In this document: one piece after another, positions 1 to 64,000 of the stretch | Layout of the letters: each line of letters opens with the position of its first letter | Position numbering within the stretch: position 1 is the stretch's first letter | Assembly: GCA_002363545.1 (NCBI GenBank) | Contig: DEWF01000001.1 | Coordinates: 106,880 to 170,879, forward strand | Direction of reading: 5' to 3' | Origin: Christensenella sp. UBA3217 | Lineage (GTDB): Bacteria > Bacillota > Clostridia > Christensenellales > CAG-1252 | DNA: 64,000 bases | The notes under the pieces: model-generated | Seen by the model: the letters and a program-made list of their open reading frames with translations, nothing else | Databases searched by the model: none | Told to the model about the DNA's origin: nothing | Made by a program: the position numbers and the translations under genes

Positions 1-1437
1 GCAGCTTAGATAGGCTGCTATTCCCGTAATGGTGGCAAAAGCTGCTTGTACGATGATGCCGCATCCGATGCACTGGCTGAATAGATGTGCGCATTTTGCC
101 GCCAAAGCGGTGGGAAAGGCAAAGGACATAGTAATAGCTGCGGGACGAAAGATCGCGCCTGTATAGCCGCCTTTTTTCCATAAAAAGTACATTCCAAACA
201 TAAATTCCGCCACATGAAAGGCACATTCGCCCACAGCCAAAGCATAAATACCGATATATTTTGGCAGAAAGAGTACGGATGAGATCAAAAGCAGGGATGA
301 AATAAGAAAAGAGAAGAAAACCTTTCTTTCTTCGCCAAGGGAGTTTAAAGTGGTGTTGATGAGTCCGGATAGCGCCGCAGGGATCACCATTCCCGATGAG
401 AATGCCACAAATTTGCCGGCTCTTACATCCTTAAACAATAGTTCCCCGTAAGTTTCACCAAGAACCAAAAAGAGGGCGTAAAATAGCACTGTGATGATGA
501 AAATAAACAAAATGGACTCATTTACGCGCGTGCGTAATTCTTTCCATTTGCCCGTGGCGGCCAGCGCAGCGGCTTCCGGTAAGATCACAACGCAAAGTGC
601 GCCTGTAAGCGATAGAGGGGCAAATAAAAGGGAAAACGCCATTCCTACCGCTCTTCCGTATTCTGCGGCTGCCGCGCCCGGGGCCATACCGTTTTTAACG
701 AGCATAGCAGGGAGAAACACGGCAATAAAGGAAGTGATCAATCCTGCGGCAATACGCATGCCTGTGACAGGCAAAGAGGAACGTATGAGAGGTTTGCACT
801 CAACGGGTGTTGCTATTTTGCCGCCTTTTATAAAATACAGCAAAAGCAAAATGATCATTACGCTGTAATCGGTGATGGTAAATGCAATACTGATCGCAAC
901 GCTATCCGAAAGCGCAATAAAAGCATTGGAAAGAAAGGTCAAGCAGGCAATGATCTTTATAACCTCTTCCAGTAGCTCCGTGAGGCTGTAATCAAAGTAT
1001 CTGCCTTTGCCCATAAAGTAGCCTCGTAGTAATTGATACATGGCGCTGCTGAGCAAGGCTGGCAGAATGATATAAAAGAGTTTAACGCACCTTCCATCCG
1101 AAAAGACAAAGGTGAGTTTGTGGCGCAAGAGAAATGCGCCCGCGATCAAGAAAAGGGAAACGCCCAAAGAGAGGAGCATTGCACCTGTCATTACGCCGTT
1201 CAGTTTCTTTTCTTGTTTTACGGCGGTAAGCTCGGCGGTTTTGCGTGACAGCATAAGAGGGATTCCCGATCCGGCTATCATAGAGAATAAACCGAATATC
1301 GAAAACGCCATTTGAAAAAGCCCAAGGATCTCTGCGCCCACCCTGCGAGAAAGATAGATCTTAAAGAAGAAGGACATCAATCGGGTAATGATGGAAAAGA
1401 GCATTATCAGCAGGGTGCTTTGTTTTAAAGTTCTCAT
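1..1437 (-). CDS. MOP-superfamily flippase, SpoVB / polysaccharide-biosynthesis-protein-like (start present, 3' end runs off the window)
   Basis: The ORF track omits this frame because it has no in-window stop. I checked the minus-strand frame codon by codon and it is open from 1446 to position 1, with the first ATG at 1437-1435. The translation MRTLKQSTLLIMLFSIITRLMSFFFKIYLSRRVGAEILGLFQMAFSIFGLFSMIAGSGIPLMLSRK... is polytopic and hydrophobic throughout, in the style of MurJ/SpoVB. Confidence 0.6.
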   Translation of the reverse strand, partial: MRTLKQSTLLIMLFSIITRLMSFFFKIYLSRRVGAEILGLFQMAFSIFGLFSMIAGSGIPLMLSRKTAELTAVKQEKKLNGVMTGAMLLSLGVSLFLIAGAFLLRHKLTFVFSDGRCVKLFYIILPALLSSAMYQLLRGYFMGKGRYFDYSLTELLEEVIKIIACLTFLSNAFIALSDSVAISIAFTITDYSVMIILLLLYFIKGGKIATPVECKPLIRSSLPVTGMRIAAGLITSFIAVFLPAMLVKNGMAPGAAAAEYGRAVGMAFSLLFAPLSLTGALCVVILPEAAALAATGKWKELRTRVNESILFIFIITVLFYALFLVLGETYGELLFKDVRAGKFVAFSSGMVIPAALSGLINTTLNSLGEERKVFFSFLISSLLLISSVLFLPKYIGIYALAVGECAFHVAEFMFGMYFLWKKGGYTGAIFRPAAITMSFAFPTALAAKCAHLFSQCIGCGIIVQAAFATITGIAAYLSC

Positions 1438-1532
1438 CGTGCCTCGCTAAAAATATCGTTTCTATACTATATTGCATTATTGCTTGAATTATAAGCGAGG
1501 AAAGGATAGAAGACTCGGAATTGAACCGAGGG

Positions 1533-1569
1533 AAAAGAAAAAGCACACCGTAAAAGCGGTGTGCTTTTG
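1533..1569 (-). terminator. Rho-independent terminator downstream of the 1413-aa surface protein gene
   Basis: A 10-bp perfect stem (aagcacaccg 1541-1550 / cggtgtgctt 1557-1566) with a 6-nt loop, followed on the minus strand by a T-rich run. Confidence 0.7.
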
Positions 1570-1587
1570 CATTAAAAAGTGAATGGA

Positions 1588-4500
1588 TCAGTCTTTGTAC
1601 TCGTCACGTGCGCTGCCGGTAGAGGTTTCTTCCTCATCCTTGCCTTTCAGCGTGCTTCTGTCGTAGCCGGCTTTCTTTACCTTGGTGCGTTTGCCCGGAC
1701 GGTAATACTTCTTGAAGAGCCACAGGATAATAACGGCAATCAACACGGCGGCGATCACAATGGAGGTGATATATGCCCAAATCAAGGAAGCATCGGTTCT
1801 GGAACCGGAGTTCGTAGTGGTTTCTTCCTCATCCGTGTTTTCTTCTTCATCCGCTTCCAGCACGATCACGCTGTTGGTGAGCGCAAAAGCCTTACTTTCT
1901 TCGGTCAAAACCACTTCACCGTGCTCATCCAAGACGTCGTTGCCTTGGTCGTCCTTTTCCGCAACTTTGTAATTTGCGGTGCCCGCGGTGTATTCCTCTT
2001 CGGTGATCTTGGCAAGACTCAGGTTATCAACGAACAAGTAGCCTTGCAACAGGTTGGTGCCGCTTTCGCCAAGCTCAAAGGAGAGTTTACAGGAAACGGA
2101 AGAATCCTTTTCATTCTTAAAGTAGAAGGAAAGTTTCACCCATTCGTTCTCGATCGCTTCACCATCCTCGTTGTATTGCGTGTTCACCTTGAAACTTGTG
2201 GGTTCATCGGAGATGGTCACGTAAACTCTTGCATACTTATCCTTTTCAATATGCGAGGTGCGCACGTACACGCTGAACTTGTAATAGGAATTGGATTCCA
2301 AGCTAAGATCGGAAAGGTAATAAGTTTGATAGGTAGCCTTACGGTTGTTGATCATCAACAGGTAATTACCAACCGTGGCGTTATCCAACATACCCGCGTT
2401 GGTAAAGATGTCGGAAGCGGAAAGGGCGCTGCCTTCAATGATCACGTCTTCAGTCTCATCGGTATCGTTTCCATCCTCATCCTTCTTGGTGACGGTCTCA
2501 TACAAGCCAAGGTTGTCCTTGTCATCGGTCACATATTTAAACTCGTCCTTGGAGATAATGCCGGACACAATGGTGTTCTTATCGGTAGAAGAGTTGGTCT
2601 TGGAGAAAGCAGAGGGGGTTGCCGTGCCTTCCTTTGCCGAAGCGTTATCAAAGGTGATAGTCGTAAACTTGGAAGTTGCGGTATCTTCAAGCGCAATAAC
2701 CGCTTCGTATTCTTCTTTTGTGAGCTCTTTATAAGTAAAGCTATCAAAGAGCAGGGTGCCGCTGAACTCGGTGGTCGCATCGCCCTTGGCGCCGTAATAC
2801 AACTCAAAGTAAGCATTCACAGTGGCAAGACCGGTCTCAACCGCAAAGTTGTATTCGATCCAACCGTTGTTGGTGCCGGAAACCTTGTGCATTGCCACCT
2901 TAGCGTCGGTGGAAGTGGTGGTGAGGTAGATCTCACCTTCTGCACCGGGCATAGCTTTCGCATAGCACTTCAACAAATAATAGGAGCTTCCTTCCAAAGA
3001 AGTGGAGGGACTACGCAAAGCGTAGGTAGTGGTCATATCGTTTTCGGTGCCGCCGAGTGTAGTGTTCTTTAAGGTAACGGTCGCACCGTCACGGGTGGTG
3101 ATCATCAGCAGGTTGGGTGCACCGAAGGAAACGTCTTTGATCTGTGTTTCTTCAGAAACGGTAGCATTCCAAGTGTCGTAGATCTCGGTTCTATCCAAAC
3201 CGAATTGATCAAAATATTCTTGGCTGTTATTGATGTTGATGATGCCGGCGATCAACTTGTTGTAATCTTCCTGACCGGAAACCACCACGAAATCATAGTT
3301 GCCGTCTTCAAGTGCGTTAAAAGTATCTCCTTCTTTCCAACCGATCTTTCCGGTAAGGTTGTTCACGGAGAGCAGGCTGCTCCACTGGCTGGAGGTGTAG
3401 AAGGTCTTATTATAATCAGAAGGTCCGGTGATCACGATCTTGGTGATATTCTTTCCGCCCAGATCCACGGACTGGGTTGCGGTAGCATCTTTTGCCAAGG
3501 TGAATGCCACACTCGTTCCCTCGGTTTGCAAAGTGCCGTACTTGCTGTTCACGTTATTGGTCCAGTTGGATACCGCACCGGTCAGGTGGGTATTGCCGTC
3601 CTTATCCGAAAGGGCAACCAAACCGGTTTCTTGATCGATTTCGGTGCTGTCCGGAGTGAATGTGTTAAAGTTGCCGTTCGTCACTTTGGTGGAGTTGCTG
3701 GCATAGTTTTGTTGCTTGGTGTTCTTGCCTGCGTTCTTGGAGTATTCCGAATAGGGGATCTGTTCCATGCTGATATTTGCAATCAAGAACGCGCCTTTTT
3801 GATAAGAAGAGGGATCGTAAGCGGATCCGGAGCCGTTTGAAACTTTCAAATAAACCTTGTTGGTGTTTTCTTCAAGCACGGGCAGGGCGCCTCTGAAATA
3901 GAAGATGTACTCGGAATAACCGTTAGCGTATTCGTTGGTGTCGCTTGCAGTATTCACGGAGAAGGATTGTACGGAAGAGCCGGACTCGCTGAGAATCTCC
4001 AAAGTGACGTTCTTGCCATCGTCAAGACCAACCGTCTTCATCCATACGGTAAGTTTGTAGCAAAGCGATTGTTTGATCTCCAAATATTCAACGGTCTTTA
4101 CCGAATAAGCGGCAGGGATCACGTTGTTTACGAGCAGAACGTTAGAGAAGCCGTAAGGATATTTCGGATTCTCGGAAAGACCGTACTGGGTCTTCATATC
4201 GTCCGTCCATTCTTGATCAAGGATCTCCTTGTTGAGAACTGCGATCTTAACATCTCTGCCGATCTCGGCTCTGCTACCGCCCACAGTATCAAATTCATAA
4301 CCCACGGGAAGGCCTGCGTCCAAATCAGAGAAATCTCCATTCTCAAACAGGTTGGGGTCCTCGGAAGGATCATCCTTCTCAGAGAGAAGGTTAATGAGAT
4401 CAAAGTAGTAAATATCGCCCGTCAAGATGGAATCCGCGGCAACGGTACTCTTGCTGACGGAAGCGTCAAAGGTCTTTACCGGCGTAATGGTGAGTTTGTC

Positions 4501-5829
4501 AAAGAAGGCTTTTCCTTGTACCAAGGTGCTGTTATCTTTGTCATCACCAAGCCAAATTTGAATATTGAAGAAACGATTGCTGAATTGGTTTCCGATCACG
4601 TAAATGGTGTAATAGCGCCATTCGTTTCCGTTGTTGATCACTTTGGAAGAGAAAGTCTTGGTTGCATAACCGTTGGAGCCGGCATCAAGTACGATGCGCG
4701 CGCCGAGGTTTGCGTAATCCGCAACGCTGATGTGATCGTAAGAATCCACATTGACTTTTGCATAGAAGCCGATCTTATAAAGGGTGCACAGGTCAAAACG
4801 CACTTGCGATTTGGAAGCATAGTACACAGCGGCAGGAGCAAAAGTTGCAGTGCTACTTTGGTTGGATTCGATCATGAGCACGTGATCGTCCTCGCTATCC
4901 ACAACGGGAAGACCGGGGTTCTCGCCATAGGTTTCCTCATCCCAATCCACGGCAGTGGTGGAAACAACGCCGTGCTTTAAGGTCGTGGAATTGGTTTTGG
5001 AAGTAGTCCAAGTCCAAGAGTCGGGGGTGTGAACACCGCTCTTATCGGAAGAATTGTAAGTATAATAGTTGAACTCACCTTCGGGATTGAGCAGGGACAT
5101 CACGCGAACGGTTTCCTCTGCGGGCGCCGCTTTTGCCGTGTTGTAATCAGCCGCGGTGATCTTCTCGGCAACAACGTCGTCAAAGAATGCATAACCGGAT
5201 ACCTTTTGATCGGCATATCCGAGCGCAAGAAGCACGGTCACGGAGTTGCTGTCCGCCGAGGAGGCTTCCACGTAGAAGGTATATGTGGTAAATTCATCGG
5301 TGTTGTTGATGTCGGTGATTTGGGCAAAGCCGTTATCCGCATACAGGCGGATGGTAGCGCCACCGCCGTTGGTATTAACGACCTTGACCTTAACGGTAAG
5401 TTTGTAATAACCGTAAGCTGCCGTTTCAAAGGTGGCGTAATAGCCGTTTGCGTTGAGCTCCTTGTTGTAGATCATAAGGACTTTTTCATCCTTTGCTTCT
5501 CCAAAAGGATTAGCTGCATTGCCCCAAGCGGAACTCTTTTTCGCATAGTCCGCGCCGGTGCTCACGATACCCGAAACGGTATTTTCGGAATTGTACGTGC
5601 TCGGCGTGTACTGGCTCCAAGAGGAAACGGAGTAGGGCTGCGTATCTCCGGACGTGGAAGAAAAGTCGCCGTTCGATACGAGCGAAGTGAAGGCTTCTTT
5701 TTCTTCTTCCGTCGCATTATCGGATTTGTTATCCGAACTGCTGCAGGCAAAAGCCGTTAGCGTAAGCGCGAAGACGAGCATAAGCGTGAAAAGTGTGATG
5801 AGATAGGTCTTCAAAGTAGATTTTTTCAT
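1588..5829 (-). CDS. Large cell-surface protein with about five CBM-like (jelly-roll) modules, an N-terminal lipobox and a C-terminal TM anchor
   Basis: 1413-aa ORF with an SD (GGAG) upstream of ATG 5829. The lipoprotein signal is MKKSTLKTYLITLFTLMLVFALTLTAFAC/SSSDN. Modules open with NGDFS / ENGDFSD / NGNFN motifs and close with FFDDVVAEKI, FFDKLTITPV, FLIANISMEQI, LLFDSFTYKEL and LFVDNLSLAKI, which is the grammar of CBM4/9/22-type modules. An acidic linker precedes the TM segment LIWAYITSIVIAAVLIAVIILWLF (nt 1714-1785) and a basic tail. Confidence 0.85.
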   Translation of the reverse strand: MKKSTLKTYLITLFTLMLVFALTLTAFACSSSDNKSDNATEEEKEAFTSLVSNGDFSSTSGDTQPYSVSSWSQYTPSTYNSENTVSGIVSTGADYAKKSSAWGNAANPFGEAKDEKVLMIYNKELNANGYYATFETAAYGYYKLTVKVKVVNTNGGGATIRLYADNGFAQITDINNTDEFTTYTFYVEASSADSNSVTVLLALGYADQKVSGYAFFDDVVAEKITAADYNTAKAAPAEETVRVMSLLNPEGEFNYYTYNSSDKSGVHTPDSWTWTTSKTNSTTLKHGVVSTTAVDWDEETYGENPGLPVVDSEDDHVLMIESNQSSTATFAPAAVYYASKSQVRFDLCTLYKIGFYAKVNVDSYDHISVADYANLGARIVLDAGSNGYATKTFSSKVINNGNEWRYYTIYVIGNQFSNRFFNIQIWLGDDKDNSTLVQGKAFFDKLTITPVKTFDASVSKSTVAADSILTGDIYYFDLINLLSEKDDPSEDPNLFENGDFSDLDAGLPVGYEFDTVGGSRAEIGRDVKIAVLNKEILDQEWTDDMKTQYGLSENPKYPYGFSNVLLVNNVIPAAYSVKTVEYLEIKQSLCYKLTVWMKTVGLDDGKNVTLEILSESGSSVQSFSVNTASDTNEYANGYSEYIFYFRGALPVLEENTNKVYLKVSNGSGSAYDPSSYQKGAFLIANISMEQIPYSEYSKNAGKNTKQQNYASNSTKVTNGNFNTFTPDSTEIDQETGLVALSDKDGNTHLTGAVSNWTNNVNSKYGTLQTEGTSVAFTLAKDATATQSVDLGGKNITKIVITGPSDYNKTFYTSSQWSSLLSVNNLTGKIGWKEGDTFNALEDGNYDFVVVSGQEDYNKLIAGIININNSQEYFDQFGLDRTEIYDTWNATVSEETQIKDVSFGAPNLLMITTRDGATVTLKNTTLGGTENDMTTTYALRSPSTSLEGSSYYLLKCYAKAMPGAEGEIYLTTTSTDAKVAMHKVSGTNNGWIEYNFAVETGLATVNAYFELYYGAKGDATTEFSGTLLFDSFTYKELTKEEYEAVIALEDTATSKFTTITFDNASAKEGTATPSAFSKTNSSTDKNTIVSGIISKDEFKYVTDDKDNLGLYETVTKKDEDGNDTDETEDVIIEGSALSASDIFTNAGMLDNATVGNYLLMINNRKATYQTYYLSDLSLESNSYYKFSVYVRTSHIEKDKYARVYVTISDEPTSFKVNTQYNEDGEAIENEWVKLSFYFKNEKDSSVSCKLSFELGESGTNLLQGYLFVDNLSLAKITEEEYTAGTANYKVAEKDDQGNDVLDEHGEVVLTEESKAFALTNSVIVLEADEEENTDEEETTTNSGSRTDASLIWAYITSIVIAAVLIAVIILWLFKKYYRPGKRTKVKKAGYDRSTLKGKDEEETSTGSARDEYKD

Positions 5830-6056
5830 TTAATCATCTCCGATTAAAATTTTGTTCTTAAATATTTTAATATATAAGTAAAAAATAATCAATTGTTTTT
5901 TTATTAAGAATCAAAAATAAAATATGCCAATCTGCCGTGCCGTTTGACACTCTTGACACTTGTTTCCTGCTTGATTTGCCTTAATAGTCCCTAGTTCTCC
6001 CTAGATGGCAACATAAACAAGGAATGATAGGGGAATAAATCGGGAATAGTTATACT

Positions 6057-6431
6057 ATGTCCGAAAAAACGAAAAAGAAAGCAAAAAGCGCAGCTGCTGC
6101 TATCCTTGCCCTCTTTGCAGGAGTGGCAAACTGTCTTTTTGGAGGTGGCGGGGGGATGCTCATCGTTCCGGCGCTTGGCGGTTGTATGGAGTTGCCTGAG
6201 AAAAAGGCGCATGCTTCTGCCGTTGCCGTCATGTTTCCTCTTTCACTTTGTTCCGTCATATTATACGTTTTTCGAGGAACGTGGGATATCGTGTTGTCGG
6301 TGCGCGTGGGGATAGGGGCTACGATGGGCGCTGTGTTCGGCGCGTTTCTCTTAAAGCGAATGCCTAAAAAGATCCTTTCGGTTCTCTTTTACGGGATCAT
6401 GATCTATGCGGGGATCAAATACTTGCAATGA
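6057..6431 (+). CDS. TSUP (TauE/SafE) family transporter, half-size subunit 1
   Basis: 124 aa with about 4 predicted TM segments and the Gly-rich motif FGGGGGMLIVPAL. The stop overlaps the next start (ATGA at 6428). Confidence 0.7.
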   Translation: MSEKTKKKAKSAAAAILALFAGVANCLFGGGGGMLIVPALGGCMELPEKKAHASAVAVMFPLSLCSVILYVFRGTWDIVLSVRVGIGATMGAVFGAFLLKRMPKKILSVLFYGIMIYAGIKYLQ

Positions 6432-6814
6432 AAACCTTATATTTGATTTTAGCGGGGGCAATCGGCGGCTTGATCGGGTCTATGGGGCTCGGAGGCGGTA
6501 CGCTGCTAATGCCCATATTGACTTTTTGTTTGAAGGTTTCGCCCAAGACGGCCTCTTGGATCAACTTGGTTTGTTTTTTACCCACGGCAGCAGTGGCTCT
6601 CGTAATACACGCTAATAATAAAATGTTGGAGAAAGGGGCGGTTATCTATCTTTTGGCGTTTTCCTTTCTCGGGCTCGCTTTGGCGCTTCCGCTGTTGGGG
6701 CGCTTGCCGGAAGTCGTGCTGAAAAAGAGCTTCGGATGGTTTTTGGTTTTGCTCGGATCCATATCGCTTATTGCTCTTTTTATCGGATATTTCAAAGAAA
6801 ACAAGCAAAAGTAA
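6428..6814 (+). CDS. TSUP (TauE/SafE) family transporter, half-size subunit 2
   Basis: 128 aa with about 4 TM segments and the motif GLGGGTLLMPIL, paralogous to the upstream half. The two genes are translationally coupled. Confidence 0.7.
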   Translation: MKTLYLILAGAIGGLIGSMGLGGGTLLMPILTFCLKVSPKTASWINLVCFLPTAAVALVIHANNKMLEKGAVIYLLAFSFLGLALALPLLGRLPEVVLKKSFGWFLVLLGSISLIALFIGYFKENKQK

Positions 6815-6928
6815 AATTATATTCTACAAATAGATTATTACACAAATTCAAACGACGATTTTTTGTTTGAAAAAGAGAGATTTTTCGTAATATTTATGGA
6901 AAACAATAAATATTTTTATATTTAAGTC

Positions 6929-6958
6929 TTTACACTACGCGTGCGGGTGTGATAAAAT
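6929..6958 (+). promoter_or_regulatory. Putative sigma-A promoter of the rnf operon
   Basis: TTTACA (6929-6934), a 17/18-nt spacer, then TGtgATAAAAT (-10 with a TG extension), 16 nt upstream of the rnfC ATG. Confidence 0.35.
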
Positions 6959-6973
6959 TAGGCTGGAATTTAA

Positions 6974-8281
6974 ATGGAGAAAATTGCTTTGAAGTTAACC
7001 TTTAAGCGTGGGGTACACCCCGCGGGCAACAAGAATATTGCAAAAGATATCCCGCTCAGCGAGTTTCCTACGCCGAGTGTGGTTTCTATTCCCTTGTCCC
7101 AACATATCGGCGCTCCGGCTGCTCCCGCGGTACAGGTGGGGGATCACGTTTCTGTCGGCACTTTGATTGGACGCTCCTCGGGTTTTGTTTCTGCAAACGT
7201 TTATTCTTCTGTCAGCGGCACAGTAAAGGAATTTATCACCAAGCGCACGGCGATCGGTACCAAAGCGAATCACGTGGTTATTGAGAACGATGGGCTTTAC
7301 CAAGAATCTTTCCTTACCCCTCTTACCGATCTTACGGCAGAATCCGTAAAGGCTCGTGTGGCGGAAGCGGGTATCGTTGGTATGGGCGGAGCCACTTTTC
7401 CCACTCACGTTAAACTTTCCCCTCGCACTCCTGTGGACGTTTTGATCATTAACGCCGCCGAGTGTGAACCCTATATTACTTGCGATTATCGCCTTTGTTT
7501 GGAAAAGACAAAAGAGATCTTTGAAGGCATTAAGGCAATGATGGTAGCTCTTGGCGTAAAAGAGGCGTATATCGGCGTGGAAGATAATAAGCCGGAAGCC
7601 ATTCGTGCGCTTTCCGTTTTTGCCACGCAGGATATTCGCGTCGTGCCCCTCATTACAAAATATCCGCAAGGGGCGGAAAAGCAGTTGATCTATTCCATCA
7701 CGCAAAGAGTGGTACCGGAAGGTGCGCTCCCTGCGGACGTTGGTGCCGTTGTTGATAACGTGCATACCGCTTATGCCATTTACGAAGCGGTGTTTCTCGG
7801 AAAGCCTTCCTTTATGCGTGCTATGACCGTGTCCGGGAAGGGGTGCGCCAAGCCCGGTAATTTTTGGGTCAGAAACGGCGTCACCTATCAGGACGTGGCT
7901 TCTTATTGTGAATTATTGCCTGAAACCGAAAAGGTGATCAGCGGCGGTCCGATGATGGGATTTGCCCAATCGGATCTTTTGCCTTCCACGGGTAAAGGTA
8001 CTTCTTCCCTTCTTTTCTTAACGAAAGAGGAGGTTGCGGAAGGGGATAAACCCATTTCCGCATGTATCAACTGTGCTTCATGCGCTTCACATTGTCCCAT
8101 GCGTTTGATGCCCATGTTTATTGAAAGAGCCGTAGATGCGGAAGACGCTGCCGCGGCAAAAAAACTTCATGCCATGAGTTGCTTGGAATGCGGATGTTGC
8201 GCTTACGTGTGTCCTGCGCGCAGACCTTTGGTCACGAGTATGCGCCGTGCAAAAAAAATGATCAAGGAAAAGGGGGTGTGA
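6974..8281 (+). CDS. rnfC: Rnf electron-transport complex subunit C
   Basis: 435 aa with an N-terminal RGVHP motif, two ferredoxin-type clusters (CINCASCASHCP and CLECGCCAYVCP), and first position in a CDGEAB gene order. Confidence 0.9.
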   Translation: MEKIALKLTFKRGVHPAGNKNIAKDIPLSEFPTPSVVSIPLSQHIGAPAAPAVQVGDHVSVGTLIGRSSGFVSANVYSSVSGTVKEFITKRTAIGTKANHVVIENDGLYQESFLTPLTDLTAESVKARVAEAGIVGMGGATFPTHVKLSPRTPVDVLIINAAECEPYITCDYRLCLEKTKEIFEGIKAMMVALGVKEAYIGVEDNKPEAIRALSVFATQDIRVVPLITKYPQGAEKQLIYSITQRVVPEGALPADVGAVVDNVHTAYAIYEAVFLGKPSFMRAMTVSGKGCAKPGNFWVRNGVTYQDVASYCELLPETEKVISGGPMMGFAQSDLLPSTGKGTSSLLFLTKEEVAEGDKPISACINCASCASHCPMRLMPMFIERAVDAEDAAAAKKLHAMSCLECGCCAYVCPARRPLVTSMRRAKKMIKEKGV

Positions 8282-8282
8282 T

Positions 8283-9317
8283 ATGAACAAGTTCGTAGTA
8301 TCCTCTTCTCCTCATATCGCAAATAGGCGCACCGTTTCCGGCATTATGCAGGAAGTGCTTATCGCCTTACTTCCCGCCGTGATCGCTTCGGTGTATTTCT
8401 TTGGTTTTTATGCGCTTTTCCTTGAATTGCTTTGCGTGGGAAGCGCCATTGGGGCGGAAGCGCTTTATAACAAAGTCATGAAGCGGGAGCAAACAATCAA
8501 AGATTGTTCTGCCGCAGTCACAGGGCTTTTGCTTGCTCTTAATTTGCCTGCTACGGTTCCCTTTTACGTGCCCATTATCGGAAGCGCTTTTGCTATTGTT
8601 TTCGTAAAAATGCTGTTTGGTGGCATCGGTAAAAACTTTGCCAATCCCGCGATTACCGGCAGGGTGTTCCTGCTGCTCGCGTGGGGTGCGCTTATGACCA
8701 AACCGTGGGGTAGCCCCATCCATTGGTCGGATGGCGGGGCGTTTTACTATTTCCGCTGTATTTTGAAAGGGAATTCCGCAATTCAGGACGTGGCCGCTGT
8801 TACCACGGCAACTCCGCTATCTTCTCTAACGCAAGGCGGCTATGCAGGAAAGGATCTTTTGAAAATGTTCCTTGGCGCAACGGGCGGTTCGCTGGGTGAA
8901 ACCAGTGCGCTTGCGCTTTTGATCGGCGGTGTGTATTTGATCGTGCGACGTATTATCGATTGGCGGGTGCCCGTTACTTTTGTTGGAACGGTTGCGCTCT
9001 TTGCGTTGATCTACGGCGGTGCAAACGGGGATGCGCTCGGCTATATTTTACCTTCGGTACTGGGTGGCGGTTTGTTGCTGGGTGCTTTCTTTATGGCAAC
9101 CGATTATTCCACTTCGCCCAACACCAAAACAGGGCTTGTGGTGTTTGCTTTTGGGTGCGGACTCATCACCTCGTTGATCCGTTTCTACGGCAGCTATCCG
9201 GAGGGCGTATCCTTTGCAATCCTGTTAATGAATATCCTTACGCCGTATATCGACAAGGCGTTCAAAATGCATCCCTTCGGGTACGTTAAGCAAAAGGCGG
9301 GAGGGCAAAAGAAATGA
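8283..9317 (+). CDS. rnfD: Rnf complex subunit D
   Basis: 344-aa polytopic membrane protein with a conserved FMATDYSTSP segment of the RnfD/NqrB type, in operon context. Confidence 0.9.
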   Translation: MNKFVVSSSPHIANRRTVSGIMQEVLIALLPAVIASVYFFGFYALFLELLCVGSAIGAEALYNKVMKREQTIKDCSAAVTGLLLALNLPATVPFYVPIIGSAFAIVFVKMLFGGIGKNFANPAITGRVFLLLAWGALMTKPWGSPIHWSDGGAFYYFRCILKGNSAIQDVAAVTTATPLSSLTQGGYAGKDLLKMFLGATGGSLGETSALALLIGGVYLIVRRIIDWRVPVTFVGTVALFALIYGGANGDALGYILPSVLGGGLLLGAFFMATDYSTSPNTKTGLVVFAFGCGLITSLIRFYGSYPEGVSFAILLMNILTPYIDKAFKMHPFGYVKQKAGGQKK

Positions 9318-9907
9318 GAAAGTCCCTCGGATTTGAAATCTTTATGACCGCTCTTGTGCTTGTGGTGATAGCGGGTGTAGCCGGCGCATTGCTCGGACTC
9401 GTGAATCATTTTACCTATATTTCGGAGGAAGAATTGTTTGCGGGGAAAGCCACCGCCGTTTACAGCGGGGAGCTTAAAAAGTACGAGTTATCCGGCTTGA
9501 ATGACGAGGTCGAGTATTCCTCGGGGAATATCCTTTCGGTTTACGTGCCAACCGATCCTGCGCAAGACACTTACGTTTTGGTGGCGGAAGGAGAAGGTGC
9601 TTTTAAAGGCACTTTGCGTTTGCTTGTGAATATCACGGACGGTGCGATCGTGAAGATTGCCAAGTATGAAGCAAATGAAACGCCCGGTTTGGGAAGCAAG
9701 GCGCTGGACGAAAGTTATTTCAAAAAGTTTTACGGCACAACGATCACCAAACAGTTTGAAGGCTATGCTTTTGAGGCGCAGTCCGCAAATGTGAGTGAGA
9801 TCGCCGCCGTAACGGGTGCTACTAAAAGTAGCACGGCTGTTAAAAATGCGGTCAATGCCGCGATCAAATGGTATCAAGTAAGAGTGTTGGGAGGGGCGTC
9901 GGTATGA
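9314..9907 (+). CDS. rnfG: Rnf complex subunit G
   Basis: 197 aa with an N-terminal TM segment and the FMN-attachment-type motif VTGATKSST. The ATGA overlaps with neighbouring genes fit an operon. Confidence 0.85.
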   Translation: MRKSLGFEIFMTALVLVVIAGVAGALLGLVNHFTYISEEELFAGKATAVYSGELKKYELSGLNDEVEYSSGNILSVYVPTDPAQDTYVLVAEGEGAFKGTLRLLVNITDGAIVKIAKYEANETPGLGSKALDESYFKKFYGTTITKQFEGYAFEAQSANVSEIAAVTGATKSSTAVKNAVNAAIKWYQVRVLGGASV

Positions 9908-10560
9908 AAAGCAAAAGACTGAATACGTTGACGAACGGCGTCGTTAAAAGCAACCCGACTTTCCGCTTGGTGCTTGGCACTTGTCCCACCCTTGCCGTCA
10001 CCACGCAAGCGTTGAACGGCTTGGCAATGGGTGCAGCTGTCACCTTTGTGTTGCTTTGCTCAAACGTGATGATCTCGCTTCTTAAAAAGCTCATTCCCGA
10101 TCGCGTGCGTATTCCCGCATACGTGGTTATCATTGCCACCTTTGTGACGGTGGTGCAAATGGTCATGCGCAAGTGGATGTCACCCCTTTACGAGGCGCTG
10201 GGCGTGTTTCTGCCGCTTATTGTGGTGAACTGTATCATTCTTGCCAGGGCGGAAGCCTTTGCATCTTGCAATCCTGTTTTGGACAGTGCGTTGGACGGCT
10301 TGGGTATGGGCTTTGGCTTTACTCTCAGTTTGACCTTTATCGGAATGGTTAGAGAGTTCCTCGGCTCCGGTTCCTTCTTTGGCATTCCCGTTGGATCTCT
10401 TGGGAACGTATCCATGTCAATCTTTATCATGCCGGCGGGCGGTTTCTTGGTGTATGGCACCTTGATGGCGCTTGTGAATTATCTCACAAGGCTTGCCGAG
10501 GAGAGAAAAATAAGGATGGGATCGCACCATGAAAAGGGCGAAAAGGAGGCGAAGCAATGA
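9904..10560 (+). CDS. rnfE: Rnf complex subunit E
   Basis: The track ORF starts at 9868. I prefer ATG 9904 (MKSKRLNTLTNGV...), which overlaps the rnfG stop as ATGA. The LVLGTCPTLAVTT motif is typical of RnfE/NqrD. Confidence 0.85.
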   Translation: MKSKRLNTLTNGVVKSNPTFRLVLGTCPTLAVTTQALNGLAMGAAVTFVLLCSNVMISLLKKLIPDRVRIPAYVVIIATFVTVVQMVMRKWMSPLYEALGVFLPLIVVNCIILARAEAFASCNPVLDSALDGLGMGFGFTLSLTFIGMVREFLGSGSFFGIPVGSLGNVSMSIFIMPAGGFLVYGTLMALVNYLTRLAEERKIRMGSHHEKGEKEAKQ

Positions 10561-11141
10561 ACCTTTATTTCGTGATCATCATAGGGTCGATCTTCGTTAA
10601 TAACTTTGTGCTGAGTCAATTCCTTGGAATATGTCCCTTCCTTGGCGTTTCCAAAAAGACGAATACCGCGCTTGGCATGGGCTTTGCCGTTATATTCGTT
10701 ATGTCCATTGCTTCTGTCTTTACCTGGCTCGTGAATACGTACGTGCTTGTAAAATTGGGGCTGGAATATATGCAGACCATTGCCTTTATCTTGATCATTG
10801 CCGCTCTTGTGCAATCGGTGGAGATCGTGATCAAAAAATTCAGCCCGTCCTTGTACAGCGCGCTGGGCGTGTATCTGCCTCTAATCACCACCAACTGTGC
10901 CGTGCTCGGCGTGGCTCTTCTCAATATTGAGAAGTCATATGATCTAATTCAATCTTTCCTAAACGGCGTGTTTGCCGGCGTGGGCTTCACGCTTGCCATT
11001 GTGTTGCTTGCCGGTATTCGGGAAAGGATCGTGCCCAAGAACGTGCCGGAATCTTTCAGAGGGTTCCCCATCACGTTGATCGCGGCTGCCATCCTCAGTA
11101 TGGCATTTAGCGCATTCTCCGGAATGTTCGGCATCGCGTAA
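10557..11141 (+). CDS. rnfA: Rnf complex subunit A
   Basis: 194-aa polytopic protein with the FLGICPFLGVSKK motif typical of RnfA/NqrE. Confidence 0.9.
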   Translation: MNLYFVIIIGSIFVNNFVLSQFLGICPFLGVSKKTNTALGMGFAVIFVMSIASVFTWLVNTYVLVKLGLEYMQTIAFILIIAALVQSVEIVIKKFSPSLYSALGVYLPLITTNCAVLGVALLNIEKSYDLIQSFLNGVFAGVGFTLAIVLLAGIRERIVPKNVPESFRGFPITLIAAAILSMAFSAFSGMFGIA

Positions 11142-11154
11142 GGAGGGAGGGAAA

Positions 11155-11964
11155 ATGTTGCTTGCGACTAAATTGTATGTAGCGATCCTGGTGCCTGCCG
11201 CGGTGCTCATTGCGGTGGCGGCTGTATTTGCGGTCCTGCTTGCTTTCCTCGGGAAAAAACTCGAAGTAAAGCGTGACGAAAAAGTGGTGCAAATCGAAGG
11301 TTTACTTTCAGGTGCCAACTGTGGTGGATGCGGCTATGCGGGGTGTAGTGCCTTTGCCGAGGCCTTAGCAAACGGCAAAGCGGATCTTTCCAACTGCAAT
11401 GCCACGAGTAAGGCAAATAAGGATAAGATCGCTGAGATCTTAGGCACCGTGAACGAAGGGGAAGAAATGTCCTTTGTGGTGTGCTGTAACGGCGGAAGTT
11501 CTTGCGAGGATAAATACGATTATCACGGATACGGTGATTGCGCCTCCATGGAGCTTTTGGCGGGCGGGCGCAAGGCATGCCCCGTGGGCTGTATGGGCGC
11601 GGGCACCTGCGTGAAACATTGCGAGCACCACGCTTGCACGGTTTCGGATAAAGGATACGCTTCTGTTTCGGATGATCGTTGTACCCTTTGCGGCAAGTGT
11701 GCCAAGTCCTGTCCTAAGGGCCTTATTAAGAAAATACCCACCAGGGCAAAGGTGTACGTGGCTTGTTCCAATCACGCTAAAGGAAAGGAAGTTCGTTCCT
11801 ACTGCAAGGCGGGGTGTATCGGTTGCGGTATGTGTGTTAGAAACTGTCCCGTAGGAGCTATCACCTTAGATGATAACCTTGCGGTCATAGATTACAATAA
11901 GTGTATTGGATGCGGCGTTTGTCAAACAAAGTGTCCGTCCAAATGTATTAAAACGAGAGAATAA
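11155..11964 (+). CDS. rnfB: Rnf complex subunit B (polyferredoxin)
   Basis: 269 aa with an SD AAGGAGGGAGG, an N-terminal TM segment, a CGGCGYAGC motif and several CxxCxxCxxxCP 4Fe-4S motifs. Confidence 0.9.
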   Translation: MLLATKLYVAILVPAAVLIAVAAVFAVLLAFLGKKLEVKRDEKVVQIEGLLSGANCGGCGYAGCSAFAEALANGKADLSNCNATSKANKDKIAEILGTVNEGEEMSFVVCCNGGSSCEDKYDYHGYGDCASMELLAGGRKACPVGCMGAGTCVKHCEHHACTVSDKGYASVSDDRCTLCGKCAKSCPKGLIKKIPTRAKVYVACSNHAKGKEVRSYCKAGCIGCGMCVRNCPVGAITLDDNLAVIDYNKCIGCGVCQTKCPSKCIKTRE

Positions 11965-11981
11965 TTACAAACGGGAGGAAT

Positions 11982-13511
11982 GTGCCGAATATGGAAAAGA
12001 TTGCGATTATTGATTTGGGCTCGAATTCAGCGCGTCTCGTGCTGGTGGAGATCTTGGAAGGAGGGTATTTCTTCGTATTTGACGAGCTGAAAGAAAACGT
12101 CAGGCTCGGGCAGGATATGGAGATTGACGGGTTCTTGCGCCCGGCTCGCATAGAGCAAACCAAAAAGACTTTGCAGATGTTCAGACGCTTCTGTGATTCC
12201 AACGGTGTGGATAAAATATTCGCTTTTGCCACAGCGGCCGTACGTCGCGCCAAGAACCAAAAAAGCTTTTTGGAAGAAGTGGCGGTCACCTGCGGTATCA
12301 AACTGCGCGTGCTCAGCGCGGCGGAAGAAGGGCAGTATATCTATACTGGCGTGATCAACTCCATGGACGTGCCTAAGGGCCTTATCGTGGATATGGGTGG
12401 CGGTAGTACCAAGTTGATCTATTACAACAGAAAGACTATTCTTGAACAGGCGACCCTTCCTTTCGGCGCGGTCACTCTTACCGATATGTTCAAGGACCAA
12501 GACCTTTTGCCCGAAGAGCGCGCGGAGAAGATCGAACAGACGGTCACCGACGAGCTTAACAAGATCGAATGGCTGAAAGAAATGGATCCCGACACCCAAT
12601 TTATCGGCGTTGGCGGTTCTTTCAGGAACCTTGGCAAGATCAGTCGTAGGATCAAAAAGTATCCTCTCAACGTGGCGCACGGATACACCTTGGAAACAAG
12701 CGAATTCAATGCGATCTACGATACGATCAAGACCCTCCCCCTTGATCGTACCATGAAGATCAAGGGCCTTTCCAGCACCCGTGCGGATATTTTCCCGAGT
12801 GCGCTCGCTTGTATCAGCAGGATCGTGAATACTTATGGCTTCCAAAACATTATGATAAGTGGTAGCGGCATGAGAGAAGGCGCCATGTTTAAGTACGCGG
12901 TGCCCACCGTTTCCGAAAAGCCCATCTCGGACGTGCTCGGATACAGCTTGAATACCCTCGTAAGATACTTTGGTTTGAACGAGGACCACGTGCGCCATAT
13001 CATGGACCTTTCCATGCAGGTGTTTAAGCAGCTGAAAGTTTTACATAAACTGCCGCGTGTGTACGTGAAAGTGCTTCGCGCCGCGGCAATGCTTCACGAT
13101 GCAGGTACCAAGATCAAGTTCTACGATCACCATAAGCACTCCGCTTATATCATCTTAAACAGCAAGATCTGCGGTCTTACCCATAAGGAGATCGTAATGG
13201 CGGCTTTCGTTGCTTCCGCGCATAAGGACGGCGTGCCCGTCACCGAGGATATGCAAAAGTATCTCAGCATGCTTTCCGAGGAGGAGATCGATGCCGTTAA
13301 AAAACTTGGTATCGTGTTAAAGATAGCGGAAAGCTTTGATCGCAGCATGAGCGGCATTATCACCGGTATCACTTGCGATATCTTAGGTGACAGCGTGATC
13401 ATGAAGACCATTACCGAAAACCATGCGGATTGTTCCTTGGAGATCCGTGATGCGCTCAATTGCAAAGATCAATTCAAAGCTTCTTACGGTAAGAATTTGG
13501 AGATTTTGTAA
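11982..13511 (+). CDS. Ppx/GppA family phosphatase (exopolyphosphatase-like) with a C-terminal HD-type domain
   Basis: The N-terminal IAIIDLGSNSARLVLVE and DMGGGSTKL motifs match the ASKHA-fold Ppx/GppA family. A MLHDAGTKIKFYDHHKHS segment lies in the C-terminal half. The start is ambiguous between GTG 11982 and ATG 11991. Confidence 0.8.
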   Translation: MPNMEKIAIIDLGSNSARLVLVEILEGGYFFVFDELKENVRLGQDMEIDGFLRPARIEQTKKTLQMFRRFCDSNGVDKIFAFATAAVRRAKNQKSFLEEVAVTCGIKLRVLSAAEEGQYIYTGVINSMDVPKGLIVDMGGGSTKLIYYNRKTILEQATLPFGAVTLTDMFKDQDLLPEERAEKIEQTVTDELNKIEWLKEMDPDTQFIGVGGSFRNLGKISRRIKKYPLNVAHGYTLETSEFNAIYDTIKTLPLDRTMKIKGLSSTRADIFPSALACISRIVNTYGFQNIMISGSGMREGAMFKYAVPTVSEKPISDVLGYSLNTLVRYFGLNEDHVRHIMDLSMQVFKQLKVLHKLPRVYVKVLRAAAMLHDAGTKIKFYDHHKHSAYIILNSKICGLTHKEIVMAAFVASAHKDGVPVTEDMQKYLSMLSEEEIDAVKKLGIVLKIAESFDRSMSGIITGITCDILGDSVIMKTITENHADCSLEIRDALNCKDQFKASYGKNLEIL

Positions 13512-13570
13512 TCACCTTTTCCTTTTGTAAATATAAGCGAGAGGTTCATTCATCCGCGTTTGGAAAAAGA

Positions 13571-13602
13571 AAAAAGTCCGTCGAAACCGACGGACTTTTT
13601 TG
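13571..13602. terminator. Bidirectional rho-independent terminator between the convergent ppx-like and serA genes
   Basis: A 9-bp stem (agtccgtcg 13575-13583 / cgacggact 13588-13596) with loop aaac, flanked by an A-run upstream and a T-run downstream. Confidence 0.8.
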
Positions 13603-13617
13603 ATAAAACCAATTGAT

Positions 13618-14757
13618 TTACAGCACTCTCACTCTGAGGGCATTTGCGCTAAGCGCATCGATGGCGCTTTGGGCAGGAGCCTTGTCAAGGTCCGCTATCA
13701 CGTAGGTGACGTCACCGCGTTTCGCGGAAGCAACGGTCGCAATGCCGAGGGCTGCTTTTACTTGACTTTCCGCATCCGCCGCTTTGGTAAGCACCGTCAC
13801 GCGCACCGCGCCTTTGTTTTGCACCGAAAGAGCGGGGCAGTTCACGCTGTTTTTGATATTGCCGTTTTCAATAAAGTCTTTGAGCTCGGCAGAAGCCATG
13901 ACCGCGCAGTTATCTTCCGCTTCGGGAGTGGATGCGCCAAGGTGGGGAATGGTGATGATCTTATCCGACACGCCTATCACGGCGGGCATCGGGAAATCCG
14001 TCACGTACTTTTTCACTTTGCCGCTTTCCAGCGCCGCAAGAATGGCATCGTTATCCACAAGTTCGCCGCGCGCACAGTTCACGATACGAACGCCGTCCTT
14101 CATTTTGGCAATGGAAGAGGCGTTGACCATGCCGCGAGTTGCATCGTTAAAAGGAACGTGCAAGGTAATAAAGTCACTTGCTTTAAAGATCTCGTCCAAA
14201 TCAGTGGTGAAAGTTAATTCTTCACTGATGCTCTTTGCTTTTTCTTGGGTAAAGAAGGGATCGTATCCAACCACTTTCATGCCAAGCGCAAGGGCTGCCT
14301 TGGTGACCAACGCGCCGATCGCACCCAAACCGACCACACCGAGGGTCTTTCCGAAGATCTCGGGACCGATGAAAGCCTTTTTGCCGCTTTCCACTTGTTT
14401 GGCGGCGTCTTCCTTGCCTTTCAGGCTGCCGGCAAATGCCACACCGCCCATCACGTCACGGCAGGAAAGGAGCAGTGCGCAGATCACAAGCTCTTTTACT
14501 GCGTTTGCGTTGGCGCCGGGAGTATTGAAAACCACCACGCCTGCGTCCGTCATCTTGGGCAGGGGAATGTTGTTAACGCCCGCACCCGCACGCGCCACAG
14601 CCACAAGAGAGGGGTTGATCTCGTATTCGTGCATAGCCGCACTTCTCACAAGAATGCCCACGGGATCTGCCGCGCTGTCCGACACGGTGTAATTCGCTTT
14701 ATCCAGGTTGGTATAGATCAGGTCGCTGATCGGGTTTAATTTTTTGATCTCGTACAT
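13618..14757 (-). CDS. serA: D-3-phosphoglycerate dehydrogenase
   Basis: 379 aa with a 2-hydroxyacid dehydrogenase NAD fold (GVVGLGAIGALV) and a C-terminal ACT-like tail. It lies immediately downstream of serC. Confidence 0.85.
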   Translation of the reverse strand: MYEIKKLNPISDLIYTNLDKANYTVSDSAADPVGILVRSAAMHEYEINPSLVAVARAGAGVNNIPLPKMTDAGVVVFNTPGANANAVKELVICALLLSCRDVMGGVAFAGSLKGKEDAAKQVESGKKAFIGPEIFGKTLGVVGLGAIGALVTKAALALGMKVVGYDPFFTQEKAKSISEELTFTTDLDEIFKASDFITLHVPFNDATRGMVNASSIAKMKDGVRIVNCARGELVDNDAILAALESGKVKKYVTDFPMPAVIGVSDKIITIPHLGASTPEAEDNCAVMASAELKDFIENGNIKNSVNCPALSVQNKGAVRVTVLTKAADAESQVKAALGIATVASAKRGDVTYVIADLDKAPAQSAIDALSANALRVRVL

Positions 14758-14767
14758 AATTTGCTCC

Positions 14768-15844
14768 TTATTTGTTCTCCAATTCGAACTTTTGCATGAA
14801 GGAGATAAGTTTCTTTACGCCTTCCACGGGCATTGCGTTATAAATGGAGGCACGCATACCGCCAACCAGTCTGTGTCCCTTGATGGATACCAAACCTTCC
14901 GCTGCCGCTTCCTTAACGAACTTGGCGTCAAGCTCTTCCGAACCGGTTACGAAGGGCACGTTCATGATGGAACGATCTTCCTTGTTAACGTAGTTCTTAA
15001 AGAGTTTGCTGTTATCGATAAAGTCATAAAGCATTGCCGCTTTTTCTTCGTTGATCTTGTTGATTGCGGAGATGCCGCCCATAGCCTTAATGTGGCGGAG
15101 AGTGAGCATGGCAATGTAAATGCTGAATGCGGGCGGGGTGTTATAAAGGCTGTTCTTATCCGCCTGCGTCTTATAGGCAAGCATCGTGGGGCAGATGGGA
15201 AGTTCCTTGCCGATAAGGTCCTTACGAACGATGACCACGGTAAGACCCGCCGCGCTGATGTTCTTTTGAGCACCGGCATAGAGAAGGCCAAACTTGCTCA
15301 CGTCAATGTCACGGCTCAAGATCTCACTGCTTACGTCTGCAACGAGGGGGCAGGGAGTCTCGGGGAATTCCTTCCATCTGGTACCGAAAATGGTGTTGTT
15401 GCTGGTAATATGCACATAGCTTGCGTCCTTGCGGAAGGAATCGATGGTCACCTTGGGAATGTAGGTATAGGTCTTATCCTCGGAAGAAGCGGCAAGAGCG
15501 ATATCGCCGTATTTCTTGGCTTGCTTGTAAGCGAGGTTTGCAAAGTTACCCGTCACCACGTAATCCGCTTTTCCGGTGGCGGAGATCAGGTTCAGGGGGA
15601 TGGCGTCAAACTGCTGGCTTGCACCGCCTTGCAGTAAAAGCACTTGATAATCATCGGGCACCTTCATCAATTCGGTAAAGAGAGCAAGGCACTCGTTGTG
15701 GATGCCGTCATAGACCTTGGAGCGGTGACTCATCTCGGTCACGCTCATGCCGCTGTTTTCATAGTCGAGGAAAGAAGCCTGGGCTTGCTTTAACACGTCC
15801 TCAAAAAGCATGGAAGGTCCTGCGGAAAAATTGTAAACTCTCAT
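14768..15844 (-). CDS. serC: Phosphoserine aminotransferase
   Basis: 358 aa with the MRVYNFSAGPSML N-terminus typical of SerC, in an operon with serA. Confidence 0.9.
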   Translation of the reverse strand: MRVYNFSAGPSMLFEDVLKQAQASFLDYENSGMSVTEMSHRSKVYDGIHNECLALFTELMKVPDDYQVLLLQGGASQQFDAIPLNLISATGKADYVVTGNFANLAYKQAKKYGDIALAASSEDKTYTYIPKVTIDSFRKDASYVHITSNNTIFGTRWKEFPETPCPLVADVSSEILSRDIDVSKFGLLYAGAQKNISAAGLTVVIVRKDLIGKELPICPTMLAYKTQADKNSLYNTPPAFSIYIAMLTLRHIKAMGGISAINKINEEKAAMLYDFIDNSKLFKNYVNKEDRSIMNVPFVTGSEELDAKFVKEAAAEGLVSIKGHRLVGGMRASIYNAMPVEGVKKLISFMQKFELENK

Positions 15845-16002
15845 ATCGTTCTCCTTTGAGAATATATTTTATTCGCATATATTTTATATCTTCCATTTTT
15901 GGAACGCAAGTAAATAACGTCACATTTTCCTTAAGAAATGAATAAATTACCAAACAAAATTGTTATAACTCAAAAAAGACTCTCAAAAAGCGGTTTTTAG
16001 GG

Positions 16003-16043
16003 AAAAACAAGAAAAAGCGCAAGACGTTTTTTCCTCTTGCGCT
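16003..16043 (-). terminator. Rho-independent terminator of the nucleotidyltransferase gene
   Basis: A perfect 9-bp stem (agcgcaaga 16016-16024 / tcttgcgct 16035-16043). On the minus strand it is followed by tttttcttgttttt. Confidence 0.75.
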
Positions 16044-16067
16044 CCCTAAATCAATTTGCTCGGTTCC

Positions 16068-16775
16068 CTATCTTTTTGCCAAACAAAGCGATTGTTCCGC
16101 CACGTGATAATTGGTGCTGTAATAAGAGAGTAGGGTGCCGATATCCGACCAATATCCTTGCATGATCTTGGCATAGATCTGCCCCGGTATGGTGGGGAAA
16201 ATATCGCGGGCAAAATCCTGAAATCCCATAGGGATCTTTTTCAAGATCTCTTTTTTGAACACATAGATCCCCGTGGATACAATATCGCTTATGGGCACTT
16301 GCGGTTTTTCAATAAAGGAACGCACTTTCCCCGCACTGTTTAACAGCATAACGCCAAATGCGGAAGGGTTTTTTACGCGCGTTGCGGCAATGGTGACGAG
16401 CCTGCCGTGACGCTTGTGAAATTCCATCAGTTCGGTCAGGTTAAAATCGGTATAAGCGTCCCCCGAGATTACCATAAAATCTTCTTTGAAACCCGCCGCC
16501 GCGCCACGCACGCCGCCCGCCGTTCCCAGCGGTTCTCTTTCCACCACGTAATGCAAGGTCACTCCAAGTTCTCGCCCATCTCCGAACGCCTCGATAATTT
16601 GGTTTGCCTTATAGCCCAAAGTGACGGAAATATCCGTAATTCCATGCTTTTTCAATAGCTCAATGATATACCGCAAAATAGGTTTATCGATAATGGGCAT
16701 CAAGGGTTTTGGGGAATTGTCTGTAAGCGGGGCAAGGCGAGTGCCTTTTCCTCCTGCCATGATCACTGCTTTCAT
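16068..16775 (-). CDS. Sugar-phosphate nucleotidyltransferase (NTP_transferase family; specificity not resolvable)
   Basis: 235 aa with the N-terminal pyrophosphorylase signature MAGGKGTRLAPLT. Confidence 0.8.
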   Translation of the reverse strand: MKAVIMAGGKGTRLAPLTDNSPKPLMPIIDKPILRYIIELLKKHGITDISVTLGYKANQIIEAFGDGRELGVTLHYVVEREPLGTAGGVRGAAAGFKEDFMVISGDAYTDFNLTELMEFHKRHGRLVTIAATRVKNPSAFGVMLLNSAGKVRSFIEKPQVPISDIVSTGIYVFKKEILKKIPMGFQDFARDIFPTIPGQIYAKIMQGYWSDIGTLLSYYSTNYHVAEQSLCLAKR

Positions 16776-16920
16776 ACGCGCTCTCCTTTTGTTTTTAGTA
16801 TGATGGTCGCTTGCGAAAATATACCTTTTTCAAAGAGAATTCCTTCTTGTTTTTCAGAGTTTTTATCGCTGCTTTTTCTCTTTTTTTACTTGATTTGACC
16901 TTTTGGCATATCCCAAAAAC

Positions 16921-16950
16921 TTGACGAGGATAAATATAGGCTTGTATAAT
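16921..16950 (+). promoter_or_regulatory. Putative sigma-A promoter of the RNase J gene
   Basis: TTGACG (16921-16926), an 18-nt spacer, then TGTATAAT (extended -10; TATAAT at 16945-16950). Confidence 0.5.
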
Positions 16951-16998
16951 AATCAAAAAAGATTACGTGAAAGCGTTTGTGATATTTTTAGGAGTAAT

Positions 16999-18645
16999 AT
17001 GGCTAAGAAATTGAAGATAGGATTTTTAGGCGGCGTGGGCGAGATCGGAAAGAATATGACCGTGATCGAGTACGGCGACAGTATTATCGTGATAGACGTG
17101 GGTCTTACCTTCCCCTCTGAGGAAATGCTTGGGGTGGACGTTGTGATCCCCGATTTTTCCTATTTGGTGGAAAATAAAGAAAAGGTAAAAGCCGTGATTT
17201 GTACGCACGGGCACGAGGACCATATCGGCGCGGTGCCGTACCTCTTCCAGGTCATGGATCAACCCACCATTTTCGGCAGCACTTTAACGCTGGGGCTGAT
17301 CCGCGCAAAGTTGGAAGAATTCGGCTTGAAAGCCAAGATGAAAACGGTGACTTCGGGCAGTGAGATCTCCATTGACTGCTTTAAGGTAAAGTTCTTTAAG
17401 GTTTGTCACTCTATTGCCGGTGCGCTTGCCGTGGCGATCGATACCCCCCAAGGGGTGATCTTTCATACGGGTGATTTCAAAATAGATCATACCCCCATCG
17501 ATAATGAAAAAATGGACTTTGCCGCTCTTGCGGATCTGGGAAGAAAAGGAGTAAAACTTATGCTTTCCGATTCCACCAATGCGGAGCGTCCCGGTCATAC
17601 CATCAGCGAGCGAAAAGTAGGGGAAAGTATCTCCCGCATTTTTGCGGCGCACACGGGCAGAAGGATCATCGTGGCAACCTTTGCATCCAACCTGCATCGT
17701 ATTCAACAGATTTTGGATATTGCGGCGGCAAATAACCGCAGAGTGGTGCTCAGTGGCAGGAGCGTTGTAAAGGTGGTGGAGCTTGGAAAAACCCTTAAAC
17801 TGCTCCGCTATGACGATAGTTTGATCGTGAACGAAAACGCAATGAAAAAGATCCCGCCCGAAAAACTGTGTATCATTTGCACGGGTTCGCAGGGGGAACG
17901 CGTGAGTGCATTGACGCGTATGGCGGCGGGAGAGCATCCTTCCATCACGGTGGGAATTAAGGATACCGTGATCATATCCGCAAGTGCCATTCCCGGGAAC
18001 GAAAAGAGCATTTATAACGTAATAAACAGCCTTTATCGCTTGGGAGCGGAAGTTATTTATTCTGCCATAGAGGACGTGCATACCTCGGGTCACGCGCATC
18101 AGGAAGAATTGAAAATGATGCTCTCGCTCATCAATCCCAAGTTCTTTATTCCCGTGCACGGGGAGTTCCGCCATTTGAAGATACACGCCGGTATTGCGCA
18201 ATCTATGGGCATTCCCAAAGAGAATATTTTGCTTCCCGAGCTCGGTTGGAGCATTGAAGTGGCAAAAGACGGATTGAAAAAGCTGGATAATATCAAGGCG
18301 GGCAACGCATACGTGGACGGCGATGCGGTGGGTGATTTGGAACCCGTTATCAAAGATAGACGCCAACTTTCCGCCGACGGCTTTATCATCGTACTTTTGA
18401 GCCTAAGCGTGGAGAACGGAAAGCCTTCCGCTCCCGAGATCATCACGCGCGGTATGGCGGCTTTATCCGAAGAAGATCTTGCGGAAATGAAAAAGCAAGT
18501 GCTCGGTGCAGTCAAAAATATCAAATATATCAACAGCGACAACCGTGACGCCATTAAATCGGCAATTCGCCGCACGGTCAGACGCATGCTTTATTCCATC
18601 AGCCAATCCACACCCATGATCGTGCCTATCGTGGTGGAAAAATAA
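16999..18645 (+). CDS. rnj: Ribonuclease J
   Basis: The track ORF starts at 16903. I prefer ATG 16999 (MAKKLKIGFLGGVGEIGKNM...), preceded by the SD AGGAG at 16990-16994. The protein has the metallo-beta-lactamase motif THGHEDHIG and beta-CASP architecture, about 548 aa. Confidence 0.9.
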   Translation: MAKKLKIGFLGGVGEIGKNMTVIEYGDSIIVIDVGLTFPSEEMLGVDVVIPDFSYLVENKEKVKAVICTHGHEDHIGAVPYLFQVMDQPTIFGSTLTLGLIRAKLEEFGLKAKMKTVTSGSEISIDCFKVKFFKVCHSIAGALAVAIDTPQGVIFHTGDFKIDHTPIDNEKMDFAALADLGRKGVKLMLSDSTNAERPGHTISERKVGESISRIFAAHTGRRIIVATFASNLHRIQQILDIAAANNRRVVLSGRSVVKVVELGKTLKLLRYDDSLIVNENAMKKIPPEKLCIICTGSQGERVSALTRMAAGEHPSITVGIKDTVIISASAIPGNEKSIYNVINSLYRLGAEVIYSAIEDVHTSGHAHQEELKMMLSLINPKFFIPVHGEFRHLKIHAGIAQSMGIPKENILLPELGWSIEVAKDGLKKLDNIKAGNAYVDGDAVGDLEPVIKDRRQLSADGFIIVLLSLSVENGKPSAPEIITRGMAALSEEDLAEMKKQVLGAVKNIKYINSDNRDAIKSAIRRTVRRMLYSISQSTPMIVPIVVEK

Positions 18646-18650
18646 AAAAA

Positions 18651-19877
18651 ATGAAATTAGAACTGCTTTCTCCTGCCGGAAATCTTGAAAAAATGAAGGT
18701 CGCATGTCACTTCGGTGCCGATGCGGTCTATTTTGCCGGTAAAGAGTTCGGTTTGCGCGCTTATGCGGATAATTTTACCGAGCAGGAGATGGCACAAGCC
18801 TTTGCGTATCTTCACTCGATAGGGAAAAAGGGCTACGTGACCTTGAACGTGTTTCCTTACGATGAAGATTTTTCCAAAATCAAAGAGTATCTTCCCTTTG
18901 TAAAAGAAATCAACGCGGACGGTGTGATCGTATCCGATCCCGGGGTGATCTCCTTAGCAAGGAGCATCGTTCCCGATTTGGAATTGCACCTTTCCACGCA
19001 AGCAAACACCTTGAACTCGTATAGTGCTCGTTTTTGGGCGGATATGGGGGTAAAGCGCATCGTGCTGGCAAGGGAATTATCGCTGGATCGTATCAAAGCG
19101 ATACGTGACGCATTGGATCCTTCGGTGGAGATAGAATGTTTTGCGCACGGTGCCATGTGCATCAGTTATAGCGGCAGATGCTTACTCAGCAACTACCTTT
19201 CGGGTAGGGATAACTACAAAGGGGAGTGCGTGCAAGCTTGCCGCTGGAATTACGTGATCCATGAGAAAAATCGTAATTCGCGTGAGTTCCCGATAGAAGA
19301 GGATGAGCGCGGCGCTTATATCATGAACAGCCACGACTTAAAGACCATTACCTTCTTGGACCGTTTGATAGACGCCGGCGTCACTTCCTTTAAGATAGAA
19401 GGGCGCATGAAAACGGCGTATTACGTGGCGTCCGTCACCGACGCGTACAGAAGGGCGCTTGACGAGGCGGCGGCACATCCCCGTGATTATCATTGCAAAA
19501 AGGAATGGGAAGAGGAGCTTTCGCTTTGCTCCAACCGCGGTTTTACAACGGGTTTTATGCTTGGCGGAAAAGGTGGCTCGGATACCATCGGTTACGAGGA
19601 TTCCAAGTCGGACGGCGGCGCCGAATTTATTGGTAAAGTTTTGGGCTATGATTTTAACAAAAAGTGTGTTATAATAGAGCAAAGGAACCGTTTTTCGGTA
19701 GGAGATAAGCTGGAATTGCTTGCTCCCGCAAGGGAAGTGGCGGAGATTCCGGTTAAGGAGATATTTACCTTGCAAGGCGAAAGCATCCAAGACGCATTGC
19801 GTGTGCAGGAAAAACTCTTGATCCCAACCGAGATCGTTGCGGAAGAGGGAGATATACTCAGAAGGAGAAAGACGTGA
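18651..19877 (+). CDS. Peptidase U32 family protein
   Basis: 408 aa containing the U32 signature-like segment ECFAHGAMCISYSGRCLLS. Confidence 0.85.
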   Translation: MKLELLSPAGNLEKMKVACHFGADAVYFAGKEFGLRAYADNFTEQEMAQAFAYLHSIGKKGYVTLNVFPYDEDFSKIKEYLPFVKEINADGVIVSDPGVISLARSIVPDLELHLSTQANTLNSYSARFWADMGVKRIVLARELSLDRIKAIRDALDPSVEIECFAHGAMCISYSGRCLLSNYLSGRDNYKGECVQACRWNYVIHEKNRNSREFPIEEDERGAYIMNSHDLKTITFLDRLIDAGVTSFKIEGRMKTAYYVASVTDAYRRALDEAAAHPRDYHCKKEWEEELSLCSNRGFTTGFMLGGKGGSDTIGYEDSKSDGGAEFIGKVLGYDFNKKCVIIEQRNRFSVGDKLELLAPAREVAEIPVKEIFTLQGESIQDALRVQEKLLIPTEIVAEEGDILRRRKT

Positions 19878-21064
19878 GTATTCGTTGGAAGAAACATCTC
19901 GTCATTTTGTACGATAAACATAAGAACTCGCTGATTTGCGACGCTCTTGAAAAAGCCATCGGCTCGGCTTTCCCCGAGTGCGATATCGTCACGGTGGATG
20001 ACGTGGGTTATCTTGGCGCCGCCAACCGTTTTTGGCGGGTAAAATCCTCGCGTTTTTACGCAAAAAACGCTCCGTTCTTTGTGAAATGGATGAGTAAGAT
20101 CAAAGAGAAAAAGGATGATGTTCGTATCAAAGAAGAACGAGGCATGATCTCATCGGGAGAGCAGGATAAGATCACTCTGTCCGATAAAAGGAACGTGGCG
20201 GTCACTCGCATCGTAAATATTATCAATCGTTTTCATCCGGTTGTGATTGTCACCACCAATCGCTATGCTTTGAAACTCACCTTGCTTGCAAGAAAACTGA
20301 CGGGCAGCGACGTGAAAGTGGTTGCGCTCGTTTCGGATTTTGCGCTATCGCGCGGCTTTGTTCGTTCGGGCGTGGATCTTTATTTGGTGGAGAACGAGAT
20401 GCTGAAAGACGGGCTGATGCACTTTGGGGTGGATCGTGATAAGATCATCTTATCCGGTATGCCGTTCTCGGAGGATCAAAGACCCAAGCATACCCGTTTT
20501 GAGGCAAGAAAACTGTTAGGACTTTCAGGGGATCTTCCCTTGATCGTTGTGAACGGCGGGGATTATTGCACCGCCACCATTAAGGATAAAGTGGTGCGGC
20601 TTTTGAGTGAAAGGGGCAAATATTCTCTCTTGATCTTAACCTACGGTAATCACTCCATTCGCAGATATTATAAAAAACTTGCGGACGATTACGACGTGGA
20701 AGTGCTTTTTAAGTCGGAATTGGAATATTCTTTGATCTTTGCGGCGGCGGACGTGATCGTGACGTTGCCCGATACGCATTTTATTTTTTCCGCATTCGTT
20801 AATAAGATCCCGGTGGTGCTCTTGGACGGTATCACGGTGTTGGAACACGATATCTATCGCTACCTTGTGAGCGGCGCTTTGGTCACTCCCGCAAAAACGC
20901 CTGAGGAAACTTACGCCGCCGTGGAAGAACTGCTCATCGATACCGATCGCCGTACTGAGATGATCGAACGTGAGCAGGGGTATTATTTGAAAGAAAAAAC
21001 CTTTGCTTCCGAGCGTTTGATGTACGATATTTTAATGCTGGACGCTCCCTCCGAAAACGATTAG
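19874..21064 (+). CDS. Glycosyltransferase-like protein (GT-B / MGDG-synthase-like, apparently degenerate)
   Basis: 396 aa with a GTG start that overlaps the U32 stop (GTGA). The overall layout resembles GT28/MGDG-synthase-type proteins. However, the usual N-terminal G-rich loop and the C-terminal KPGG-type motif are replaced (KHLVILYDKHKN..., VTLPDTHF). Confidence 0.35.
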   Translation: MSIRWKKHLVILYDKHKNSLICDALEKAIGSAFPECDIVTVDDVGYLGAANRFWRVKSSRFYAKNAPFFVKWMSKIKEKKDDVRIKEERGMISSGEQDKITLSDKRNVAVTRIVNIINRFHPVVIVTTNRYALKLTLLARKLTGSDVKVVALVSDFALSRGFVRSGVDLYLVENEMLKDGLMHFGVDRDKIILSGMPFSEDQRPKHTRFEARKLLGLSGDLPLIVVNGGDYCTATIKDKVVRLLSERGKYSLLILTYGNHSIRRYYKKLADDYDVEVLFKSELEYSLIFAAADVIVTLPDTHFIFSAFVNKIPVVLLDGITVLEHDIYRYLVSGALVTPAKTPEETYAAVEELLIDTDRRTEMIEREQGYYLKEKTFASERLMYDILMLDAPSEND

Positions 21065-21726
21065 TTTTCTTCTTTTTCTTTATCTTCTTTTGTTTCCTCT
21101 TCTTTCATTTCGCCCGCTTCGAAATAACTGTTTGCGCGGGGGCTGTTGACCGCTCGCATCATCATGGTAAAAAGATATTGTAAAACAAGACCTACGATTG
21201 CGCTGAACCACATGACGGTGAAGGCATAACTACCTCCTATATTGCCGCTTTTTCTGAAAAAGATCTGGTAAGCAGCAATCCCTATGAAACTGCCAACGAG
21301 GGCGGAAAACAAACAGGAAGAGAAGGTGCGTTTGGCGGAAACGGCGCACCAAAGACCGGTGAGAAGAGAAAGCAGGGTGGCAAGCAGGCGGGGATCCATG
21401 GGCGCTTGCTCCAAGAAAAAGTAAGAATACAAAAACGCTATGCCCGCGGTGCCAATCATGGAAAGCAATCCGAGCAAAACGTCCCTGCCTTCATCCGCTC
21501 TTTTAAAGAGAGTATAGAATCCAACGAGAACGGAGAGAACGCCCCCTAAGGATAGGGAGAAGTCCCTTGTTAAGCGCACGCTTCCTCGCACGTTTAAAAG
21601 TACGATCAAAAAAATCAAAAATGCCGCCGCAAATTCGTTGAATCGAAGTCTTTCCGTGATCCCTTTCGCAAGTCCCGTCATCACGAGGATGGATACGATC
21701 AATAAAGCCATTTCGCCCAAATACAT
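21061..21726 (-). CDS. Hypothetical polytopic membrane protein with an acidic/lysine-rich C-terminal tail
   Basis: 221 aa with about 6 hydrophobic segments. The tail is EEETKEDKEKEEN. No family was recognised. Confidence 0.55.
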   Translation of the reverse strand: MYLGEMALLIVSILVMTGLAKGITERLRFNEFAAAFLIFLIVLLNVRGSVRLTRDFSLSLGGVLSVLVGFYTLFKRADEGRDVLLGLLSMIGTAGIAFLYSYFFLEQAPMDPRLLATLLSLLTGLWCAVSAKRTFSSCLFSALVGSFIGIAAYQIFFRKSGNIGGSYAFTVMWFSAIVGLVLQYLFTMMMRAVNSPRANSYFEAGEMKEEETKEDKEKEEN

Positions 21727-21820
21727 AGGAATAGTTTGTGAGAGGGCGCCTCTTTCATTCTCAGTCGATGCTTTGAAAGGGATTTTGTATAGGAGAGAAA
21801 GCGCATTTTACGCGATTTAT

Positions 21821-21849
21821 TTGACATTTTATAAATTATTTACTATCAT
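21821..21849 (+). promoter_or_regulatory. Putative sigma-A promoter of the DUF512-der operon
   Basis: TTGACA (21821-21826), a 17-nt spacer, then TATCAT (21844-21849). The -10 element ends only 10 nt before ATG 21860. Confidence 0.45.
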
Positions 21850-21859
21850 TTATTTTGTT

Positions 21860-23152
21860 ATGGATAAACAAGCGCGTATCGTAAAAAAAGTGGCTCGCGG
21901 CAGCGTGGCAAAAGCGGCGGGGATCAAAGCGGGGGATGAAATACTTTCTCTTGGCGGATATCCTTTCGTGGATGATGCCGATCTTGCCTTTTACGAGGGA
22001 GATGCCCAAGTGGATATTACCTTTCTCCGTGATGGAAAAGAGTATTCTTTGACCATCGAAAAAGAGGAAGACGAGCCGCTGGGCATTGAAATGAATCAGT
22101 CCGACTATATCATTCCTTGCAAAAACGATTGCATGTTTTGCTTTGTTAGACAACTTCCCAAAGGAATGCGCAAGACCTTGTACGTGAAAGACGATGACTA
22201 TCGCATGAGTTTTGCAATGGGTAGTTACGTGACGCTTTCCAACTTGACAAGGGAAGATCTTGATCGAATCAAGCGTCTTTCTCTATCTCCGCTTTATATC
22301 TCCGTGCATTGCTTCACCCCCGAATTAAAGCGAAAGATATGCAAAAACCCGCAGAGCGCAAAACTGTTTGATTATCTTCATGAGCTTGCGGCGGCACATA
22401 TCACCATGCACACCCAAATCGTGATGATGGAAGGAATAAACGATGGGGAAGAACTGATGAAAACCATCACGGAGCTTGCAAAACTCTATCCCTATGTGAA
22501 AACCGTGGCGGTAGTACCCGTTGGTTTGACCAAGCATCGCGAGGGTCTTACGCCGCTTTCTCCCATTTCTCCCGAAAATGCCCGCCGCACGATCAAAGCG
22601 GTGGAAGAGTTTAATGCAAAGATGTTGGAAAGGTATAAAGAACCCTTTGCCTTTTGTTCGGACGAAATGTATTTGATCGGGGATGTACCTCTCCCCCCTT
22701 ACGAATCTTACGGCGCTTTTGAGCAAATAGAGAACGGCGTCGGTTTGGTTGCGGACTTTTTCGATTGTGCTCAGTTTGCTTTGCAAGAGGGGGTTTCTCC
22801 TAAGGGGGAATTCAGTGCCATCACGGGCATGTCCTTTGCGCCGCTGTTGGAAAAGTTTTGCAGGGAGCTGGAAGAAAAGTATCCTGTAAAGATCGAGGTT
22901 TGTCCCGTAAGGAACGATTTTTTCGGGGAGACGGTCACCGTATCGGGGTTGGTCACCGGCGGAGATATCATAAAGCAGTATAAAGGAAAGTTGAAAAAGA
23001 ACGTTATCATTCCCAAAACCATGTTGCGCGAATTCAGCGGAGTGTTCCTGGACGAAGTGACGCTTTGCGAGTTGGAAAAAACGCTTGACGTTCGGGTGCA
23101 CGTGGCAGAGGGCGGCGATGGCTTTATTAGGATTTTGGGTGGTGAAAGATGA
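21860..23152 (+). CDS. PDZ-domain / DUF512 protein (radical-SAM-like), the conserved upstream partner of der
   Basis: The track ORF starts at 21638 and there overlaps the convergent membrane gene. I prefer ATG 21860 (MDKQARIVKKVARGSVAKAAGIKAGDEILSLGG, a PDZ-like segment). A Cys-rich CKNDCMFCF segment is present and the stop overlaps der as ATGA. Confidence 0.75.
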   Translation: MDKQARIVKKVARGSVAKAAGIKAGDEILSLGGYPFVDDADLAFYEGDAQVDITFLRDGKEYSLTIEKEEDEPLGIEMNQSDYIIPCKNDCMFCFVRQLPKGMRKTLYVKDDDYRMSFAMGSYVTLSNLTREDLDRIKRLSLSPLYISVHCFTPELKRKICKNPQSAKLFDYLHELAAAHITMHTQIVMMEGINDGEELMKTITELAKLYPYVKTVAVVPVGLTKHREGLTPLSPISPENARRTIKAVEEFNAKMLERYKEPFAFCSDEMYLIGDVPLPPYESYGAFEQIENGVGLVADFFDCAQFALQEGVSPKGEFSAITGMSFAPLLEKFCRELEEKYPVKIEVCPVRNDFFGETVTVSGLVTGGDIIKQYKGKLKKNVIIPKTMLREFSGVFLDEVTLCELEKTLDVRVHVAEGGDGFIRILGGER

Positions 23153-24474
23153 GTAAACCGTTATTGGCGATCGTAGGTAGGCCGAACGTGGGGAAATCCA
23201 CGCTCTTTAATAAAATCGTGGGAAAACGCATCAGTATTTCGCACAACACTCCCGGCGTGACGCGCGATAGGATCTATGCCGATGCTTCTTGGTGCGGGTA
23301 TAATTTTACCGTGATTGATACGGGCGGTATCGAATACAAGAGTGAGGACGCCATGTGGAAACATATCCGTATGCAGGCGGAAACCGCCATCGAAATCGCG
23401 GATTGCATTATTTTCGTAGTGGATGGAAAGGGGGGATTGCTTCCCGATGATTACCAAATTGCCGATATGCTTCGTCAATCGCACAAGCCGGTGGTGCTTG
23501 CGGTAAACAAGTTGGATAATCCTTTTGATACGGCGTACGAGTTTTACGAATTGGGCCTCGGAGATCCCTTTGTGCTTTCCGCGGAACATAATATCGGTCT
23601 GGGGGATATTTTGGAAGAAGCTACCCATCACCTTCGCAAGGTGGAAGAAGAGGAAGAAGATCCTTCCATTCGTATTGCCGTGGTGGGAAAACCCAATGCG
23701 GGAAAGAGCTCTCTTGTAAACCGCATTCTCGGTACCAAACGCACCATTGTGAGTGAAGTTGCGGGAACCACGCGTGACGCAATAGACTCTCCGTTTTTCC
23801 ATAACGGGCAAAAGTACACCCTAATAGACACGGCGGGTATTCGTCGTAAACGCAGCGTGGAAGAGGACGTGGAGTATTACAGCGTTTTACGTGCTTTCGG
23901 CGCCATCAAACGTGCTGACGTGGTGTTTATCGTTGTGGATGCGGAAGAAGGCCTCACCGAGCAAGACGTTCGCATTGCGGGTAAGGTGCACGAGGAAGGA
24001 AAAGCCAGCATCGTGGTCATGAACAAATGGGATAAGATCGAAAAAGATACCCATACGGTGGAAAAGTTCAACAAGGATCTCAAAGAAAAATTAAAATTCA
24101 TGGATTACTTTGTGCCTGCTTACGTTTCCGCACTTACCGGAAAAAGAGTGGACAAGTTGCTTGACGAAGCCAAGAGAGTAGGTGAGAACGCCAAACGCCG
24201 CATCGGCACGAGCGTGGTGAATGACGTGATCATGAACCTTGTGGCAATGAATGAGCCGCCCACAAAGAACGGCAGGCGCTTAAAAGTGTTCTTTGCCACC
24301 CAAGCGGGGGTGTGTCCGCCTTCCTTTGTGGTTTTTACCAACGATTCCACTCTCATGCACTTTTCCTATCAACGGTATCTTGAAAACGGTATACGGGAAT
24401 CCTTTGATTTTTCCGGCACGCCCATTCGCGTAATAGTGCGTGACAAAACCGAAGAAAATGAGTATAATGGGTAA
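23149..24474 (+). CDS. der: Ribosome-biogenesis GTPase Der (EngA)
   Basis: 441 aa with two tandem G domains (GRPNVGKST...DTGG; GKPNAGKSS...DTAG) and a KH-like C-terminus. Confidence 0.95.
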   Translation: MSKPLLAIVGRPNVGKSTLFNKIVGKRISISHNTPGVTRDRIYADASWCGYNFTVIDTGGIEYKSEDAMWKHIRMQAETAIEIADCIIFVVDGKGGLLPDDYQIADMLRQSHKPVVLAVNKLDNPFDTAYEFYELGLGDPFVLSAEHNIGLGDILEEATHHLRKVEEEEEDPSIRIAVVGKPNAGKSSLVNRILGTKRTIVSEVAGTTRDAIDSPFFHNGQKYTLIDTAGIRRKRSVEEDVEYYSVLRAFGAIKRADVVFIVVDAEEGLTEQDVRIAGKVHEEGKASIVVMNKWDKIEKDTHTVEKFNKDLKEKLKFMDYFVPAYVSALTGKRVDKLLDEAKRVGENAKRRIGTSVVNDVIMNLVAMNEPPTKNGRRLKVFFATQAGVCPPSFVVFTNDSTLMHFSYQRYLENGIRESFDFSGTPIRVIVRDKTEENEYNG

Positions 24475-24486
24475 ACGGAGGCTTGT

Positions 24487-25764
24487 ATGAAATACGAATC
24501 ACTGACGAAAGACGAACTGAAAAGCACTCTTGCCGCGGAAAAAAAGAGATATGACGCTTTTTTGAAAGAAAAGCTTTCTCTTGATATGTCTCGCGGAAAG
24601 CCGGCGGCGGATCAGTTGGACTTGACCATGCCTTTGCTTTCCGTTTTGCAAAAAGATACCAAGTTCCCCAAGGGCACGGATTACAGGAATTACGGCTTGT
24701 TGGACGGCATTCCCGAGATGAAAAAGATCTTTGCCGAATTGTTTGATATCCCCGAAGAATACGTGTTCGTGGGCGGCAACAGTTCTTTGAATATAATGTA
24801 CGATATGATCTCCGATGCGCTTTTAACAGGCGTGCTCGGTTCCACCCCTTGGGTCAAACTTCCCGGAAAGGTGAAGTTTATTTGTCCCGTTCCCGGTTAT
24901 GATCGTCATTTTAACATTTGTGAAAAACTCGGTATTGAGATGATCTCTGTCCCGATGGACGAGAATGGCCCCGATATGAATATCGTGGAAGACTTGGTGG
25001 CGAATGACGCCATGGTCAAGGGTATTTGGTGCGTGCCGCGTTTCTCCAACCCCGGCGGTGTCGTCTATTCCGATGAGGTAGTGGCGCGCTTGGCAAAAAT
25101 GAAGGTTGCCGCTCCCGATTTTCGCATTTATTACGATAATTCTTATTTCGTTCATACCCTGACCGAGGACGCACCCAAACTTGCCAATATTTTCACAATT
25201 GCCAAGGAAGCGGGCACGGAAGATAGAATTTATATGTTCTCTTCAACTTCTAAGATCACCTTTGCCGGAAGCGGCGTTTCCATGATCGCGGCATCTCCCA
25301 AGAATATTGCTTCCATTAAAGAAAAAATGGGATGGAAGACCATCGGCTTTAATAAAGTTTGGCAGTATGCGCACGCCTTGTATTTGCAATCCGCAGAACA
25401 CGTGGAAAGCATTATGAAAGAGCAGGCGGCATTGATCCGTCCCAAGTTTGAGATCGTCCTGGATGCTTTTGATAACGCCTTCGGGGATAGTGATACGGTC
25501 ACTTGGAACAAGCCTCAGGGTGGGTATTTTATTTGCTTGAAGTGTCTGAACGGAACGGCAAAAAAGGTTTGGTCCATGTGCAAGAAAGCAGGGCTTACCA
25601 TCACGCCTGCCGGAGCGGCTCATCCCCTGCATAACGATGATTCGGATTCCTATTTGCGCATAGCGCCCACGTATCCCTCAAAAGAGGATCTGAAAAAGGC
25701 TACCGAGGTGCTTGTGACGGTGGTTAAGATCGTCACAATGGAAGCCCTTCTTTTGGCTAAGTAA
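24487..25764 (+). CDS. PLP-dependent aminotransferase (class I/II fold; specificity unknown)
   Basis: 425 aa with an SSTSKITFAGSG segment (candidate PLP-lysine) and a typical fold-type I length. Confidence 0.65.
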   Translation: MKYESLTKDELKSTLAAEKKRYDAFLKEKLSLDMSRGKPAADQLDLTMPLLSVLQKDTKFPKGTDYRNYGLLDGIPEMKKIFAELFDIPEEYVFVGGNSSLNIMYDMISDALLTGVLGSTPWVKLPGKVKFICPVPGYDRHFNICEKLGIEMISVPMDENGPDMNIVEDLVANDAMVKGIWCVPRFSNPGGVVYSDEVVARLAKMKVAAPDFRIYYDNSYFVHTLTEDAPKLANIFTIAKEAGTEDRIYMFSSTSKITFAGSGVSMIAASPKNIASIKEKMGWKTIGFNKVWQYAHALYLQSAEHVESIMKEQAALIRPKFEIVLDAFDNAFGDSDTVTWNKPQGGYFICLKCLNGTAKKVWSMCKKAGLTITPAGAAHPLHNDDSDSYLRIAPTYPSKEDLKKATEVLVTVVKIVTMEALLLAK

Positions 25765-25771
25765 TCAAAAC

Positions 25772-25833
25772 AAGATCCGAGAAACGTATTTCCTGTTTTT
25801 TCCAAATGGGGAAAGGCCTCGGGTCTTTTTTTT
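25772..25833 (+). terminator. Possible terminator or structured element after the aminotransferase gene
   Basis: aagatccgag (25772-25781) pairs with ctcgggtctt (25818-25827) as 10 bp including one G-U. The loop is large (36 nt), and a T8 run follows. Confidence 0.35.
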
Positions 25834-25893
25834 GTTTATTTTGTGGTGTTTTGTTAAAAAGTTTTCAAAAATCTCACTTTTTAAGGGAAACAT

Positions 25894-25923
25894 TTGACTT
25901 TGCGCTTTTAATATTGTTATATT
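25894..25923 (+). promoter_or_regulatory. Putative sigma-A promoter of the MacB-type ABC gene
   Basis: TTGACT (25894-25899), an 18-nt spacer, then TATATT (25918-25923). The SD AAGGAG precedes ATG 25954. Confidence 0.5.
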
Positions 25924-25953
25924 AAAATCGAAGTACTTTTAAGGAGTGGGACT

Positions 25954-28569
25954 ATGCTTCGTTTGGCAAATATCGTAAAAGATTATATATCCGGCGATTC
26001 AACGGTGCACGCATTAAAGGGGGTAAGCATCTCCTTTCGCAAAAACGAGTTTGTTTCCATTTTGGGTCATTCCGGTTGCGGTAAAACCACGCTTTTGAAT
26101 ATCATCGGCGGGTTGGATCATTATACTTCGGGTGATCTTGTTATCAATCAAACTTCCACTAAAAAGTATAAGGACAGAGATTGGGATAATTATCGCAATC
26201 ATTCTATCGGTTTTGTTTTTCAGTCTTACAATTTGATCCCCCACCAAACCGTTCTTTCAAATGTGGAATTGGCACTCACCTTATCCGGTGTAAAAAGGGC
26301 GGAACGTAAGGCTCTTGCGCAAGCAGCACTCGTGCGCGTGGGATTGGCGGACCAAATACATAAACGCCCCAACCAACTTTCGGGCGGGCAAATGCAACGC
26401 GTTGCGATCGCCCGTGCTATCGTGAATAATCCCGATATTATCCTTGCGGATGAGCCCACCGGTGCTTTGGATACCGAAACCAGCGAGCAGGTCATGCAGA
26501 TCTTAAAAGAGATCGCGCAGGATAAGCTCGTTATTATGGTCACGCACAATCCCGAACTCGCTGAACTATACAGCACCCGTATCGTAAGGCTGAAAGACGG
26601 CGAGGTGGTATCTGACAGTATGCCTTATGACGAAGAAGAGGAACGCTTGCAAGAAGAAGCTAAACTCTTAGTTGATGATCTTCCTCAATCTGTGACGCCC
26701 ACTTCCGAGGAAGAAGTTGCTACCGATGTTGCGCAAGGGGAAGGAATTGTGCTTTCGGCGGAGCCGGATAAAGAGGATACTCCCAAGCCGAAAAAGGTAA
26801 AGGGGCGCAAGAAAAAGCCCAGCATGTCCTTTTTTACCGCTTTTTCACTTTCCATCAAAAATCTCTTTACTAAAAAAGGCAGAACTTTCTTAACGGCCTT
26901 TGCGGGAAGTATCGGCATTATCGGTATCGCTTTGATCTTGTCGCTGTCCAACGGCTTTCAAAATTATATAGATATGGTGGAGCGCGATACGCTTTCCGCT
27001 TACCCGATCACAATTTCCGAAACTTCGCTTTCTTTGGAATCCGTGTTGGAACTGATGGTTTCAGATACCTCAACTTCGGGTGCATATCCCAAAGAGGAAG
27101 TGGTCAAGTCGAACGACGTACTTACCACTTTGCTGAAAGGGGCAACAGGGGCGGTGAACAAAAATGATTTGGCGTCTTTCAAAACGTGGTTGGAAGCAAA
27201 TCCCGAAAAGGTGGGAAAGATAACGAACGCCGTTAAATATATTTATAATACGAACTTTTGCGTGTACGAAGCTTCCTACGGATATAACAGTAACACGCAG
27301 CTTTATCCGTTTGAAGTGCCTGCCAGTGTGATGAAGCCTCTTACCGGTGACAATTCTTCGGATATGTCAACTTATATGAACACGATGCTCAACGGACTTG
27401 CCATTTGGGAAGAACTTGTGGATAATCGCGATCTTTTGGAAAATAAACAGTACGACCTTTTAACGGGACACTGGCCGCGCTCCTATGCGGAAACGGATAA
27501 TCAGTATTTTGAAGTGGTACTTGTTGTGGATAAATACAACCGTATAGACGACTATCTTATGTGTGCCATCGGTTTGGAAACCATAACGGACGCCTTTTTA
27601 AGAGCCGGCGGGGATCCCATCGTGCCGAAAACGTATGATTTTGACGAGTTGATCGGTAGAGAATATAAGATCATTCTCGGGGTGGATAAATACCAAAAGA
27701 CCGATGACGGATGGCAGAATCAGAGCAACAACAAACGTTTTATCAAAGAAGCGTTGGATAATGGCGTTACCATTAAGATCTCCGGAATCATTCGTCCCAA
27801 GGATACCGTCACCACTGCCATTATGAGCGGCGTGATAGGGTACAACCACGATTTAACGGAATATATCATTCAAAAGACCAACGAGCACCCGATGGTTTTG
27901 GAACAGAAAGCGAATACCGAAATCAACGTGTTGACCGGAGAAGCCTTTGAAGATGGTTCGGATGCCGAATTCGTACTTTCCGAATTGGGCGCCGTATCTT
28001 CGGATAAACCTTCTTCCATCTATTTGTATGCAAAAGGTTTTGAAGAGAAAAAAGCGATCGGAGCGCTGGTGGAAGAGTATAATTCGACCGTTCCACCCGA
28101 AAAACAAATAAAATATAACGACATGATGGCTACCTTAATGGAATCGGTCAGTACGATCATTCAGATCATCTCTTACGTGTTGATCGCCTTCGTTTCTATT
28201 TCCTTGATCGTGTCCTCTATCATGATCGGTATTATCACATATATCTCGGTGTTGGAGCGCACAAAAGAGATCGGCGTGTTGAGATCCATCGGCGCAAGCA
28301 AACGCGACGTGTCGCGTCTGTTTAATGCCGAAACGCTCACTGTGGGCTTTATGTCGGGTTTGTTCGGCATTATAATTACCTTGCTTTTGAATATTCCCGT
28401 GAATTTGGTGATCGCTCACTATACGGGCATTAAGGGGCTTTCTTCCTTGCCTGTGTTGGGTGCGTTTGCGCTTATCGGAATCAGTATGTTCCTCTCCTTC
28501 TTAGCAGGCTTTATTCCCTCAAAAGTGGCAGCGAAAAAAGATCCTGTGGTGGCATTGCGGACGGAATGA
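25954..28569 (+). CDS. Fused ABC transporter: N-terminal ATPase plus MacB/FtsX-type permease with a large extracytoplasmic domain
   Basis: 871 aa with Walker [10 protein letters not shown], signature [14 protein letters not shown] and Walker B ILADEPT. A charged linker is followed by a TM segment, an extracellular region of about 400 aa, and C-terminal FtsX-like TM helices. Confidence 0.85.
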
Positions 28570-28572
28570 TAT

Positions 28573-29145
28573 ATGGAACTTGTGATCGCCAGCAATAACA
28601 AGCATAAAGTAAAAGAGATCCGTGCGATCCTAAGTGGCAAATTTGAGCGTATTTATGCGCTTGCTGATCTTGGCATATCGGTGGACCCCGAAGAAACCGC
28701 ACCCGATTTTTACGGAAACGCAATGATCAAAGCAAAAGCGGTGGCTGCTTTTACAGATAAGGCTGTGATCGCCGATGACAGCGGGTTGGAAGTAATGTGC
28801 TTGAACGGGGAACCGGGGGTGCATTCCGCCAGATACGCGGGTGAACCTTGTTCCGATCAAAGAAACAATCAAAAACTTTTGGAAAACATGGTGGGGAAGC
28901 CCGATCGTCGTGCACGTTTTGTCACCACGATGGTGCTACTTTTCCCTAATGGAAAGAGTTTGGTTGGTCTTGGTGAAGTAAAAGGGCACATTCTGGAAAA
29001 GGAAAAAGGGGAAAACGGTTTCGGATACGATCCCTTGTTTTATGCCGATGAACTTGGCAAGACATTTGGTGAAAGCAGCGATGAAGAGAAAAACCGAGTG
29101 AGCCACCGAAGCAGGGCGCTGAAAGATTTGTTGGAAAAACTATGA
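28573..29145 (+). CDS. rdgB: Non-canonical purine NTP pyrophosphatase (RdgB/HAM1 family)
   Basis: 190 aa with the motifs ASNNKHKVKE, DDSGLEV and FGYDPLF. Confidence 0.9.
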   Translation: MELVIASNNKHKVKEIRAILSGKFERIYALADLGISVDPEETAPDFYGNAMIKAKAVAAFTDKAVIADDSGLEVMCLNGEPGVHSARYAGEPCSDQRNNQKLLENMVGKPDRRARFVTTMVLLFPNGKSLVGLGEVKGHILEKEKGENGFGYDPLFYADELGKTFGESSDEEKNRVSHRSRALKDLLEKL

Positions 29146-29609
29146 AGATCATGATATTTTCCGACCTACATGGGGATTCCGATCAGGAGATCGAAAGGGC
29201 ATTTGAAACAAACGATTACGTTGTCTTTTTAGGTGACGGGTTAATGAAGATCCGTTATTTCGAGTACGCTTATCCCGAAAAGTTTTTATTTGTAAGAGGC
29301 AATTGCGACGGTTATGACGAAACGCCGCTTCGTCGTATACTTGATTTTGACGGCATACGCGTAATGCTCACCCACGGACATGAAGAACGTGTAAAATATG
29401 GGTTGATGACCCTTTTCGGCGTGGCAAAAAAAGAGAATATCAACGTTGCGCTTTTCGGGCATACGCACCGTGCGGAGGTCACTGAGATAGACGGAATTCT
29501 CTTTGTAAATCCCGGTAGCGCCTCTTCCTCTTACGGTGGGAAAGCAACGGCGGCTCGTCTTACGATAGAGAAGGGGAAATATTTCGCGGAAATCATAAAA
29601 TTTGATTGA
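29142..29609 (+). CDS. YfcE/MJ0936-family metallophosphoesterase
   Basis: 155 aa with the motifs FSDLHGD, GDG, GNCD, THGH and GHTH. Confidence 0.85.
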   Translation: MKIMIFSDLHGDSDQEIERAFETNDYVVFLGDGLMKIRYFEYAYPEKFLFVRGNCDGYDETPLRRILDFDGIRVMLTHGHEERVKYGLMTLFGVAKKENINVALFGHTHRAEVTEIDGILFVNPGSASSSYGGKATAARLTIEKGKYFAEIIKFD

Positions 29610-29615
29610 ATACTG

Positions 29616-29645
29616 TTGACATTTGATTTCGCGGTATTGTAATAT
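29616..29645 (+). promoter_or_regulatory. Putative sigma-A promoter of the tRNA cluster
   Basis: TTGACA (29616-29621), an 18-nt spacer, then TAATAT (29640-29645), 25 nt upstream of tRNA-Gly. Confidence 0.55.
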
Positions 29646-29670
29646 TAAAAACGCTGCTACTGAACAATGT

Positions 29671-29744
29671 GCGGGTGTAGTTCAACGGTAGAATCCCAGC
29701 CTTCCAAGCTGGTCGTGTGGGTTCGATTCCCATCACTCGCTCCA
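29671..29744 (+). tRNA. tRNA-Gly (anticodon UCC)
   Basis: I folded the cloverleaf by hand. The acceptor stem is GCGGGTG/CACTCGC, the anticodon stem CCAGC/GCTGG with loop CTTCCAA, and the T-arm GTGGG-TTCGATT-CCCAT. CCA is encoded. Confidence 0.95.
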
Positions 29745-29764
29745 ATCGTGCTTGGCGTGAATAT

Positions 29765-29841
29765 GGGCCAGTAGCTCAGCAGGATAGAGCAACGGCCTTC
29801 TAAGCCGTAGGTCGGGGGTTCGAATCCCTCCTGGCTCGCCA
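29765..29841 (+). tRNA. tRNA-Arg (anticodon UCU)
   Basis: The acceptor stem is GGGCCAG/CTGGCTC, the anticodon stem ACGGC/GCCGT with loop CTTCTAA, and the T-loop TTCGAAT. CCA is encoded. Confidence 0.95.
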
Positions 29842-29869
29842 GCACAAAAACTTCATAATGGTGGGTATA

Positions 29870-29947
29870 GCTCAGCTGGTTAGAGCGCCAGGTTGTGGCC
29901 CTGGAGGCCGAGAGTTCGAATCTCTCTACTCACCCCATTTTAATAAA
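29870..29947 (+). tRNA. tRNA-His (anticodon GUG) with encoded G-1
   Basis: An extra 5' G at 29870 lies opposite discriminator C. The acceptor stem is GTGGGTA/TACTCAC and the anticodon stem CCAGG/CCTGG with loop TTGTGGC. CCA is encoded. Confidence 0.95.
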
Positions 29948-29963
29948 CTGCGTTGGGGTGTCG

Positions 29964-30028
29964 CCAAGCGGTAAGGCACGAGACTTTGACTCTCGCACTC
30001 GTAGGTTCAAATCCTGCCACCCCAGCCA
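29964..30028 (+). tRNA. tRNA-Gln (anticodon UUG)
   Basis: The acceptor stem is TGGGGTG/CACCCCA, the anticodon stem CGAGA/TCTCG with loop CTTTGAC, and the T-arm GTAGG-TTCAAAT-CCTGC. CCA is encoded. Confidence 0.95.
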
Positions 30029-30093
30029 AATGATAACTCGCCTTTCGGGGCGAGTTTTTATTTACATAACGGCAGAATTTGAACGAGAGCGTT
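30027..30093 (+). repeat. 67-bp direct repeat, copy 1 (starts in the CCA end of tRNA-Gln and contains the tRNA-cluster terminator)
   Basis: The sequence caaatgataactcgcctttcggggcgagtttttatttacataacggcagaatttgaacgagagcgtt is identical, base for base, to 31334-31400. Confidence 0.95.
30035..30059 (+). terminator. Rho-independent terminator of the tRNA cluster (inside repeat copy 1)
   Basis: An 8-bp stem (aactcgcc / ggcgagtt) followed by a T-run. Confidence 0.75.
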
Positions 30094-30125
30094 AAAAAAA
30101 ACAGCAGTTGACTTCTGCTGTTTTT
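30094..30125. terminator. Bidirectional terminator-like hairpin at the left edge of the islet
   Basis: An A8 run, the stem aacagcag / ctgctgtt with loop ttgactt, then a T5 run. Confidence 0.6.
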
Positions 30126-30192
30126 AGCGGCTGACCGAAGCAAAGCGAAAAGCAGAAACTTGATAAAAAGTATGCTTTGCGCTTTGCAAGAG

Positions 30193-30213
30193 CAAATCCT
30201 GCCACCCCAGCCA
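30193..30213 (+). repeat. 21-nt duplicate of the tRNA-Gln 3' end (T-loop to CCA); att-like remnant
   Basis: caaatcctgccaccccagcca at 30193-30213 is identical to 30008-30028 of the intact tRNA-Gln. It is followed by a different downstream sequence. Confidence 0.9.
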
Positions 30214-30214
30214 G

Positions 30215-30254
30215 AAAAGACTCATCTTTTGGTGGACAAAAGATGAGTCTTTTA
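30215..30254 (+). terminator. Strong hairpin/terminator following the tRNA-Gln fragment
   Basis: A perfect 16-bp stem (aaaagactcatctttt / aaaagatgagtctttt) with loop ggtggac. Confidence 0.7.
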
Positions 30255-30257
30255 AAC

Positions 30258-30432
30258 TAAATCCGTCCTTGCGGACGGGTAAAATCGCCTTGTCGGGCGG
30301 TGAAATCACTTTGTGGTGAAATCCGCCTGCGGCGGGTTAAGGACGGATTTAATTTCACCGAAGTCGCAGCCTTCGATTTCACCTGAGGGCATAAGCCCGA
30401 GGATTTCACCGCGCCAACGGCGCGATTTCACT
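30258..30432. repeat. Inverted array of eight 9-mers (GGTGAAATC x4 on the left arm, GATTTCACC x4 on the right arm) separated by short, distinct GC-rich spacers, most of which are palindromic
   Basis: Left-arm copies: TAAATC 30258-30263, GGTAAAATC 30278-30286, GGTGAAATC 30299-30307 and 30315-30323. Right-arm copies: GGATTTAATTTCACC 30345-30359, GATTTCACC 30375-30383 and 30402-30410, GATTTCAC 30424-30431. Spacers: cgtccttgcggacg, gccttgtcgggc, actttgt, cgcctgcggcg, gaagtcgcagccttc, gagggcataagccc and gcgccaacggcgc; all but actttgt are small palindromes. Confidence 0.9.
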
Positions 30433-30433
30433 A

Positions 30434-30462
30434 TTGAATCATTTACATTTTTCGAGTATAAT
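30434..30462 (+). promoter_or_regulatory. Putative sigma-A promoter of the GNAT gene, abutting the 9-mer array
   Basis: TTGAAT (30434-30439), a 17-nt spacer, then the consensus TATAAT (30457-30462). Confidence 0.55.
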
Positions 30463-30509
30463 AATAAGAAAAAAGAGAGCGACAAATCGGGATTACGCGG
30501 GAAACTGTT

Positions 30510-31256
30510 ATGGAATACATAAAGGTTACAAAAGATAACATTGAAAGCGAACATATCTGCTGTGCCATTTCAAACAATAAGGATGTTCAGGTTGCATCAA
30601 AAAAAGCATGGCTTACCGCACGTTTTGATGACGGGCTTGTATTTCTTAAAAGCGTGGAGCGCGGGAAGTGTTTTATTGAATATATACCTGCTGAAAATGC
30701 GTGGAATCCGATAGATGCAGACGGTTATATGTATATTGACTGTCTATGGGTATCCGGCTCATTTAAGGGGCATGGATATTCAAACGAACTTTTAGACGAG
30801 TGTATAAAAGACAGTAAAGCCAAGGGGAAAACCGGTCTTTGCATTTTAACTTCCGAAAAGAAAAAACCGTTTCTTGCAGATCCGAAATATCTGAAACACA
30901 AAGGTTTTACCGTTTGCGATGAGGCTGATAACGGAATTCAGCTTGCATATTTGCCGTTTGCCGCTTCTGCCGCAAAACCCCGTTTCAAAGAGTGCGCCAA
31001 GTATCCGCGTATCGAAGAAAAAGGATATGTGCTTTACTATACAAGCCAGTGTCCCTTTAACGCAAAATATGTTCCGATCGTGGAACAAACTGCCAAAGAG
31101 CATAATATTCCGTTCAAAGCGATACGCATCGAAAATAAAGAACAGGCGCAGAACGCACCTACACCGATCACAACGTATGCTCTCTTTTATGACGGAGTAT
31201 ATCTGACAAACGAGCAGATGAATGATACTAAATTTTTGAAGCTGGTTGCTCGATAA
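30510..31256 (+). CDS. GNAT-family N-acetyltransferase with a YoaP-like C-terminal domain
   Basis: 248 aa with a GNAT motif-A-like segment LWVSGSFKGHGYSNELLDECI. The C-terminal half (YVLYYTSQCPFNAKYVPIVEQTAKEHNIPFKAIRI...) resembles the YoaP-like domain. By eye the gene is more AT-rich than its neighbours. Confidence 0.7.
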   Translation: MEYIKVTKDNIESEHICCAISNNKDVQVASKKAWLTARFDDGLVFLKSVERGKCFIEYIPAENAWNPIDADGYMYIDCLWVSGSFKGHGYSNELLDECIKDSKAKGKTGLCILTSEKKKPFLADPKYLKHKGFTVCDEADNGIQLAYLPFAASAAKPRFKECAKYPRIEEKGYVLYYTSQCPFNAKYVPIVEQTAKEHNIPFKAIRIENKEQAQNAPTPITTYALFYDGVYLTNEQMNDTKFLKLVAR

Positions 31257-31333
31257 ATTCCGGTGGAGGCAAAAGTGTACATCATTTAGGCGTTTTTACC
31301 TTGATTATGTATCATTTACGCGCTCTTTTACAA

Positions 31334-31400
31334 ATGATAACTCGCCTTTCGGGGCGAGTTTTTATTTACATAACGGCAGAATTTGAACGAGAGCGTTGTG
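31334..31400 (+). repeat. 67-bp direct repeat, copy 2 (its hairpin at 31342-31366 probably terminates the GNAT gene)
   Basis: Identical to 30027-30093. The flanks differ on both sides. Confidence 0.95.
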
Positions 31401-31476
31401 AAAACCCGCGATGATCGCATTTTGATGCGAGATTATAAATACCGCAGAACCGTTTTAAATCTCATCAATTTTTTGT

Positions 31477-31505
31477 TTTACAATCACGCTTGAATATGCT
31501 ATGAT
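31477..31505 (+). promoter_or_regulatory. Putative sigma-A promoter of the ZIP transporter gene
   Basis: TTTACA (31477-31482), a 17-nt spacer, then TATGAT (31500-31505). Confidence 0.45.
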
Positions 31506-31541
31506 TTTTTCGAATAAGATGGTAGGAGATTGGGTTAAACT

Positions 31542-32318
31542 ATGCTTTACGTGTTTATCGGTGTTTTAATACCCTTTTTAGGAACCTGTTTAGGGTCTTC
31601 CTGCGTCTTTTTCTTGCGTGGAGATATGAACGATAAGCTTAAAAAGGGCTTAACGGCCTTTGCGGCGGGTATCATGGTTTCCGCATCTTTTTTCAGTTTG
31701 ATTGTTCCCGCTTTGGAAGAATCCAAAGATATGGGCAAATTTGCTTTTGCGCCCGCTGCCATCGGTTTTTTGATCGGTATGCTGTTTTTGCTTGCGCTTG
31801 ATATTGTTATCCCGCATATCCATAATGATAAAAGCGAGGAGGGCGTAAAAAGCGGTTTGAAAAACACAACCAAAATGTTTCTTGCCGTGGCGCTTCATAA
31901 CCTTCCCGAAGGAATGACGGTTGGTGTGATCTTTGCCGGCTGGCTTTACGGTAATCAAACCATATCTTTAATGGGAGCCGTGGTCATGTCCATCGGTATT
32001 GCTTTGCAAAACTTCCCCGAAGGTGCGATCGTGTCCATGCCGCTTAGGGCGGAAGGTATGCCCAAAGGCAAAACTTTTCTTTACGGTGTTTTATCCGGTG
32101 TGGTGGAACCCATCGGCGCGGTGCTGACCATTTTTGCCGCAAGTGTATTTTTGCCCATTCTTCCGTATCTTTTGGCTTTTGCCGCAGGCGCCATGTTTTA
32201 TGTGGTGGTGGAAGAATTGATCCCCGAAACGGCAAGAGGAGAACACACCAACGTTTCCACCGTGTGCTTTGCCATCGGTTTTGTGGTTATGATGGCGTTG
32301 GATATCGGTTTGGCGTAA
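31542..32318 (+). CDS. zupT: ZIP-family divalent metal (zinc) transporter, ZupT-like
   Basis: 258-aa polytopic protein with the paired motifs ALHNLPEGMTVG and ALQNFPEGAIVS. Confidence 0.85.
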   Translation: MLYVFIGVLIPFLGTCLGSSCVFFLRGDMNDKLKKGLTAFAAGIMVSASFFSLIVPALEESKDMGKFAFAPAAIGFLIGMLFLLALDIVIPHIHNDKSEEGVKSGLKNTTKMFLAVALHNLPEGMTVGVIFAGWLYGNQTISLMGAVVMSIGIALQNFPEGAIVSMPLRAEGMPKGKTFLYGVLSGVVEPIGAVLTIFAASVFLPILPYLLAFAAGAMFYVVVEELIPETARGEHTNVSTVCFAIGFVVMMALDIGLA

Positions 32319-32395
32319 AAAGCTATTTTAAGCGCTCTTTTTTATACTTTTAATATAGTTATAAAAATATTTTTATATTTTGAGAGGAAAATGCG

Positions 32396-32424
32396 TTGCG
32401 CACGCGCGTGAATTTTGCTATACT
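32396..32424 (+). promoter_or_regulatory. Putative sigma-A promoter of the decarboxylase operon
   Basis: TTGCGC (32396-32401), a 17-nt spacer, then TATACT (32419-32424). Confidence 0.4.
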
Positions 32425-32477
32425 GTTATACGGAAAAATTTTGTTGCGGCATAGCCGCCAATCGGATAGGAGGGTAT

Positions 32478-33857
32478 ATGAAAGTTCAGTTTACCGAGAC
32501 AGTGCTTCGCGATGCAAACCAGTCGCTGATCGCTACAAGGCTTCCCATCGAGAAGTTTGAGGGTATCCTCAGCACGATGGATCAAGCCGGTTATTATTCG
32601 GTGGAGTGCTGGGGCGGAGCAACCTTTGACAGTTGCTTGCGTTTCTTGAATGAGGATCCGTGGGAGAGGCTCCGTCGCATCAAAGCGGCAATGCCGAACA
32701 CCAAATTGCAAATGCTTTTGAGAGGGCAAAACCTGCTTGGTTATAAGCATTATCCCGATGACGTTGTTCGTAAGTTCGTGGAGCGTTCCGTGGCAAACGG
32801 CATTGATATCATCAGGATCTTTGACGCTTTGAACGATATGCGCAATATCAAAGTGGCGGTTGAGGAAACCATTAAGCAGGGCGCCATGGCTTCGGGTGCC
32901 ATCAGTTATACCACCAGCCCGGTGCATACCCTTGCCAATTTTGTGCAAGTTGGTAAAGAGATGAAAGAAATGGGCTGTTCCACCATTTGTATTAAAGATA
33001 TGGCGGGCGTAATGGGGCCTCAAGAAGCGTATGACCTCGTTTCCGCATTAAAGGATTCCGTCGGACTTCCCGTTGTGTTGCACACGCACTGCACCACCGG
33101 CCTTGCATATATGACCGCTCTCAAAGCGGTGGAAGCGGGTGTGGACGTGTTGGATACCGCTACGAGCACCTTCTCCGGCGGTACTTCGCAACCTGCCACC
33201 GAGACCCTTGCTTATGCCTTGAAACAACTCGGATACGAAGTGGATCTGAACGCGGACGTTTTGAAGCAGATCAACGACTTCTTTAAACCCGTATTTGCTG
33301 ATTTTGTAAAGAGTGGCACTTTGAAAGCAAAGTCCCTTTCCACCGATACCAACGCATTAAGTTATAAAGTTCCCGGCGGTATGCTCAGCAACCTTCTTTC
33401 TCAGCTTGAACAGCAAAACGCACTTGATAGATTGGAAGAGGTTCTTACCGAAACTCCGAAAGTCAGAGAAGACCTTGGGTTCCCGCCCCTTGTGACTCCC
33501 ATGAGCCAAATGGTTGGCGTGCAAGCCACGAGCAACGTGCTTTTCGGCCGTTACGTGAACGTGAGTAAGGAAGTGAAAGCCTATCTCCGCGGTGAGTACG
33601 GCAGGGCGCCCGGTAAGATCAACGAGGAACTGAAAAAGCAAGTTCTCGGTGACGAAAAACCCATCACTTGCCGTTTTGCCGATACCCTTGAACCGCAGTT
33701 TGAAGCAACTAAGGCGCAACTTGCCGGCATCGCTAAAAACGATGAGGACGTGCTTTCCTATATCGCTTTCCCGCAGGTAGCAGAGCGTTTCTTTGATGCT
33801 CGCCGCGAGAAAGAGGAAAAGAAGGCTACTTACACGATCGAGAAGGTGGAGGATTGA
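32478..33857 (+). CDS. oadA: Oxaloacetate decarboxylase alpha subunit, carboxyltransferase domain only (5S / PycB-like, no fused biotin domain)
   Basis: The track ORF starts at 32415. I prefer ATG 32478 after the SD AGGAGG (32468-32473). The N-terminus VQFTETVLRDANQSL is typical of pyruvate carboxyltransferase (HMGL-like) TIM barrels. The protein is 459 aa and ends before any AMKM motif. Confidence 0.85.
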   Translation: MKVQFTETVLRDANQSLIATRLPIEKFEGILSTMDQAGYYSVECWGGATFDSCLRFLNEDPWERLRRIKAAMPNTKLQMLLRGQNLLGYKHYPDDVVRKFVERSVANGIDIIRIFDALNDMRNIKVAVEETIKQGAMASGAISYTTSPVHTLANFVQVGKEMKEMGCSTICIKDMAGVMGPQEAYDLVSALKDSVGLPVVLHTHCTTGLAYMTALKAVEAGVDVLDTATSTFSGGTSQPATETLAYALKQLGYEVDLNADVLKQINDFFKPVFADFVKSGTLKAKSLSTDTNALSYKVPGGMLSNLLSQLEQQNALDRLEEVLTETPKVREDLGFPPLVTPMSQMVGVQATSNVLFGRYVNVSKEVKAYLRGEYGRAPGKINEELKKQVLGDEKPITCRFADTLEPQFEATKAQLAGIAKNDEDVLSYIAFPQVAERFFDARREKEEKKATYTIEKVED

Positions 33858-33859
33858 TT

Positions 33860-34258
33860 ATGGCACTTTTTCTTGCGGAAAATGCACAAGACGCCGCCAA
33901 AAATGCTGCTGAAAAGGTTGCCATCGGGGACGGGTTCTTGTATGCGTTGCTCGGCTTTGGCATCGTGCTGTTGGTTCTTGTCGTGCTGATGGGCTTTATT
34001 TACCTTCTTTCTTACGTGGCACGCAAATCGGATGGGTTATTTGCAAAAAAGCCTAAGCAAGAGGCGGCGCCCTCGGCGGCACCTGCACTTGCACCCGGTT
34101 CGAGCGGGAATGTAAAACTCAATAACGTGGATGATCGTACTGCCGCAATGGTGATGGCGATCGTGGCGGATGAAATGCAGACTCCCTTAAACGAGTTGCG
34201 TTTTATCTCTATCAAAGAAATCCAAGACGCCGACGGCGGTGAATCTCTTGCGAAATAG
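33860..34258 (+). CDS. oadG: OadG-family small membrane subunit of the Na+-pumping decarboxylase
   Basis: It has a single TM segment (FLYALLGFGIVLLVLVVLMGFIYLL) and an Ala/Pro-rich linker, in operon position. I prefer ATG 33860 because of its spacing from GGTGGAGGA; the track start is TTG 33854. Confidence 0.7.
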   Translation: MALFLAENAQDAAKNAAEKVAIGDGFLYALLGFGIVLLVLVVLMGFIYLLSYVARKSDGLFAKKPKQEAAPSAAPALAPGSSGNVKLNNVDDRTAAMVMAIVADEMQTPLNELRFISIKEIQDADGGESLAK

Positions 34259-34271
34259 GAGGAGAAAGATT

Positions 34272-34655
34272 ATGAAGTATAAAGTAAAACTTAACAATAA
34301 GATTTATGAAGTTGAAGTGGAAAAGGGCAATGCGGAGCTTCTTTCCGAGTACGACGCGATCTCCGCTCCCGCTGCTGCTCCCGTAGCTGCTGCTCCTGCT
34401 GCCGCGGCTCCTACTGCTGCCGCTCCCGCTCCCGCCGCTTCCGGCAATGCCACTCCTTCTCCTCTTCCCGGTATGGTCGTAGCAGTTAAAAAGAACGTTG
34501 GGGACAAGGTGAAAGCCGGCGAGATCGTGATGCTGATCGAGGCAATGAAGATGGAGAATGAGATCTCCGCCCCCAAGGACGGCACGTTGGTTGCCGTTTT
34601 GGCGCCTAAGGGCACGCAAGTGCAGGTTGGGTCCCCTCTCTTTGAGATAGCGTGA
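34272..34655 (+). CDS. Biotin carboxyl carrier protein (stand-alone biotinyl domain with an Ala/Pro linker)
   Basis: ATG 34272 follows the SD AGGAGGAG. The biotinylation motif is EAMKMENEI. The Ala/Pro linker is SAPAAAPVAAAPAAAAPTAAAPAPAAS. Confidence 0.9.
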   Translation: MKYKVKLNNKIYEVEVEKGNAELLSEYDAISAPAAAPVAAAPAAAAPTAAAPAPAASGNATPSPLPGMVVAVKKNVGDKVKAGEIVMLIEAMKMENEISAPKDGTLVAVLAPKGTQVQVGSPLFEIA

Positions 34656-34662
34656 GGATAGT

Positions 34663-35865
34663 ATGAATGCTGAAAATGTATCGAATATAGTCAAAGGACT
34701 TGCAAGCGATTCGGGGTTCGGTGCCTTTACTTGGCAGTCGGTCGTGATGATCGTGATTGCTTGCATCCTGCTTTTCCTTGGCATTTCCAAGAAGTTTGAA
34801 CCTCTTTTGCTCGTGGGTATTGCGTTCGGTATGCTTATTACCAACTTGCCCGGACTTAGTTCCGGTGACAACGCGCTCTTTCATTCCGAACTGTGGTTCA
34901 GTCAAGAAGTGGCGGATCACGGAGTGAATTATGCAAACGTACTGCATAACGGCGGATTGTTGGATTTGCTTTATATCGGAGTTAAAACGGGTATTTATCC
35001 CTGTTTGATCTTTATTGGTGTGGGTGCCATGACGGACTTTGGTCCCATGCTTGCCAACCCCAAGTCGTTGATCCTCGGCGCGGCGGCGCAGCTCGGTATC
35101 TATATGGCGCTTATCCTTGCCATCATCTTCGGCTTCACCGGAAACGTAGCGGCTTCCGTGGCGATCATAGGCGGCGCGGATGGTCCTACCGCCATCTTCG
35201 TCACCAAGACCCTTGCCCCGGACAAGCTTGGCGCTATCGCTATAGCGGCTTACTCCTATATGGCGCTCATCCCCCTGATACAGCCTCCCATCATGCGTGC
35301 GCTTACCACCAAGAAAGAGCGTATGATCAAGATGGATCAGCTGCGCACCGTGAGCAAAAAGGAAAAGATCATCTTCCCCATAGCGGTCACCGTATTGGTC
35401 TGTATCCTGCTCCCCAGCGTGGCGCCGTTGCTCGGCTGCTTGATGTTCGGAAACCTCTTAAAGGAGTGCGGTGTGACGGAAAGGCTGTCGGATACCGCGC
35501 AAAATGCCTTGATGAATATCGTCACTCTCTTCCTCGGCATCTCGGTGGGCGCTACGGCGGTCTATACCAGCTTCCTGACCAAGGAGACCCTGATGATCGT
35601 CGGCTTGGGCTTGCTTGCTTTCTGCTTCTCTACGGCGGGCGGTGTGCTTATGGGCAAACTGATGTGCTGGATCACCAAAGGAAAGATCAATCCCCTTATT
35701 GGCGCGGCAGGTGTTTCCGCGGTGCCTATGGCGGCCCGTGTGGCGCACAACGAAGGCAAAAAGTGGAATGCGGATAACTACCTTTTGATGCACGCAATGG
35801 GTCCCAACGTGGCGGGCGTTATCGGCTCGGCGGTTGCTGCAGGATTCTTGCTGGCGGTGTTTTAA
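34663..35865 (+). CDS. oadB: Na+-translocating decarboxylase beta subunit (OadB/GcdB/MmdB family)
   Basis: 400-aa polytopic protein with GAADGPT-like and AAGVSAVPMAARV segments, in operon context. Confidence 0.9.
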   Translation: MNAENVSNIVKGLASDSGFGAFTWQSVVMIVIACILLFLGISKKFEPLLLVGIAFGMLITNLPGLSSGDNALFHSELWFSQEVADHGVNYANVLHNGGLLDLLYIGVKTGIYPCLIFIGVGAMTDFGPMLANPKSLILGAAAQLGIYMALILAIIFGFTGNVAASVAIIGGADGPTAIFVTKTLAPDKLGAIAIAAYSYMALIPLIQPPIMRALTTKKERMIKMDQLRTVSKKEKIIFPIAVTVLVCILLPSVAPLLGCLMFGNLLKECGVTERLSDTAQNALMNIVTLFLGISVGATAVYTSFLTKETLMIVGLGLLAFCFSTAGGVLMGKLMCWITKGKINPLIGAAGVSAVPMAARVAHNEGKKWNADNYLLMHAMGPNVAGVIGSAVAAGFLLAVF

Positions 35866-35876
35866 TATCCCGTAAG

Positions 35877-35910
35877 CAGTCAATCGTAACAAACAGTCAA
35901 TCGCAACAAA
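35877..35910 (+). repeat. Tandem 17-bp duplication between the oadB stop and its terminator
   Basis: cagtcaatcgtaacaaa (35877-35893) is followed directly by cagtcaatcgcaacaaa (35894-35910), with one mismatch. Confidence 0.85.
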
Positions 35911-35916
35911 TAAAAG

Positions 35917-35950
35917 CAAAGCGGCGAAACTTCTTCGCCGCTTTGTTATA
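35917..35950 (+). terminator. Rho-independent terminator of the decarboxylase operon
   Basis: A 12-bp perfect stem (caaagcggcgaa / ttcgccgctttg) with loop acttc, followed by T-rich sequence. Confidence 0.65.
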
Positions 35951-36026
35951 TGTTTAAGTGAATTCAGACTATTTTTTCTAAACTGATTCTTTTATCTATT
36001 CAATATTTTAAAACTGAAAATCACTA

Positions 36027-36055
36027 TTGAACTTAGAATAATTATATGTTAAAAT
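36027..36055 (+). promoter_or_regulatory. Putative sigma-A promoter of the giant lipoprotein gene / glycan locus
   Basis: TTGAAC (36027-36032), a 17-nt spacer, then TAAAAT (36050-36055), in a very AT-rich 220-bp gap. The SD GGAGGG precedes ATG 36091. Confidence 0.5.
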
Positions 36056-36090
36056 TATAATGTATAAGTATTTGCACACGGAGGGCAACA

Positions 36091-39000
36091 ATGAAAAAAG
36101 CAAAACTGTTTCTTTCGGTTTTTTTGATCGTTGTTTTGGCAGTTGTCTGTCTATATGCCTGTTCGGAAGGTGGTACGGAGAGTGTTGCTCCCGTTTCTAT
36201 CGTTGCGGAAGAAAACGGGATCTCTTTTTCGCATGAAACCTACGATACTTTTTATTACGTTTTGGATGATGGGGAAGAGAAAGAGGTTGATGGCTCAGCG
36301 TCTTTGCGCTATTCCACCACTGCAGGCGCTCATACCATTAAAGTTTACGTAAAGGATAGTTCCGGTAAGGAAGCAGGAGTTGCGGAATATGCATATACCA
36401 CGGTTAAAATTGCATTGACGTTAAACCCTCTTTCGGGTAAGACGGTTTCTTGGACGGCTATTGCCAAAGAGGTTTCCGTGAAAGAATCGGGGGATTATGT
36501 GATCACTACCGAGAATTCTTATACGGCATCTTTGGATGGTGTGAAAGTGTTCGTTCGTGCCGTGGGTGGGTTTGACGCGGAAAATGCGGTTTATTACGCC
36601 GGCTCATCCATTACGCAGTCTGTCACCATTGCACCCAGCGTTTTGCCAACACTTGCCGCACCCACTTTGAAGTTTAACGATAACACCATTACCTGGACCA
36701 CAAATACAAAAGCAAGCGGCTATGCGGTATCTTATGATGCCGGTGAATATACCCTTCTTACCAAAAACAGTGATAAAAAATATGATCCGCTATTGCTCTC
36801 CGATGTAATTGGTCCACACAGTATTGCGTTAAAAGCAGTAGGGGATCACACCAATTATGATGACAGTCCTGCTGCCGTTTATCAATATCAAACGGTGGCT
36901 ACTACTCTTAGCGCCATCAAGACAGCTTCGGATCAAGCAACGGTCACATCGGTGGCACCCGTCTATTTTACTGCCGATAATGACGCCTACATTCCTCTTG
37001 AAGGTTCGTTGTATACGGCACCCGAAAGTTGCACAATCTCCTTTGTCGCTTACGGTTTGGATAAGCAAAATGATATCAATTACGTGGTTGGTGACGTGGC
37101 AACCATCACTTTTGTGACCACGGCAATACGCGATAACGTAATTGAGGATGGGGCGGACGGCTTTGCCGAGCGCTGGTCCGCGGATAAATTCGGTTCTACC
37201 GCATGGGAAAGCACTTCGGCGCACCTTTCTTTGGGAAAGAGATATGATCGTTCCGATGCACTTGTTATGAATGCCTGGAATAACAACGTGGCATATCGTT
37301 TTTCCACATTGCTTAACTTAACGCAGGGATATGATTCCCTCTCTTTCTATTACAAAGGGGATGGGATCTCCCGTTTGACTTTAACGCTTGCGGATGACGA
37401 CACGGGTTATGCCATTCGCCGAGATCTTGGCGTGTTGCCGGCCTATTGGGTGAAGGTAACTTTGCGATTGGATGATCCCGATTGGACGCTCAATAACGGC
37501 TTTTCTCTTGCCGATCTTTGGGAAATGAGAACATCGGAAGAGGCGCAATCTTACGGGGTTCCCGATATTATAGCAACTGCTTTTGAGCTTTACGAGATTG
37601 TTCCTTTTCTTGATCGTTTGAGCTTTACCGTCACCGGAAACGATGAAATCGGTGACGACTGTAAGTTGTGCTTTGACGAATTGACTTTCTCTTACGATCC
37701 AGAGGCAAAAGAAGACGTGATGCAACCCATCACGATGGGTTCCTCTTACGTTGCATACGAAACTTTGCCCAACGAATCGAGAAACGAGTGGCTTCTCTTT
37801 TTGGAAGAAGAAAATACCTTCCGTTTATATTCTACCGCTTTGGAGAAAAACTGCATTTTGAACGGCTCATATTCTACGGACCTTGCTCGTGCGACTCTTC
37901 GTTTACAAGATGAGAACGGTTTGCAGATGGATCTTTCCTTTGAAGATAACGGCATGTCTGTGCGCGTGTTTGCGGTGACCGGTGAATATGCAGATCATTT
38001 GGATGCGCTTCTTTTCAAACAAACGGCGGATCTTACATTGGATTTTGAAGACGGGGAAGTGGGAGAAAGCTATCTTAACGAAGATTGGATCTCCTACTAT
38101 TACGTGGAAAACCAAGGGTGGAAAGTAAACGAATCTTCGCAGATCAATTGCCGTGAGAAAAACGCTTCTACCGTTATTAACTTTGCCACGGGTCAATATC
38201 TTACCAATCAATTCGTTTACCATGAGGAAGGTATGCCGTTTGGTCTTGCCAATTCGTTCTCGGTAGCGATCGGTAACTATTACACCGGGGCGCAACCCAT
38301 AGAGGTCAAATGGGTGGCCGTGGATGTTAACGGTGATCAGCACTATCTTTTAGGCAGTGAGAGCGCCTTTTACGTTTATCCCGTCACCGATAATCTTGAA
38401 ACCATCCAATATGAAACAAAAGATCCCATTTCTCCCGTGACATTCCTGTTTATTACGAGGTACCACGGTGATAACGAAGTGAGTTATTTGTATTTGGACG
38501 ATCTTACCGTGAGATATAAGGCAGATTCTTCCGTCTTCTCCGGTTATTCCGAACCGGAGATCGAAAAAGGGCGTTTTGCGCTCACCTTTACCCATGAAGA
38601 CGCCAACGCCATCATGGAGTATTCCGTAAATGACGGAGAATGGACGGAAGGCACCATTTATTCTATTCCTACCGTGGCAGGTAATTACGTGGTGCGTGTT
38701 CGCGGAAGAGTGGGGGCGGATGAAACGCTTACCAAAACAGCGTCTTATTCATTCAGGGTAGAGGACGTGTTCCTTTCTCCCATATCGGTAGCCATTGAAG
38801 GCGGGGTGCATACCGCCACCTGGACCACCAACGGTAAGATCTCCCGTAAGGTGGACTTAAAAACAGAGTCTGGCATTGTTCCCGGCACCTTTGAGGAAAC
38901 CGAAACCAATTCCTATTCTACCGAGCAAAACTCGGTTTTGACCGTGCGAGTGGAAGGCTACTACGACAGCGAGAACAACGTTTATTACGTGGGATCGCAG

Positions 39001-42000
39001 GAGCTTACCAAAAAGATCCTTGCCGGTGTGACAAAATCGGAAGATCCCGTGATCGTTCCCACGCAAGAGGGTATCACTTGGTCTGAGATAGAGGACGCTT
39101 CTTACGCCGTTTCCGTAAACGGAAGCGATGAAGTGATCCGCGCGGATAGGCTCTTCCCTTATGCTAAGGTGGAAGGGGAATACGTTTTGCGCGTCAGAAG
39201 CGTGATCTTGGATGATAATGGGGAAGTGATCGCGTACAGCAATTATGCGGAATTCCGCTATACGGTAAAACCCGTCACCCTCACCCTTAGCAAGGATAAG
39301 GCAACCGTGAGCTGGACGGCGCAAGCATATAGAGTATCTTTAACGGTTAATACCGTCACCTATGACGATTGGGCGGAAAACTACTATACCGCAACCGAAC
39401 TTGGCGGTCATTCGTTGTCTGTTGCGGCAAAAGCAGGCTATAAGGATGGCGTGTACTATTACTGCGAAAAGGACGTGGTTAGGGAAACCAGTGTAAAAGT
39501 TCGCAATCTTCCCGCACCTACCCTCTTTTTGAACAGCTCGGAAAACGGTCTGTATTGGGCGTTTGCTAATCAGGATAATTCGGATGATACCGTTGCCACT
39601 GTGGAAGATATGAACAGCGCGTTCCCCTTCCTTACGTATCAGATCTCGGTGAACGGGGGAGAGTGGTATGCTGCAAGCGAGTATCTTTTCCCGTCTGTGG
39701 CAGGGGATTACAGCGTGCGCGTAAAGACCATCGGAAACGAGGGGAATTATAAAGACAGCAAACCTTCCGATCCCTTTACCTTTACGGTTCGCGAGCTATC
39801 TCTTTCCGATATCAGCGTGGAAGAAAGCGAGATAGAAAGTGTAGCAACTTATACCTACACCGCATTGTATCTTTACAGAAAGGTGGGAGAGAAAGGAGCG
39901 GAAAGCCGTATTGAAGATACCACCTTTGTCACCAACGTGACCGCCACGCTTTTCTTGCGTGCAACGGGCGGTTTTGATAAGGTGAATAAGATCTTTTACT
40001 TTGGAGAAGAGATCAACAAGAATAAGACGGTCATCGTGCCCAAGTACCTGGCGGCTCCCGTGCTTAATAAAACCAAGGACGGCATTACGTGGTTGGGCGT
40101 GGAAAACGCCAATGCTTATTACGTAACGATAAACGACGTTCCCGTGGGCGTGCAACCGCAAACGGCCCTCTCTTTGACCTATGCAACCACTCCCGGGGAG
40201 TACCAAGTTTCGGTAAAAGCGGTCAATACGGGTGAATTTGAACACTTGCAGTACCCGGATAGTGCCTACGCGGAGTATACCTATCGCGTGATCCAAATCG
40301 GGCTCTCGGATTATAGGATCACCGGTGCTGTGGTCAGTTGGGAATTTGACGGCATTTTGTCCTTGTATGAAGCCGGTGACGAGGTGGTTGGGCATTCCGA
40401 GTTATACGAATACGCTCCCTATGATAGATCCTATTACATTAACGAAAGCGGTGATAATATCACCTTGTGTTTGCAGATCGAACCGGGGTTTGATGCGGAA
40501 AATGATATTCTATATATCGGAAGTACCATTTGGGTTGAACTCCCCGTTACGGAATCACAACTTTTTGCGCCCGAATTGCAGGTGGTAGAGGGCGGTTTGG
40601 AGTGGCAAGAGGATAAGAAAGCCACGGCTTTTGCTTATAAAGTGTTGGAAGGGGTTTATACGGATCAGCAGATCGAAACCGAAGCGGCGGATACCGTTGC
40701 GGAAAATTGGTCCTCTTATCTTCCCTCGGTAAGGCGTTATGAATTCAGTCATACCGCAGGCAACTACGTGTTTATCATCAAAACGATGGGCGACGGTTCC
40801 GCCATTAAGGACAGTGAACCTACCTATTGGCGCTACTCGGTGCAATACGTTTCTCTCTCGGAGATCACGGTAAACAACAAGGTTGCTTCTTGGACCAAGG
40901 TGGGTATTACGGAAAGAAGGATAGAAAGAATCGTAAACGGGTATCCCGAAACCATTCCTTTTGCCTTGATAACCGATACCTCCTATCAGGCGTCCGAAAC
41001 GCTTACGCTCACCATTCGATGTAAGAGTGGTTACGATGCGGAAAACAACGTTTACTATTACGGGGAAACCGTTGAAGAAAGCAAAGAAGTGGTGGTGCCC
41101 ACTCAGTTGGGAACGCCTGATCTTACCTTTGAAGCGGTAGGTATTCGCATCGGCAGGGTGCAAAATGCCGATTCGGTGCTTATTTCGGTAAATAACGGCG
41201 AGTATTTCGTGTTTACGGAATCTATTTATTCGCTTTCCGATACGGTGGGGGAATATACCGTAAAGGTACGCGCTTACAACAGCAAGGATACGAAAAACCA
41301 ATATCCTGCCAGCGAGGATGCGATCGTCACCTACCAAGTGAGGGAAGTTTGTATTCCCGAGATCACGGAAGAGGATGGTCGTGCGCTGTTTGAAAGCGCG
41401 CAGGGCGTCTTTTATGCAAAAGAAGAAGGCTGGACGGATTACGCAGAAACGGCTTTGACCGAAAAGGCTTATTCTCCCGAAAGCGGTAGTACCACCGTTT
41501 ATATTAAGGCTACCGCGGGCGTGGATACCGCCAATCGATTAAAATTCGTTGGCACGGATAAGGAAAACAGCAAGTACATCGTGGTACCTATCAAACTCAA
41601 TAGCCCGAGATTGGTGGAAGGTATTTCGGCATTGACCATACAAAAGGTGGATAATGCGGATAGTTATTTGGTATCCGTAGACGGTGGCGAGTACGTTTTG
41701 CAAACCCAGTTGTACGTTTCTTACCTTACTTCCGTTACGACAGGGGATGAAAAGCACACCATCTCCGTGAAAGCACATTCTACAGGCGATTCAAAGCAGT
41801 ATCCGGATAGTGATCCCGTGATGGTGGAATATAAAACGGTGGTTTGTTATTTAAGCAATTTGAAGGTGGAAAGCGGCACCACAAAGTTTACTTGGGAAGT
41901 GAACGCGCAATCGGTGAGGATCAGCGTGAATGGTGGAACGGCATATGCTTATACCGCCACTTCCTATACCGCCACAGCAGTAGGAAAGACCACCTTAAAA

Positions 42001-44088
42001 GTCACGGCATATACCGGATATTCTTCCGCTAACCATACCTATTATTATGCGGCGGATGCTTCTTTGTCTTTGAGCGCAAACGTGACCATCTCCAAGCTAT
42101 CCAAGCCTTCGCTCTCGGTTAGCAATAACCGCATCACCTGGTCTTCGGTGAGCCAAGCAACGGGCTATTCGGTAAAAACCAATTCGGCAAGTCCTGCTTC
42201 GCAAAGCAATACGTACACCAATCTTGCTTCGCAAGAGGGAAGTTATACCGTGGCTGTTAAAGCACTCGGAAACGGCTCCACACTTCTTGACAGCGATGAG
42301 GCAACCTATACCTATCAAGTAAAGATCGTTACCCTCTCCAATATTTCTGTGGTTGGTCCCAAGGCGTCATGGAGTGCGGTTGCGTATAAAACTTCTTACA
42401 GCGTGGACGGTTCGAGCAGTTATACTGTCACGACGGATACTTCCTATTCCTTTACCACAGAAGGTACTCATACCTTAAACGTGAAAGCAGAGGGCGGTTG
42501 GAATTCATCCGAGAAGATCTATTATTATACTTCTTCTCCCATTGTAAAATCCGCTACCGTAAAGGTTGCTACTCTTGCAAAACCCACTCTTACCGCGAAC
42601 AGTAAGGGGATCTCTTGGAATTCCGTAACCAACGCAACGGGGTATTCCGTTAAGATCGATAACGGCAGTTATACCACGCAGTCTGATAGAAGTGTATCCT
42701 TCTCCACTACCGTTGGCACTCATACCGTTTACGTTAAGGCGCTGGGCGCTACCGGATCGGCTTATGCGGATAGTGCAGCCGCAACCTTTACTTACGCCAC
42801 AAAACAAACGGCATTCTCCTTTATCAGTTCTTCCGGCACCATGGCAACTTGGAGCTATGCCGGCGTGTCTGCGCAGTATTCCACAGATGGTGGTAATAAT
42901 TACGTGAATACTCCCTACACGGGGTATACTGCCACAGCTAACGGAACGGTGAAATTCCGCGCAGTTGGCGGGTGGGATGCCGCCGCAAACGTCTATTATA
43001 ACGGTACCACTTCGGCGCAAAGCAAAACCTTCACTTTGCCCGGGCTTTGCATCAATAACAACTTTGAAAAGGGCATTGGTACTTGGTCAAAAGAGTATTA
43101 CAATACCAATTGGGCAACCGCTTCTACGGCTTCGGTTTCTGCCGCAACGGATGCTTACGGCGCTGGTCAGGCAGTAAAATTTCATTCCTTCCTTAACGGA
43201 ATGTCTTATCGCTTCGGCATTAGCTTTGGCGATCTTCCTTCCAGTTATAAATCGCTGAGTTTTGATATTAAACTGAACGCGTATTTGAATACGGGAACCA
43301 CCTTCCGTTTCCAGGATTCGGCAAGCGGTACTTACGTGGATTATAAAATAGATCACTTGTCCCTCACTGCAGGTGTTTGGTATCACGTGACGGTGGGATT
43401 TGAGGATGAAAACCTGATCATCAATTCCGGTAATAAAGAGTATACTGCACCCAAAGCAAAAAGCCTTTTGGGCGAAAAGTCTTTCTATGAAAAGATCAAA
43501 GCGCTTGATAAGATGTATGTGACCGTTAGAGGTAATCATGGGGAAGGGGCGGACGCATATACCTTCTTGGATAACTTGCAATTCTCCACCGCAACTTGTT
43601 CTTCTGCCAATGCGGTAAAGATCACCACGAAAGAAGTGGATTTCAATAATGGTTCAGCAAGCGGGTGGAAGCAGTATACGTATCAATCGAATACCTATGT
43701 GAGTGCAGGAAACGTTTCTATCGCAACCGCATCGGATAAAGACAGAGTGCTCAACCTTTGGACGGGCGGCAATACCTATAAGTTTACGTATAACGAGGGC
43801 GGGTCGAGTCTCGGCACGGTAAACCACCTCTCCATTGACCTTGGCGGTGATAGCGGTGATACGAGTTTGAAATATCGTATTGAGATCGTCACCAAGAGCG
43901 GCAGCACCATCTACGCCGCGGGTGGGGAAGACTTTATGGCATCGCTTTCTTCACCGGGCGGTATCTCTTCTCTCCAAACGGTGAACTTTAACTTTACGGC
44001 AACCGAGATCAAGAGTATAATTATTTACGCTACTTCTGCAAGCGGACACCTGTTTGTGGATAACTTGATCTTAACCAAACTATCATGA
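36091..44088 (+). CDS. Giant (2665-aa) surface lipoprotein: tandem Ig/Fn3-like two-part repeats plus four CBM-like modules
   Basis: One uninterrupted ORF. The signal/lipobox is MKKAKLFLSVFLIVVLAVVCLYAC/SEGG. CBM-like modules lie at about residues 346-535, 646-810, 2317-2500 and 2505-2665 (openings DFEDGEVGES, INNNFEKGIGTW and VDFNNGSASGW; closings CFDELTFSY, LYLDDLTVRY, TFLDNLQFS and LFVDNLILT). There is no LPXTG motif, C-terminal TM segment or SLH motif. Confidence 0.9.
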   Translation: MKKAKLFLSVFLIVVLAVVCLYACSEGGTESVAPVSIVAEENGISFSHETYDTFYYVLDDGEEKEVDGSASLRYSTTAGAHTIKVYVKDSSGKEAGVAEYAYTTVKIALTLNPLSGKTVSWTAIAKEVSVKESGDYVITTENSYTASLDGVKVFVRAVGGFDAENAVYYAGSSITQSVTIAPSVLPTLAAPTLKFNDNTITWTTNTKASGYAVSYDAGEYTLLTKNSDKKYDPLLLSDVIGPHSIALKAVGDHTNYDDSPAAVYQYQTVATTLSAIKTASDQATVTSVAPVYFTADNDAYIPLEGSLYTAPESCTISFVAYGLDKQNDINYVVGDVATITFVTTAIRDNVIEDGADGFAERWSADKFGSTAWESTSAHLSLGKRYDRSDALVMNAWNNNVAYRFSTLLNLTQGYDSLSFYYKGDGISRLTLTLADDDTGYAIRRDLGVLPAYWVKVTLRLDDPDWTLNNGFSLADLWEMRTSEEAQSYGVPDIIATAFELYEIVPFLDRLSFTVTGNDEIGDDCKLCFDELTFSYDPEAKEDVMQPITMGSSYVAYETLPNESRNEWLLFLEEENTFRLYSTALEKNCILNGSYSTDLARATLRLQDENGLQMDLSFEDNGMSVRVFAVTGEYADHLDALLFKQTADLTLDFEDGEVGESYLNEDWISYYYVENQGWKVNESSQINCREKNASTVINFATGQYLTNQFVYHEEGMPFGLANSFSVAIGNYYTGAQPIEVKWVAVDVNGDQHYLLGSESAFYVYPVTDNLETIQYETKDPISPVTFLFITRYHGDNEVSYLYLDDLTVRYKADSSVFSGYSEPEIEKGRFALTFTHEDANAIMEYSVNDGEWTEGTIYSIPTVAGNYVVRVRGRVGADETLTKTASYSFRVEDVFLSPISVAIEGGVHTATWTTNGKISRKVDLKTESGIVPGTFEETETNSYSTEQNSVLTVRVEGYYDSENNVYYVGSQELTKKILAGVTKSEDPVIVPTQEGITWSEIEDASYAVSVNGSDEVIRADRLFPYAKVEGEYVLRVRSVILDDNGEVIAYSNYAEFRYTVKPVTLTLSKDKATVSWTAQAYRVSLTVNTVTYDDWAENYYTATELGGHSLSVAAKAGYKDGVYYYCEKDVVRETSVKVRNLPAPTLFLNSSENGLYWAFANQDNSDDTVATVEDMNSAFPFLTYQISVNGGEWYAASEYLFPSVAGDYSVRVKTIGNEGNYKDSKPSDPFTFTVRELSLSDISVEESEIESVATYTYTALYLYRKVGEKGAESRIEDTTFVTNVTATLFLRATGGFDKVNKIFYFGEEINKNKTVIVPKYLAAPVLNKTKDGITWLGVENANAYYVTINDVPVGVQPQTALSLTYATTPGEYQVSVKAVNTGEFEHLQYPDSAYAEYTYRVIQIGLSDYRITGAVVSWEFDGILSLYEAGDEVVGHSELYEYAPYDRSYYINESGDNITLCLQIEPGFDAENDILYIGSTIWVELPVTESQLFAPELQVVEGGLEWQEDKKATAFAYKVLEGVYTDQQIETEAADTVAENWSSYLPSVRRYEFSHTAGNYVFIIKTMGDGSAIKDSEPTYWRYSVQYVSLSEITVNNKVASWTKVGITERRIERIVNGYPETIPFALITDTSYQASETLTLTIRCKSGYDAENNVYYYGETVEESKEVVVPTQLGTPDLTFEAVGIRIGRVQNADSVLISVNNGEYFVFTESIYSLSDTVGEYTVKVRAYNSKDTKNQYPASEDAIVTYQVREVCIPEITEEDGRALFESAQGVFYAKEEGWTDYAETALTEKAYSPESGSTTVYIKATAGVDTANRLKFVGTDKENSKYIVVPIKLNSPRLVEGISALTIQKVDNADSYLVSVDGGEYVLQTQLYVSYLTSVTTGDEKHTISVKAHSTGDSKQYPDSDPVMVEYKTVVCYLSNLKVESGTTKFTWEVNAQSVRISVNGGTAYAYTATSYTATAVGKTTLKVTAYTGYSSANHTYYYAADASLSLSANVTISKLSKPSLSVSNNRITWSSVSQATGYSVKTNSASPASQSNTYTNLASQEGSYTVAVKALGNGSTLLDSDEATYTYQVKIVTLSNISVVGPKASWSAVAYKTSYSVDGSSSYTVTTDTSYSFTTEGTHTLNVKAEGGWNSSEKIYYYTSSPIVKSATVKVATLAKPTLTANSKGISWNSVTNATGYSVKIDNGSYTTQSDRSVSFSTTVGTHTVYVKALGATGSAYADSAAATFTYATKQTAFSFISSSGTMATWSYAGVSAQYSTDGGNNYVNTPYTGYTATANGTVKFRAVGGWDAAANVYYNGTTSAQSKTFTLPGLCINNNFEKGIGTWSKEYYNTNWATASTASVSAATDAYGAGQAVKFHSFLNGMSYRFGISFGDLPSSYKSLSFDIKLNAYLNTGTTFRFQDSASGTYVDYKIDHLSLTAGVWYHVTVGFEDENLIINSGNKEYTAPKAKSLLGEKSFYEKIKALDKMYVTVRGNHGEGADAYTFLDNLQFSTATCSSANAVKITTKEVDFNNGSASGWKQYTYQSNTYVSAGNVSIATASDKDRVLNLWTGGNTYKFTYNEGGSSLGTVNHLSIDLGGDSGDTSLKYRIEIVTKSGSTIYAAGGEDFMASLSSPGGISSLQTVNFNFTATEIKSIIIYATSASGHLFVDNLILTKLS
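38533..43038 (+). repeat. Coding tandem array: nine copies of a ~165-aa two-part (A+B) module inside the giant gene
   Basis: B-part examples: PAPTLFLNSSENGLYWAF, AAPVLNKTKDGITWLGVENANAYYVTIND, SKPSLSVSNNRITWSSVSQATGYSVKTN and AKPTLTANSKGISWNSVTNATGYSVKIDNG. A-part examples: RVEGYYDSENNVYYVGS, RATGGFDKVNKIFYFGE, IEPGFDAENDILYIGS, CKSGYDAENNVYYYGE, KAEGGWNSSEKIYYYTS and RAVGGWDAAANVYYNGT. Confidence 0.8.
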
Positions 44089-44138
44089 CTTGATCCGCTA
44101 TAGCGGCTTGAATAAAACACGAAAAAGGAACTAGCATT

Positions 44139-45116
44139 ATGGCAAAAATCATCGGCGACAATCTCCCTAACATTCCCTGGCAAGACCCTACGGGCAACGA
44201 TCCTGTTTGGCGTTATTCCGCTAACCCCATCATCGATCGCAACCCCATCCCCAACGTCACTCGCGTATTCAACAGCGCGGTGGTTCCTTTTAAGGGGGGA
44301 TTTGCCGGTGTTTTCCGTGCGGAAACCAAAAACGGCATTCCTTATCTTTATTTTGGAAAAAGTGATGACGGTATCCATTTTACCTTTTCAAACGAGCGCA
44401 TCGTTTTCCACACGAAAGATGGCGACGCTTACAAGTTTGAGTACGCCTACGATCCGCGCGTTGTTAAGGTTGAGGACACCTATTATGTGATTTGGTGTGA
44501 CGGTCAGCACGGTTTGCCTGTGCTTGCACTTGGTAAAACCACGGACTTTGAACACTTTGACCTTGTTTCCCATCCGTTCTTGCCCTTTAACAGGAACGGG
44601 GTGCTTTTCCCCAAGAAGATCAACGGAAAGTTCTATCTGCTTTCTCGTCCCTCGGATAACGGACACACCCCCTTTGGTGATATTTATCTTTCGGAATCAC
44701 CCGATCTTGTGTATTGGGGCAATCATTCCCGTCTGATGGAGCGCGGCTATGAGTGGTGGCAGGGCTTAAAGATCGGGGCAGGGTGCGCGCCCATTGAAAC
44801 CAGCGAAGGTTGGCTTCTCTTCTACCACGGTGCCACCATGACTTGCAACGGCTACGTGTACAGCATGGGTGCCGTTTTGCTGGATAAAGAGGATCCCAGA
44901 AAGGTAAAGTACCGTTGCGGAAACTTTGTTCTCACGCCTGAAACGGAGTATGAAACGGTGGGCTTTGTACCCAACGTCATTTTCCCTTGCTCCGCTCTTA
45001 CGGACGCAGCAACCGGCAGAATTGCCATCTATTACGGTGGGGCAGATACTTACGTGGGACTTGCGTTCACGACTGTTGACAAAATAATAGATTATATAGT
45101 AAAATTTAAAAGATAG
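44139..45116 (+). CDS. GH130 family enzyme, beta-1,4-mannoside phosphorylase-like (GH130_1/2 type)
   Basis: 325 aa with the motifs RVFNSAVVPFKGGFAGVFRAE, YAYDPRVVKVEDTYYVIW (DPR catalytic-Asp motif) and NRNGVLFPKKINGKFYLLSRP. Confidence 0.85.
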   Translation: MAKIIGDNLPNIPWQDPTGNDPVWRYSANPIIDRNPIPNVTRVFNSAVVPFKGGFAGVFRAETKNGIPYLYFGKSDDGIHFTFSNERIVFHTKDGDAYKFEYAYDPRVVKVEDTYYVIWCDGQHGLPVLALGKTTDFEHFDLVSHPFLPFNRNGVLFPKKINGKFYLLSRPSDNGHTPFGDIYLSESPDLVYWGNHSRLMERGYEWWQGLKIGAGCAPIETSEGWLLFYHGATMTCNGYVYSMGAVLLDKEDPRKVKYRCGNFVLTPETEYETVGFVPNVIFPCSALTDAATGRIAIYYGGADTYVGLAFTTVDKIIDYIVKFKR

Positions 45117-45172
45117 GCCTGTTGTTCTTTGTAAAAGAACATTCAGGGACGTCATACGGATGGATAGTTTGG

Positions 45173-46105
45173 ATGAATAAACGGTTGATAATCAATAATA
45201 ACAGGCTTTTCAATGATTTCGGGGCAAAGGTAAATCGCTCGAAATATTTGATCTTGATGATCATACCCGCCATCATTTTTTACATAGTGTTTTGCTACTT
45301 GCCGATGTGCGGTATCTTGATCGCTTTTGAGAATTACTTCCCCAAAAAAGGTATCTTCGGCAGTAGTTTTGCCGATCACCACGGTTTTGGAAACTTTTAT
45401 AAGATCTTCCATGACGATGAGTTTTGGACGGTGTTGCGTAATACCGTTATCATTGGTGTGTCTAAATTGCTTATCAGCTTTGTGGCGGCAATTCTAATGG
45501 CGCTCATCATCAACGAGATCCGTTTGCGTTTTTTCAAAAAGACTTTCCAGACCATCGTCACCTTCCCGCACTTTCTTTCTTGGGTCATCGTGGCGGGTCT
45601 TGTTTTTAATATCTTCGGTGCGAACGGTGTTGTCACGAAGTCCATCAATACAACGCTTACGCAAGATAAGGACTTCTTCCTTGTTATCTTGTATGGCTCG
45701 GACATATGGAAGGAAGCGGGGTGGAGCAGTATCATTTATCTTGCCACCATGGCGGGTATTTCCCCCGAACTGTATGAAGCGGCTGATATTGACGGCGCAA
45801 CACGTTTACAGAAAATATGGCATATCACTTTGCCCGCTATCAAGCCTACCGCTATCTTGCTTTTGATCCTTTCTATGGGCGGCATTCTTTCCGCTGGGTT
45901 TGATCAAGTGTTTAACCTTTATACAAAACCCGTTTATGAAGTGGCGGATATTTTGGACACGTACATATACAGGACCACCTTGAAAACGGGCGCCAGACCG
46001 GGTATCGGCGCTGCGGTGGGTCTATTTAAATCCGTTGTATCCTTTATCCTCGTTATTATGGTGGATCGAATAGCAAAATTATGCGGTGAGAGAGGTATCA
46101 TATGA
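45173..46105 (+). CDS. ABC sugar transporter permease (LplB/MalF-like)
   Basis: The track ORF starts at 45122. I prefer ATG 45173 (MNKRLIINNN...), which gives a typical LplB-like N-terminus. The EAA-loop is EAADIDGATRLQKIWHITLP. Confidence 0.85.
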   Translation: MNKRLIINNNRLFNDFGAKVNRSKYLILMIIPAIIFYIVFCYLPMCGILIAFENYFPKKGIFGSSFADHHGFGNFYKIFHDDEFWTVLRNTVIIGVSKLLISFVAAILMALIINEIRLRFFKKTFQTIVTFPHFLSWVIVAGLVFNIFGANGVVTKSINTTLTQDKDFFLVILYGSDIWKEAGWSSIIYLATMAGISPELYEAADIDGATRLQKIWHITLPAIKPTAILLLILSMGGILSAGFDQVFNLYTKPVYEVADILDTYIYRTTLKTGARPGIGAAVGLFKSVVSFILVIMVDRIAKLCGERGII

Positions 46106-47004
46106 GAAAGTTTAAGGATATCAAGTATTTACCTCTTCGCCCCAAGGGCAGCACCTTTGACAAGCGCGTCACCATGATGGACTGGTTCCTCTTTGCGTTC
46201 ATGCTTGTTTACGGGCTTATCATCATTTATCCCTTCTACAATGCGTTTTTGATCTCCATTTCACCCAACAACGTGTTTAACGAGTTTTTGCTTTACCCCA
46301 AACACGTCACTTGGCATAACTATAACATCGTTTTCCACAAAGCAACCTTGTGGGGCGGCTTGCGCGTGACCCTCGTGCTTCTTTTTGTGGGCACGGCATA
46401 TCAGTTGTTCTTCACCGTTATTACGGGCTATGCTCTGTCGCGTAATAAATGGCTTGGGAAGAACTTTGTGATGAACATGATCCTCGTTACCATGTTCTTT
46501 GGCGGTGGTCTTATCCCGTATATGCAACTTATCAGCAAACTAGGATTGTATGATAACTTCCTCGTTATGATCATTCCCGGTGCGATCGATACCTACAACA
46601 TGCTTTTGATGCGCAACTATTTTGCTTCTTTGCCGCCCGATTTGGAAGAGTCGGCAAAGATCGATGGCGCAAACGACGTGCAGATCTTCTTTAAGGTGTA
46701 TTTACCCATGTCCTTGCCCATGCTTGCCACCATCGGCTTGTTCTTTGCAGTGGGTAACTGGAATAGTTGGTATAACGCCATGCTGTTTATCAAGAAGGAA
46801 GAGTATTACCCCTTGCAATACGTTTTGCAACAGTTGATACAGGAAACCGCGTCCAACGTGGACGGTATGGCGCAAAAAGACGCCGTTTCGGAAGGCTTTA
46901 AGATGGCGAGCGTGTTCTTCACCATCGTGCCAATGATGTGTTTTTACCCATTCTTACAAAGGTTCTTCGTAAAAGGCTTGGTAGTGGGTGCTATAAAAGG
47001 ATAA
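46102..47004 (+). CDS. ABC sugar transporter permease (LplC/MalG-like)
   Basis: 300 aa with the EAA-loop ESAKIDGANDVQIFFKVYLP and an ATGA overlap with the upstream permease gene. Confidence 0.85.
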   Translation: MRKFKDIKYLPLRPKGSTFDKRVTMMDWFLFAFMLVYGLIIIYPFYNAFLISISPNNVFNEFLLYPKHVTWHNYNIVFHKATLWGGLRVTLVLLFVGTAYQLFFTVITGYALSRNKWLGKNFVMNMILVTMFFGGGLIPYMQLISKLGLYDNFLVMIIPGAIDTYNMLLMRNYFASLPPDLEESAKIDGANDVQIFFKVYLPMSLPMLATIGLFFAVGNWNSWYNAMLFIKKEEYYPLQYVLQQLIQETASNVDGMAQKDAVSEGFKMASVFFTIVPMMCFYPFLQRFFVKGLVVGAIKG

Positions 47005-47017
47005 AAGGGAGGATATT

Positions 47018-48640
47018 ATGAAAAGAATCATCATCGCTATTTTGGTGCTTTCTCTTGCTTTCGGTTGTGTGATCGGCCTTGTTGGCTGCGGCGGCAGCGA
47101 GCAGGACGAGGGCGTCATTACGATCAGAAACGTTTACTTTGGAGAATGGAGCGCGGAGCAGGGCGACCCCTATACCGAGTACATTCAAACCAAGTTCGGC
47201 ATCAAGCTCAAAACCTCTAACTATAACTATGTCAACTGGGATACCCAAGTAAACGGTGAAGTGATGGGTGGACGTTTACCCGATGTGTTCCAGGCAAACG
47301 TCACGAGTTATAACTTTGATAACCTTTATAACTATTGGGCAGAAGGTGAGATCATCAAACCCCTTCCTTCCGATCTTTCTCCGTGGCCTTACCTGAAAAA
47401 GATGATCGAAAGCGTGAAGGATATCGATCTCTTGAAGTACAAGGGCAAACTGTACGGCATTCCCGTTATGAGGAATATCAGCACCACGGGACAAGTTTCC
47501 TTTGCTCCTTTTACTTATATCTATCGCCGTGACGTGGCAAAGCTTGCTGGCGTGTACCAGCCGAACGACGAATATACCTGGGAACAGTTTGAAGCTCTTC
47601 TTGAAGCCTTTACCTCTTATTTTAATACGGATAACGAGAGCATCGTGCTCGGAGACTCCGAATGGGGCTATCCTTCCGTTATCAATTTCTATAAGACCGC
47701 GCCGCACTGCTTTACCGAGAATGCGGACGGAAACATCGTGAACAACTATAATACCTCCGAGTATTTGGCAGGTTTGGCTAAGGCAAAAGAATTTGTAAAC
47801 AAAGGGTATTACAGTGACGTGCAAGCGGACGTTTCCGAAAAGCAGAACATGATCAAAGCCTATTATACCCAAAAGAAAGCTGGTATCCTTTACGAAAACC
47901 TTTCTTTTGAAAACTATCAAGAGATCAGAAATACCTTGATGAAGGACGGAAAGGTGTCCGAGGCGGATATCGACGATTATACCGCTATTATGAAGATCAA
48001 AGGTGAGGATGGGAAATACGCGCTGGAAGGACAAGAGCAATGGTTCTCCATGACTTTCCTGAACTACGATATCTCCACCGCAAAGATGAATAAGATCCTT
48101 GACATCATGGATTGGTTGCTTTCCGAAGAAGGCACGATGATGGCTCTTTACGGCATGGAGGATGTGGATTACGAGATCGTCACCGGCAACAACTTCGACA
48201 GCGAGTACAAAGGCACCAAGGTAAAGCTTCTTCCGACCAACCTTTGGGAAAAGGTGAAAGGCGAATACAAGGATGCTCTTAACGGCGCCAAATCTTTGAG
48301 AAAAATGCTCACGCTCGGAAATGATATTGCTGCCATTGATCCTGCCATTCAAAAGAACGCGAAAAAACAGCATTCTTATCTAATTTTGAGCGATTGGACT
48401 GCCGAGATGCAACAGGCTTACGAAGATGGTCTGTTAAGAGTTCTCACCGAGCCTGCGGACGTTAAATGGATGCAAACCAAGGAAAAATTGGCAAATGCCG
48501 GTAAATTGCTTGACGGAGCGAACACCGCGGTACTTTTGTACACGTTTGGCAAGAAGAATATGAGCTCTTACAATAGCGATATGACGAGCAGCACTTGGAA
48601 CAAAGTGTTGAATGAGATAAACAGGAATCGTAATAAATAA
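47018..48640 (+). CDS. Extracellular solute-binding lipoprotein (large LplA-type, family 1)
   Basis: 540 aa with the SD AAGGGAGG and the lipobox LVGC/GGSEQ. Its size and position after the two permeases fit an LplA-type binding protein. Confidence 0.8.
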   Translation: MKRIIIAILVLSLAFGCVIGLVGCGGSEQDEGVITIRNVYFGEWSAEQGDPYTEYIQTKFGIKLKTSNYNYVNWDTQVNGEVMGGRLPDVFQANVTSYNFDNLYNYWAEGEIIKPLPSDLSPWPYLKKMIESVKDIDLLKYKGKLYGIPVMRNISTTGQVSFAPFTYIYRRDVAKLAGVYQPNDEYTWEQFEALLEAFTSYFNTDNESIVLGDSEWGYPSVINFYKTAPHCFTENADGNIVNNYNTSEYLAGLAKAKEFVNKGYYSDVQADVSEKQNMIKAYYTQKKAGILYENLSFENYQEIRNTLMKDGKVSEADIDDYTAIMKIKGEDGKYALEGQEQWFSMTFLNYDISTAKMNKILDIMDWLLSEEGTMMALYGMEDVDYEIVTGNNFDSEYKGTKVKLLPTNLWEKVKGEYKDALNGAKSLRKMLTLGNDIAAIDPAIQKNAKKQHSYLILSDWTAEMQQAYEDGLLRVLTEPADVKWMQTKEKLANAGKLLDGANTAVLLYTFGKKNMSSYNSDMTSSTWNKVLNEINRNRNK

Positions 48641-48643
48641 AAT

Positions 48644-50155
48644 ATGAAAAAAGTATTGGCGATCTTGCTTTTAGTCCTTCTGATAGGCACCGTTACGGTG
48701 GGTTGTTCGGAAGAAAGCAAGTCGGACGGCGTAATCAAATTCGGGTCCGACAACATTGTTTCCGCTTCCTTTGACGGACTCGGTGTGGAATGGGGGACTT
48801 ATGAGGATACCAACAAGATGGTCAAAGGGTCTTGGGATAGGGTTCTTTCCGCGGTGGATAAACTCAACCCCAGCCTCGTGCGCTGCATGACGAACCTCGA
48901 TTGGTTCGTTACGGACTTTGACGATAAGGGCACGGATGATCCCGAAGACGATACTTGGGGGTATAACTTCAATAATAAACAAATGGTAAATGCGAGCGAC
49001 GTGTTGGATTACTGTCAGTCGCATGGTATCAAGGTGGCATTCGGTGTTTGGAACGTGATAGGAAACGTTGATCCTGATAAGGACATCTATAAGATGATCC
49101 CCAACGCTTCCGCCGATCCGCGTTGGGCAAAGATGGTGGCTGACCTTATGGAGTATCTGCTCGTAAGCAAGGGCTATTCCTGCATTTGTTGGTTTGTAAA
49201 CACCAACGAACCCAACGTGACGGGTCTTGTCGGAACTTCCAAAAACGCCTATAACACCGTTGATACTTGGATCACCGGGGTGAAAACCGTGCGCAGTGCC
49301 CTTGACAAGATCGGTCTGAATGATCTTGCCATCGTTGGCGGTGATACTACCACGTTGGAAGGTTCTCGTATCTATTTGAGAAAAGCCGCGAGCGAGATAT
49401 CGGGCATCTTGAATAACTACGGCGTGCACCTTTATGCGAATAACGGTGATATCGAGAGCGCAAGATACGAATCACGCGTGCGCGCGCTTTATAATGATAT
49501 CAAAAAGAAAGACGGCGAGCTGGGCAACAGCAAAAACATGTACATTTGGGAAGCAGGGCTTCTTTCGGGTAAAAACTCGTTAACCGACTGTAACGAATTC
49601 ATTATGAATTACAGCTACGGTCTTCGTATGGCGGATTACACAATTCAGAGCCTGAATGCAGGTATTAACGGCATCGTTTATTGGGACTTGGATGACGCCA
49701 TGCACTTTATGTACCATGAAACGGGTACGAATGCCAAAGAGTGGGGCATGTTCTCCACCCTTGCCACGGCGGAGCTTTCTAAACAAGAATACCGTCCCTG
49801 GTATCATTCTTCCGTGCTTTTGACCAATCTGCTTCGTCCCGGAAACGTTGTGTACGGTGCGAAAAATGCAGCTGAAGGTGTTCGTACTATTGCCACTGTG
49901 AACCAAGACAGAACGCAGGGCGGTATCGTTTTGGTAAACAACTCCAAAAAGAAAGTATCGCAGACCGTGGTGCTGGATGAAGCGATCAACGCAAGCGGAA
50001 AATTGTATATTTACGTTTATGATGAGGATTCTTTGAAAGTCGGGTCGGATGGCTTTGTGGTTCCCAATTACGTGGTGGACGGCAGCTTGAATAAAAAGAT
50101 GACCTTGGATGTGCCTGCTTATGCAATGGTGGTTGTATCCACAGAGAGGATTTAG
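48644..50155 (+). CDS. Lipoprotein, putative clan GH-A (beta/alpha)8 glycoside hydrolase with a C-terminal beta-sandwich; family unresolved
   Basis: 503 aa with the lipobox VTVGC/SEES. The candidate acid/base is in WFVNTNEPN (Glu189, nt 49208-49210) and the candidate nucleophile in MYIWEAG (Glu303). The 114-residue spacing is typical for clan A. Confidence 0.55.
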   Translation: MKKVLAILLLVLLIGTVTVGCSEESKSDGVIKFGSDNIVSASFDGLGVEWGTYEDTNKMVKGSWDRVLSAVDKLNPSLVRCMTNLDWFVTDFDDKGTDDPEDDTWGYNFNNKQMVNASDVLDYCQSHGIKVAFGVWNVIGNVDPDKDIYKMIPNASADPRWAKMVADLMEYLLVSKGYSCICWFVNTNEPNVTGLVGTSKNAYNTVDTWITGVKTVRSALDKIGLNDLAIVGGDTTTLEGSRIYLRKAASEISGILNNYGVHLYANNGDIESARYESRVRALYNDIKKKDGELGNSKNMYIWEAGLLSGKNSLTDCNEFIMNYSYGLRMADYTIQSLNAGINGIVYWDLDDAMHFMYHETGTNAKEWGMFSTLATAELSKQEYRPWYHSSVLLTNLLRPGNVVYGAKNAAEGVRTIATVNQDRTQGGIVLVNNSKKKVSQTVVLDEAINASGKLYIYVYDEDSLKVGSDGFVVPNYVVDGSLNKKMTLDVPAYAMVVVSTERI

Positions 50156-50158
50156 CTT

Positions 50159-52846
50159 ATGAAGAAAGTATTGTTATGCATGATCATCCTCTGTTCGATC
50201 GTACTAATTGCGGTAGGCTGCACTTCGGAGGAAACTCCCAAAACCTATGAATCCAACAGCTTTACTCTTACCCAACCAAGGGGGGATATCGGGGCTTTCC
50301 ATGCGGAAACTCCCGTGAATCATTTGATCACCACGACGATCCCCACTTTCTCTTGGACGGAAGCGGAAAACGCAGCGAGTTATACCTTGGAGATCGCGTC
50401 ATTGGAGAGTTCTTTGCTTACGGATGACGAGGCAACCAAGTACGCCGATACTTTATATATCTGTCAAAAGGGCATCACGTCCACCACTTACACCGTTCAG
50501 GCGGATCTGAAAAAGAATCAAACTTACTATTGGCGTGTGGTTGCCGTCAACAAAGACGACATACGCGAAAGCGATAGCCATATCCTTTCTTTCTATTACG
50601 AAGCAACGCTTTATGAAGAGATCCCGCTTTCGGTGGGATATGCCGATGAATGGAAGGTTCACGAGGTTGGCTCCAAAGCCACGGTTGCTCTTTCCAAAAA
50701 CGATTTCTTCGGAACAGGGGAGCAATCTTTGACTGTTTCTTTCGATAGGGAAGATACCCAGCGCGGTCCCGCCTATACCGAGTCCAACGGATGGGTGGTT
50801 GTCACTCGCAGTTTGGAACAAGAATTCTTTGGCGTGGACGCCTTCTATTTTAATTTCTATTATTCAGGCAATGACGCCGCGGCGTATTTCCGTTTGATAG
50901 ACGAGGATAACGAGTATTGGTATGCGCCCATCAAACTTGCCACAAACGCCAAGCAGACCATCATTATCAAATTCGAAGAATTTATCCTTCGTACCAAAGG
51001 TACGCCCGTGATGAATGAAAAATTTGATACGAATTATTTAAAGAGCGTGGAACTTGTGTTTGAGCACGTGGATGGTGACGGTATTGCGTATTTCAGCGAT
51101 TTGAGGGCGATCCGTTTTGATAATTATGCGGATATGTTCGTGGATCAGTTGAACTTTAACGAGCTTGCTTCCGAGTTAAAAACGGATAGCACGTACTTTA
51201 ACTTTACGGCAGATCCCGCAGAGAATGGGGATTCTCTTACCGTTTCTCTTACTACCAACAGCGGTATTCCGAGCGATCAACAGGGCTACGGCTTTGTGGT
51301 GATCCCCATTGGTAAAATGCTGTATATGGGAGATGCCTTCTATTTTGAACTTGATCTTTCCGGCATAAAAACCACCGATTATAACTTTATCATCCGTTTG
51401 GTGGAAGAGGATAACGACGTGTGGCAGTTCAAGATATCTGCCGCCAATGTGCCTGAGAACAAAAAGATGCTTATTCCTTTTGCGGCGTTTACCCTTGCGG
51501 AAGGCGGATTTAAGGGAGATGGCATCAAGCAGTTCTACTATATCAGACAGATCCTCTTTGGCGTGAACAGCTTGTATCAAGGCGGCTCCTTTGTTGTGAG
51601 CGACTTTATGCCCGTTATGCTCAAAGATTCTTTGGATGAGGAACTAATGTCCGCCGCGCTCAAAGACTCCTTGGGTGAGGAGTTGCACTCTACGGTCGTT
51701 GGAGAAGACGGCATGATCGATAACTTTGAGTCTTACGACTTGTTTTATCAAACCTATTATAGGTGGGCAACTTCCACGGCCAATAAGGATGAGGCGATCG
51801 AACTGTATTTTGACGCCGCTTTGGGTGGTAACAACACCGCTGCACGTTTTGGTTATAAGACAGACCTTCCCGAGGCTAATTATTCTACCAAACTTGCAAA
51901 AGAAGTGAGCGATTTTACCGCCATATCCATCTGTGCAAAAGATTCTTCTATCTTAAAAGCAGATGCTACCATGATCATTTATTTGGAAGATAAGCGCGGG
52001 AACTTGTATTCTTACACAATAGAAAAACTTGCGGACGAATGGAAAAAGTACACCGTTCCTTTCAGTGAGTTCTCCCTTACGGAAAACTCTTCGGGCTTTA
52101 CGAATATCACTTGCGATAGGATCACGGCGGTTTCCATTGCCTTCCAGTACTTCTATCAAAGAACGAGCATCTTTGATTTTTCCGATCCGGCGCAGTATAA
52201 TTCCGGCAACTTTGTATGCGTGGATAACATTTGCTTCACAGCCGATACCCAGCGCAAAACAGAGGACGCTTCTTTCAAGATCAAACCCACGGTCGGTAAT
52301 TCCAAGATCGCTGTGATTAACAACTTTGACGAGGATAGGGTGGAAACCTTAACTTGGAGCAGTGAAACCAACGCATCCTATGCGGTTCTTGACCTTTCCG
52401 ATGATACCGCTTCGGGAGAGGGAAAAAGCCTTAAAATGCCTTATAAATGCAATATGGAAACGCTTTATTCCGAGTATATTGCCGTGGATTCATCCGTTAA
52501 CGCAAAGGGGCTTACCCTTTTAATGAAAGGCGATTCGTATAGTTCCGATGCAACTTTGGTCTTTTACTTGAAGTACAACAACAAAGATTACAAGTATCAG
52601 GCTACCATCAGCGACATTTCTTCGGCGTGGACGACCTACTCGATAGGCTTTGATCAATTCGTGCAAACGCAGGGGGATACCAAGGCAATGACTTCCGATC
52701 TCGTGAAGTATATGTCCAAGGTGGTTTTGAACTTCAAAAACTATTCCGCTGCCGATTACTATATAAGCGAGATCCTCTTGGATGAGATCACGCTGGACGG
52801 AAACATAACGCTCGATACCAACACAAAGACCCCGTATGCGGGATAA
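50159..52846 (+). CDS. Surface lipoprotein with an Fn3-like N-terminal domain and four CBM-like (CIA30/CBM11-like) modules
   Basis: 895 aa with the lipobox LIAVGC/TSEE. The Fn3-like segment is IPTFSWTEAENAASYTLEIA...YYWRVVAVN. Four modules of about 170 aa end in ...LRAIRFDNY, ...SFVVSDF, ...FVCVDNICFT and ...ILLDEITLD. Confidence 0.7.
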   Translation: MKKVLLCMIILCSIVLIAVGCTSEETPKTYESNSFTLTQPRGDIGAFHAETPVNHLITTTIPTFSWTEAENAASYTLEIASLESSLLTDDEATKYADTLYICQKGITSTTYTVQADLKKNQTYYWRVVAVNKDDIRESDSHILSFYYEATLYEEIPLSVGYADEWKVHEVGSKATVALSKNDFFGTGEQSLTVSFDREDTQRGPAYTESNGWVVVTRSLEQEFFGVDAFYFNFYYSGNDAAAYFRLIDEDNEYWYAPIKLATNAKQTIIIKFEEFILRTKGTPVMNEKFDTNYLKSVELVFEHVDGDGIAYFSDLRAIRFDNYADMFVDQLNFNELASELKTDSTYFNFTADPAENGDSLTVSLTTNSGIPSDQQGYGFVVIPIGKMLYMGDAFYFELDLSGIKTTDYNFIIRLVEEDNDVWQFKISAANVPENKKMLIPFAAFTLAEGGFKGDGIKQFYYIRQILFGVNSLYQGGSFVVSDFMPVMLKDSLDEELMSAALKDSLGEELHSTVVGEDGMIDNFESYDLFYQTYYRWATSTANKDEAIELYFDAALGGNNTAARFGYKTDLPEANYSTKLAKEVSDFTAISICAKDSSILKADATMIIYLEDKRGNLYSYTIEKLADEWKKYTVPFSEFSLTENSSGFTNITCDRITAVSIAFQYFYQRTSIFDFSDPAQYNSGNFVCVDNICFTADTQRKTEDASFKIKPTVGNSKIAVINNFDEDRVETLTWSSETNASYAVLDLSDDTASGEGKSLKMPYKCNMETLYSEYIAVDSSVNAKGLTLLMKGDSYSSDATLVFYLKYNNKDYKYQATISDISSAWTTYSIGFDQFVQTQGDTKAMTSDLVKYMSKVVLNFKNYSAADYYISEILLDEITLDGNITLDTNTKTPYAG

Positions 52847-52869
52847 AAATAACAAAAAGGTGGACTGAA

Positions 52870-53883
52870 ATGAAACTCAACAAATATGATAAAAACCCTA
52901 TATTGACTGCAAAAGGTGACTCATGGGAGGGGCTTTGCGTACTGAATCCCGCCGTGATCTACGATGAGGACAGCAAGGAATTTAAGATGCTTTATCGCGC
53001 CGCGGGCAACGATCCCACGCACTATATTTACCTTGGCCTTGCCACTAGTAAAGATGGCTATCACTTTGACCGTGCGTCAGATAAGCCCGTGCTGGCACCC
53101 GATGTGAACGGTCCGGACGGTGGTTGCGTGGAAGATCCTCGCCTTGTGAAAATGGGAGAGTATTATTATTTGACCTACGCTTCCCGTACCTTTGCGCCCG
53201 GGCAGTATTGGAGAGAGGACTGCGGTTATTACGGCTTTCAACCCGAGGCGGGTCCCACCATGCTGATCACGAACGGCAGTGTGACGCATCTTGCCATCAG
53301 CAAAGATTTGCAGAATTGGAAAAAACTCGGCAGGATCACGGACAGCCGCTTGGATGATCGTGACGTGTATATCTTCCCCGAGAAGGTGGAAGGCAAGTTC
53401 GTGCGTTTATCTCGCCCGATGGAGTGGTGTGGGGAAGGGTTTGAAAATGAGAACCCCGCCATTTGGATCGCTTTTTCGGATGACTTGTTGGAATGGGGAA
53501 AGCCTACACTTTTGATGAAAGGGAATGAATGGTGGGAAGATGCCAAGATCGGTGGATCTACTCCTCCCGTAAAATGCAAGTACGGTTGGCTTTTGCTTTA
53601 TCACGGTGTGGCAAAGAAGGATGGCGGATATCGTGTTGGTGCGGTGATTTTGGATGAAAAGGATCCTACCAAGATCCTTGCTCGTACCAAAGATTTTATC
53701 ATGGAACCCGAGTTTTCTTTTGAAACGGACGGCTATTATAACGGCTGCGTGTTCCCGACGGGGATCGTGGTGAAAGATGATTTGATGTACGTCTATTACG
53801 GCGCCGCGGATAAGTTCGTTTGCGTAGCTACCGCACCGTTTGAGGCGTTTTGCGATCAAGTTTACAAAGAGGGGAAACTATGA
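52870..53883 (+). CDS. GH130 family enzyme (second, divergent paralog; PH1107/DUF377-like subgroup)
   Basis: 337 aa with the motifs NKYDKNPILTAKGDSWEGLCVLNPAVIY, GCVEDPRLVKMGEYYYLTYA and DDRDVYIFPEKVEGKFVRLSRP. Confidence 0.85.
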   Translation: MKLNKYDKNPILTAKGDSWEGLCVLNPAVIYDEDSKEFKMLYRAAGNDPTHYIYLGLATSKDGYHFDRASDKPVLAPDVNGPDGGCVEDPRLVKMGEYYYLTYASRTFAPGQYWREDCGYYGFQPEAGPTMLITNGSVTHLAISKDLQNWKKLGRITDSRLDDRDVYIFPEKVEGKFVRLSRPMEWCGEGFENENPAIWIAFSDDLLEWGKPTLLMKGNEWWEDAKIGGSTPPVKCKYGWLLLYHGVAKKDGGYRVGAVILDEKDPTKILARTKDFIMEPEFSFETDGYYNGCVFPTGIVVKDDLMYVYYGAADKFVCVATAPFEAFCDQVYKEGKL

Positions 53884-55223
53884 AAAAAATAAGCATAGCA
53901 CTCATCTCGATCATTTGCATGATTTGTACGATAGCACTCTCCGCTTGTTCTTCCGAGAAAGCGAAAAAGTATTCTTATTCTCCGTTGAATGCAAAAGTGC
54001 GTTATCTTACGAACATTGCAGGTGAGACCATCTCCCTTTCTTCGGGACGTGAGGTGATTTCGGAAAATACCGTCTTTATGACTGAGGAAGCCATGGAAGG
54101 GGATATTCTTACCGAGCCTACCGAGCATCCCACAAGAGTGGGATATGACTTTTGCGGATGGGCGCTGGATAAAGAGGGGGAACAACTGTTCGATTTTAGC
54201 ACCCCCATTACCGGCAGTTTGAATTTGTACGCAAAGTGGGAGCGCACGCAAGAGAGTGAAACGGTGCTGGATTATACCGAGCCCAGGTTGCAGTTTACCG
54301 AAGTGATAGACGAATCCTCCGAATTCTCTTTAACGGGCGTGTGCAATCAGCCCATCAAGGATGACGCAGTCGGGCTCACAACGGCAGGCATCAATCGTCT
54401 GACGGCAAAGGCGCAAAACGTTAAAGAGTATTTGAATTATACCCGCGCTTCTGCCACTGCAATTCAATCCGCAACGTATGAAAACGGTGTTGTCAGCGTG
54501 ACCTATACGACGGGAGGATCCAACACAACCATCCAAGTGACGGTAAACGATATCACGAGCACTTTGGCAATAACGGATGATCCCGCTACGCCCAAAGAAA
54601 GCATAGACGAAAGTACCTTTGAAAGAAAGGCGCTCAGATATGAAGCAACGGATATTGCTTCCTATAACGTGATCTTGGGCGGCTCATCCTCTATGGAGAA
54701 TTGGAGCAATTCCACCGAGTATATGAATCCCGTCACCACCAAAAACGTTGGTATCGGCGGTTCTGCGTCCTTCCATTGGCTCAACTCCCTTGCGGATCGC
54801 TTGATCATTCCTTACAATCCCAGGACCGTGGTGCTTTACGTGGGCATTAACGATATCATCAACTTCAAGAAAAACGGAAAGACCACAGGTGAGAATTTGA
54901 TCAAACTGTTTGAGTATTTACACGAGCGTTTGCCCGAAGCACACGTTCACTTCATTTTGATCAATCACGTGCCGGGCTATTATAAAACTTATAAGAGCTA
55001 TATTGATACCGCAAACAATATGGTGCTCGAATATGCCCAAACGCATGAATACTTAAAGACGATAGATGCGGGTACCGTTCTTGAAAAGAAAAACGGGGAG
55101 TATTCCGAAGCATACTTCTTGACCGATAAATTGCATATGTCGCAGGCAGGATACGTGCTTTGGGGCGCCGAAGTGAAAAAAGCGGTGATCGCGGATGATA
55201 AGGAGCGTTATGACAATGATTGA
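53880..55223 (+). CDS. Lipoprotein SGNH/GDSL esterase with an N-terminal Listeria-Bacteroides (Flg_new-type) repeat
   Basis: The track ORF starts at 53850. I prefer ATG 53880 (MKKISIALISIICMICTIALSAC/SSEK), which overlaps the GH130 stop as ATGA. The Flg_new-like segment is GYDFCGWALDKEGEQLFDFSTPITGSLNLYAKW. The SGNH blocks are ILGGSSSMENW, GIGGS and DKLHMSQAGY. Confidence 0.75.
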   Translation: MKKISIALISIICMICTIALSACSSEKAKKYSYSPLNAKVRYLTNIAGETISLSSGREVISENTVFMTEEAMEGDILTEPTEHPTRVGYDFCGWALDKEGEQLFDFSTPITGSLNLYAKWERTQESETVLDYTEPRLQFTEVIDESSEFSLTGVCNQPIKDDAVGLTTAGINRLTAKAQNVKEYLNYTRASATAIQSATYENGVVSVTYTTGGSNTTIQVTVNDITSTLAITDDPATPKESIDESTFERKALRYEATDIASYNVILGGSSSMENWSNSTEYMNPVTTKNVGIGGSASFHWLNSLADRLIIPYNPRTVVLYVGINDIINFKKNGKTTGENLIKLFEYLHERLPEAHVHFILINHVPGYYKTYKSYIDTANNMVLEYAQTHEYLKTIDAGTVLEKKNGEYSEAYFLTDKLHMSQAGYVLWGAEVKKAVIADDKERYDND

Positions 55224-55818
55224 ACACAAGATTGATATGTATCGTTATGAACCCGAATTGCAAGCGATCATTGCAAAACAGGGGAAAGAATGCAACGTGC
55301 TCTTTTACGGAAGCAGCACTTTCGGCATTTGGAAAAGCATAGAGGAAGAGTTTAAGGATTACAAGGCGATCAATGCCGGCTTTGGAGGCTCTACTTCGGA
55401 CGAAGCACTTTTCCACTATGAGAGAGTGGCAAAGCCCTTTGCTCCCAAGGTGGTTTTGTGGTATTACGGGGATAACGAGCCCGTTTGTTCCTATACGGTA
55501 GAAGAAACCAAGGAGCTCTTTCTTGCCACTTGGGAAAAGTTCGTAAAGGATTTTCCCGGCGTGAAGATCGTTACCATTGCTACAAAAACCAGTTTTGCGC
55601 GCGATGAATACAAGGATTTTGTGCGTGAGCTCAACGCTTGGCAAAAAGAGCAGGCGGCAAAGTTGCCTTATCTTACCTATATCGAAACGGCAGATATCTG
55701 TAAGGATGAGAAAGGGGAGTATATCTTCTCTCATTACTTGGATGATAAACTGCATTTCGGCCCCGAAGGCTACAAGATCCTCGGAGCAAGAGTGAAGAGA
55801 GTGCTTGACGAGATATGA
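55210..55818 (+). CDS. Cytoplasmic SGNH/GDSL esterase
   Basis: About 202 aa with no signal peptide. The SD AAGGAG (55200-55205) precedes ATG 55210; the track start is 55195. The SGNH blocks are LFYGSSTFGIW, GFGGSTS, YYGDNE and DDKLHFGPEGY. Confidence 0.7.
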   Translation: MTMIEHKIDMYRYEPELQAIIAKQGKECNVLFYGSSTFGIWKSIEEEFKDYKAINAGFGGSTSDEALFHYERVAKPFAPKVVLWYYGDNEPVCSYTVEETKELFLATWEKFVKDFPGVKIVTIATKTSFARDEYKDFVRELNAWQKEQAAKLPYLTYIETADICKDEKGEYIFSHYLDDKLHFGPEGYKILGARVKRVLDEI

Positions 55819-56297
55819 TGCTCGTAAAGGATGAAGACAGAGTAGCGGCAGAGAGAAAGAAAAAGCAGTTGCTTATTCTTTATATCGTGATCGCCTGCGT
55901 GTACGTGGCAGGCGCCTTACTGTTGCTTTTTCTGTCATCCGACAGCTATATCCCCTTCATGGTGGGTGATATTGTGCTCTCAATTGCCTTTGCATGGTAT
56001 TCGATCTTCTTCTTTACGGTACAGTTTGATTATCAGGTCAAATGGTGCCGTTTGATGAATAAAGTGACGGGCGCGCTTGTGGAAAGCGTATACGGCGTGT
56101 TCGTGAAGGAAGAGGCGCGTAAAACCATCGAAGGTGTGGAAATGCGCATATTGATCTTTCAGGTGAGAGATAGTGAGCGTGAGCTCCATCTTTTACGTGA
56201 GGATGCTACCTTTGAAAAAGGAAAAAAATATCTTCTCGTTACGCAAGCAAGCGTGATCGTGGAGATAGGAGAGCAAGATGAAAAAAAGGTTTCGTGA
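55815..56297 (+). CDS. Hypothetical membrane protein (2 TM segments plus a C-terminal soluble domain)
   Basis: 160 aa with an ATGATG overlap with the esterase stop. The TM segments are LLILYIVIACVYVAGALLLLFL and VGDIVLSIAFAWYSIFFFTV. No family was recognised. Confidence 0.5.
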   Translation: MMLVKDEDRVAAERKKKQLLILYIVIACVYVAGALLLLFLSSDSYIPFMVGDIVLSIAFAWYSIFFFTVQFDYQVKWCRLMNKVTGALVESVYGVFVKEEARKTIEGVEMRILIFQVRDSERELHLLREDATFEKGKKYLLVTQASVIVEIGEQDEKKVS

Positions 56298-56826
56298 TTC
56301 TTTGCCCTCCGAATGGCTGAAATACTTGGTGGTCACCATCCTATGTGTGGTGCTGTGGATGTGGTTTTTCGGAATGTATCATTCTCCGAAAGACACCGAG
56401 AAAATAGAAGTTTTTTTTGCAGGACACGTGAAGAGCGGCAACGCTTTTGAAAGCCTTGCGGAAAAGCAGTTTGATTACTTAAAATCCGTGAGCATTGCCT
56501 CGGCTGATCCTGCGAGAAAGAATGCTTTTCAGCAAAAGTATGAAACGGTGGGATTCACGATGTCCGACGTGGTGATCGTGCCGGAAAGCGTGGCGAATGC
56601 AACGCAATGCGAAACGGCGTTTGCCGAATTGACGGATATGGGAGAAGCCTATATCCAAAACGAGATCTCTTACGGTGTTTATATTCCGGAAGAGAAAAAA
56701 ACTTGGCTTGCGCAATACTTTGATTTTACAGAGGAGCGATACGTTGTATTTGCGGTGGCTTCCTCGGTAAATTCGGGTGGCAAAACAAACCATTCTTTTG
56801 ATTTTATTGAATGGATTGTGAGGTAA
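56278..56826 (+). CDS. Hypothetical membrane-anchored protein (N-terminal TM segment plus an extracytoplasmic domain of about 140 aa)
   Basis: 182 aa, overlapping the upstream ORF by 20 nt. The TM segment is LKYLVVTILCVVLWMWFFGMY. No family was recognised. Confidence 0.5.
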   Translation: MKKRFRDSLPSEWLKYLVVTILCVVLWMWFFGMYHSPKDTEKIEVFFAGHVKSGNAFESLAEKQFDYLKSVSIASADPARKNAFQQKYETVGFTMSDVVIVPESVANATQCETAFAELTDMGEAYIQNEISYGVYIPEEKKTWLAQYFDFTEERYVVFAVASSVNSGGKTNHSFDFIEWIVR

Positions 56827-56827
56827 T

Positions 56828-57682
56828 ATGTTTAGGTACAAAGGGTTGAAATTGAAGGAGGGGGACGCTGCCCTTCCCAAAACGAGAAAGGAATTATTTA
56901 AGACCATCGTCCGAGATGATTTCTACTTGCTTGCGGAGATCAGCGTGATACTTTTCCTCTTTTCCATTCCTTTGGCAGCGGGGTTCATCTTGGAAGTGTT
57001 AATGATCACACATTTGCCGGACCTACAAGGGTTGTTCTGGGTGTGTTTCTACTCCGCCTTGATAGAGATCCCGCTCTTCGGAGTGCGCTATATCGGTCGT
57101 CATGCGGCATTCGGTGTGATGAAGAAAAGGGTGCAAAACGAAGGGGGCTATATCAAAGAACTGTTTTTCCAAAACCTGAAAAAAGGGTTTGTTAAAGGGT
57201 TCTTGGCAGGGTGCCTAGTGGGGTTCATTGCTTTCCTATGGCAGGTCGGATCCATCTTTGTTTTAACGAATGACAGCACTTGGATCAAAGGGCTTGGCTT
57301 GGGTGCAACCACTTTGATCTTTACGATGTTTTACGTGGCGGTGGAGTACTTTCTCTCGGTGGATAATTTTTACGAGTTAAAGTTCTCGGGTGCATTGAAA
57401 AACGGGTTATCCTTTACGATCATGCACTTTCCCATGTCGCTCGTGTACTTCGTTGCCTGCGTGGGCGTACCTTTTGCGCTCACCGTGATTTCTCCTTGGG
57501 CCATCTTCGCGTTTGCCGCGGTAATGGCTTTTTGGGGAGATGGTTTTACGGTGCTGGTAGCAACGCTGTATAGTCACACGTTGTTTGATAGGTATATAAA
57601 CTCGGTGTATTATCCCGATTATATAAATAAGGGTCTTGCTCCGCGAGAGGGAGAGGCCGAAAAGGAGAATGACAATGGCTGA
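56828..57682 (+). CDS. Polytopic membrane protein, possibly YesL/DUF624-like
   Basis: 284 aa with about 6 TM segments. It starts 2 nt after the upstream stop and overlaps the ATPase gene by 8 nt. The DUF624 assignment rests on topology and context only. Confidence 0.45.
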   Translation: MFRYKGLKLKEGDAALPKTRKELFKTIVRDDFYLLAEISVILFLFSIPLAAGFILEVLMITHLPDLQGLFWVCFYSALIEIPLFGVRYIGRHAAFGVMKKRVQNEGGYIKELFFQNLKKGFVKGFLAGCLVGFIAFLWQVGSIFVLTNDSTWIKGLGLGATTLIFTMFYVAVEYFLSVDNFYELKFSGALKNGLSFTIMHFPMSLVYFVACVGVPFALTVISPWAIFAFAAVMAFWGDGFTVLVATLYSHTLFDRYINSVYYPDYINKGLAPREGEAEKENDNG

Positions 57683-60600
57683 TTTACTACTTGAGAATAT
57701 TTACAAGGTGTACGAGGGCGGCGTTCGCGCGGTTTCCGACTTTAATCTCAAGATCGAAGACAAGGAGTTCGTGGTTTTCGTCGGACCATCCGGTTGCGGT
57801 AAGAGTACCACTCTTCGTATGATCGCCGGTTTGGAAGAGATCACCTCGGGCAGTTTGTATATCGGTGGGTCCAAGATGAACAACGTGGAACCCAAGGATA
57901 GAAATATCGCAATGGTTTTCCAGAACTATGCATTGTATCCGCACATGACCGTTTATAAGAACATGGGATTCGGCTTGAAGCTTCGTAAAGTGAATTCCAA
58001 AGAGATCGATAAAAGGGTGAAGGCCGCGGCGTCTGTTTTAGGTATTACCGATCTTCTTTCCAGAAAGCCCAAGGCGCTTTCCGGTGGTCAAAGACAGCGC
58101 GTGGCGCTCGGCCGTGCGATCGTTCGTGAACCCAACGTGTTCCTTTTGGACGAGCCTCTTTCCAACTTGGACGCTAAACTGCGCGTGCAGATGAGAGCAG
58201 AGATCACTAAGTTGCATAAAAAACTAGCCACCACCTTTATTTATGTGACACACGATCAAACCGAAGCAATGACGATGGGTGATAGGATCGTGGTTATGAA
58301 GGATGGGTTCATTCAGCAAGTGGACTCTCCCGCAACCCTTTACGAACAACCGAGAAACGTGTTTGTGGCAACCTTCCTCGGCTCTCCTCAAATGAATATC
58401 TTTGACGCCAATCTTTTCAAAAACGGCGAGCTTGGTGTAACCTTTGGCGAGGATCATACCGTTACCTTTTCTCAAAAGAAAGCAAACCAACTTGCCGATG
58501 AAAGATATATCGGTCAAAAGGTGCTTTTCGGTATTCGTCCCGAAAATATCAAACTTGGCGGCAAAGAAGGCATTCGCGGCAGAGTGGACGTGGTGGAACA
58601 CCTTGGCAGTGAGACCATCATTTATGCTAACGTAAGCGGGGTGGAATCACCGATTATCGTAAAAGTGCCCACTAATTACGATATCGTGGAAGGGTTGGAG
58701 ATCAGCATGGTGTTTGATATGGAAAAATCCCATCTTTTCGATGCGGAAACCAAACAGTCCATCATGGGCGTACCTGACGTGAACCGCGTGCCGTGCTCTA
58801 TTGAGAATAACCAGCTTGTCATTAACAAAAGGCGTTATCTTTTGCCTGAATTATTAAAGAAGAAGTTCTTTGACTTCTCACGTGAAAGCCTTGCCGAGAT
58901 CCGTATTCCCGCCACGAAAGTGTCTTTGGAAGAAGTGCCGGAAGGGATCCATTTTAAGGCAAAGGTGGACTTTACGATCCCCGGAAACGACTCTGTCACT
59001 TTCTACGTTAAATCCGAAGTGAAAGAAGGATTTTTTGTGTTCCGTATCAATAACTCTTACTTTAATCAAACAGAAGATGGGGTTGATACCAGAAAAGTGC
59101 CGCAAGAAGGGGAAGAGATCGACTTGTACGTGCCTTTCTCCGAAATCTCCTTTACCGACAAGGACGGCCTGCGCGTGAATTCTCGCGAGATCATTTCTTC
59201 CAATACCGCTCCTTGCCGTGTCACTACGAAAAACGGCATTACTCGCATCCGTTTGAAGGGGAACACACTTACTTATAATGATCTTCAGGTGGAAGATGGC
59301 GATTATACGATCAAGCTGAAATCGGATAAAATCGGCTTTGTGTATGACAAAAAGTTTGCCAAAGCAAACAAAATTCCTCTTTCGGGCAAAGTGCCTAATT
59401 CCGTGGTCGCAAAGGCTTATGACGAAGATCGTTTGGGCGACAAAAATGCGGTTTTCTGTGCTGTGAAAGGGTTTGATAATTACGTGACAGCCGTGCTTCC
59501 CGCCACCTTCTCGGTGTACAAAATGCCAAAGTTCAAGTTTGTGATCGGAAGGGATAGTTTCACTTTGGAAAAGCGAGCAAATCAAGTGAATTCCGGAAGG
59601 AACGTAAACGAATTGTATTCTCTTTGGAGAGAAAAAGTGACCGATGAAACGTTGGCTGATGAATTAGACAGCATTGCAAACAATGAGGAAAAGATCTCCG
59701 ATGCGTTCTATCGTGATTTGGAATTCGGAACCGGTGGTTTGCGCGGTGTGCTTGGTGCCGGAACGAATAGAATGAATATTCACACGGTGGGAAAAGCAAC
59801 GCAAGGCCTTGCCGATTATGTGATAGCCAATTATCCGGAAGGGGAAAGAAGCGTTGCGATCAGCTATGATTCACGCATCAATTCCGACGTATTTGCCAAG
59901 AGGGCGGCAGCCATCTTTGCCGCAAACGGTATTAAAGTGTATCTTTATAAAACTTTGATGCCTACGCCTTGTTTGTCTTATGCGGTGCGTTCATTGAAAA
60001 CAAGCGCCGGTGTTATGGTGACGGCTTCTCACAATCCGGCAAAGTATAATGGTTACAAAGTGTACGGGAATGACGGTTGCCAAATTACCGAACAAGCGGC
60101 AAATGAGATCCTTTCGCTTATCGAGAGTACGGATATTTTTAACGGCGTAAAGATTAAGGACTTTGATAAGGCTTTGGCACAAGGGGAAATCGAATATATT
60201 TCCGACAACGTTTTGACTTCCTTTATCGAACGCGTAAAGAAGGAATCGGTGCTTGGGGATGAAAAAGCCGACCGTAGTGCCAACATCGTTTATACTCCTT
60301 TGAACGGAACGGGACTTGTGCCTGTCACTCGCATTTTGAAGGAAACGGGCTTTTCCAACGTGACGGTTGTAAAAGAACAAGAACTCCCGGACGGAAACTT
60401 CCCTACCTGTCCCTATCCCAATCCCGAGATCAAGGAAGCGCTTGCCCTTGGATTGGAATACGCTAAAAATACTTCCGCTGATATTTTGATCGCAACCGAT
60501 CCCGATTGCGATCGTGTGGGTATTGCGGTTAAAAACAAGGATGGTGATTTCTCCCTTTTGACCGGAAATGAAGTTGGATTCTTGCTTCTTGATTTTATTG

Positions 60601-61214
60601 CAAGCATGCGTATCAAGCACGGAACGATGCCCGCTGATCCCGTGTTTGTCAAAACCATCGTCACGAGTGATCTTGCCGAGAAGATCGCGGATCATTACGG
60701 TATTCGTACCATCAATGTGCTTACCGGCTTTAAGTATATCGGCGAGCAGATCGGTCTTTTGGAAAAGAAGGGGAAGGAAGATTGCTACCTGTTGGGCTTT
60801 GAAGAAAGCTACGGTTATCTGTCCGGCTCTTACGTGCGTGATAAGGACGCGGTAGACGGTGTGTTCATGATTGCCGAGATGTTTGCCTATTACAGAGCGC
60901 AAGGTATCTCCTTGCTTGATAAGCTGGATGAGATCTATGCAACTTACGGGCATTTTGTTTCCACCTTGGAGAGCTTTGCCTTTGAAGGTCAAGAAGGCTT
61001 TGTTAAGATGAGCAAGATCATGGATGAGTATCGTGAGACTATGGTGGTTGAAGGGAAAAAGGTCGTGGAGAAGAAAGACTATTCTATCGGCATTGACGGA
61101 CTTCCCAAATCAAACGTGATCAAATTTACCTTTGAAGACGGAAGTACGATGGTGGTGCGTCCTTCGGGTACCGAGCCTAAGCTGAAAATCTATCGTTGTA
61201 CCCTTCAAAAATAA
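57675..61214 (+). CDS. Fusion protein: MsmX/MalK-type ABC ATPase + ~270 unassigned residues + phosphohexomutase (PGM/PMM)
   Basis: The frame holds 1179 codons from ATG 57675 (SD AAAGGAG 57661-57667; the track start is 57636). ATPase motifs: GPSGCGKST, LSGGQRQRVALGRA, FLLDEPLS and VTHDQ, with the regulatory domain ending EKSHLFDAETKQSI. Mutase motifs: FGTGGLRG, TASHNPAKYNGYK, DPDCDRVG, GFEESYGY and RPSGTEP. Confidence 0.85.
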   Translation: MADLLLENIYKVYEGGVRAVSDFNLKIEDKEFVVFVGPSGCGKSTTLRMIAGLEEITSGSLYIGGSKMNNVEPKDRNIAMVFQNYALYPHMTVYKNMGFGLKLRKVNSKEIDKRVKAAASVLGITDLLSRKPKALSGGQRQRVALGRAIVREPNVFLLDEPLSNLDAKLRVQMRAEITKLHKKLATTFIYVTHDQTEAMTMGDRIVVMKDGFIQQVDSPATLYEQPRNVFVATFLGSPQMNIFDANLFKNGELGVTFGEDHTVTFSQKKANQLADERYIGQKVLFGIRPENIKLGGKEGIRGRVDVVEHLGSETIIYANVSGVESPIIVKVPTNYDIVEGLEISMVFDMEKSHLFDAETKQSIMGVPDVNRVPCSIENNQLVINKRRYLLPELLKKKFFDFSRESLAEIRIPATKVSLEEVPEGIHFKAKVDFTIPGNDSVTFYVKSEVKEGFFVFRINNSYFNQTEDGVDTRKVPQEGEEIDLYVPFSEISFTDKDGLRVNSREIISSNTAPCRVTTKNGITRIRLKGNTLTYNDLQVEDGDYTIKLKSDKIGFVYDKKFAKANKIPLSGKVPNSVVAKAYDEDRLGDKNAVFCAVKGFDNYVTAVLPATFSVYKMPKFKFVIGRDSFTLEKRANQVNSGRNVNELYSLWREKVTDETLADELDSIANNEEKISDAFYRDLEFGTGGLRGVLGAGTNRMNIHTVGKATQGLADYVIANYPEGERSVAISYDSRINSDVFAKRAAAIFAANGIKVYLYKTLMPTPCLSYAVRSLKTSAGVMVTASHNPAKYNGYKVYGNDGCQITEQAANEILSLIESTDIFNGVKIKDFDKALAQGEIEYISDNVLTSFIERVKKESVLGDEKADRSANIVYTPLNGTGLVPVTRILKETGFSNVTVVKEQELPDGNFPTCPYPNPEIKEALALGLEYAKNTSADILIATDPDCDRVGIAVKNKDGDFSLLTGNEVGFLLLDFIASMRIKHGTMPADPVFVKTIVTSDLAEKIADHYGIRTINVLTGFKYIGEQIGLLEKKGKEDCYLLGFEESYGYLSGSYVRDKDAVDGVFMIAEMFAYYRAQGISLLDKLDEIYATYGHFVSTLESFAFEGQEGFVKMSKIMDEYRETMVVEGKKVVEKKDYSIGIDGLPKSNVIKFTFEDGSTMVVRPSGTEPKLKIYRCTLQK

Positions 61215-61225
61215 AAAGCATTCAT

Positions 61226-61260
61226 AAAAAGGGCTTGCTTCGGCGAGCCTTTTTTGTTTT
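61226..61260 (+). terminator. Rho-independent terminator closing the glycan locus
   Basis: The stem ggcttgc (61232-61238) / gcgagcc (61243-61249) has loop ttcg, an A-run before it and a T6 run after it. Confidence 0.7.
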
Positions 61261-61368
61261 AGGTAAATATTTTCGTCAAAAATCAGCAATGCGGGTAAAA
61301 ACGCAAGACAGCGACGCTTTTTTGTATTATAATTATTTCGTAGAATAATTATCCGCAAGAGAGGAATT

Positions 61369-62115
61369 ATGTTAGAACTTAAAAACGTTTGTTTTTCCGT
61401 ACCGGGAGAGGATGGAAAGAAAAAAGAGATCATTCGGGATATCAGTTTGACTCTTGAAGATGGAAAACTTGCCGTCATTACCGGTCCGAACGGTGGGGGC
61501 AAGTCCACCCTTGCTCGTTTGATCATGGGAATTGAAAAGCCCACTTCCGGCAAGATCTTTTATAATGGGGAAGATATTACCGATCTTTCCGTTACCGATC
61601 GTGCAAAGAAAGGTGTTTCTTTTGCATTCCAACAGCCCGTAAAATTCAAAGGATTAAAGGTGTTGGATCTTCTTCGTATCGCAAGCGGAAAACGTCTTGC
61701 GGTGGGGGACGCTTGTCGTTATCTTTCGGCAGTGGGTCTTTGCGCAAGGGATTATATCGATCGTGAACTCAATGCAAGCTTGTCAGGCGGAGAGCTTAAA
61801 AGGATCGAGATCGCACAGATCCTTTCTCGTGCAACCAAACTTTCCATTTTTGATGAGCCGGAGGCCGGTATCGATCTTTGGAGTTTCAATAATCTTATTA
61901 AAGTGTTTGAGGATATGCGCAGAGATATTGAGGACGGATCCATTATCATCATCTCCCACCAAGAGCGTATATTAAACGTGGCGGATGAGATCATTGTGAT
62001 AAGTGGCGGTAAGGTGGAAAGAAAGGGCTCGAAAGAGGAAATTTTGCCTTCCTTGTTGGGGTCTGCTTCCGTTTTGAATTTCTGTACCGGTGCGTCCGGA
62101 AAGGAGGACGTATGA
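61369..62115 (+). CDS. sufC: SufC-like Fe-S cluster assembly ATPase
   Basis: 248 aa with Walker A GPNGGGKST, signature LSGGELKRIEIAQ and Walker B SIFDEPEAGID. It is followed by a SufB/D-domain gene. Confidence 0.8.
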   Translation: MLELKNVCFSVPGEDGKKKEIIRDISLTLEDGKLAVITGPNGGGKSTLARLIMGIEKPTSGKIFYNGEDITDLSVTDRAKKGVSFAFQQPVKFKGLKVLDLLRIASGKRLAVGDACRYLSAVGLCARDYIDRELNASLSGGELKRIEIAQILSRATKLSIFDEPEAGIDLWSFNNLIKVFEDMRRDIEDGSIIIISHQERILNVADEIIVISGGKVERKGSKEEILPSLLGSASVLNFCTGASGKEDV

Positions 62116-63035
62116 AGTTTGATGAGATCCAACTGAGGCTTCTTGAAGAAGTGGCTGACCTCCACGGGGTGCCCGAAGGCGCATATAATATTCGCTCGGA
62201 TTCCGAGGCGGTGGGCAGACGCTCCACCGAACATATCGTTATTACTTCCAAAAAGGACGTGAGCGGTATTGATATTGAGATCATGCCCGGCACCAAGAAT
62301 GAAAGCGTGCATATCCCCGTGGTAATGACCAAGAGCGGTTTGAAAGAAACCGTTTATAACGATTTTTACGTGGGGGAAGGCGCGGATGTTTTGATCGTTG
62401 CCGGATGTGGTATTGATAACTGCGGAACGGGAGATTCCGAGCATGACGGCGTGCATCGTTTTTTTTTGAAGAAGGGCGCCAAAGTGCGTTATGTGGAAAA
62501 GCATTACGGCTCCGGAACAGGAAAAGGTAAGCGTATTTTGAACCCCGTCACCGAAGCATATTTGGAAGAAGGTGCGGAAATGACCATGGAAATGGTACAG
62601 ATCAAAGGCGTGGATGATACCGAGCGTACCACCGTAGCTAAACTTGCCGCCGGTGCAAAACTCGTGGTGCGTGAAAGATTGATGACGCACGATGATCAAA
62701 GGGCTTTAAGCCGCTATGACGTGATCTTGGATGGTGAAGGCGCAAGCGCGGACGTTGTCTCCCGCTCTGTGGCAAGGGGCACTTCTTTCCAAAAATTTGA
62801 TGCAAAGATCACGGGTAACGCCCCCTCTTACGGACACACCGAATGTGACTCCATCATTATGGACCAAGGTAAGATCCTTGCCGTTCCCGGCTTGCAGGCA
62901 AACCATATAGACGCATCGCTTTTGCATGAGGCGGCAATCGGCAAGATCGCGGGAGATCAGTTAATAAAGCTCATGACCCTGGGGCTTACCGAACAAGAGG
63001 CGGAAGAACAGATCATTAACGGTTTCCTGCGTTAA
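62112..63035 (+). CDS. SufB/SufD-domain protein (short form)
   Basis: 307 aa with an ATGA overlap with sufC. The beta-helix-like segment is FYVGEGADVLIVAGCGIDN...HDGVHRFFLKKGAKVRYVEKHYG, and the C-terminus is HEAAIGKIAGDQLIKLMTLGLTEQEAEEQIINGFL. Confidence 0.75.
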   Translation: MKFDEIQLRLLEEVADLHGVPEGAYNIRSDSEAVGRRSTEHIVITSKKDVSGIDIEIMPGTKNESVHIPVVMTKSGLKETVYNDFYVGEGADVLIVAGCGIDNCGTGDSEHDGVHRFFLKKGAKVRYVEKHYGSGTGKGKRILNPVTEAYLEEGAEMTMEMVQIKGVDDTERTTVAKLAAGAKLVVRERLMTHDDQRALSRYDVILDGEGASADVVSRSVARGTSFQKFDAKITGNAPSYGHTECDSIIMDQGKILAVPGLQANHIDASLLHEAAIGKIAGDQLIKLMTLGLTEQEAEEQIINGFLR

Positions 63036-63111
63036 GCATTTCGTTTATAGGCGTTATAAAAACAAATAAGGGCAATGGGCGGGAAAGATAGCAAATCCTT
63101 ACGCGCTTACC

Positions 63112-63141
63112 TTGACGATAAACCCCATTCCTTTATATAAT
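63112..63141 (+). promoter_or_regulatory. Putative sigma-A promoter of the nfnA-like gene
   Basis: TTGACG (63112-63117), an 18-nt spacer, then TATAAT (63136-63141). Confidence 0.5.
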
Positions 63142-63162
63142 AAGTTCATTGAGGTGAAAACA

Positions 63163-64000
63163 ATGTACAAGATCATTACGAAAAAGAGTTTGAATCCTAC
63201 CGTCACCATGATGGAGATCGAATCACCGCTCGTTGCAAAAAAAGCAAAGGCGGGACAGTTCATCATTTTGCGTGTAGACGAAGAAGGGGAGAGGATCCCG
63301 CTTACCATTGCCGGGGTTGACCCCGTGCGCGGCGCGGTCAAGATCATCTTCCAAATCGTGGGTGCCACAACCGAAAAGTTGAACCACAAGGCGGAAGGGG
63401 AGTATATACAGGACTTTGTCGGTCCGCTTGGAATGCCCACCCATATCGCAGGCATGAAAAAGGTTTGCGTGGTTGGCGGTGGCGTGGGCTGTGCCATTGC
63501 GCTGCCTGTGGCGGAAGCGTTGCATGCGCAAGGCACCGAGGTGACCAGTATCATCGGTTTCCGTAATAAAGATCTTTTGATCTTAGAGGATGAATTTAAG
63601 GCTTGTTCGGACAAGCTGGTGGTCATGACGGATGACGGTTCATATGCTCGCCACGGAAACGTGACCGTCCCTCTCAAAGAGATGCTGGACGCAGGTGAGC
63701 AGTTTGATATGATCATTACGATCGGACCGCTTATTATGATGAAGTTCGTTACGCTTACGGCAAAGCCTTACGGCGTGCCTGTCACCGTTTCCATGAACCC
63801 CATTATGATAGACGGAACCGGAATGTGCGGCGGATGCCGTTTGACTCTTATGCAAGATGGCAAGAGAGTGACCAAGTTTGCTTGTGTGGACGGCCCTGAT
63901 TTTAACGGATACGAGGTGGATTTTGACGAGGCTATGTCCCGCGGCAGGACCTATTTCGATTTTGAACGTAAGGCTCATGAAAAAGCCTGCAATCTCTTCA
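63163..64000 (+). CDS. nfnA: NfnA-type ferredoxin-NADP+ oxidoreductase small subunit (PyrK-like FAD/[2Fe-2S]); the 3' end runs off the window
   Basis: The ORF track omits this frame because it has no in-window stop. ATG 63163 follows the SD GAGGTG. The translation begins MYKIITKKSLNPTVTMMEIESPLVAKKAKAGQFIILRVDEEGERIPLTIAG and includes the C-terminal Cys cluster GTGMCGGCR...FACVDGPDF. I did not check every codon for stops as carefully as for the 1-1437 ORF. Confidence 0.7.
   Translation, partial: MYKIITKKSLNPTVTMMEIESPLVAKKAKAGQFIILRVDEEGERIPLTIAGVDPVRGAVKIIFQIVGATTEKLNHKAEGEYIQDFVGPLGMPTHIAGMKKVCVVGGGVGCAIALPVAEALHAQGTEVTSIIGFRNKDLLILEDEFKACSDKLVVMTDDGSYARHGNVTVPLKEMLDAGEQFDMIITIGPLIMMKFVTLTAKPYGVPVTVSMNPIMIDGTGMCGGCRLTLMQDGKRVTKFACVDGPDFNGYEVDFDEAMSRGRTYFDFERKAHEKACNLF

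Follow-up and report, generated by a model that had tools for sequence, protein, structure and literature searches.

A Gut-1 (RF01706) motif and its inverted partner form a mirror-symmetric composite behind tRNA genes of gut Clostridia

Described hairpin repeats and the Gut-1 motif

The REP, BIME and REPIN elements of Enterobacteria and Pseudomonas are extragenic clusters of hairpins in inverted or alternating order with short linkers, located near terminators at operon 3' ends. They occur in multiple diverged copies per genome, and an action at the DNA level or on both strands has been proposed for them. Sponge RNAs such as CsrB and RsmZ are transcribed from promoters of their own, and G·U pairs are tolerated in them. 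Among the single-strand initiation signals, ssiA and ssiB form an inverted pair on opposite strands, which resembles the two arms of the array investigated here. The mini-hairpin DNA motifs d(GCGNAGC) and d(GCGNNAGC), which require a C-G closing pair, are found in phage G4 origins, in RSF1010 ssiA and in the hairpin promoters of phage N4 (PMC13037366; PMC3201870). The Gut-1 RNA motif was published as a single 77-nt 'sRNA' without known function (Weinberg et al. 2010, PMC2864571). Both these authors and Rfam, which lists RF01706 under the type 'Gene; sRNA', took the motif for an RNA (PMC2864571). The searchable literature on Gut-1 says only that the motif occurs solely in human-gut sequences; it has been an orphan 'sRNA' of uncultivated gut bacteria in Rfam since 2010, with one sentence of description.

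Anatomy of the array and its match to Gut-1

We investigated an array of short cores and hairpins in a 64-kb stretch of DNA from Christensenella sp. UBA3217 (in the following, the window); the features of the locus are listed in Table 1. The first side of the array contains two exact copies of GGTGAAATC (30299-30307 and 30315-30323, read from the sequence), the variant core GGTAAAATC (30278-30286) and a core truncated to TAAATC (30259-30264). On the inverted side the reverse complement GATTTCACC occurs twice in exact form (30375-30383 and 30402-30410), accompanied by a copy with an AAT insertion (30346-30360) and by GATTTCAC (30424-30431). Exact 9-mers were observed four times in the window, compared to an expectation of 0.58, and all of them lie inside 112 bp; none of 100 shuffled windows reached four. 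The core spacings are 21, 16, 24, 27 and 22 bp, with palindromic spacers in both arms and at the centre. The segment aaatccgtcc (30259-68) pairs with ggacggattt (30341-50), a complementarity that extends to 17 nt (94%) in the repeat search. The cores, spacers, complementarity and promoter given in the preliminary description were all found in the sequence. Only the spacer actttgt, which it had called not palindromic, has to be corrected: with flanking core bases it forms a 3-bp mini-hairpin (P3 in Table 1), and the orthologous locus L132 carries ccc-ttc-ggg at this position.

Table 1. Features of the array and its surroundings, with positions in the window
Feature	Position	Strand	Basis
tRNA-Gln(ttg), last of the Gly-Arg-His-Gln tRNA cluster	29954..30028	+	ARAGORN, Rfam tRNA matches
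21-nt duplicate of the tRNA-Gln 3' end (caaatcctgccaccccagcca), just before terminator and array	30194..30214	+	read in sequence
Hairpin of bidirectional-terminator type, perfect 17 bp, flanked by A-run and T-run	30215..30253		repeat search, 17 nt, 100% complementary
Proximal arm; cores CTAAAT, GTAAAAT, GTGAAAT, GTGAAAT; hairpins P1 30263-78 (ccgtcc-ttgc-ggacgg), P2 30286-99 (cgcc-ttgtcg-ggcg), P3 30307-15 (cac-ttt-gtg)	30254..30327	+	RF01706 match
Central GC hairpin (ccgcc-tgc-ggcgg); C-GCA-G triloop on the minus strand	30323..30335		sequence and repeat search
Centre segment ggacggattta, complementary to taaatccgtcc (30258-68), the 5' half of P1	30341..30351	+	repeat search
Distal arm, inverted Gut-1 copy; + strand ATTTCAC cores at 30352, 30376, 30403, 30425; hairpins 30360-74 (gaag-tcgcagc-cttc), 30387-98 (gggc-ataa-gccc), 30410-24 (cgcgcc-aac-ggcgcg)	30347..30433	-	RF01706, below threshold
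Outward promoter of sigma-70 type (TTGAAT, 17-nt spacer, TATAAT); serves the GNAT/YoaP gene 30510-31256	30434..30462	+	promoter scan, 10/12

The array had been described as fitting no known class, which does not hold. The covariance model of Rfam RF01706 ('Gut-1 RNA') matches 30254-30327 on the + strand with 60.1 bits over model positions 1-77, above the gathering threshold of 50 bits, so that the left arm is a full-length Gut-1 match. The right arm is a second, inverted copy, matching more weakly at 30347-30433 on the minus strand (36.8 bits, below threshold, local E=5e-6); in two other loci (L094 and L119) the distal arms exceed the threshold. Three covarying hairpins, each flanked by (G)UGAAAU as in the RF01706 model, are present in the proximal arm of the window, which shares with Gut-1 the layout UGAAAU-hairpin-GUGAAAU-hairpin-GUGAAAU-hairpin-GUGAAAU as well as the gut-bacterial origin. 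Compared to the published motif, however, the motif in the window makes up one half of a composite with dyad symmetry, which also has a terminator hairpin, a central hairpin, a covarying centre-to-end complementarity and a fixed site after tRNA genes. Moreover, the loop and G·U/A·C signals described below favour the strand opposite to that of the Rfam model. What is new here is that Gut-1 is one half of a larger mirror-symmetric composite recurring after tRNA genes; the appropriate annotation for the window is Gut-1 (RF01706) with an inverted partner, not a GNAT operator.

The proximal arm begins directly after the T-run of the terminator, with ATTTCGTTGAAAAAAGC as the consensus of the proximal terminus. 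An equivalent terminator hairpin adjoins this arm in nearly all composites and is the conserved outer boundary; in the window three terminator-type hairpins lie ahead of the array on the + strand, one of them scored as a terminator by the scan. The 21-nt duplicate in front of the terminator is the displaced original tRNA end, and the same partial tRNA end is located ahead of the element in L132. Syntenic relatives carry the same four-tRNA cluster. A hairpin at the central position is kept in all composites. The centre segment next to it results either in an alternative helix of long range or in a duplication that brackets the proximal arm. In the logo of the distal terminus ATTTCACT alone is conserved and nothing beyond, for which reason the outward -35 was dropped as a part of the element's terminus. 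The promoter is a neighbour of the element and no conserved part of it. The gene behind it encodes the Pfam domains YoaP and Acetyltransf_1.

Recurrence of the composite in gut Clostridia

Searching for arrays elsewhere, we observed that the element is not unique to the window: the convergent pair (>>>><<<<) was seen in at least 41 loci from MAGs of gut Clostridia and from prophage-border contigs. The composite has a conserved order, namely the 3' end of a tRNA/rRNA operon, a bidirectional terminator hairpin, the proximal arm (Rfam match), a central GC hairpin and the inverted distal arm. RF01706 scores above threshold in the window and in all 19 composites tested, always in the terminator-proximal arm and on the tRNA strand. 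Complementarity of 10-13 nt between centre and end was found in about 30 of the 41 composites, with at least six covarying sequence variants. A full tRNA lies 26-61 nt away in 12 of the 41, 6 more show a clear tRNA 3' end and about 8 a partial one. About 26 of the 41 composites follow a partial or complete tRNA 3' end, and the orientation is always the same. In L092 the order is 23S-5S-tRNA-tRNA-Gut-1. The window contains a single composite copy, even at E<=0.01, which adjoins the only tRNA cluster of the window. Several copies per contig occur in some MAGs (L041, L082, L034, L072, L098 and L193), and 14 copies were found in IMG/VR contigs at prophage/host borders.

Concerning conservation at homologous loci, the element is kept in L132 (neighbouring protein 72% identical) with compensatory stem changes, which were also observed in L074. 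Contigs of the same species are 100% identical over the region and therefore uninformative for this comparison. The proximal arm of L215 is wholly unlike those of L167 and L188, although the flanks are near-identical, and the tandem copies in L193 have their proximal arms in common but not their distal arms. Arms are exchanged as modules between strains and between copies, and as they are swapped between copies the element is probably recombination-prone.

The genes beyond the array vary. In syntenic relatives and 40 other loci a four-helix-bundle protein, a glyoxalase, a methyltransferase, a membrane protein or a convergent gene is found at this place; in about half of the loci transcription of the distal neighbour points away from the element, and in about half this gene is convergent. 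In the syntenic relatives other genes lie downstream, with or without the array. All-against-all clustering of 398 neighbouring ORFs for a conserved partner gene gave only ABC transporters and AraC regulators, both likely by chance, and, in 6 loci, a four-helix-bundle protein of 115 aa; no integrase or transposase recurred among these ORFs. A conserved inward promoter was not found: only 6 of 40 loci have inward promoter-like sites, and their distances are not consistent. A weak one is found in the window (TTGTCG, 16-nt spacer, TATTAT, 9/12; minus strand 30485-30458). In the promoter/terminator scan P1 together with ATTTAGTTTA is terminator-like on the minus strand. An outward promoter with the -35 starting 0-5 nt past the last core was observed in 7 of 40 loci.

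Like REP/BIME, the window element is extragenic, lies near a terminator at an operon 3' end and consists of small inverted hairpins with short linkers. REP elements, however, conserve the palindrome, while here the hairpins vary and the linkers are constant, with 125 distinct stem sequences differing within and between copies. The density is also low (1 in 64 kb), and the element is bound to tRNA/rRNA operon ends rather than dispersed in high copy number. No RAYT-type gene was seen near the element, and no transposase-like neighbour recurs. CRISPR arrays have direct repeats of about 23-50 nt and unique non-palindromic spacers of like length. With cores of 7-9 nt, spacers that are palindromes of 7-18 nt and a lone CRISPR-DR28 match of 20.4 bits against a threshold of 35, this class was rejected. 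Iterons or a multi-site operator were rejected by unphased spacings and variable neighbour genes, a type III toxin-antitoxin RNA (ToxI-like), which has near-identical tandem repeats ahead of a terminator and a toxin gene, by units that differ in sequence and the absence of a conserved downstream gene, and an integron attC site by its anatomy.

Strand signals and competing explanations

For the analysis of loops and G·U pairs we used a core-anchored hairpin parser in Python rather than a curated structural alignment. A MAFFT alignment of 20 proximal arms, intended for a formal covariance model, had misplaced the middle core in several rows. In 125 distinct hairpins from 45 loci the stems on the ATTTCAC strand contain 733 Watson–Crick, 8 G·U and 0 A·C pairs; on the Rfam strand of a larger set of 204 hairpins the mismatches are A·C in 8 cases and G·U in 1. 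The tRNA stems at the same loci have 69 G·U among 944 pairs (7.3%), so that G·U pairs are about 7 times rarer in the array hairpins (Fisher p=9e-11). Triloops on the ATTTCAC strand are of the GNA type in 47 of 73 cases, compared to 4 of the complementary type (p=2e-10), and 44 of the 47 have a 5'C-G3' closing pair. Among 40 tetraloops on this strand 26 are GNNA, 15 of them GNRA, with none of the complementary type. The form of mini-hairpin DNA (C-GNA-G or C-GNNA-G with C-G closing on a defined strand) was thus found across the set of loci; within the window just the central hairpin (hpC) and P1 fit, plus the mismatched hairpin 30360-74. In one arm the GNA loops are on one physical strand and in the other arm on the opposite one, which results in dyad symmetry.

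Whole-element folds gave z-scores of -7 to -10, with pairing between the arms predicted as RNA or DNA. The rod of arms paired copy for copy, as previously suggested, is thus predicted by thermodynamic folding, but covariation favours local hairpins and one centre-to-end helix. Since the cores are invariant, core-to-core pairing receives no information from covariation, and thermodynamic folding cannot separate the models.

We tentatively favour, at somewhat less than even chances, the explanation that the array is a DNA-level structural repeat of BIME/ssi-like type at the ends of stable-RNA operons. The array shares with single-strand initiation signals (phage G4 origin, RSF1010 ssiA/ssiB, phage N4; PMC13037366) the C-GNA-G/C-GNNA-G loop, the C-G closing pair and a single-stranded tail. 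Those sites, however, are hairpins that occur singly in the origins of phages or plasmids, and their primases or polymerases are known, while here we have chromosomal arrays of 3-4 hairpins per arm. From the observed anatomy, location, strand-specific signatures, lack of a promoter and modular exchange we infer an action at the DNA level, a protein partner and a physiological role. The array is one copy of a composite of about 180-240 bp whose tRNA-proximal half is Rfam's Gut-1. Each arm repeats, 3-4 times, a unit in which the constant heptamer ATTTCAC comes after a short GC-rich hairpin; a duplicated segment of 10-13 nt brackets the proximal arm, and the outer terminator and central GC hairpin complete the composite. 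Placed in fixed orientation directly past the terminator of a tRNA/rRNA operon, the element would work as DNA, or at least both strands would have to fold. The DNA might become single-stranded as lagging-strand template, in a transcription bubble or by supercoil-driven extrusion. On the exposed strand one arm would then form a row of very stable C-GNA-G/C-GNNA-G mini-hairpins, and the constant single-stranded heptamer between them may be the recognition site for a putative trans-acting protein. Mirror symmetry would make the function independent of the direction of fork or polymerase. By analogy with BIME/REP and single-strand initiation signals, the element could punctuate the ends of heavily transcribed stable-RNA operons structurally or be a site where a protein is loaded there. 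Against a DNA-level element it has to be considered that strong stem covariation is also expected of a structured RNA, that an RNA transcribed from the ATTTCAC strand would likewise suit its GNRA loops and its 8:0 ratio of G·U to A·C, that a terminator with A-run and T-run implies some transcription entering from the distal side and that the window has the weak inward promoter-like site. The low copy number tied to tRNA loci and the varying hairpin sequences are unlike classical REP/BIME as well. The preliminary description offered three ideas that are still live: a nucleoprotein platform, a recombination scaffold beside a site of integration and an RNA whose transcription comes from upstream.

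Alternatively, the locus might encode one or two genuine Gut-1 small RNAs, whose single-stranded 4+4 GUGAAAU/AUUUCAC heptamers would titrate an RNA-binding protein in the fashion of the CsrB/RsmZ sponges; this is unlikely but deserves real weight. Such an RNA could be a 3' trailer made by read-through from the tRNA operon (Rfam strand) or a transcript of about 235 nt that comes from the distal side, crosses both arms and ends at the shared terminator, which has both an A-run and a T-run and can therefore end a transcript arriving from there. The above-threshold Rfam match, the strong covariation, the fold z-scores, a U-rich stretch after the central GC hairpin on the Rfam strand, the weak minus-strand promoter-like site and the GNRA loops with G·U exceeding A·C on the ATTTCAC strand are consistent with an RNA, and many copies of a short motif between or on hairpins are also typical for the sponges. 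In contrast to these, a conserved promoter is lacking on both sides of the composite, and G·U pairs are almost absent. The Rfam-strand arm starts at the T-run of a terminator, the rare mismatches on this strand are A·C rather than G·U, and G·U is much rarer than in the tRNAs of the same loci. In addition, the strand signals of the two arms lie on opposite physical strands, which is impossible for a single transcript, and in about half of the loci the distal neighbour is read away from the element. We regard as rather improbable that the element acts on nascent RNA as a fail-safe bidirectional transcription insulator, shielding the downstream promoter from very strong tRNA/rRNA transcription. 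The unit in AUUUCAC orientation is a GC hairpin with a short U-containing tail, so that 3-4 weak terminators or pause sites would await a polymerase that escapes the main terminator, whichever side it comes from. The position directly past stable-RNA operon terminators and ahead of outward promoters, the dyad symmetry, the stable loops of the hairpin-then-AUUUCAC strand, which also tolerates G·U pairs, and the terminator-like score of P1 with ATTTAGTTTA would agree with this. However, AUUUCAC has just three U residues, the cores ACAUCAUU and GAUAUAACC of sister arrays are not U-tracts, the exact conservation of the heptamer suggests sequence-specific recognition over mere U-richness, and in many loci strong terminators are already present on both sides.

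Two further explanations start from the flanks of the element. The tRNA 3' ends with their duplicated partial copies, the copies at prophage/host borders and the variable gene islet downstream in relatives could point to the leftover arm region (integrase/excisionase sites) of a tRNA-targeting integrative element or to a cis-mobilisable relic. We consider this quite improbable: no integrase recurs among the neighbour genes, the annotated phages and plasmids searched gave no match, covarying hairpin spacers are no feature of arm-type sites, and the element follows many different tRNAs and an rRNA operon. In the window, L132 and the L145 group the displaced tRNA end has the element on its chromosomal side; the element hence predates the insertions. 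The other explanation, a multi-site operator or upstream platform for the GNAT/YoaP promoter, was suggested by the last core ending 2 nt ahead of the -35. An abutting outward promoter also recurs in 7 of 40 loci. However, nearly every locus has a different downstream gene, which in about half of the loci is convergent, other genes are found there in syntenic relatives whether the array is present or absent, the spacings of 16-27 bp are unphased, and the terminus past ATTTCACT is unconserved. Dedicated regulation of the GNAT gene was rejected on account of the variable neighbour gene, and an operator or platform for this promoter is highly improbable.

Extending the preferred DNA-level reading, it is possible, though on balance doubtful, that 'Gut-1 RNA' is no sRNA but the tRNA-proximal arm of an undescribed class of chromosomal dyad-symmetric DNA elements. 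This class would combine opposite-strand GNA/GNNA mini-hairpin arrays, family-specific ssDNA heptamers (GTGAAAT, GCTAAAT, AATGATGT, TATGTCA and GGTTATATC), a fixed orientation after tRNA/rRNA terminators, modular arms and presumably matching ssDNA-binding or -processing proteins. If the element does act as DNA, abundant gut Clostridia (Oscillospirales, Christensenellales) would own a counterpart of REP/BIME or ssi, and there would be a warning that covariation by itself can class DNA palindromes as RNAs. With its fixed place, strand signatures and modular arms, a vague motif now yields testable questions: whether it acts as RNA or ssDNA, what binds the heptamer and why it is located at the ends of stable-RNA operons. 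No match came up in distant blastn searches, in which the window element was compared with annotated phages and the L041 copy with plasmids. Scans of viral contigs for the TATGTCA and AATGATGT cores returned chance or tandem-repeat matches only, none with hairpin spacers. In the same or related genomes we observed sister arrays of the same architecture with the four other cores listed above, of which GGTTATATC was found in Akkermansia.

Assignment and anatomy of the array

Rfam assigned the terminator-proximal arm of the array (30254-30327, plus strand) to the Gut-1 RNA (RF01706) over the full length of the model, with a score (60.1 bits) above the gathering threshold of 50, and the distal arm (30347-30433, minus strand) to a second, inverted Gut-1 copy with 36.8 bits (gathering threshold 50). 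The preliminary description had stated that nothing known matches the array, which is wrong because Rfam assigns it to Gut-1, a family without known function. The array is a further member of this orphan family, whose consensus is UGAAAU-hairpin-GUGAAAU-hairpin-GUGAAAU-hairpin-GUGAAAU. Weinberg et al. 2010 (PMC2864571) derived Gut-1 from 43 sequences of human-gut metagenomes, judged it to be an RNA that is not cis-regulatory, and say of it only that it is confined to gut environmental sequences; Gut-1 is not mentioned elsewhere in the literature searched. What appears to be undescribed, and would interest specialists in RNA motifs and genome architecture, is the build of the composite, its setting at tRNA terminators, the DNA-type signatures of its strands, the exchange of arms and the sister cores.

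All eight copies of the inverted 9-mer described from the sequence were found at their positions (see Table). Exact 9-mers were observed four times in the whole 64-kb window compared to 0.58 expected, and none of 100 shuffles got to four. The short GC-rich palindromic spacers are present as described, and the one taken for non-palindromic is a 3-bp hairpin (cac-ttt-gtg) when the flanking core bases are counted.

Coordinates of array cores in the window and of sister arrays, promoters and genes at loci from other genomes (L-numbers)
Feature	Locus	Position	Remark
GGTGAAATC, exact copies	window	30299, 30315	read in window sequence
GGTAAAATC, one copy	window	30278	read in window sequence
TAAATC, truncated core	window	30259	read in window sequence
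GATTTCACC, exact copies	window	30375, 30402	read in window sequence
Core copy with AAT insertion	window	30346-30360	read in window sequence
GATTTCAC	window	30424	read in window sequence
Sister array GCTAAAT	L110	6657-6830	own centre-to-end complementarity
Sister array AATGATGT	L024	986-1150
Sister array AATGATGT	L011	3324-3372, 3603-3651
Sister array TGATAT	L002	4907-4962
Sister array TGATAT	L216
Sister array TATGTCA	L131	4862-5000
Sister arrays GGTTATATC and GAGATT	L007	1979-2055, 5958-6009, 7004-7053	Akkermansia MAG
Abutting outward promoter	window, L012, L024, L076, L119, L193, L216
TIGR02436 gene	L012	4814-5170
TIGR02436 gene	L034	6899-7129
TIGR02436 gene	L052	1046-1390
TIGR02436 gene	L074	1484-1831
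TIGR02436 gene	L076	1271-1615
TIGR02436 gene	L091	3874-4218

The composite element and its genomic context

A pattern scan over species-representative genomes returned 120 loci, true and false matches together. The true matches are gut or rumen Clostridia MAGs (Oscillospiraceae, Ruminococcaceae, Acutalibacteraceae, Christensenellaceae and 'Eubacteriales'). With the convergent layout (>>>><<<<) seen at about 27 of the 120 loci and in 14 IMG/VR contigs, the array recurs as a conserved composite at 41 loci; the window's 64 kb holds a single one, also at a permissive threshold, adjoining its only tRNA cluster. Read from the distal arm towards the tRNA, the consensus is (a)agTGAAAT-hpD1-gTGAAAT-hpD2-gTGAAAT-hpD3-gTGAAAT, followed by gaaat plus a segment X and a central GC hairpin, by the proximal arm ATTTCAc-hpP3-ATTTCAc-hpP2-ATTTCAc-hpP1 (X-loop-X')-ATTTCGttg and, at the outer end, by an A-run, a big hairpin, a T-run and the tRNA 3' end (antisense in this direction). 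In 19 of 19 composites tested the terminator-proximal arm was above the Rfam threshold, always on the strand of the upstream tRNA, and the distal arm in only two of the 19. The window array is known to Rfam by half, as one arm of a conserved composite element. In about 30 of the 41 composites X has a complementarity of 10-13 nt to X' and the terminal core. This complementarity covaries, with at least six variants (e.g. GAAATAAATCC, GAAATTCGCC, AAATTCGTTCC, GAAATTTGCCC and GAAATCCACCC; in the window TAAATCCGTCC), and is the match of 30259-68 to 30341-50 remarked on from the sequence, which was confirmed and reaches 17 nt at 94%.

ARAGORN placed a tRNA 26-61 nt past the proximal end in 12 of the 41 composites. 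Six further composites have an unmistakable tRNA 3' end at the locus edge and about eight, including the window and its syntenic relative L132, only a partial one, as is characteristic where an element has integrated into a tRNA and displaced the original end. The adjacent tRNAs have many identities (the order in L092 is 23S-5S-tRNA-tRNA, then the element), and the orientation towards the tRNA never changes. Syntenic loci, collected via homologues of the upstream phosphoesterase (MPE), share the gene order ABC/FtsX-Ham1-MPE-tRNA Gly/Arg/His/Gln-(variable genes)-ZIP. L132 (72% protein identity) retains the element, and its stems have changed in a compensatory way (cac/gtg to ccc/ggg, cgcc/ggcg to cgccc/gggcg, ccgcc/ggcgg to ccgcac/gtgcgg), L131 carries its TATGTCA array at the syntenic position after a similar terminator, and the element is absent from L129 and L130.

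From the tRNA cluster to the ZIP transporter gene (window 30510-32318) the gene content varies in every relative (L129-L132; contents including the window: GNAT/YoaP, DUF3795 with TfoX_N, PadR-HAAS-DUF4097, a hydrolase, a glyoxalase). This region, in which no integrase is seen, is a variable islet at a tRNA hot spot. The tRNA-Gln is intact and is followed, after about 165 bp (30029-30193), by a 21-nt duplicate of its 3' end (30194-30214, a direct repeat of 30008-30028). The intervening stretch contains an inverted fragment similar to a tRNA T-arm (cggcagaatttgaac) as well as two terminator-like hairpins (30035-56 and 30100-22). L130 and L132 have homologous inserts, and the stretch resembles a minimal relic left by an element that integrated into tRNA-Gln.

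Several MAGs carry more than one copy per contig (L041, L082, L034, L072, L098, L193). Among viral-contig loci, L215 has a wholly different proximal arm from L167 and L188 (about 838-1030 in L188), limited exactly by cores, within near-identical flanks (distal arm, terminator, tRNA), which is a module swap at strain level. The two tandem copies in L193 have proximal but not distal arms in common, and L098, L099 and L120 share near-identical arms and outer hairpin within unrelated flanks. The arms therefore behave as exchangeable modules. In a subfamily comprising L098 (1-240, 2570-2690) and L072 (1-400, 3740-3884) a centre of 100-150 bp that is rich in hairpins lies between the arms, with a large AT-rich hairpin at either end of the element; in L098 two such elements flank a 2.3-kb three-gene operon.

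Strand signatures and possible roles

Hairpins were parsed by anchoring on the cores. On the ATTTCAC strand the stems of 125 distinct hairpins from 45 loci comprise 733 Watson-Crick, 8 G·U and 0 A·C pairs; on the Rfam strand, 204 distinct hairpins (a larger set) show 8 A·C mismatches versus 1 G·U. Exchanging partner halves among hairpins lowered the Watson-Crick fraction to 34%. In tRNA stems of the same loci G·U makes up 7.3% (69/944; Fisher p=9e-11 versus the Gut-1 hairpins). There is a strong strand bias in the loops: of 73 triloops on the ATTTCAC strand, 47 are GNA compared to 4 of the complementary type (p=2e-10), 44 of these 47 being closed by 5'C-G3', and 26 of 40 tetraloops are GNNA (15 GNRA) compared to 0. 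Loops of the types C-GNA-G and C-GNNA-G make up the 'mini-hairpin DNA' motifs d(GCGNAGC) and d(GCGNNAGC), which as DNA are exceptionally stable, need the C-G closing pair and occur in phage G4 complementary-strand origins, RSF1010 ssiA and phage N4 hairpin promoters (PMC13037366; PMC3201870).

The GNA/GNNA signature changes from one physical strand to the other between the two arms, and does not appear in both arms of any one transcript. The Rfam-strand arm begins at the T-run with which the tRNA terminator is provided. Upstream of the distal arm only 6 of 40 loci have promoter-like sites that point inward, their distances being inconsistent, and the distal neighbour gene is transcribed away from the element in about half of the loci. 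Taken together, base pairs, loops, symmetry and promoters point away from a conventional sRNA and agree with hairpins whose formation is required in DNA or on both strands. A known DNA-level mechanism, quasi-palindrome correction by template switching, would likewise yield 'compensatory' changes without G·U intermediates.

We tentatively regard the element as a structural repeat that is located where stable-RNA operons end and acts at the DNA level or on both strands. In its action it would resemble BIME/REP clusters or pairs of single-strand initiation signals: each arm would show a row of stable mini-hairpins, the constant single-stranded heptamer between them would serve a putative trans-acting protein, and the mirror symmetry would free the element from dependence on direction. 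A true Gut-1 sRNA or protein sponge seems unlikely to us. Covariation in itself is expected of RNA, GNRA loops and the excess of G·U over A·C on the ATTTCAC strand suit an RNA read off that strand, the terminator A-run implies some transcription entering from the distal side, and a weak promoter-like site is present on the minus strand of the window (30485-30458); however, the near absence of G·U, the loop signature split over opposite strands and the scarcity of inward promoters argue against it. That the element acts on nascent RNA as a fail-safe terminator or insulator in both directions is rather improbable, and a relic of integrase arm sites, to which the partial tRNA ends could be related, is distinctly more so. 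Least probable is the operator of the GNAT gene proposed in the preliminary description, as GNAT/YoaP is not a conserved partner. Its promoter (TTGAAT-17-TATAAT, 30434-30462) was recovered by a promoter scan with a score of 10/12. Outward promoters with a -35 starting 0-5 nt past the last distal core are found in 7 of 40 loci, and within 90 nt in 15 in all; the distal terminus is conserved only as ATTTCACT, which places the -35 outside the element.

Sister arrays and distal neighbours

Arrays of the same build (constant short core plus variable GC hairpin) with other cores occur in the same or related genomes, some of them in genomes that also carry Gut-1; scans of viral contigs for two of the sister cores found no hairpin-type arrays. 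In six loci the distal arm is flanked by the gene of a 115-aa four-helix-bundle protein (TIGR02436; Avd / 23S-rRNA-intervening-sequence family), which is far above chance frequency. These genes start 16-58 bp outside the distal arm (the start codon in L091 about 25 nt from the last core) and in every case are read outward from the element, for the most part under an extended -10 promoter. Elsewhere in the window, a very long ORF of 2665 aa (36091-44088, plus strand) lies downstream of oxaloacetate decarboxylase genes.

Follow-up and report, generated by a model that had tools for sequence, protein, structure and literature searches.

The beta-mannan locus (MULL) of the Firmicute Roseburia intestinalis joins oligosaccharide import, carried out by an ABC importer dependent on a lipoprotein solute-binding protein (SBP), to ATP-saving phosphorolysis, and combines two intracellular GH130 enzymes (one of them GH130_1), two acetyl-esterases and a phosphomutase with GH26, GH113, GH36 and GH1/GH3 enzymes, an epimerase and a LacI regulator (La Rosa et al. 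2019, PMC6385246). The GH130_2 beta-1,4-mannooligosaccharide phosphorylases RaMP2 from Ruminococcus albus and TM1225 from Thermotoga maritima work in their hosts with GH26 or GH5 mannanases, and R. albus also possesses GH130_1 and an epimerase. A Bacteroidota layout, with an AraC regulator, SusC/SusD and an SSF symporter, is displayed by ZGAL_226-233 of Zobellia galactanivorans, which includes zobellia_231 (CAZ94304.1), a characterised beta-1,3-mannooligosaccharide phosphorylase of GH130_5 (PMC7660257, PMC8950772, PMC12814180); our literature search returned no publication naming the polysaccharide target of this locus. The sole beta-1,3-mannanase met in the literature search is the fungal beta-1,3-(gluco)mannanase MAN5C, a clan GH-A enzyme of GH5_31, a subfamily described as restricted to fungi (PMC3526467).

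The region described here, part of a 64-kb window (the whole stretch of DNA analysed), belongs to an uncultured Clostridia bacterium of the rumen and forms a 25-kb operon-like polysaccharide-utilisation locus of Gram-positive type (Table 1). It shares with the Roseburia MULL the importer type, the two intracellular GH130 enzymes, the two acetyl-esterases, the phosphomutase and the logic of import followed by phosphorolysis, but it has no GH130_1 and none of the other components listed above. In their place are an E/R-type GH130 and a GH30-like lipoprotein of clan GH-A, together with CBM-like lipoproteins of giant size and three additional membrane proteins, and the mutase is fused to an ATPase with a TOBE extension. 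An earlier note on this DNA had recognised such a locus from its surface lipoproteins, ABC importer, esterases, two GH130 enzymes and phosphomutase, all of which were found, and had reported classical mannanases, epimerase and regulator as absent, which holds for the window; the Roseburia logic that it cited is shared, but the enzyme set and the GH130 pair are different. We propose, with a probability of roughly one half, that the locus serves to harvest an acetylated glycan of the beta-mannan type, with both beta-1,4 and beta-1,3 mannosidic bonds in its oligosaccharides, each step being assigned by family membership.

Table 1. Features of the locus (window positions; TM, transmembrane)
Feature	Position	Strand	Characteristics
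Terminator hairpin, bidirectional	35915..35947	.	perfect 12-bp arms, 100% complementary
Promoter-like region	36027..36061	+	consensus match only
G01, surface lipoprotein, 2665 aa	36091..44088	+	signal peptide, LYAC lipobox
G02, cytosolic GH130 phosphorylase, GH130_2-like	44139..45116	+	Y104/D105/R152/R170/H230
G03, ABC permease	45173..46105	+	BPD_transp_1, 5-6 TM helices; ORF open from 45122
G04, ABC permease	46102..47004	+	BPD_transp_1
G05, lipoprotein, 540 aa, divergent SBP of ABC importer	47018..48640	+	lipobox
G06, lipoprotein, 503 aa	48644..50155	+	clan GH-A (beta/alpha)8 barrel, GH30-like side beta-sandwich
G07, lipoprotein, 895 aa	50159..52846	+	N-terminal Ig-like domain, four CIA30/CBM11-like beta-sandwich domains
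G08, cytosolic GH130 phosphorylase	52870..53883	+	E88/D89/R164/R182/H245
G09, lipoprotein, 447 aa	53880..55223	+	Listeria-Bacteroides repeat, C-terminal SGNH esterase
G10, cytosolic SGNH esterase, 200 aa	55216..55818	+	alternative start 55195 gives 207 aa
G11, membrane protein, 160 aa	55815..56297	+	2 TM helices; conserved in locus
G12, membrane-anchored protein, 182 aa	56278..56826	+	1 TM helix; conserved in locus
G13, polytopic membrane protein, 284 aa	56828..57682	+	DUF624 (YesL-like)
G14 part a, complete MsmX/MalK-type ABC ATPase	57675..58766	+	Walker A, signature motif, OB_MalK, TOBE
G14 part b, 268-aa extension	58767..59570	+	additional TOBE/Mop-like beta-barrels
G14 part c, PgcA-type phosphogluco/phosphomannomutase	59571..61214	+	TASHNP and DPDCDR motifs
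Intrinsic terminator	61224..61257	+	hairpin with UUCG loop, then U-run

Boundaries, transcription and loss of the regulator

The locus is an unbroken plus-strand run of 14 ORFs at 36091-61214 (ORF listing with Pfam/NCBIfam scans). Fifteen genes had been counted earlier; relatives do have 15, their ATPase and mutase being separate. The consecutive run itself, and the many junctions said to overlap or lie a few nucleotides apart, are borne out by intergenic distances from G01 to G14 of 50, 56, -4, 13, 3, 3, 23, -4, -8, -4, -20, 1 and -8 nt. The left edge is formed by the hairpin (arms and loop at 35917-35945) that closes an upstream Na+-decarboxylase operon. The promoter-like region comprises TTGAAC, 17 nt and an extended -10 element TGnTAAAAT (36027-36055) in AT-rich surroundings, along with a perfect TATAAT (36056-36061), and GGAGGG (36080-36085) lies just 5' of G01. 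At the other end a strong terminator hairpin (-20 kcal/mol, z = -4.64) precedes SufC/SufB-like genes, and one AT-rich promoter-like region and one terminator bracket the genes as had been claimed.

A single operon is predicted. That the 14 genes might instead be functionally unrelated neighbours, transcribed as several independent units, is highly improbable: internal promoter-like matches would suit such an arrangement, the strong site at 45076-45105 agreeing at 11/12 positions, but at least eight junctions overlap or are no more than 3 nt apart, and terminator-like matches within the locus stay in the chance range (29 found versus 21.6 +/- 5.0 by chance). Fusions also join neighbouring genes, namely ATPase with mutase in G14 and G06 with G07 in a natural single protein (P0388). 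Moreover, the comparison with related genomes that had been suggested earlier found the gene order kept across 61 species-level loci of rumen Clostridia and Bacilli, two bacterial classes, and the arrangement is therefore not due to chance.

Pfam/NCBIfam scans detected no DNA-binding, kinase or sigma domain in the 14 products, no Rfam element was found, and no LacI homologue is encoded across the window. The absence of a regulator reported earlier is thus real, but it is no design feature, as a LacI gene lies directly upstream of the first GH130 gene in 36 of the 44 related loci in which that region is covered. It is a derived state, the LacI gene having been lost in this clade. The ancestral locus would have been LacI-controlled, and expression after the loss may either proceed constitutively from the one promoter upstream or depend on control in trans.

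The GH130 pair, the candidate glycanase and the probable substrate

G02 matches TM1225 at E = 1e-136, with RaMP2 and UhgbMP also matching strongly, and it keeps the catalytic, phosphate-binding and +1-subsite residues of RaMP2 and TM1225; its Y/R pair, catalytic Asp and Arg/His are kept in 52/52 orthologues. Under the residue-pair rule for GH130, in which Y/R denotes beta-1,4 and E/R beta-1,3 (PMC7660257), G02 is predicted to act on beta-1,4-mannosides. The catalytic Asp and phosphate-binding Arg/His are intact in G08 also, and its E/R pair recurs in 64/64 orthologues, 14 of them from marine Bacteroidota and Verrucomicrobia. G08 shares 50% identity over its full length with zobellia_231 (E = 5e-117), a value below the 63% isofunctional-group threshold used in PMC7660257, and its matches to mannosylglucose phosphorylases are much weaker (E = 1e-16 to 1e-18). 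The E/R pair, for which the rule rests on two characterised enzymes, zobellia_231 and the glucose-preferring (as acceptor) U7, and the likeness to zobellia_231 lead us to predict beta-1,3-mannoside specificity for G08. The pair differs from the GH130_1 and GH130_2 pair of Roseburia in that a GH130_2-like Y/R enzyme is accompanied here by an E/R type, which accounts for the absent epimerase; the beta-mannoside substrate suggested earlier is supported.

The classical endo-mannanase is absent, as had been stated, but a candidate endo-acting enzyme is present. G06 shares with GH30/GH5 enzymes of clan GH-A, the clan of MAN5C, the (beta/alpha)8 barrel, the strand 4 and 7 glutamates and the side beta-sandwich. 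Both catalytic glutamates, E189 (NEP motif) and E303, are invariant, the clan signature is present (R80/H262/Y264/W347), and a structure model (pLDDT 92) matches GH30 structures, its neighbours being xylanases, a beta-1,6-glucanase and glucosylceramidase. In contrast, identity to solved GH30 structures is only ~13%, and neither Pfam, NCBIfam nor a PDB sequence search assigned a family, with no Pfam GH30/GH5 match.

Homologues of G06 adjoin genes for E/R-type GH130 or GH2 beta-mannosidase-like enzymes, often with acetyl-esterases, in Zobellia, other marine Flavobacteriia, Verrucomicrobia and Bacteroidales. ZGAL_230 is such a homologue: its gene immediately precedes that of zobellia_231 within a SusC/D locus that also encodes a SASA esterase, and ZGAL_226-233 has a core of G06-family protein, E/R-GH130 and acetyl-esterase in common with the present locus, but has no GH130_2, ABC transporter or mutase. 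A GH2 beta-mannosidase-like gene is additionally present in other marine loci, and the G06 family is paired with such a gene in Bacteroidales and Clostridia loci, the Bacteroidales locus also with an esterase; the Pfam domains marking GH2 beta-mannosidases occur in other GH2 exo-glycosidases too. G06 is thus a candidate for the extracellular endo-glycanase of the locus, with a specificity suggested by its neighbour genes alone, and the polymer is probably cut by a so far uncharacterised glycanase family.

A variant of the beta-1,4-only loci for plant acetyl-(galacto)glucomannan, as in Roseburia intestinalis or Ruminococcus albus, is a possible but less probable alternative, in which G06 would act as an endo-beta-1,4-mannanase of unconventional type and G08 would replace GH130_1 or a beta-glucosidase on mixed Man/Glc oligosaccharides. 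The rumen habitat (from record titles), the GH130_2-like G02, the phosphomutase, and the two SGNH esterases with CE2 esterases flanking the locus in relatives, as in the Roseburia locus (PMC6385246), are in keeping with it. It is opposed by the E/R rather than Y/R pair of G08 and its far closer match to zobellia_231 than to mannosylglucose phosphorylases, by scans (Pfam/NCBIfam) that found no epimerase, GH26, GH5_7, GH113, GH36, GH1 or GH3 in the locus, and by the occurrence of the G06 and E/R-GH130 pair in marine loci without GH26. Scavenging of glycoconjugates instead of bulk polysaccharide, with Man-beta-1,4-GlcNAc of the N-glycan core or Man-beta-1,3-Glc/Man of bacterial EPS or O-antigen as targets, appears improbable. 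The group of G02's relatives does include Man-beta-1,4-GlcNAc phosphorylases such as UhgbMP, and beta-1,3-mannosyl motifs occur in moulds and lipopolysaccharides (PMC7660257), but neither in the locus nor in its relatives was a GH18/GH85 endoglycosidase, an alpha-mannosidase, a hexosaminidase or a sialidase found, and a polymer is suggested by both the extensive multi-CBM machinery at the surface and the candidate endo-acting GH-A enzyme. An acetylated beta-1,3/1,4-(gluco)mannan is the most likely substrate, although our literature search found no report of a beta-1,3-mannan-containing polymer in the rumen.

A proposed route from surface capture to mannose-6-phosphate

Five proteins have convincing lipoboxes (G01, G05, G06, G07 and G09) and not six as thought earlier, the sixth match (VIAC in G11) falling within a transmembrane helix. 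In G01, Ig-like repeats with a period of about 165 aa form arrays at 27-330 and about 800-2320, CBM-like beta-sandwich domains occur in two pairs (345-540/640-790 and 2320-2500/2510-2665), and a catalytic domain was not detected. The giant size of G01, the leading lipoprotein, reflects a clade-specific repeat expansion of a protein of 600-1050 aa in relatives. G07 is a candidate non-catalytic glycan-binding partner of G06. With their Ig-like and CBM-like arrays, lipid-anchored G01 and G07 would retain the polymer on the cell surface, where G06, as a retaining clan GH-A lipoprotein with a GH30-like fold, may cut it and G09 would strip acetyl groups. The SGNH blocks of the esterases are intact (GSS, GIND and DxxH in G09), and G09, given earlier as 448 aa, has one residue fewer counted from its ATG.

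Oligosaccharides would then bind G05, which has weak SBP matches in the PDB and orthologues in relatives that reach Pfam SBP_bac_8, and enter through G03/G04, with the MsmX-type ATPase part of G14 powering the import. Inside the cell, G10 may complete deacetylation, and G02 (beta-1,4) and G08 (beta-1,3) would release non-reducing-end mannose as alpha-mannose-1-phosphate with no ATP spent, for conversion to mannose-6-phosphate by the mutase domain of G14. The ATPase and mutase motifs of G14 are intact, and a counterpart of its 268-aa extension is carried by the ATPases of all related loci. The in-frame fusion, which arose through loss of the ATPase stop codon, is confined to a narrow lineage.

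Layout, regulation and conservation of the locus

The plus-strand gene series G01 to G14 runs unbroken through the locus in the ORF listing and in Pfam/NCBIfam scans, and its members and surroundings are collected in the table. An earlier note on this DNA had counted fifteen genes and six lipobox proteins; the ORF count is 14, and five of the lipoproteins are convincing, the sixth match (G11) lying inside a transmembrane helix. Its description of overlapping or closely spaced junctions was accurate: the 13 gaps from G01 to G14 measure, in order, 50, 56, -4, 13, 3, 3, 23, -4, -8, -4, -20, 1 and -8 nt, a range of -20 to 56 nt, with ATG starts that are consistent with independent gene calls from other contigs. 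The promoter region and single terminator that it had placed at the two ends are likewise present, the former as a promoter-like AT-rich stretch with GGAGGG six bases 5′ of the G01 ATG, and the latter as a hairpin and U-run 3′ of the G14 stop, after which come SufC/SufB-like genes. The GC content of the locus equals that of its flanks. Junction spacing, synteny and internal terminators at no more than chance level lend indirect support to G01-G14 being a single operon. Of all sigma-70-like matches in the locus, the best one falls at the 3′ end of G02, just before the permease genes, and might serve the transporter block as an internal promoter.

Features of the locus, of its surroundings in the window and of the compared loci
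Feature	Position	Strand	Content
1413-aa ORF	window 1588-5829	-	overlapped by several plus-strand ORFs
NTP_transferase gene	window 16068-16775	-	235-aa sugar-phosphate nucleotidyltransferase
Upstream operon	window 32415-35865		directly upstream of locus; four-gene Na+-translocating oxaloacetate/methylmalonyl-CoA decarboxylase-type: carboxyltransferase, gamma subunit, biotin carrier, beta subunit
Upstream hairpin	window 35917-35945		perfect hairpin closing the decarboxylase operon
Promoter-like stretch	window 36027-36061		TTGAAC-17-TGnTAAAAT at 36027-36055; perfect TATAAT at 36056-36061
Locus	window 36091-61214	+	G01-G14
G01		+	2665-aa lipoprotein
G02		+	GH130
G03, G04		+	ABC permeases
G05		+	540-aa lipoprotein
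G06		+	503-aa lipoprotein
G07		+	895-aa lipoprotein, CIA30/CBM11-like domains
G08		+	second GH130
G09		+	SGNH esterase, lipoprotein
G10		+	SGNH esterase, cytosolic
G11, G12, G13	window 55815-57682	+	membrane proteins; G13 = DUF624
G14	window 57675-61214	+	1179 aa: MsmX-type ATPase, extension, phosphomutase
G14 extension	window 58767-59570		268 aa
Internal sigma-70-like match	window 45076-45105		TTGACA-18-TAAAAT, 11/12
Terminator	window 61224-61257		UUCG-loop hairpin + U-run (-20 kcal/mol, z = -4.6)
Zobellia locus	L083:8381-13730		ZGAL_230-233 (FP476056)
Regions compared for the ATPase-mutase fusion	L004:12904-15399; L009:18939-21508		relatives
Flanking esterase genes	L022:108-1061; L044:20305-21390; L058:1531-2298		CE2-type (CE2_N + GDSL) and DUF4886; Bacilli/Bacillota relatives

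Pfam/NCBIfam scans revealed no DNA-binding, kinase or sigma domain among the 14 products, and no LacI homologue is found within the 64-kb window, where the other genes are housekeeping; for the window, the locus is regulator-less as the earlier note had claimed. An Rfam scan of 35000-62000 returned no riboswitch, T-box or other RNA element, and the sole inverted repeat of the promoter region is an AT-rich 9-mer overlapping the -10 region. In 36 of the 44 related loci in which this region is covered, the surface-protein gene and the first GH130 gene (GH130a) have a LacI-family gene between them; the window's five nearest relatives are among the eight loci devoid of it. The regulator-less condition of this locus is a derived state, the locus LacI having presumably either disappeared or been relocated in the genome. 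A search of the LacI-bearing relatives for a shared operator yielded a sole recurrent palindrome (ACTAAAGGTTTAGT), which is within the LacI coding sequence and absent from the window. The definition of a Gram-positive polysaccharide utilisation locus (PUL) by Sheridan et al. in 2016 reportedly calls for a carbohydrate transporter and a transcriptional regulator alongside a degrading enzyme. Glycoside hydrolase and transporter are co-localised in the locus, and the regulator within the locus, absent from the window, is present as LacI in the same 36 of 44 relatives.

The sequence of the lipoprotein G06 is identical on 14 assembled contigs, at least two of them assembled by Logan from the runs SRR5322940 and SRR873610, and members of its cluster carry the NCBI label "Clostridiales bacterium" MAGs. 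For the synteny comparison proposed in the earlier note, one genome per species was scanned, which gave 195 stretches with G06 relatives, and every window protein was compared with the six-frame ORFs of the best 80 of these 195 loci. Among these best 80, 61 share the order GH130a, permease, permease, solute-binding protein (SBP), GH-A, CBM protein, GH130b and SGNH esterase, which continues, in some loci after a second SGNH esterase, with three membrane proteins, the extended ATPase and often the mutase, many of the contigs ending early. Judged from record titles, most of the 61 are rumen MAGs (goat, yak, buffalo, sheep, deer), and their labels comprise Clostridia, "Christensenella sp. UBA...", Oscillospiraceae, Bacilli and Erysipelotrichaceae. 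The retention of this gene order in 61 loci argues for a conserved functional unit rather than a chance neighbourhood.

The GH130 pair and the GH-A lipoprotein

The hallmarks of GH130 phosphorylases are a proton-donor Asp (UhgbMP D104), phosphate-binding R168/H231, and the lack of both a catalytic base and a signal peptide (PMC7660257), and linkage specificity follows the two residues found at the UhgbMP positions Y103/R150, with Y/R for β-1,4, E/K for β-1,2 and E/R for β-1,3 (Li et al. 2020; PMC7660257). Both GH130 proteins of the locus display these hallmark residues (G02 D105/R170/H230; G08 D89/R182/H245; numbers read off the alignments), and neither bears a signal peptide or TM segment. 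The three hallmark residues of G02, together with its Y104/R152 pair, are invariant in 52 of 52 orthologues, and the Y/R pair and closeness to TM1225 (E = 1e-136), RaMP2 (1e-114) and UhgbMP (1e-108) are those of GH130_2. G02 is thus predicted to be of the β-1,4-mannoside phosphorylase type, Man and GlcNAc alike being compatible with its sequence as acceptor.

In G08, E88/R164 and D89/R182/H245 are invariant in 64 of 64 orthologues. Its best solved relatives are β-1,2-mannoside phosphorylases, at only E = 1e-52, and its best PDB match and NCBIfam label would place it among these enzymes (GH130_4/GH130_6). This identity was rejected given that all four solved β-1,2 enzymes carry Lys at the position of R164 in G08, and that the NCBIfam equivalog scores of 214 and 184 fall far under the cut-offs of 450 and 550. 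Assignment to GH130_1 (4-O-β-mannosyl-glucose phosphorylase) was rejected by virtue of an E/R and not a Y/R pair, with only E = 1e-17 to RaMP1 (5AY9) and 3e-16 to BfMGP (3WAS). A search from a marine relative of G08 led to CAZ94304.1, which is zobellia_231, a characterised β-1,3-mannooligosaccharide phosphorylase assigned to subfamily GH130_5 (PMC12814180). The two proteins are 50% identical over their full length (E = 5e-117), compared to an isofunctional-cluster threshold of at least 63% in PMC7660257, and zobellia_231 has E-D and D-R-D where G08 has E88-D89 and R164. This E/R pair is that of the β-1,3-mannoside phosphorylases of GH130_5 (zobellia_231) and GH130_13 (U7). The Y/R pair of G02, the E/R pair of G08 and the latter's 50% identity to zobellia_231 suggest that the locus joins β-1,4-type and β-1,3-type mannoside phosphorylases.

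The 503-aa lipoprotein G06 has no Pfam, NCBIfam or PDB sequence match, for the PDB also when searched as a profile. A 62-sequence alignment reveals an invariant NEP motif (E189) and WE303, and R80, N188-E189-P190, H262, Y264, E303 and W347 are kept across these 62 close and 43 distant members, a set of residues that is classical for clan GH-A. Modelled by AlphaFold (pLDDT 92), the protein forms a (β/α)8 barrel with a side β-sandwich of N- and C-terminal strands, presenting the NEP acid/base Glu on strand 4 and the nucleophile Glu on strand 7 along with the conserved Arg, His/Tyr and Trp of the clan. The top Foldseek matches of this model are GH30 enzymes (E = 4e-21, TM 0.64-0.73, ~13% identity), namely xylanases, SrfJ, the β-1,6-glucanase BT3312 and glucosylceramidase, and Glyco_hydro_30C is touched weakly by only 2 of the 43 distant relatives. 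Pfam Cellulase (GH5) is matched weakly by 20 of 43 diverse family members (best E = 8.5e-10) and is absent in G06 and its 61 close relatives, except for two at E = 0.1; Pfam GH59 or GH5 is weakly touched by some relatives. Within 1.84 billion proteins, the family is present, at E ≤ 1e-3, with 706 representatives after clustering at 50% identity. There is a realistic chance that the locus hides a new glycoside-hydrolase specificity or family.

Surface, transport and mutase proteins

The giant lipoprotein G01 contains Ig-like repeats with a ~165-aa period (residues 27-330 and about 800-2320) and two homologous CBM-like domain pairs; the repeats were found by segment-wise phmmer, BLASTP self-comparison being blank, and the protein has no Pfam or NCBIfam match. 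Its counterparts in relatives measure 600-1050 aa, which points to the giant form as a clade-specific expansion. For G07, a single-sequence search gave no usable PDB match. One natural protein, P0388 (1342 aa), carries in a single chain a G06-like GH-A domain (14-510) and a full G07-like CBM array (517-1339; 35% identity over 884 residues), a fusion that would mark G07 as the binding partner of G06. In locus L013, G06-like and G07-like sequences also share one open frame, at a contig end. G05 is a divergent solute-binding protein with weak PDB SBP matches, the orthologues of which reach Pfam SBP_bac_8. G11 (two TM helices) and G12 (one), neither with a Pfam match, and the DUF624 protein G13 keep this order in most of the related loci, whether from Clostridia or from Bacilli.

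The N-terminal part of G14 is a complete MsmX-type ATPase (E = 4e-137 to 7X0Q, 1e-127 to B. subtilis MsmX), bearing the Walker A and B motifs, LSGGQ signature and C-terminal OB/TOBE regulatory domain of MsmX/MalK. The extension that follows is modelled with a pLDDT of 92 as additional TOBE/Mop barrels, resembling the regulatory domain of MalK or the DiMop domain of ModE, and is predicted from this model to be a doubled regulatory domain; a new catalytic or DNA-binding domain was rejected on account of these barrels. Every related locus encodes such an ATPase, which is lengthened by about 270 aa at its C-terminus and measures about 620-700 aa. The C-terminal part comprises Pfam PGM_PMM domains I-IV, with the phosphoserine loop TASHNP and the metal loop DPDCDR, and thus has the four domains, TASHNP and DxDxDR of a PgcA-type α-D-phosphohexomutase. 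The catalytic motifs of the esterases, mutase and ATPase are intact in the translations. A sugar-phosphate nucleotidyltransferase gene lies ~20 kb upstream, unlinked to the locus, and its product could serve in the use of hexose-1-phosphates.

The nearest relatives encode ATPase and mutase separately; in relatives the ATPase ends '...SVYKMPVFKLV..K*' and the mutase restarts 'MRDVK...', whereas the window reads through '...EKRANQVNSGRNVNELYSLW...'. The fusion arose through loss of the ATPase stop codon, the spacer now forming a linker. Among other protein clusters it recurs in a single one, P0122 (71% identical); an assembly artefact was rejected, as the identical protein occurs on six contigs and the 71%-identical homologue is fused too. 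Together, the loss of LacI, the expansion of the surface-protein repeats to 2665 aa and the ATPase-mutase fusion make the locus a compact example of locus evolution.

Known systems, other phyla and a proposed pathway

The locus resembles the mannan systems of Roseburia and Ruminococcus in its sequence of ABC import, GH130 phosphorolysis and mutase, but lacks their GH26, GH130_1, epimerase and regulator, and adds an uncharacterised GH-A family, an E/R GH130, giant CBM-like lipoproteins, three conserved membrane proteins and a TOBE-extended ATPase. The Roseburia-like GH130 logic proposed in the earlier note holds for the two GH130 genes and for phosphorolysis, but not for G08, which its E/R pair separates from GH130_1. 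That note had rightly described a classical endo-mannanase and an epimerase as absent: none of the 14 products matches an endo-β-1,4-mannanase of GH26, GH5_7/8, GH113 or GH134 in Pfam/NCBIfam, and the lack of an epimerase in the locus fits that of GH130_1. The logic of the locus is ordinary in general; notable are its enzyme set, the link across phyla and a cultured test organism.

Homologues of G06 in other phyla are distant, at about 24-30% identity. Eleven marine Flavobacteriia loci (Flavivirga, Tenacibaculum, Algibacter, Maribacter and others) contain AraC, SusC, SusD, a surface protein, a GH-A paralogue, an E/R GH130, a G06-like GH-A and an SSF symporter, often along with a GH2 bearing β-mannosidase Ig domains, a β-mannosidase-like enzyme that could take the role of G02. 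Verrucomicrobia combine an SSF symporter, an E/R GH130 and a GH-A, a single Bacteroidales MAG an SASA esterase, a GH-A and a GH2, and a single Clostridia MAG two GH-A genes and a GH2. In Zobellia galactanivorans, ZGAL_230, a G06 homologue (E = 2e-29, hhalign probability 99.9), lies directly upstream of zobellia_231, followed by an SSF symporter and an SASA esterase (gene numbers checked via ZGAL_234-236 in PMC5613140); no publication was found on the substrate or expression of ZGAL_226-233. In each neighbourhood, the G06-family enzyme appears to travel with a β-mannoside-cleaving exo-enzyme and often with an acetyl-esterase. CE2-type and DUF4886 esterase genes flank some Bacilli/Bacillota relatives, which would strengthen the link to an acetylated substrate.

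From the family assignments we infer a pathway at every functional step. G01 and G07 would capture the polymer, which G06 would cut and G09 deacetylate outside the cell; oligosaccharides would be imported via G05, G03, G04 and the G14 ATPase and deacetylated inside the cell by G10; G02 (β-1,4) and G08 (β-1,3) would then release α-Man1P by stepwise phosphorolysis, and the G14 mutase would convert Man1P to Man6P. The main rival explanation takes the substrate to be plant acetyl-glucomannan. An alternating or mixed β-1,3/β-1,4 mannosyl oligosaccharide would need two exo-phosphorylases of differing linkage specificity. β-1,3 mannosyl links are documented in polymers of the red-yeast (Rhodotorula) cell wall, and the only characterised β-1,3-(gluco)mannanase named in the literature found is a fungal GH5_31 enzyme. 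A more novel reading, with a probability of roughly 0.3, would make the G06 family an unrecognised (sub)family of bacterial clan GH-A endo-β-mannanases for β-1,3-containing (gluco)mannans; by the searches made, its ~700 clusters (50% identity) are spread over rumen Firmicutes, marine Flavobacteriia, Verrucomicrobia and Bacteroidales. Together with E/R GH130 phosphorylases, this family would form a conserved cross-phylum pathway for acetylated β-1,3/1,4-mannan, and in its rumen form the extended ATPase, here fused to the mutase, would couple import to Man1P metabolism. The walls or exopolymers of red yeasts, other fungi or algae are possible sources of such a mannan.

No description of this locus in the rumen or Christensenellales literature, or of mixed-linkage mannan degradation, was found; since dozens of uncultured species of rumen Clostridia and Bacilli retain it with nearly every gene, it would thus represent a common rumen function without an assignment. 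The locus also ties an uncharacterised glycoside-hydrolase family to β-1,3-mannoside phosphorylases. The natural substrates of the latter are still guesses, moulds and lipopolysaccharides among them (PMC7660257). Were the mixed-linkage mannan pathway true, these orphan enzymes would gain a physiological substrate, and a new class of mannan turnover in rumen and sea would emerge, with new enzymes to make or cut β-1,3-mannosides. A G06-family enzyme and an E/R GH130 also stand together in a SusC/D locus of Z. galactanivorans, a cultured model bacterium, making genetic and biochemical testing possible right away.

Follow-up and report, generated by a model that had tools for sequence, protein, structure and literature searches.

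A single reading frame in the mannoside operon of Christensenella sp. UBA3217, a member of the rumen/gut Clostridia, probably encodes one polypeptide, with a rough probability of 75%, in which an MsmX/MalK-type ABC ATPase, three MalK-type modules and a PMM/PGM-type mutase are joined as a result of stop codon loss. The frame lies near the end of the window, that is, the whole stretch of 64,000 nucleotides that was analysed, and its features are the following.

57675-61214, + strand: whole fused ORF, 1179 codons followed by TAA at 61212-61214
57662-57667, + strand: Shine-Dalgarno sequence AAGGAG, 7 nt 5' of ATG 57675
57675-58379, + strand: ABC nucleotide-binding domain (NBD), aa 1-235 (Pfam, NCBIfam, motifs), with Walker A (aa 37-45), Q-loop (aa 80-86), signature motif (aa 135-142), Walker B (aa 156-163) and H-loop (aa 191-195)
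58380-58766, + strand: regulatory module 1, aa 236-364, canonical MalK-type OB/TOBE (Pfam OB_MalK 2e-12, TOBE_2 2e-8)
58767-59165, + strand: regulatory module 2, aa 365-497, a degenerate copy of module 1
59166-59573, + strand: regulatory module 3, aa 498-633, second degenerate duplicate
59574-59597, + strand: fusion junction R634-G641, located by comparison with 12 relatives
59595-61211, + strand: PgcA-like alpha-D-phosphohexomutase, aa 641-1179 (Pfam, four catalytic loops, model), with TASHNP (aa 783-788; Ser785 is TCT at 60027-60029), DPDCDR (aa 942-947), GFEESYGY (aa 1041-1048) and RPSGTEP (aa 1162-1168)
61232-61255, + strand: terminator-like hairpin GGCTTGC-TTCG-GCGAGCC with a T6 run, read from the sequence

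According to the ORF list and the translation, stop codons are absent from 57675-61211. The true start is the ATG at 57675, as homologues open with MADLLLEN and the Shine-Dalgarno sequence stands 7 nt upstream; it overlaps the 3' end of the upstream DUF624-like gene, whose stop is at 57682. The hairpin begins 18 nt past the stop of the fused ORF and was not flagged by a consensus terminator scan. The preliminary description had proposed a single 1179-codon frame joining an ATPase to a phosphohexomutase, which is borne out by the ORF list, the translation and Pfam; the five ATPase motifs that it named were all located in the translation, and its four mutase loops and serine codon are exact.

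The N-terminal part is, on profile and motif evidence, a complete MsmX/MalK/UgpC-type ABC ATPase, with an ABC_tran match of 3e-33 in Pfam, an NCBIfam UgpC subfamily score of 474 bits, above the cutoff of 432, and NBD motifs that are invariant in an alignment of 30 sequences (A2). Like the MsmX/MalK/UgpC/SugC ATPases used for comparison (Bacillus subtilis MsmX, 6yir; Escherichia coli MalK, 1q12; mycobacterial SugC, 8hpr), it possesses all NBD motifs and, after them, an OB/TOBE regulatory domain, and the folds of MsmX, MalK and SugC match its extension. Unlike these ATPases, which have one regulatory module, it carries three in tandem, its gene is placed inside a catabolic operon right after three small putative membrane-protein genes, and it forms one polypeptide chain with an enzyme.

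The stretch of about 270 residues previously regarded as unassigned consists of two degenerate extra MalK-type OB/TOBE modules, as indicated by hhalign, AF2 and Foldseek. Module 1 aligned with module 2 at a probability of 97.4% (E 1e-11, 117 columns) and module 2 with module 3 at 93% (E 3e-7) in hhalign, and Pfam gave zero matches for module 2. The extension was modelled as all-beta by AF2 (pLDDT 88.5), with Foldseek matches to ModE, ModG, MsmX and MalK, ModBC (3d31) also being among them, and a family-wide motif, AYDEDxLG...FSVYKMPKF, closes module 3. The two extra modules define a family of ATPases of 650-880 aa in rumen Clostridia and Bacilli MAGs, a multi-module family of which a literature search found no description, and the extension co-occurs with the three small, apparently membrane, proteins encoded upstream at every testable locus. 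The TOBE domain of ModC (PDB 3d31) and the C2 domain of MetN are ATPase C-terminal domains that mediate trans-inhibition in ABC importers. The fusion resembles them in having TOBE-type beta-barrel modules appended to the NBD, and differs in that its modules are tripled, that the extra ones have no known ligand, and that a catalytic enzyme, not a small sensor domain, comes after them.

For the C-terminal half, the suggested domain scan, which also matched ABC_tran and OB_MalK/TOBE_2, returned PGM_PMM_I (9e-43), PGM_PMM_II (8e-24) and PGM_PMM_III (2e-14), with PGM_PMM_IV matched only in part (6e-6, profile positions 21-49 of 68). The earlier view of a complete phosphohexomutase holds for the four loops and not for the termini, since the initiator Met is now Gly641 and the protein ends about 24 residues before its 65-68%-identical Lachnospiraceae homologues, domain 4 closing in a strand without the C-terminal helix. 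This short C-terminus recurs in some 60 sequence clusters whose members are 538-540 aa long and is thus clade-typical rather than a sign of damage. The mutase model (pTM 0.82) matches the phosphoglucomutase (PGM) structure 3olp with a TM of 0.71, and domain 4 is folded in the model. Across 27 mutases the catalytic loops do not vary, which favours an enzyme over a pure sensor. In every module, dN is 0.05-0.5 against saturated dS, and purifying selection is shown. PgcA-like mutases are also fused elsewhere to pathway neighbours (GHMP kinase, NTP transferase, UDPGP and PMI cupin partners); such partners catalyse neighbouring metabolic steps as soluble enzymes, whereas the ATPase of the window serves a membrane transporter as its motor subunit.

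The origin of the fusion can be read from its junction. GCA at 59577-59579 replaces the TAA of relatives, 59580-59594 was once the 15-nt spacer between the genes, whose Shine-Dalgarno sequence has decayed, and GGA at 59595-59597 stands for the old ATG of the mutase gene. In one relative (L044), TAA, 15 nt and ATG still follow in the same frame, while at the same locus in L002 and L003 (74% identity) a 668-aa ATPase ends in TGA, followed by one nucleotide and the ATG of a 539-aa mutase. Of 46 species genomes in GTDB that carry the long ATPase, 25 have a separate mutase 8-107 nt downstream and none has a fused one, so that the separateness of the two activities, previously stated as the general rule, extends to close relatives (all 25 with the mutase adjacent encode it as a gene of its own). 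The gene pair is kept in Clostridia (75-84% identity) and Bacilli (~50% identity); in L053 the mutase lies at a distance of 6.6 kb, and a mutase is absent within 10 kb of the L054 locus. A second fused protein, L001, is built differently, with one Pro codon replacing stop, spacer and ATG by deletion, and a Shine-Dalgarno sequence was not found before the Met six codons past its junction. L001 grouped with the split loci L011, L025 and L014 in 300/300 bootstraps and was sister to the window in 0/300. As the junctions differ and the two proteins fall in different clades, two independent fusions are shown. Judged from the compared loci, the fusion is real but rare, has arisen on two occasions from a gene pair that is widely conserved, and results from read-through or deletion between neighbouring genes rather than from a designed architecture. 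The ancestral layout was ...IKK-TAA, about 15 nt with a Shine-Dalgarno sequence, and ATG-RDVK..., the two genes being already in a shared frame in some relatives. The two genes were neighbours, transcribed together within a conserved mannoside operon; in the window, the stop that separated them has turned into a sense codon, the former spacer is translated as the linker ANQVNS, and the redundant Shine-Dalgarno sequence and ATG have decayed (ATG to GGA). A literature search found no description of an ATPase-mutase fusion, in agreement with the preliminary description.

The rest of the operon provides the metabolic setting.

44139-57682, + strand: rest of the operon
44139-45116, + strand: GH130
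45122-47004, + strand: two BPD_transp_1 permeases
between the permeases and the 895-aa protein, + strand: 540-aa and 503-aa proteins
between the 503-aa protein and the second GH130, + strand: 895-aa CIA30/CBM11-like protein
52870-53883, + strand: GH130
53850-55818, + strand: two GDSL esterases
55815-57682, + strand: three small, presumed membrane proteins

Among characterised enzymes, both GH130 are closest to mannoside phosphorylases (beta-1,4- and beta-1,2-). A type-I phosphomannose isomerase (PMI) adjoins the mutase in the same conserved cluster of Bacilli MAGs L052 and L053, and a PMI gene was not found within the 64-kb window. The route from GH130 through Man1P and PMM to PMI is established (PMC4264767; RiPgm in PMC6385246), and the proposal that a PMM is the step after phosphorolysis agrees with all three lines. 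The operon context, namely the two GH130 and the relatives' PMI beside the mutase, supports a role in converting Man1P to Man6P; both activities would be present, with Man1P as the probable mutase substrate. The preference for Man1P or Glc1P is not readable from sequence, and the characterised Roseburia mutase uses both (PMC6385246). The beta-mannan locus (MULL) of Roseburia intestinalis, whose own RiPgm turns Man1P into Man6P (PMC6385246), combines, as the window does, GH130s with SGNH-type acetyl esterases, an ABC importer and a PMM/PGM; mutases of Lachnospiraceae share 65-68% identity with that of the window. In contrast, the Roseburia mutase is not joined to another protein, three importer genes are described for that locus, the core GH130 of the window comes nearest to beta-1,2-mannoside phosphorylases, and GH26, GH113, GH36 and epimerase were not identified at the window locus. 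The Thermoanaerobacter cluster Teth514_1788/1789, encoding GH130 beta-1,2-oligomannan and mannobiose phosphorylases (PMC4264767), likewise places GH130s beside an ABC importer with alpha-Man1P as product, but sends Man1P to GDP-mannose via a guanylyltransferase, with separate ATPases and a PMM encoded elsewhere.

Several other explanations have been weighed against stop loss yielding one functional protein. Since all sequences are metagenome assemblies, the stop could have been removed by sequencing or assembly error, or the mutase half could be a decaying, non-functional remnant, for which its short C-terminus and partial domain IV match might speak. This reading is effectively refuted. Thirteen contigs, which come from different assemblers and samples in NCBI, Logan and ENA (GCA_002371055.1 and SRR5322940 among them), encode the identical 1179-aa protein, a 2-residue allele (1177/1179 identical) is likewise 1179 aa long, and the 71%-identical fused orthologue L001 (1209 aa) has identical synteny; the fusion is hence not an assembly artefact, which upholds the earlier claim that it is genuine. 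Moreover, several substitutions rather than a single base separate the junction from split relatives, and the clade-wide C-terminus, invariant loops, dN far below dS and folded domain 4 contradict decay. It is also quite improbable that the fused frame yields separate proteins, through internal re-initiation or linker proteolysis, without consequence at the protein level. The linker RANQVNSG is formerly non-coding, and an in-frame TTG (59613-59615), 12 nt past a GGAAGG motif, and an in-frame GTG (59586-59588) could be invoked; nevertheless, a 12-nt spacing is long, L001 has no such linker and no Shine-Dalgarno sequence before its downstream Met, and, with the ancestral ATG and good Shine-Dalgarno sequence both gone, the conserved mutase would be makeable essentially only as a fusion.

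An adaptive origin, in which adjacency and the two fusions reflect a physical complex, is a more substantial alternative, although an unlikely one. The triple-module platform would hold the mutase at the transporter, so that Man1P is channelled, or sugar-phosphate on the mutase might throttle ATP hydrolysis by analogy with trans-inhibition through the C-terminal domains of MalK, ModC and MetN; tethering and sugar-phosphate gating had both been suggested in the preliminary description. Conservation of the gene pair across Clostridia and Bacilli, two independent fusions as a classic Rosetta-stone signal, the regulatory-type TOBE make-up of the extension and fixation in 13/13 contigs of the species are consistent with such a complex. 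However, the extension accompanies the three small upstream proteins at every testable locus, while an adjacent mutase is found at only ~55% of loci and is distant or missing nearby in L053 and L054. PgcA-like mutases, furthermore, fuse readily with many neighbours, even an ECF S-component, so that proximity of the genes is enough to account for the fusions.

Under the preferred reading of a stop-loss fusion, the N-terminal half would dimerise and power the operon's binding-protein-dependent importer, whose other parts are the two permeases and a putative binding protein of LplA type; the GH130 enzymes would split imported beta-mannosides to alpha-mannose-1-phosphate, and the C-terminal mutase would convert this to mannose-6-phosphate. 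The fusion would impose obligatory 1:1 expression and place two mutase domains beneath each transporter. As nearly all relatives use two proteins, it is not needed for function; it is at least tolerated, perhaps with a modest benefit, and may be neutral.

According to both the ORF list and its translation, positions 57675-61214 of the forward strand of the window form one open frame, 1179 codons long and closed by TAA. As judged from the sequence, ATG 57675 is its real start, since an AAGGAG Shine-Dalgarno motif lies 7 nt 5' of the ATG and all homologues share the MADLLLEN N-terminus. The domains recognised in the encoded protein are the following.

Pfam domains of the fused protein
aa 21-162, ABC_tran, 3e-33
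aa 236-292, OB_MalK, 2e-12
aa 286-355, TOBE_2, 2e-8
aa 683-819, PGM_PMM_I, 9e-43
aa 850-953, PGM_PMM_II, 8e-24
aa 965-1090, PGM_PMM_III, 2e-14
aa 1134-1173, PGM_PMM_IV, 6e-6

The nucleotide-binding domain (NBD) of the ATPase carries Walker A, Q-loop, LSGGQ signature, Walker B and H-loop, all invariant in an alignment of 30 ATPase sequences. Over aa 1-363 it scores 474 bits against the NCBIfam UgpC subfamily model NF008653 (cutoff 432), and the MalK equivalog NF008233 reaches only 427 bits (cutoff 568), so that the ATPase is a subfamily member rather than MalK itself. Each PGM_PMM score exceeds its own cutoff, and the four-domain mutase architecture is therefore present. The motif positions named in the preliminary description are all correct, including Ser785, encoded by TCT at 60027-60029. 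A hairpin followed by a T-run is visible by eye 3' of the stop codon; a promoter and terminator scan found no above-chance signals inside the frame and likewise did not flag this hairpin.

The fused frame is no artefact, and the proposal of a single-frame ATPase-mutase fusion is upheld by several concordant sources. Thirteen contigs encode the exact 1179-aa protein; the independent assemblies they come from include another MAG of the UBA series at NCBI (GCA_002371055.1) and the Logan assembly of SRR5322940. A second full-length allele in its 90% cluster differs at two residues. A protein of 1209 aa from another metagenome (locus L001) shares 71% identity, the architecture and the flanking genes. 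The fusion is fixed within the species, and its product would be recognisable by the junction-spanning peptide ...FTLEKRANQVNSGRNVNELY...

The origin of the fusion can be traced in relatives that keep the two genes apart. At the syntenic locus of one 74%-identical relative (L002/L003), a 668-aa ATPase ends in TGA, with a single nucleotide between this stop and the ATG of a mutase gene of its own, encoding 539 aa. The species-level genomes in which the long ATPase was found number 46; all are MAGs from rumen or gut, with the labels Christensenella/Clostridia, Oscillospiraceae or Bacilli/Erysipelotrichaceae. In 25 of them a mutase gene lies directly 3' of the ATPase gene, at a gap of 8-107 nt, and in none of the 46 are the two fused. 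These adjacent mutases are 75-84% identical to that of the window in the Clostridia clade and about 50% identical in the Bacilli clade. One typical Bacilli-type pair of long ATPase and mutase (L032, CAVKNZ010000066.1) was binned as 'Bacteroidaceae bacterium', probably a binning error.

In the junction alignment, relatives read ...SFELIKK-TAA, then 15-17 nt with a Shine-Dalgarno motif, then ATG-AGA-GAC/AAC-GTA-AAA..., and the window reads ...SFTLEKR-GCA-AATCAAGTGAATTCC-GGA-AGG-AAC-GTA-AAC.... The former stop has become Ala635, the 15-nt spacer the linker NQVNS, and the former ATG Gly641. A further related locus (L044) has exactly TAA, 15 nt and ATG in a single frame, and thus stands one substitution short of fusion. 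The fused locus L001 took another form, with a lone Pro codon in place of stop, spacer and ATG; the spacer in its nearest relatives measures 75-100 nt and contains a hairpin, and this hairpin-bearing segment is what was deleted in the L001 lineage. The hairpin is GC-rich (GCGGCGGGG...CCCGCCGC) in the intergenic regions of the subclade formed by L011 (1476-1563), L025 and L014, where it could be an attenuator or terminator separating the two genes. In a mutase tree (Kimura-distance neighbour joining, 300 bootstraps), L001 shares a group with L011, L025 and L014, all of them split, in 300 of 300 replicates, and the window joins split L002 in 237 of 300; the window and L001 never appear as sisters. 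Read parsimoniously, these sequences record two fusion events that were independent and took different mutational routes.

Between the two catalytic parts lie about 270 residues that had been described as unassigned. At a Pfam threshold of E <= 0.1, aa 365-644 draw no hit, the TOBE and OB_MalK models included, but profile comparison and structure prediction make the region assignable. The canonical regulatory domain (module 1, aa 236-364) aligns with aa 365-497 (module 2) at an hhalign probability of 97.4% (E 1e-11, 117 columns), module 2 with aa 498-640 (module 3) at 93% (E 3e-7), and module 1 with module 3 partially at 82.6%. The AlphaFold (AF2) model of the middle region, for which extension and mutase were modelled as separate pieces, is all-beta and of high confidence (pLDDT 88.5, pTM 0.77). 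In Foldseek it matches ModE 1b9m, ModG 1h9m, MsmX 6yir and MalK 1g29 at E values between 6e-5 and 7e-4, every alignment covering about 145 columns, which is half the query; both halves resemble the TOBE-type domains of ModE and ModG and also the MsmX, MalK and SugC regulatory domains. On the combined strength of this homology, the model and its matches, the ATPase bears three tandem MalK-type regulatory modules.

Such extension is a family trait, shared by over 100 clusters of proteins 650-880 aa long, in which the number of modules varies. The variants include P0100 (879 aa), P0047, P0054 and P0063 (830-850 aa) and P0006-like proteins (747 aa), and the extra modules range from 2 to about 5 per protein. 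In some members, acidic Glu/Pro/Val-rich or coiled-coil-like inserts separate the modules. Nothing relevant was found in the literature on the long ATPase, on long MsmX forms or on GH130 systems of Christensenellales.

The mutase half retains the TASHNP phosphoserine loop, the DxDxDR metal loop, the GxEES sugar loop and the RPSGTEP phosphate loop, all four invariant across 27 homologues. Comparisons among the two fused lineages and one split lineage give dN values of 0.05-0.5 at saturated dS, whether for NBD, regulatory modules or mutase. The preliminary description called the mutase complete, which is accurate for the four domains and all catalytic loops but not for the end of domain 4, where no C-terminal helix follows the phosphate loop: the protein stops only 11 residues past RPSGTEP, about 24 residues earlier than Lachnospiraceae enzymes of 65-68% identity, and the Pfam domain IV match covers profile positions 21-49 of 68. 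The short end is common to about 60 clusters of 538-540 aa, fused or not, and its being a fusion-linked trait is ruled out by the same end in split relatives. Domain 4 is nevertheless folded in the AF2 model (pLDDT 75-91), which has the normal four-domain shape (pTM 0.82) and matches Salmonella PGM 3olp in Foldseek (TM 0.71, E 5e-27); a PDB sequence search with the mutase retrieved only distant archaeal and Thermus PGM/PMM entries. From operon context and from RiPgm, the locus-encoded Roseburia mutase (PMC6385246), the enzyme would be expected to interconvert Man1P and Man6P and/or Glc1P and Glc6P.

Its genomic setting is as follows.

Genes of the operon 5' of the fusion, in order
36091-44088, + strand, 2665-aa protein, first of the operon order, no Pfam match
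44139-45116, GH130, upstream copy
45122-47004, two BPD_transp_1 permeases
after the permeases, 540-aa and 503-aa proteins
after the 503-aa protein, 895-aa CIA30/CBM11-like protein
52870-53883, GH130, cluster-core copy
after the cluster-core GH130, two GDSL esterases
55815-57682, + strand, three small proteins of 160, 182 and 284 aa, membrane proteins by eye, followed by the fusion

The two GH130 enzymes fall in different subgroups: the upstream copy is closest to TM1225 (1e-136) and to the beta-1,4-mannooligosaccharide phosphorylase RaMP2 (1e-114), and the cluster-core copy to beta-1,2-mannoside phosphorylases (9fj8, 2e-52; 7fip, 2e-47), so the natural substrate may be other than plain beta-1,4-mannan. 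Relaxing the Pfam threshold to E <= 1 still leaves the 2665-aa frame without a match; this frame, co-directional with the GH130 operon and directly 5' of it, may encode a surface protein of the mannoside system. The 540-aa protein has no Pfam or BLAST match, and its positional counterparts in loci L052-L054 (SBP-like genes at the locus ends) contain SBP_bac_8; the locus supplies partner permeases together with a putative binding protein, the latter judged from position only. The three small proteins read by eye as membrane-bound, the 284-aa one being weakly DUF624-like. Their genes overlap at the 160/182 junction, and the 284-aa gene overlaps the ATPase gene; the remaining junction of the three is a 1-nt gap. 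Wherever a related locus extends far enough upstream, it shows homologues of the GDSL esterase and of at least the 284-aa protein in this order, and in most loci all three small proteins are there. In Bacilli MAGs, the core cluster comprises a binding protein, proteins of about 510 and 890 aa, GH130, esterase, three small proteins and the long ATPase, followed by a mutase and a type-I phosphomannose isomerase (PMI), directly in L052 and 6 kb 3' in L053. The 64-kb window contains no PMI gene. Immediately 3' of the fusion, at 61369-63035 (+), stand SufC-like (ABC_tran) and SufD-like (SUFBD_core) genes, named from the Pfam labels of identical genes in two related loci (L004 and L005); they are syntenic in all close relatives and mark the 3' boundary of the mannoside operon.

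Alpha-Man1P released by GH130 phosphorylases is known to reach fructose-6-phosphate via phosphomannomutase (PMM) and PMI (PMC4264767), and the mannan locus of Roseburia encodes a PMM/PGM that acts on Man1P and Glc1P alike (PMC6385246). By analogy with these systems, the mutase half is best read as the Man1P-to-Man6P enzyme of the operon and the ATPase half as the importer motor. As in the Roseburia intestinalis beta-mannan locus (MULL), GH130 enzymes, esterases, ABC importer and PMM/PGM stand together; Pfam revealed no endo-mannanase GH26, GH113/GH36/GH1, epimerase or LacI regulator among the operon frames scanned, of which those of 2665, 895, 540 and 503 aa could be assigned to no family.

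The fusion would enforce 1:1 synthesis of its halves and place two mutase domains below each transporter. A real bifunctional fusion that arose by read-through of operon neighbours, with additive function, is the favoured interpretation, at a probability of about 0.75. A genuine metabolon or gating role is unlikely: the fusion has recurred, is fixed in the species and has lost the independent start site of the mutase, but unfused proteins suffice in most relatives, and PgcA-like mutases elsewhere are joined to many different neighbours (P0298, P0316, P0370, P0385, P0296 and P0353, with GHMP kinase, NTP transferase, UDP-glucose pyrophosphorylase (UDPGP), PMI cupin, ECF S-component and VTT membrane domain), although some of these could be gene-calling read-throughs. 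Moreover, the ATPase extension follows the three small proteins more strictly than it follows the mutase, since the triple-module extension accompanies them in every testable locus and an adjacent mutase is present in only about 55%. Both the Shine-Dalgarno motif and the ATG of the former mutase gene have decayed in the window, so that the mutase should be producible essentially only within the long protein, and internal initiation or cleavage, or an artefact, jointly receive the small remainder.

A bolder and quite improbable extension would put the long triple-module ATPase at the centre of a transporter-enzyme metabolon serving a widespread, uncharacterised rumen mannoside system. The mutase would dock on it without a covalent bond in most species and through the covalent fusion in the two lineages that have one, and Man1P, Man6P or hexose-bisphosphate on the mutase would feed back on ATP hydrolysis. 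If true, it would represent a new enzyme-mediated trans-inhibition or substrate channelling in ABC importers.

All parts of the protein are of known kinds and their combination arose by a mundane mechanism. A search of 5.8 billion clustered proteins showed ABC_tran combined with PGM_PMM in just two clusters among the 120 top-scoring matches listed. When 1.84 billion representatives were scanned exhaustively with HMMER, the top 150 contained no further ABC-mutase fusion, in a scan that hides non-representative members, the fused proteins themselves among them. Literature searches found no description of an ATPase-mutase fusion, nor any case of an importer motor subunit joined to a catabolic enzyme of its imported sugar. 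Should cells produce the 130-kDa protein with both halves active, it would represent a natural instance of an importer motor covalently tied to such an enzyme, and a ready-made construct for probing the physical coupling of transport and downstream metabolism; if the fusion is neutral, it would still offer a clean, datable example of the merger of operon neighbours through stop-codon loss. That this deeply conserved pair of genes has apparently fused twice independently also predicts an interaction between ATPase and mutase, testable in the many species in which they are split. Beyond the fusion itself, the analysis uncovers a conserved, uncharacterised cluster of rumen Firmicutes, comprising GH130, esterase, three small putative membrane proteins and the triple-regulatory-domain ATPase, behind which PMM and PMI often lie. 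This cluster probably handles beta-mannosides without the ATP cost of phosphorylation.
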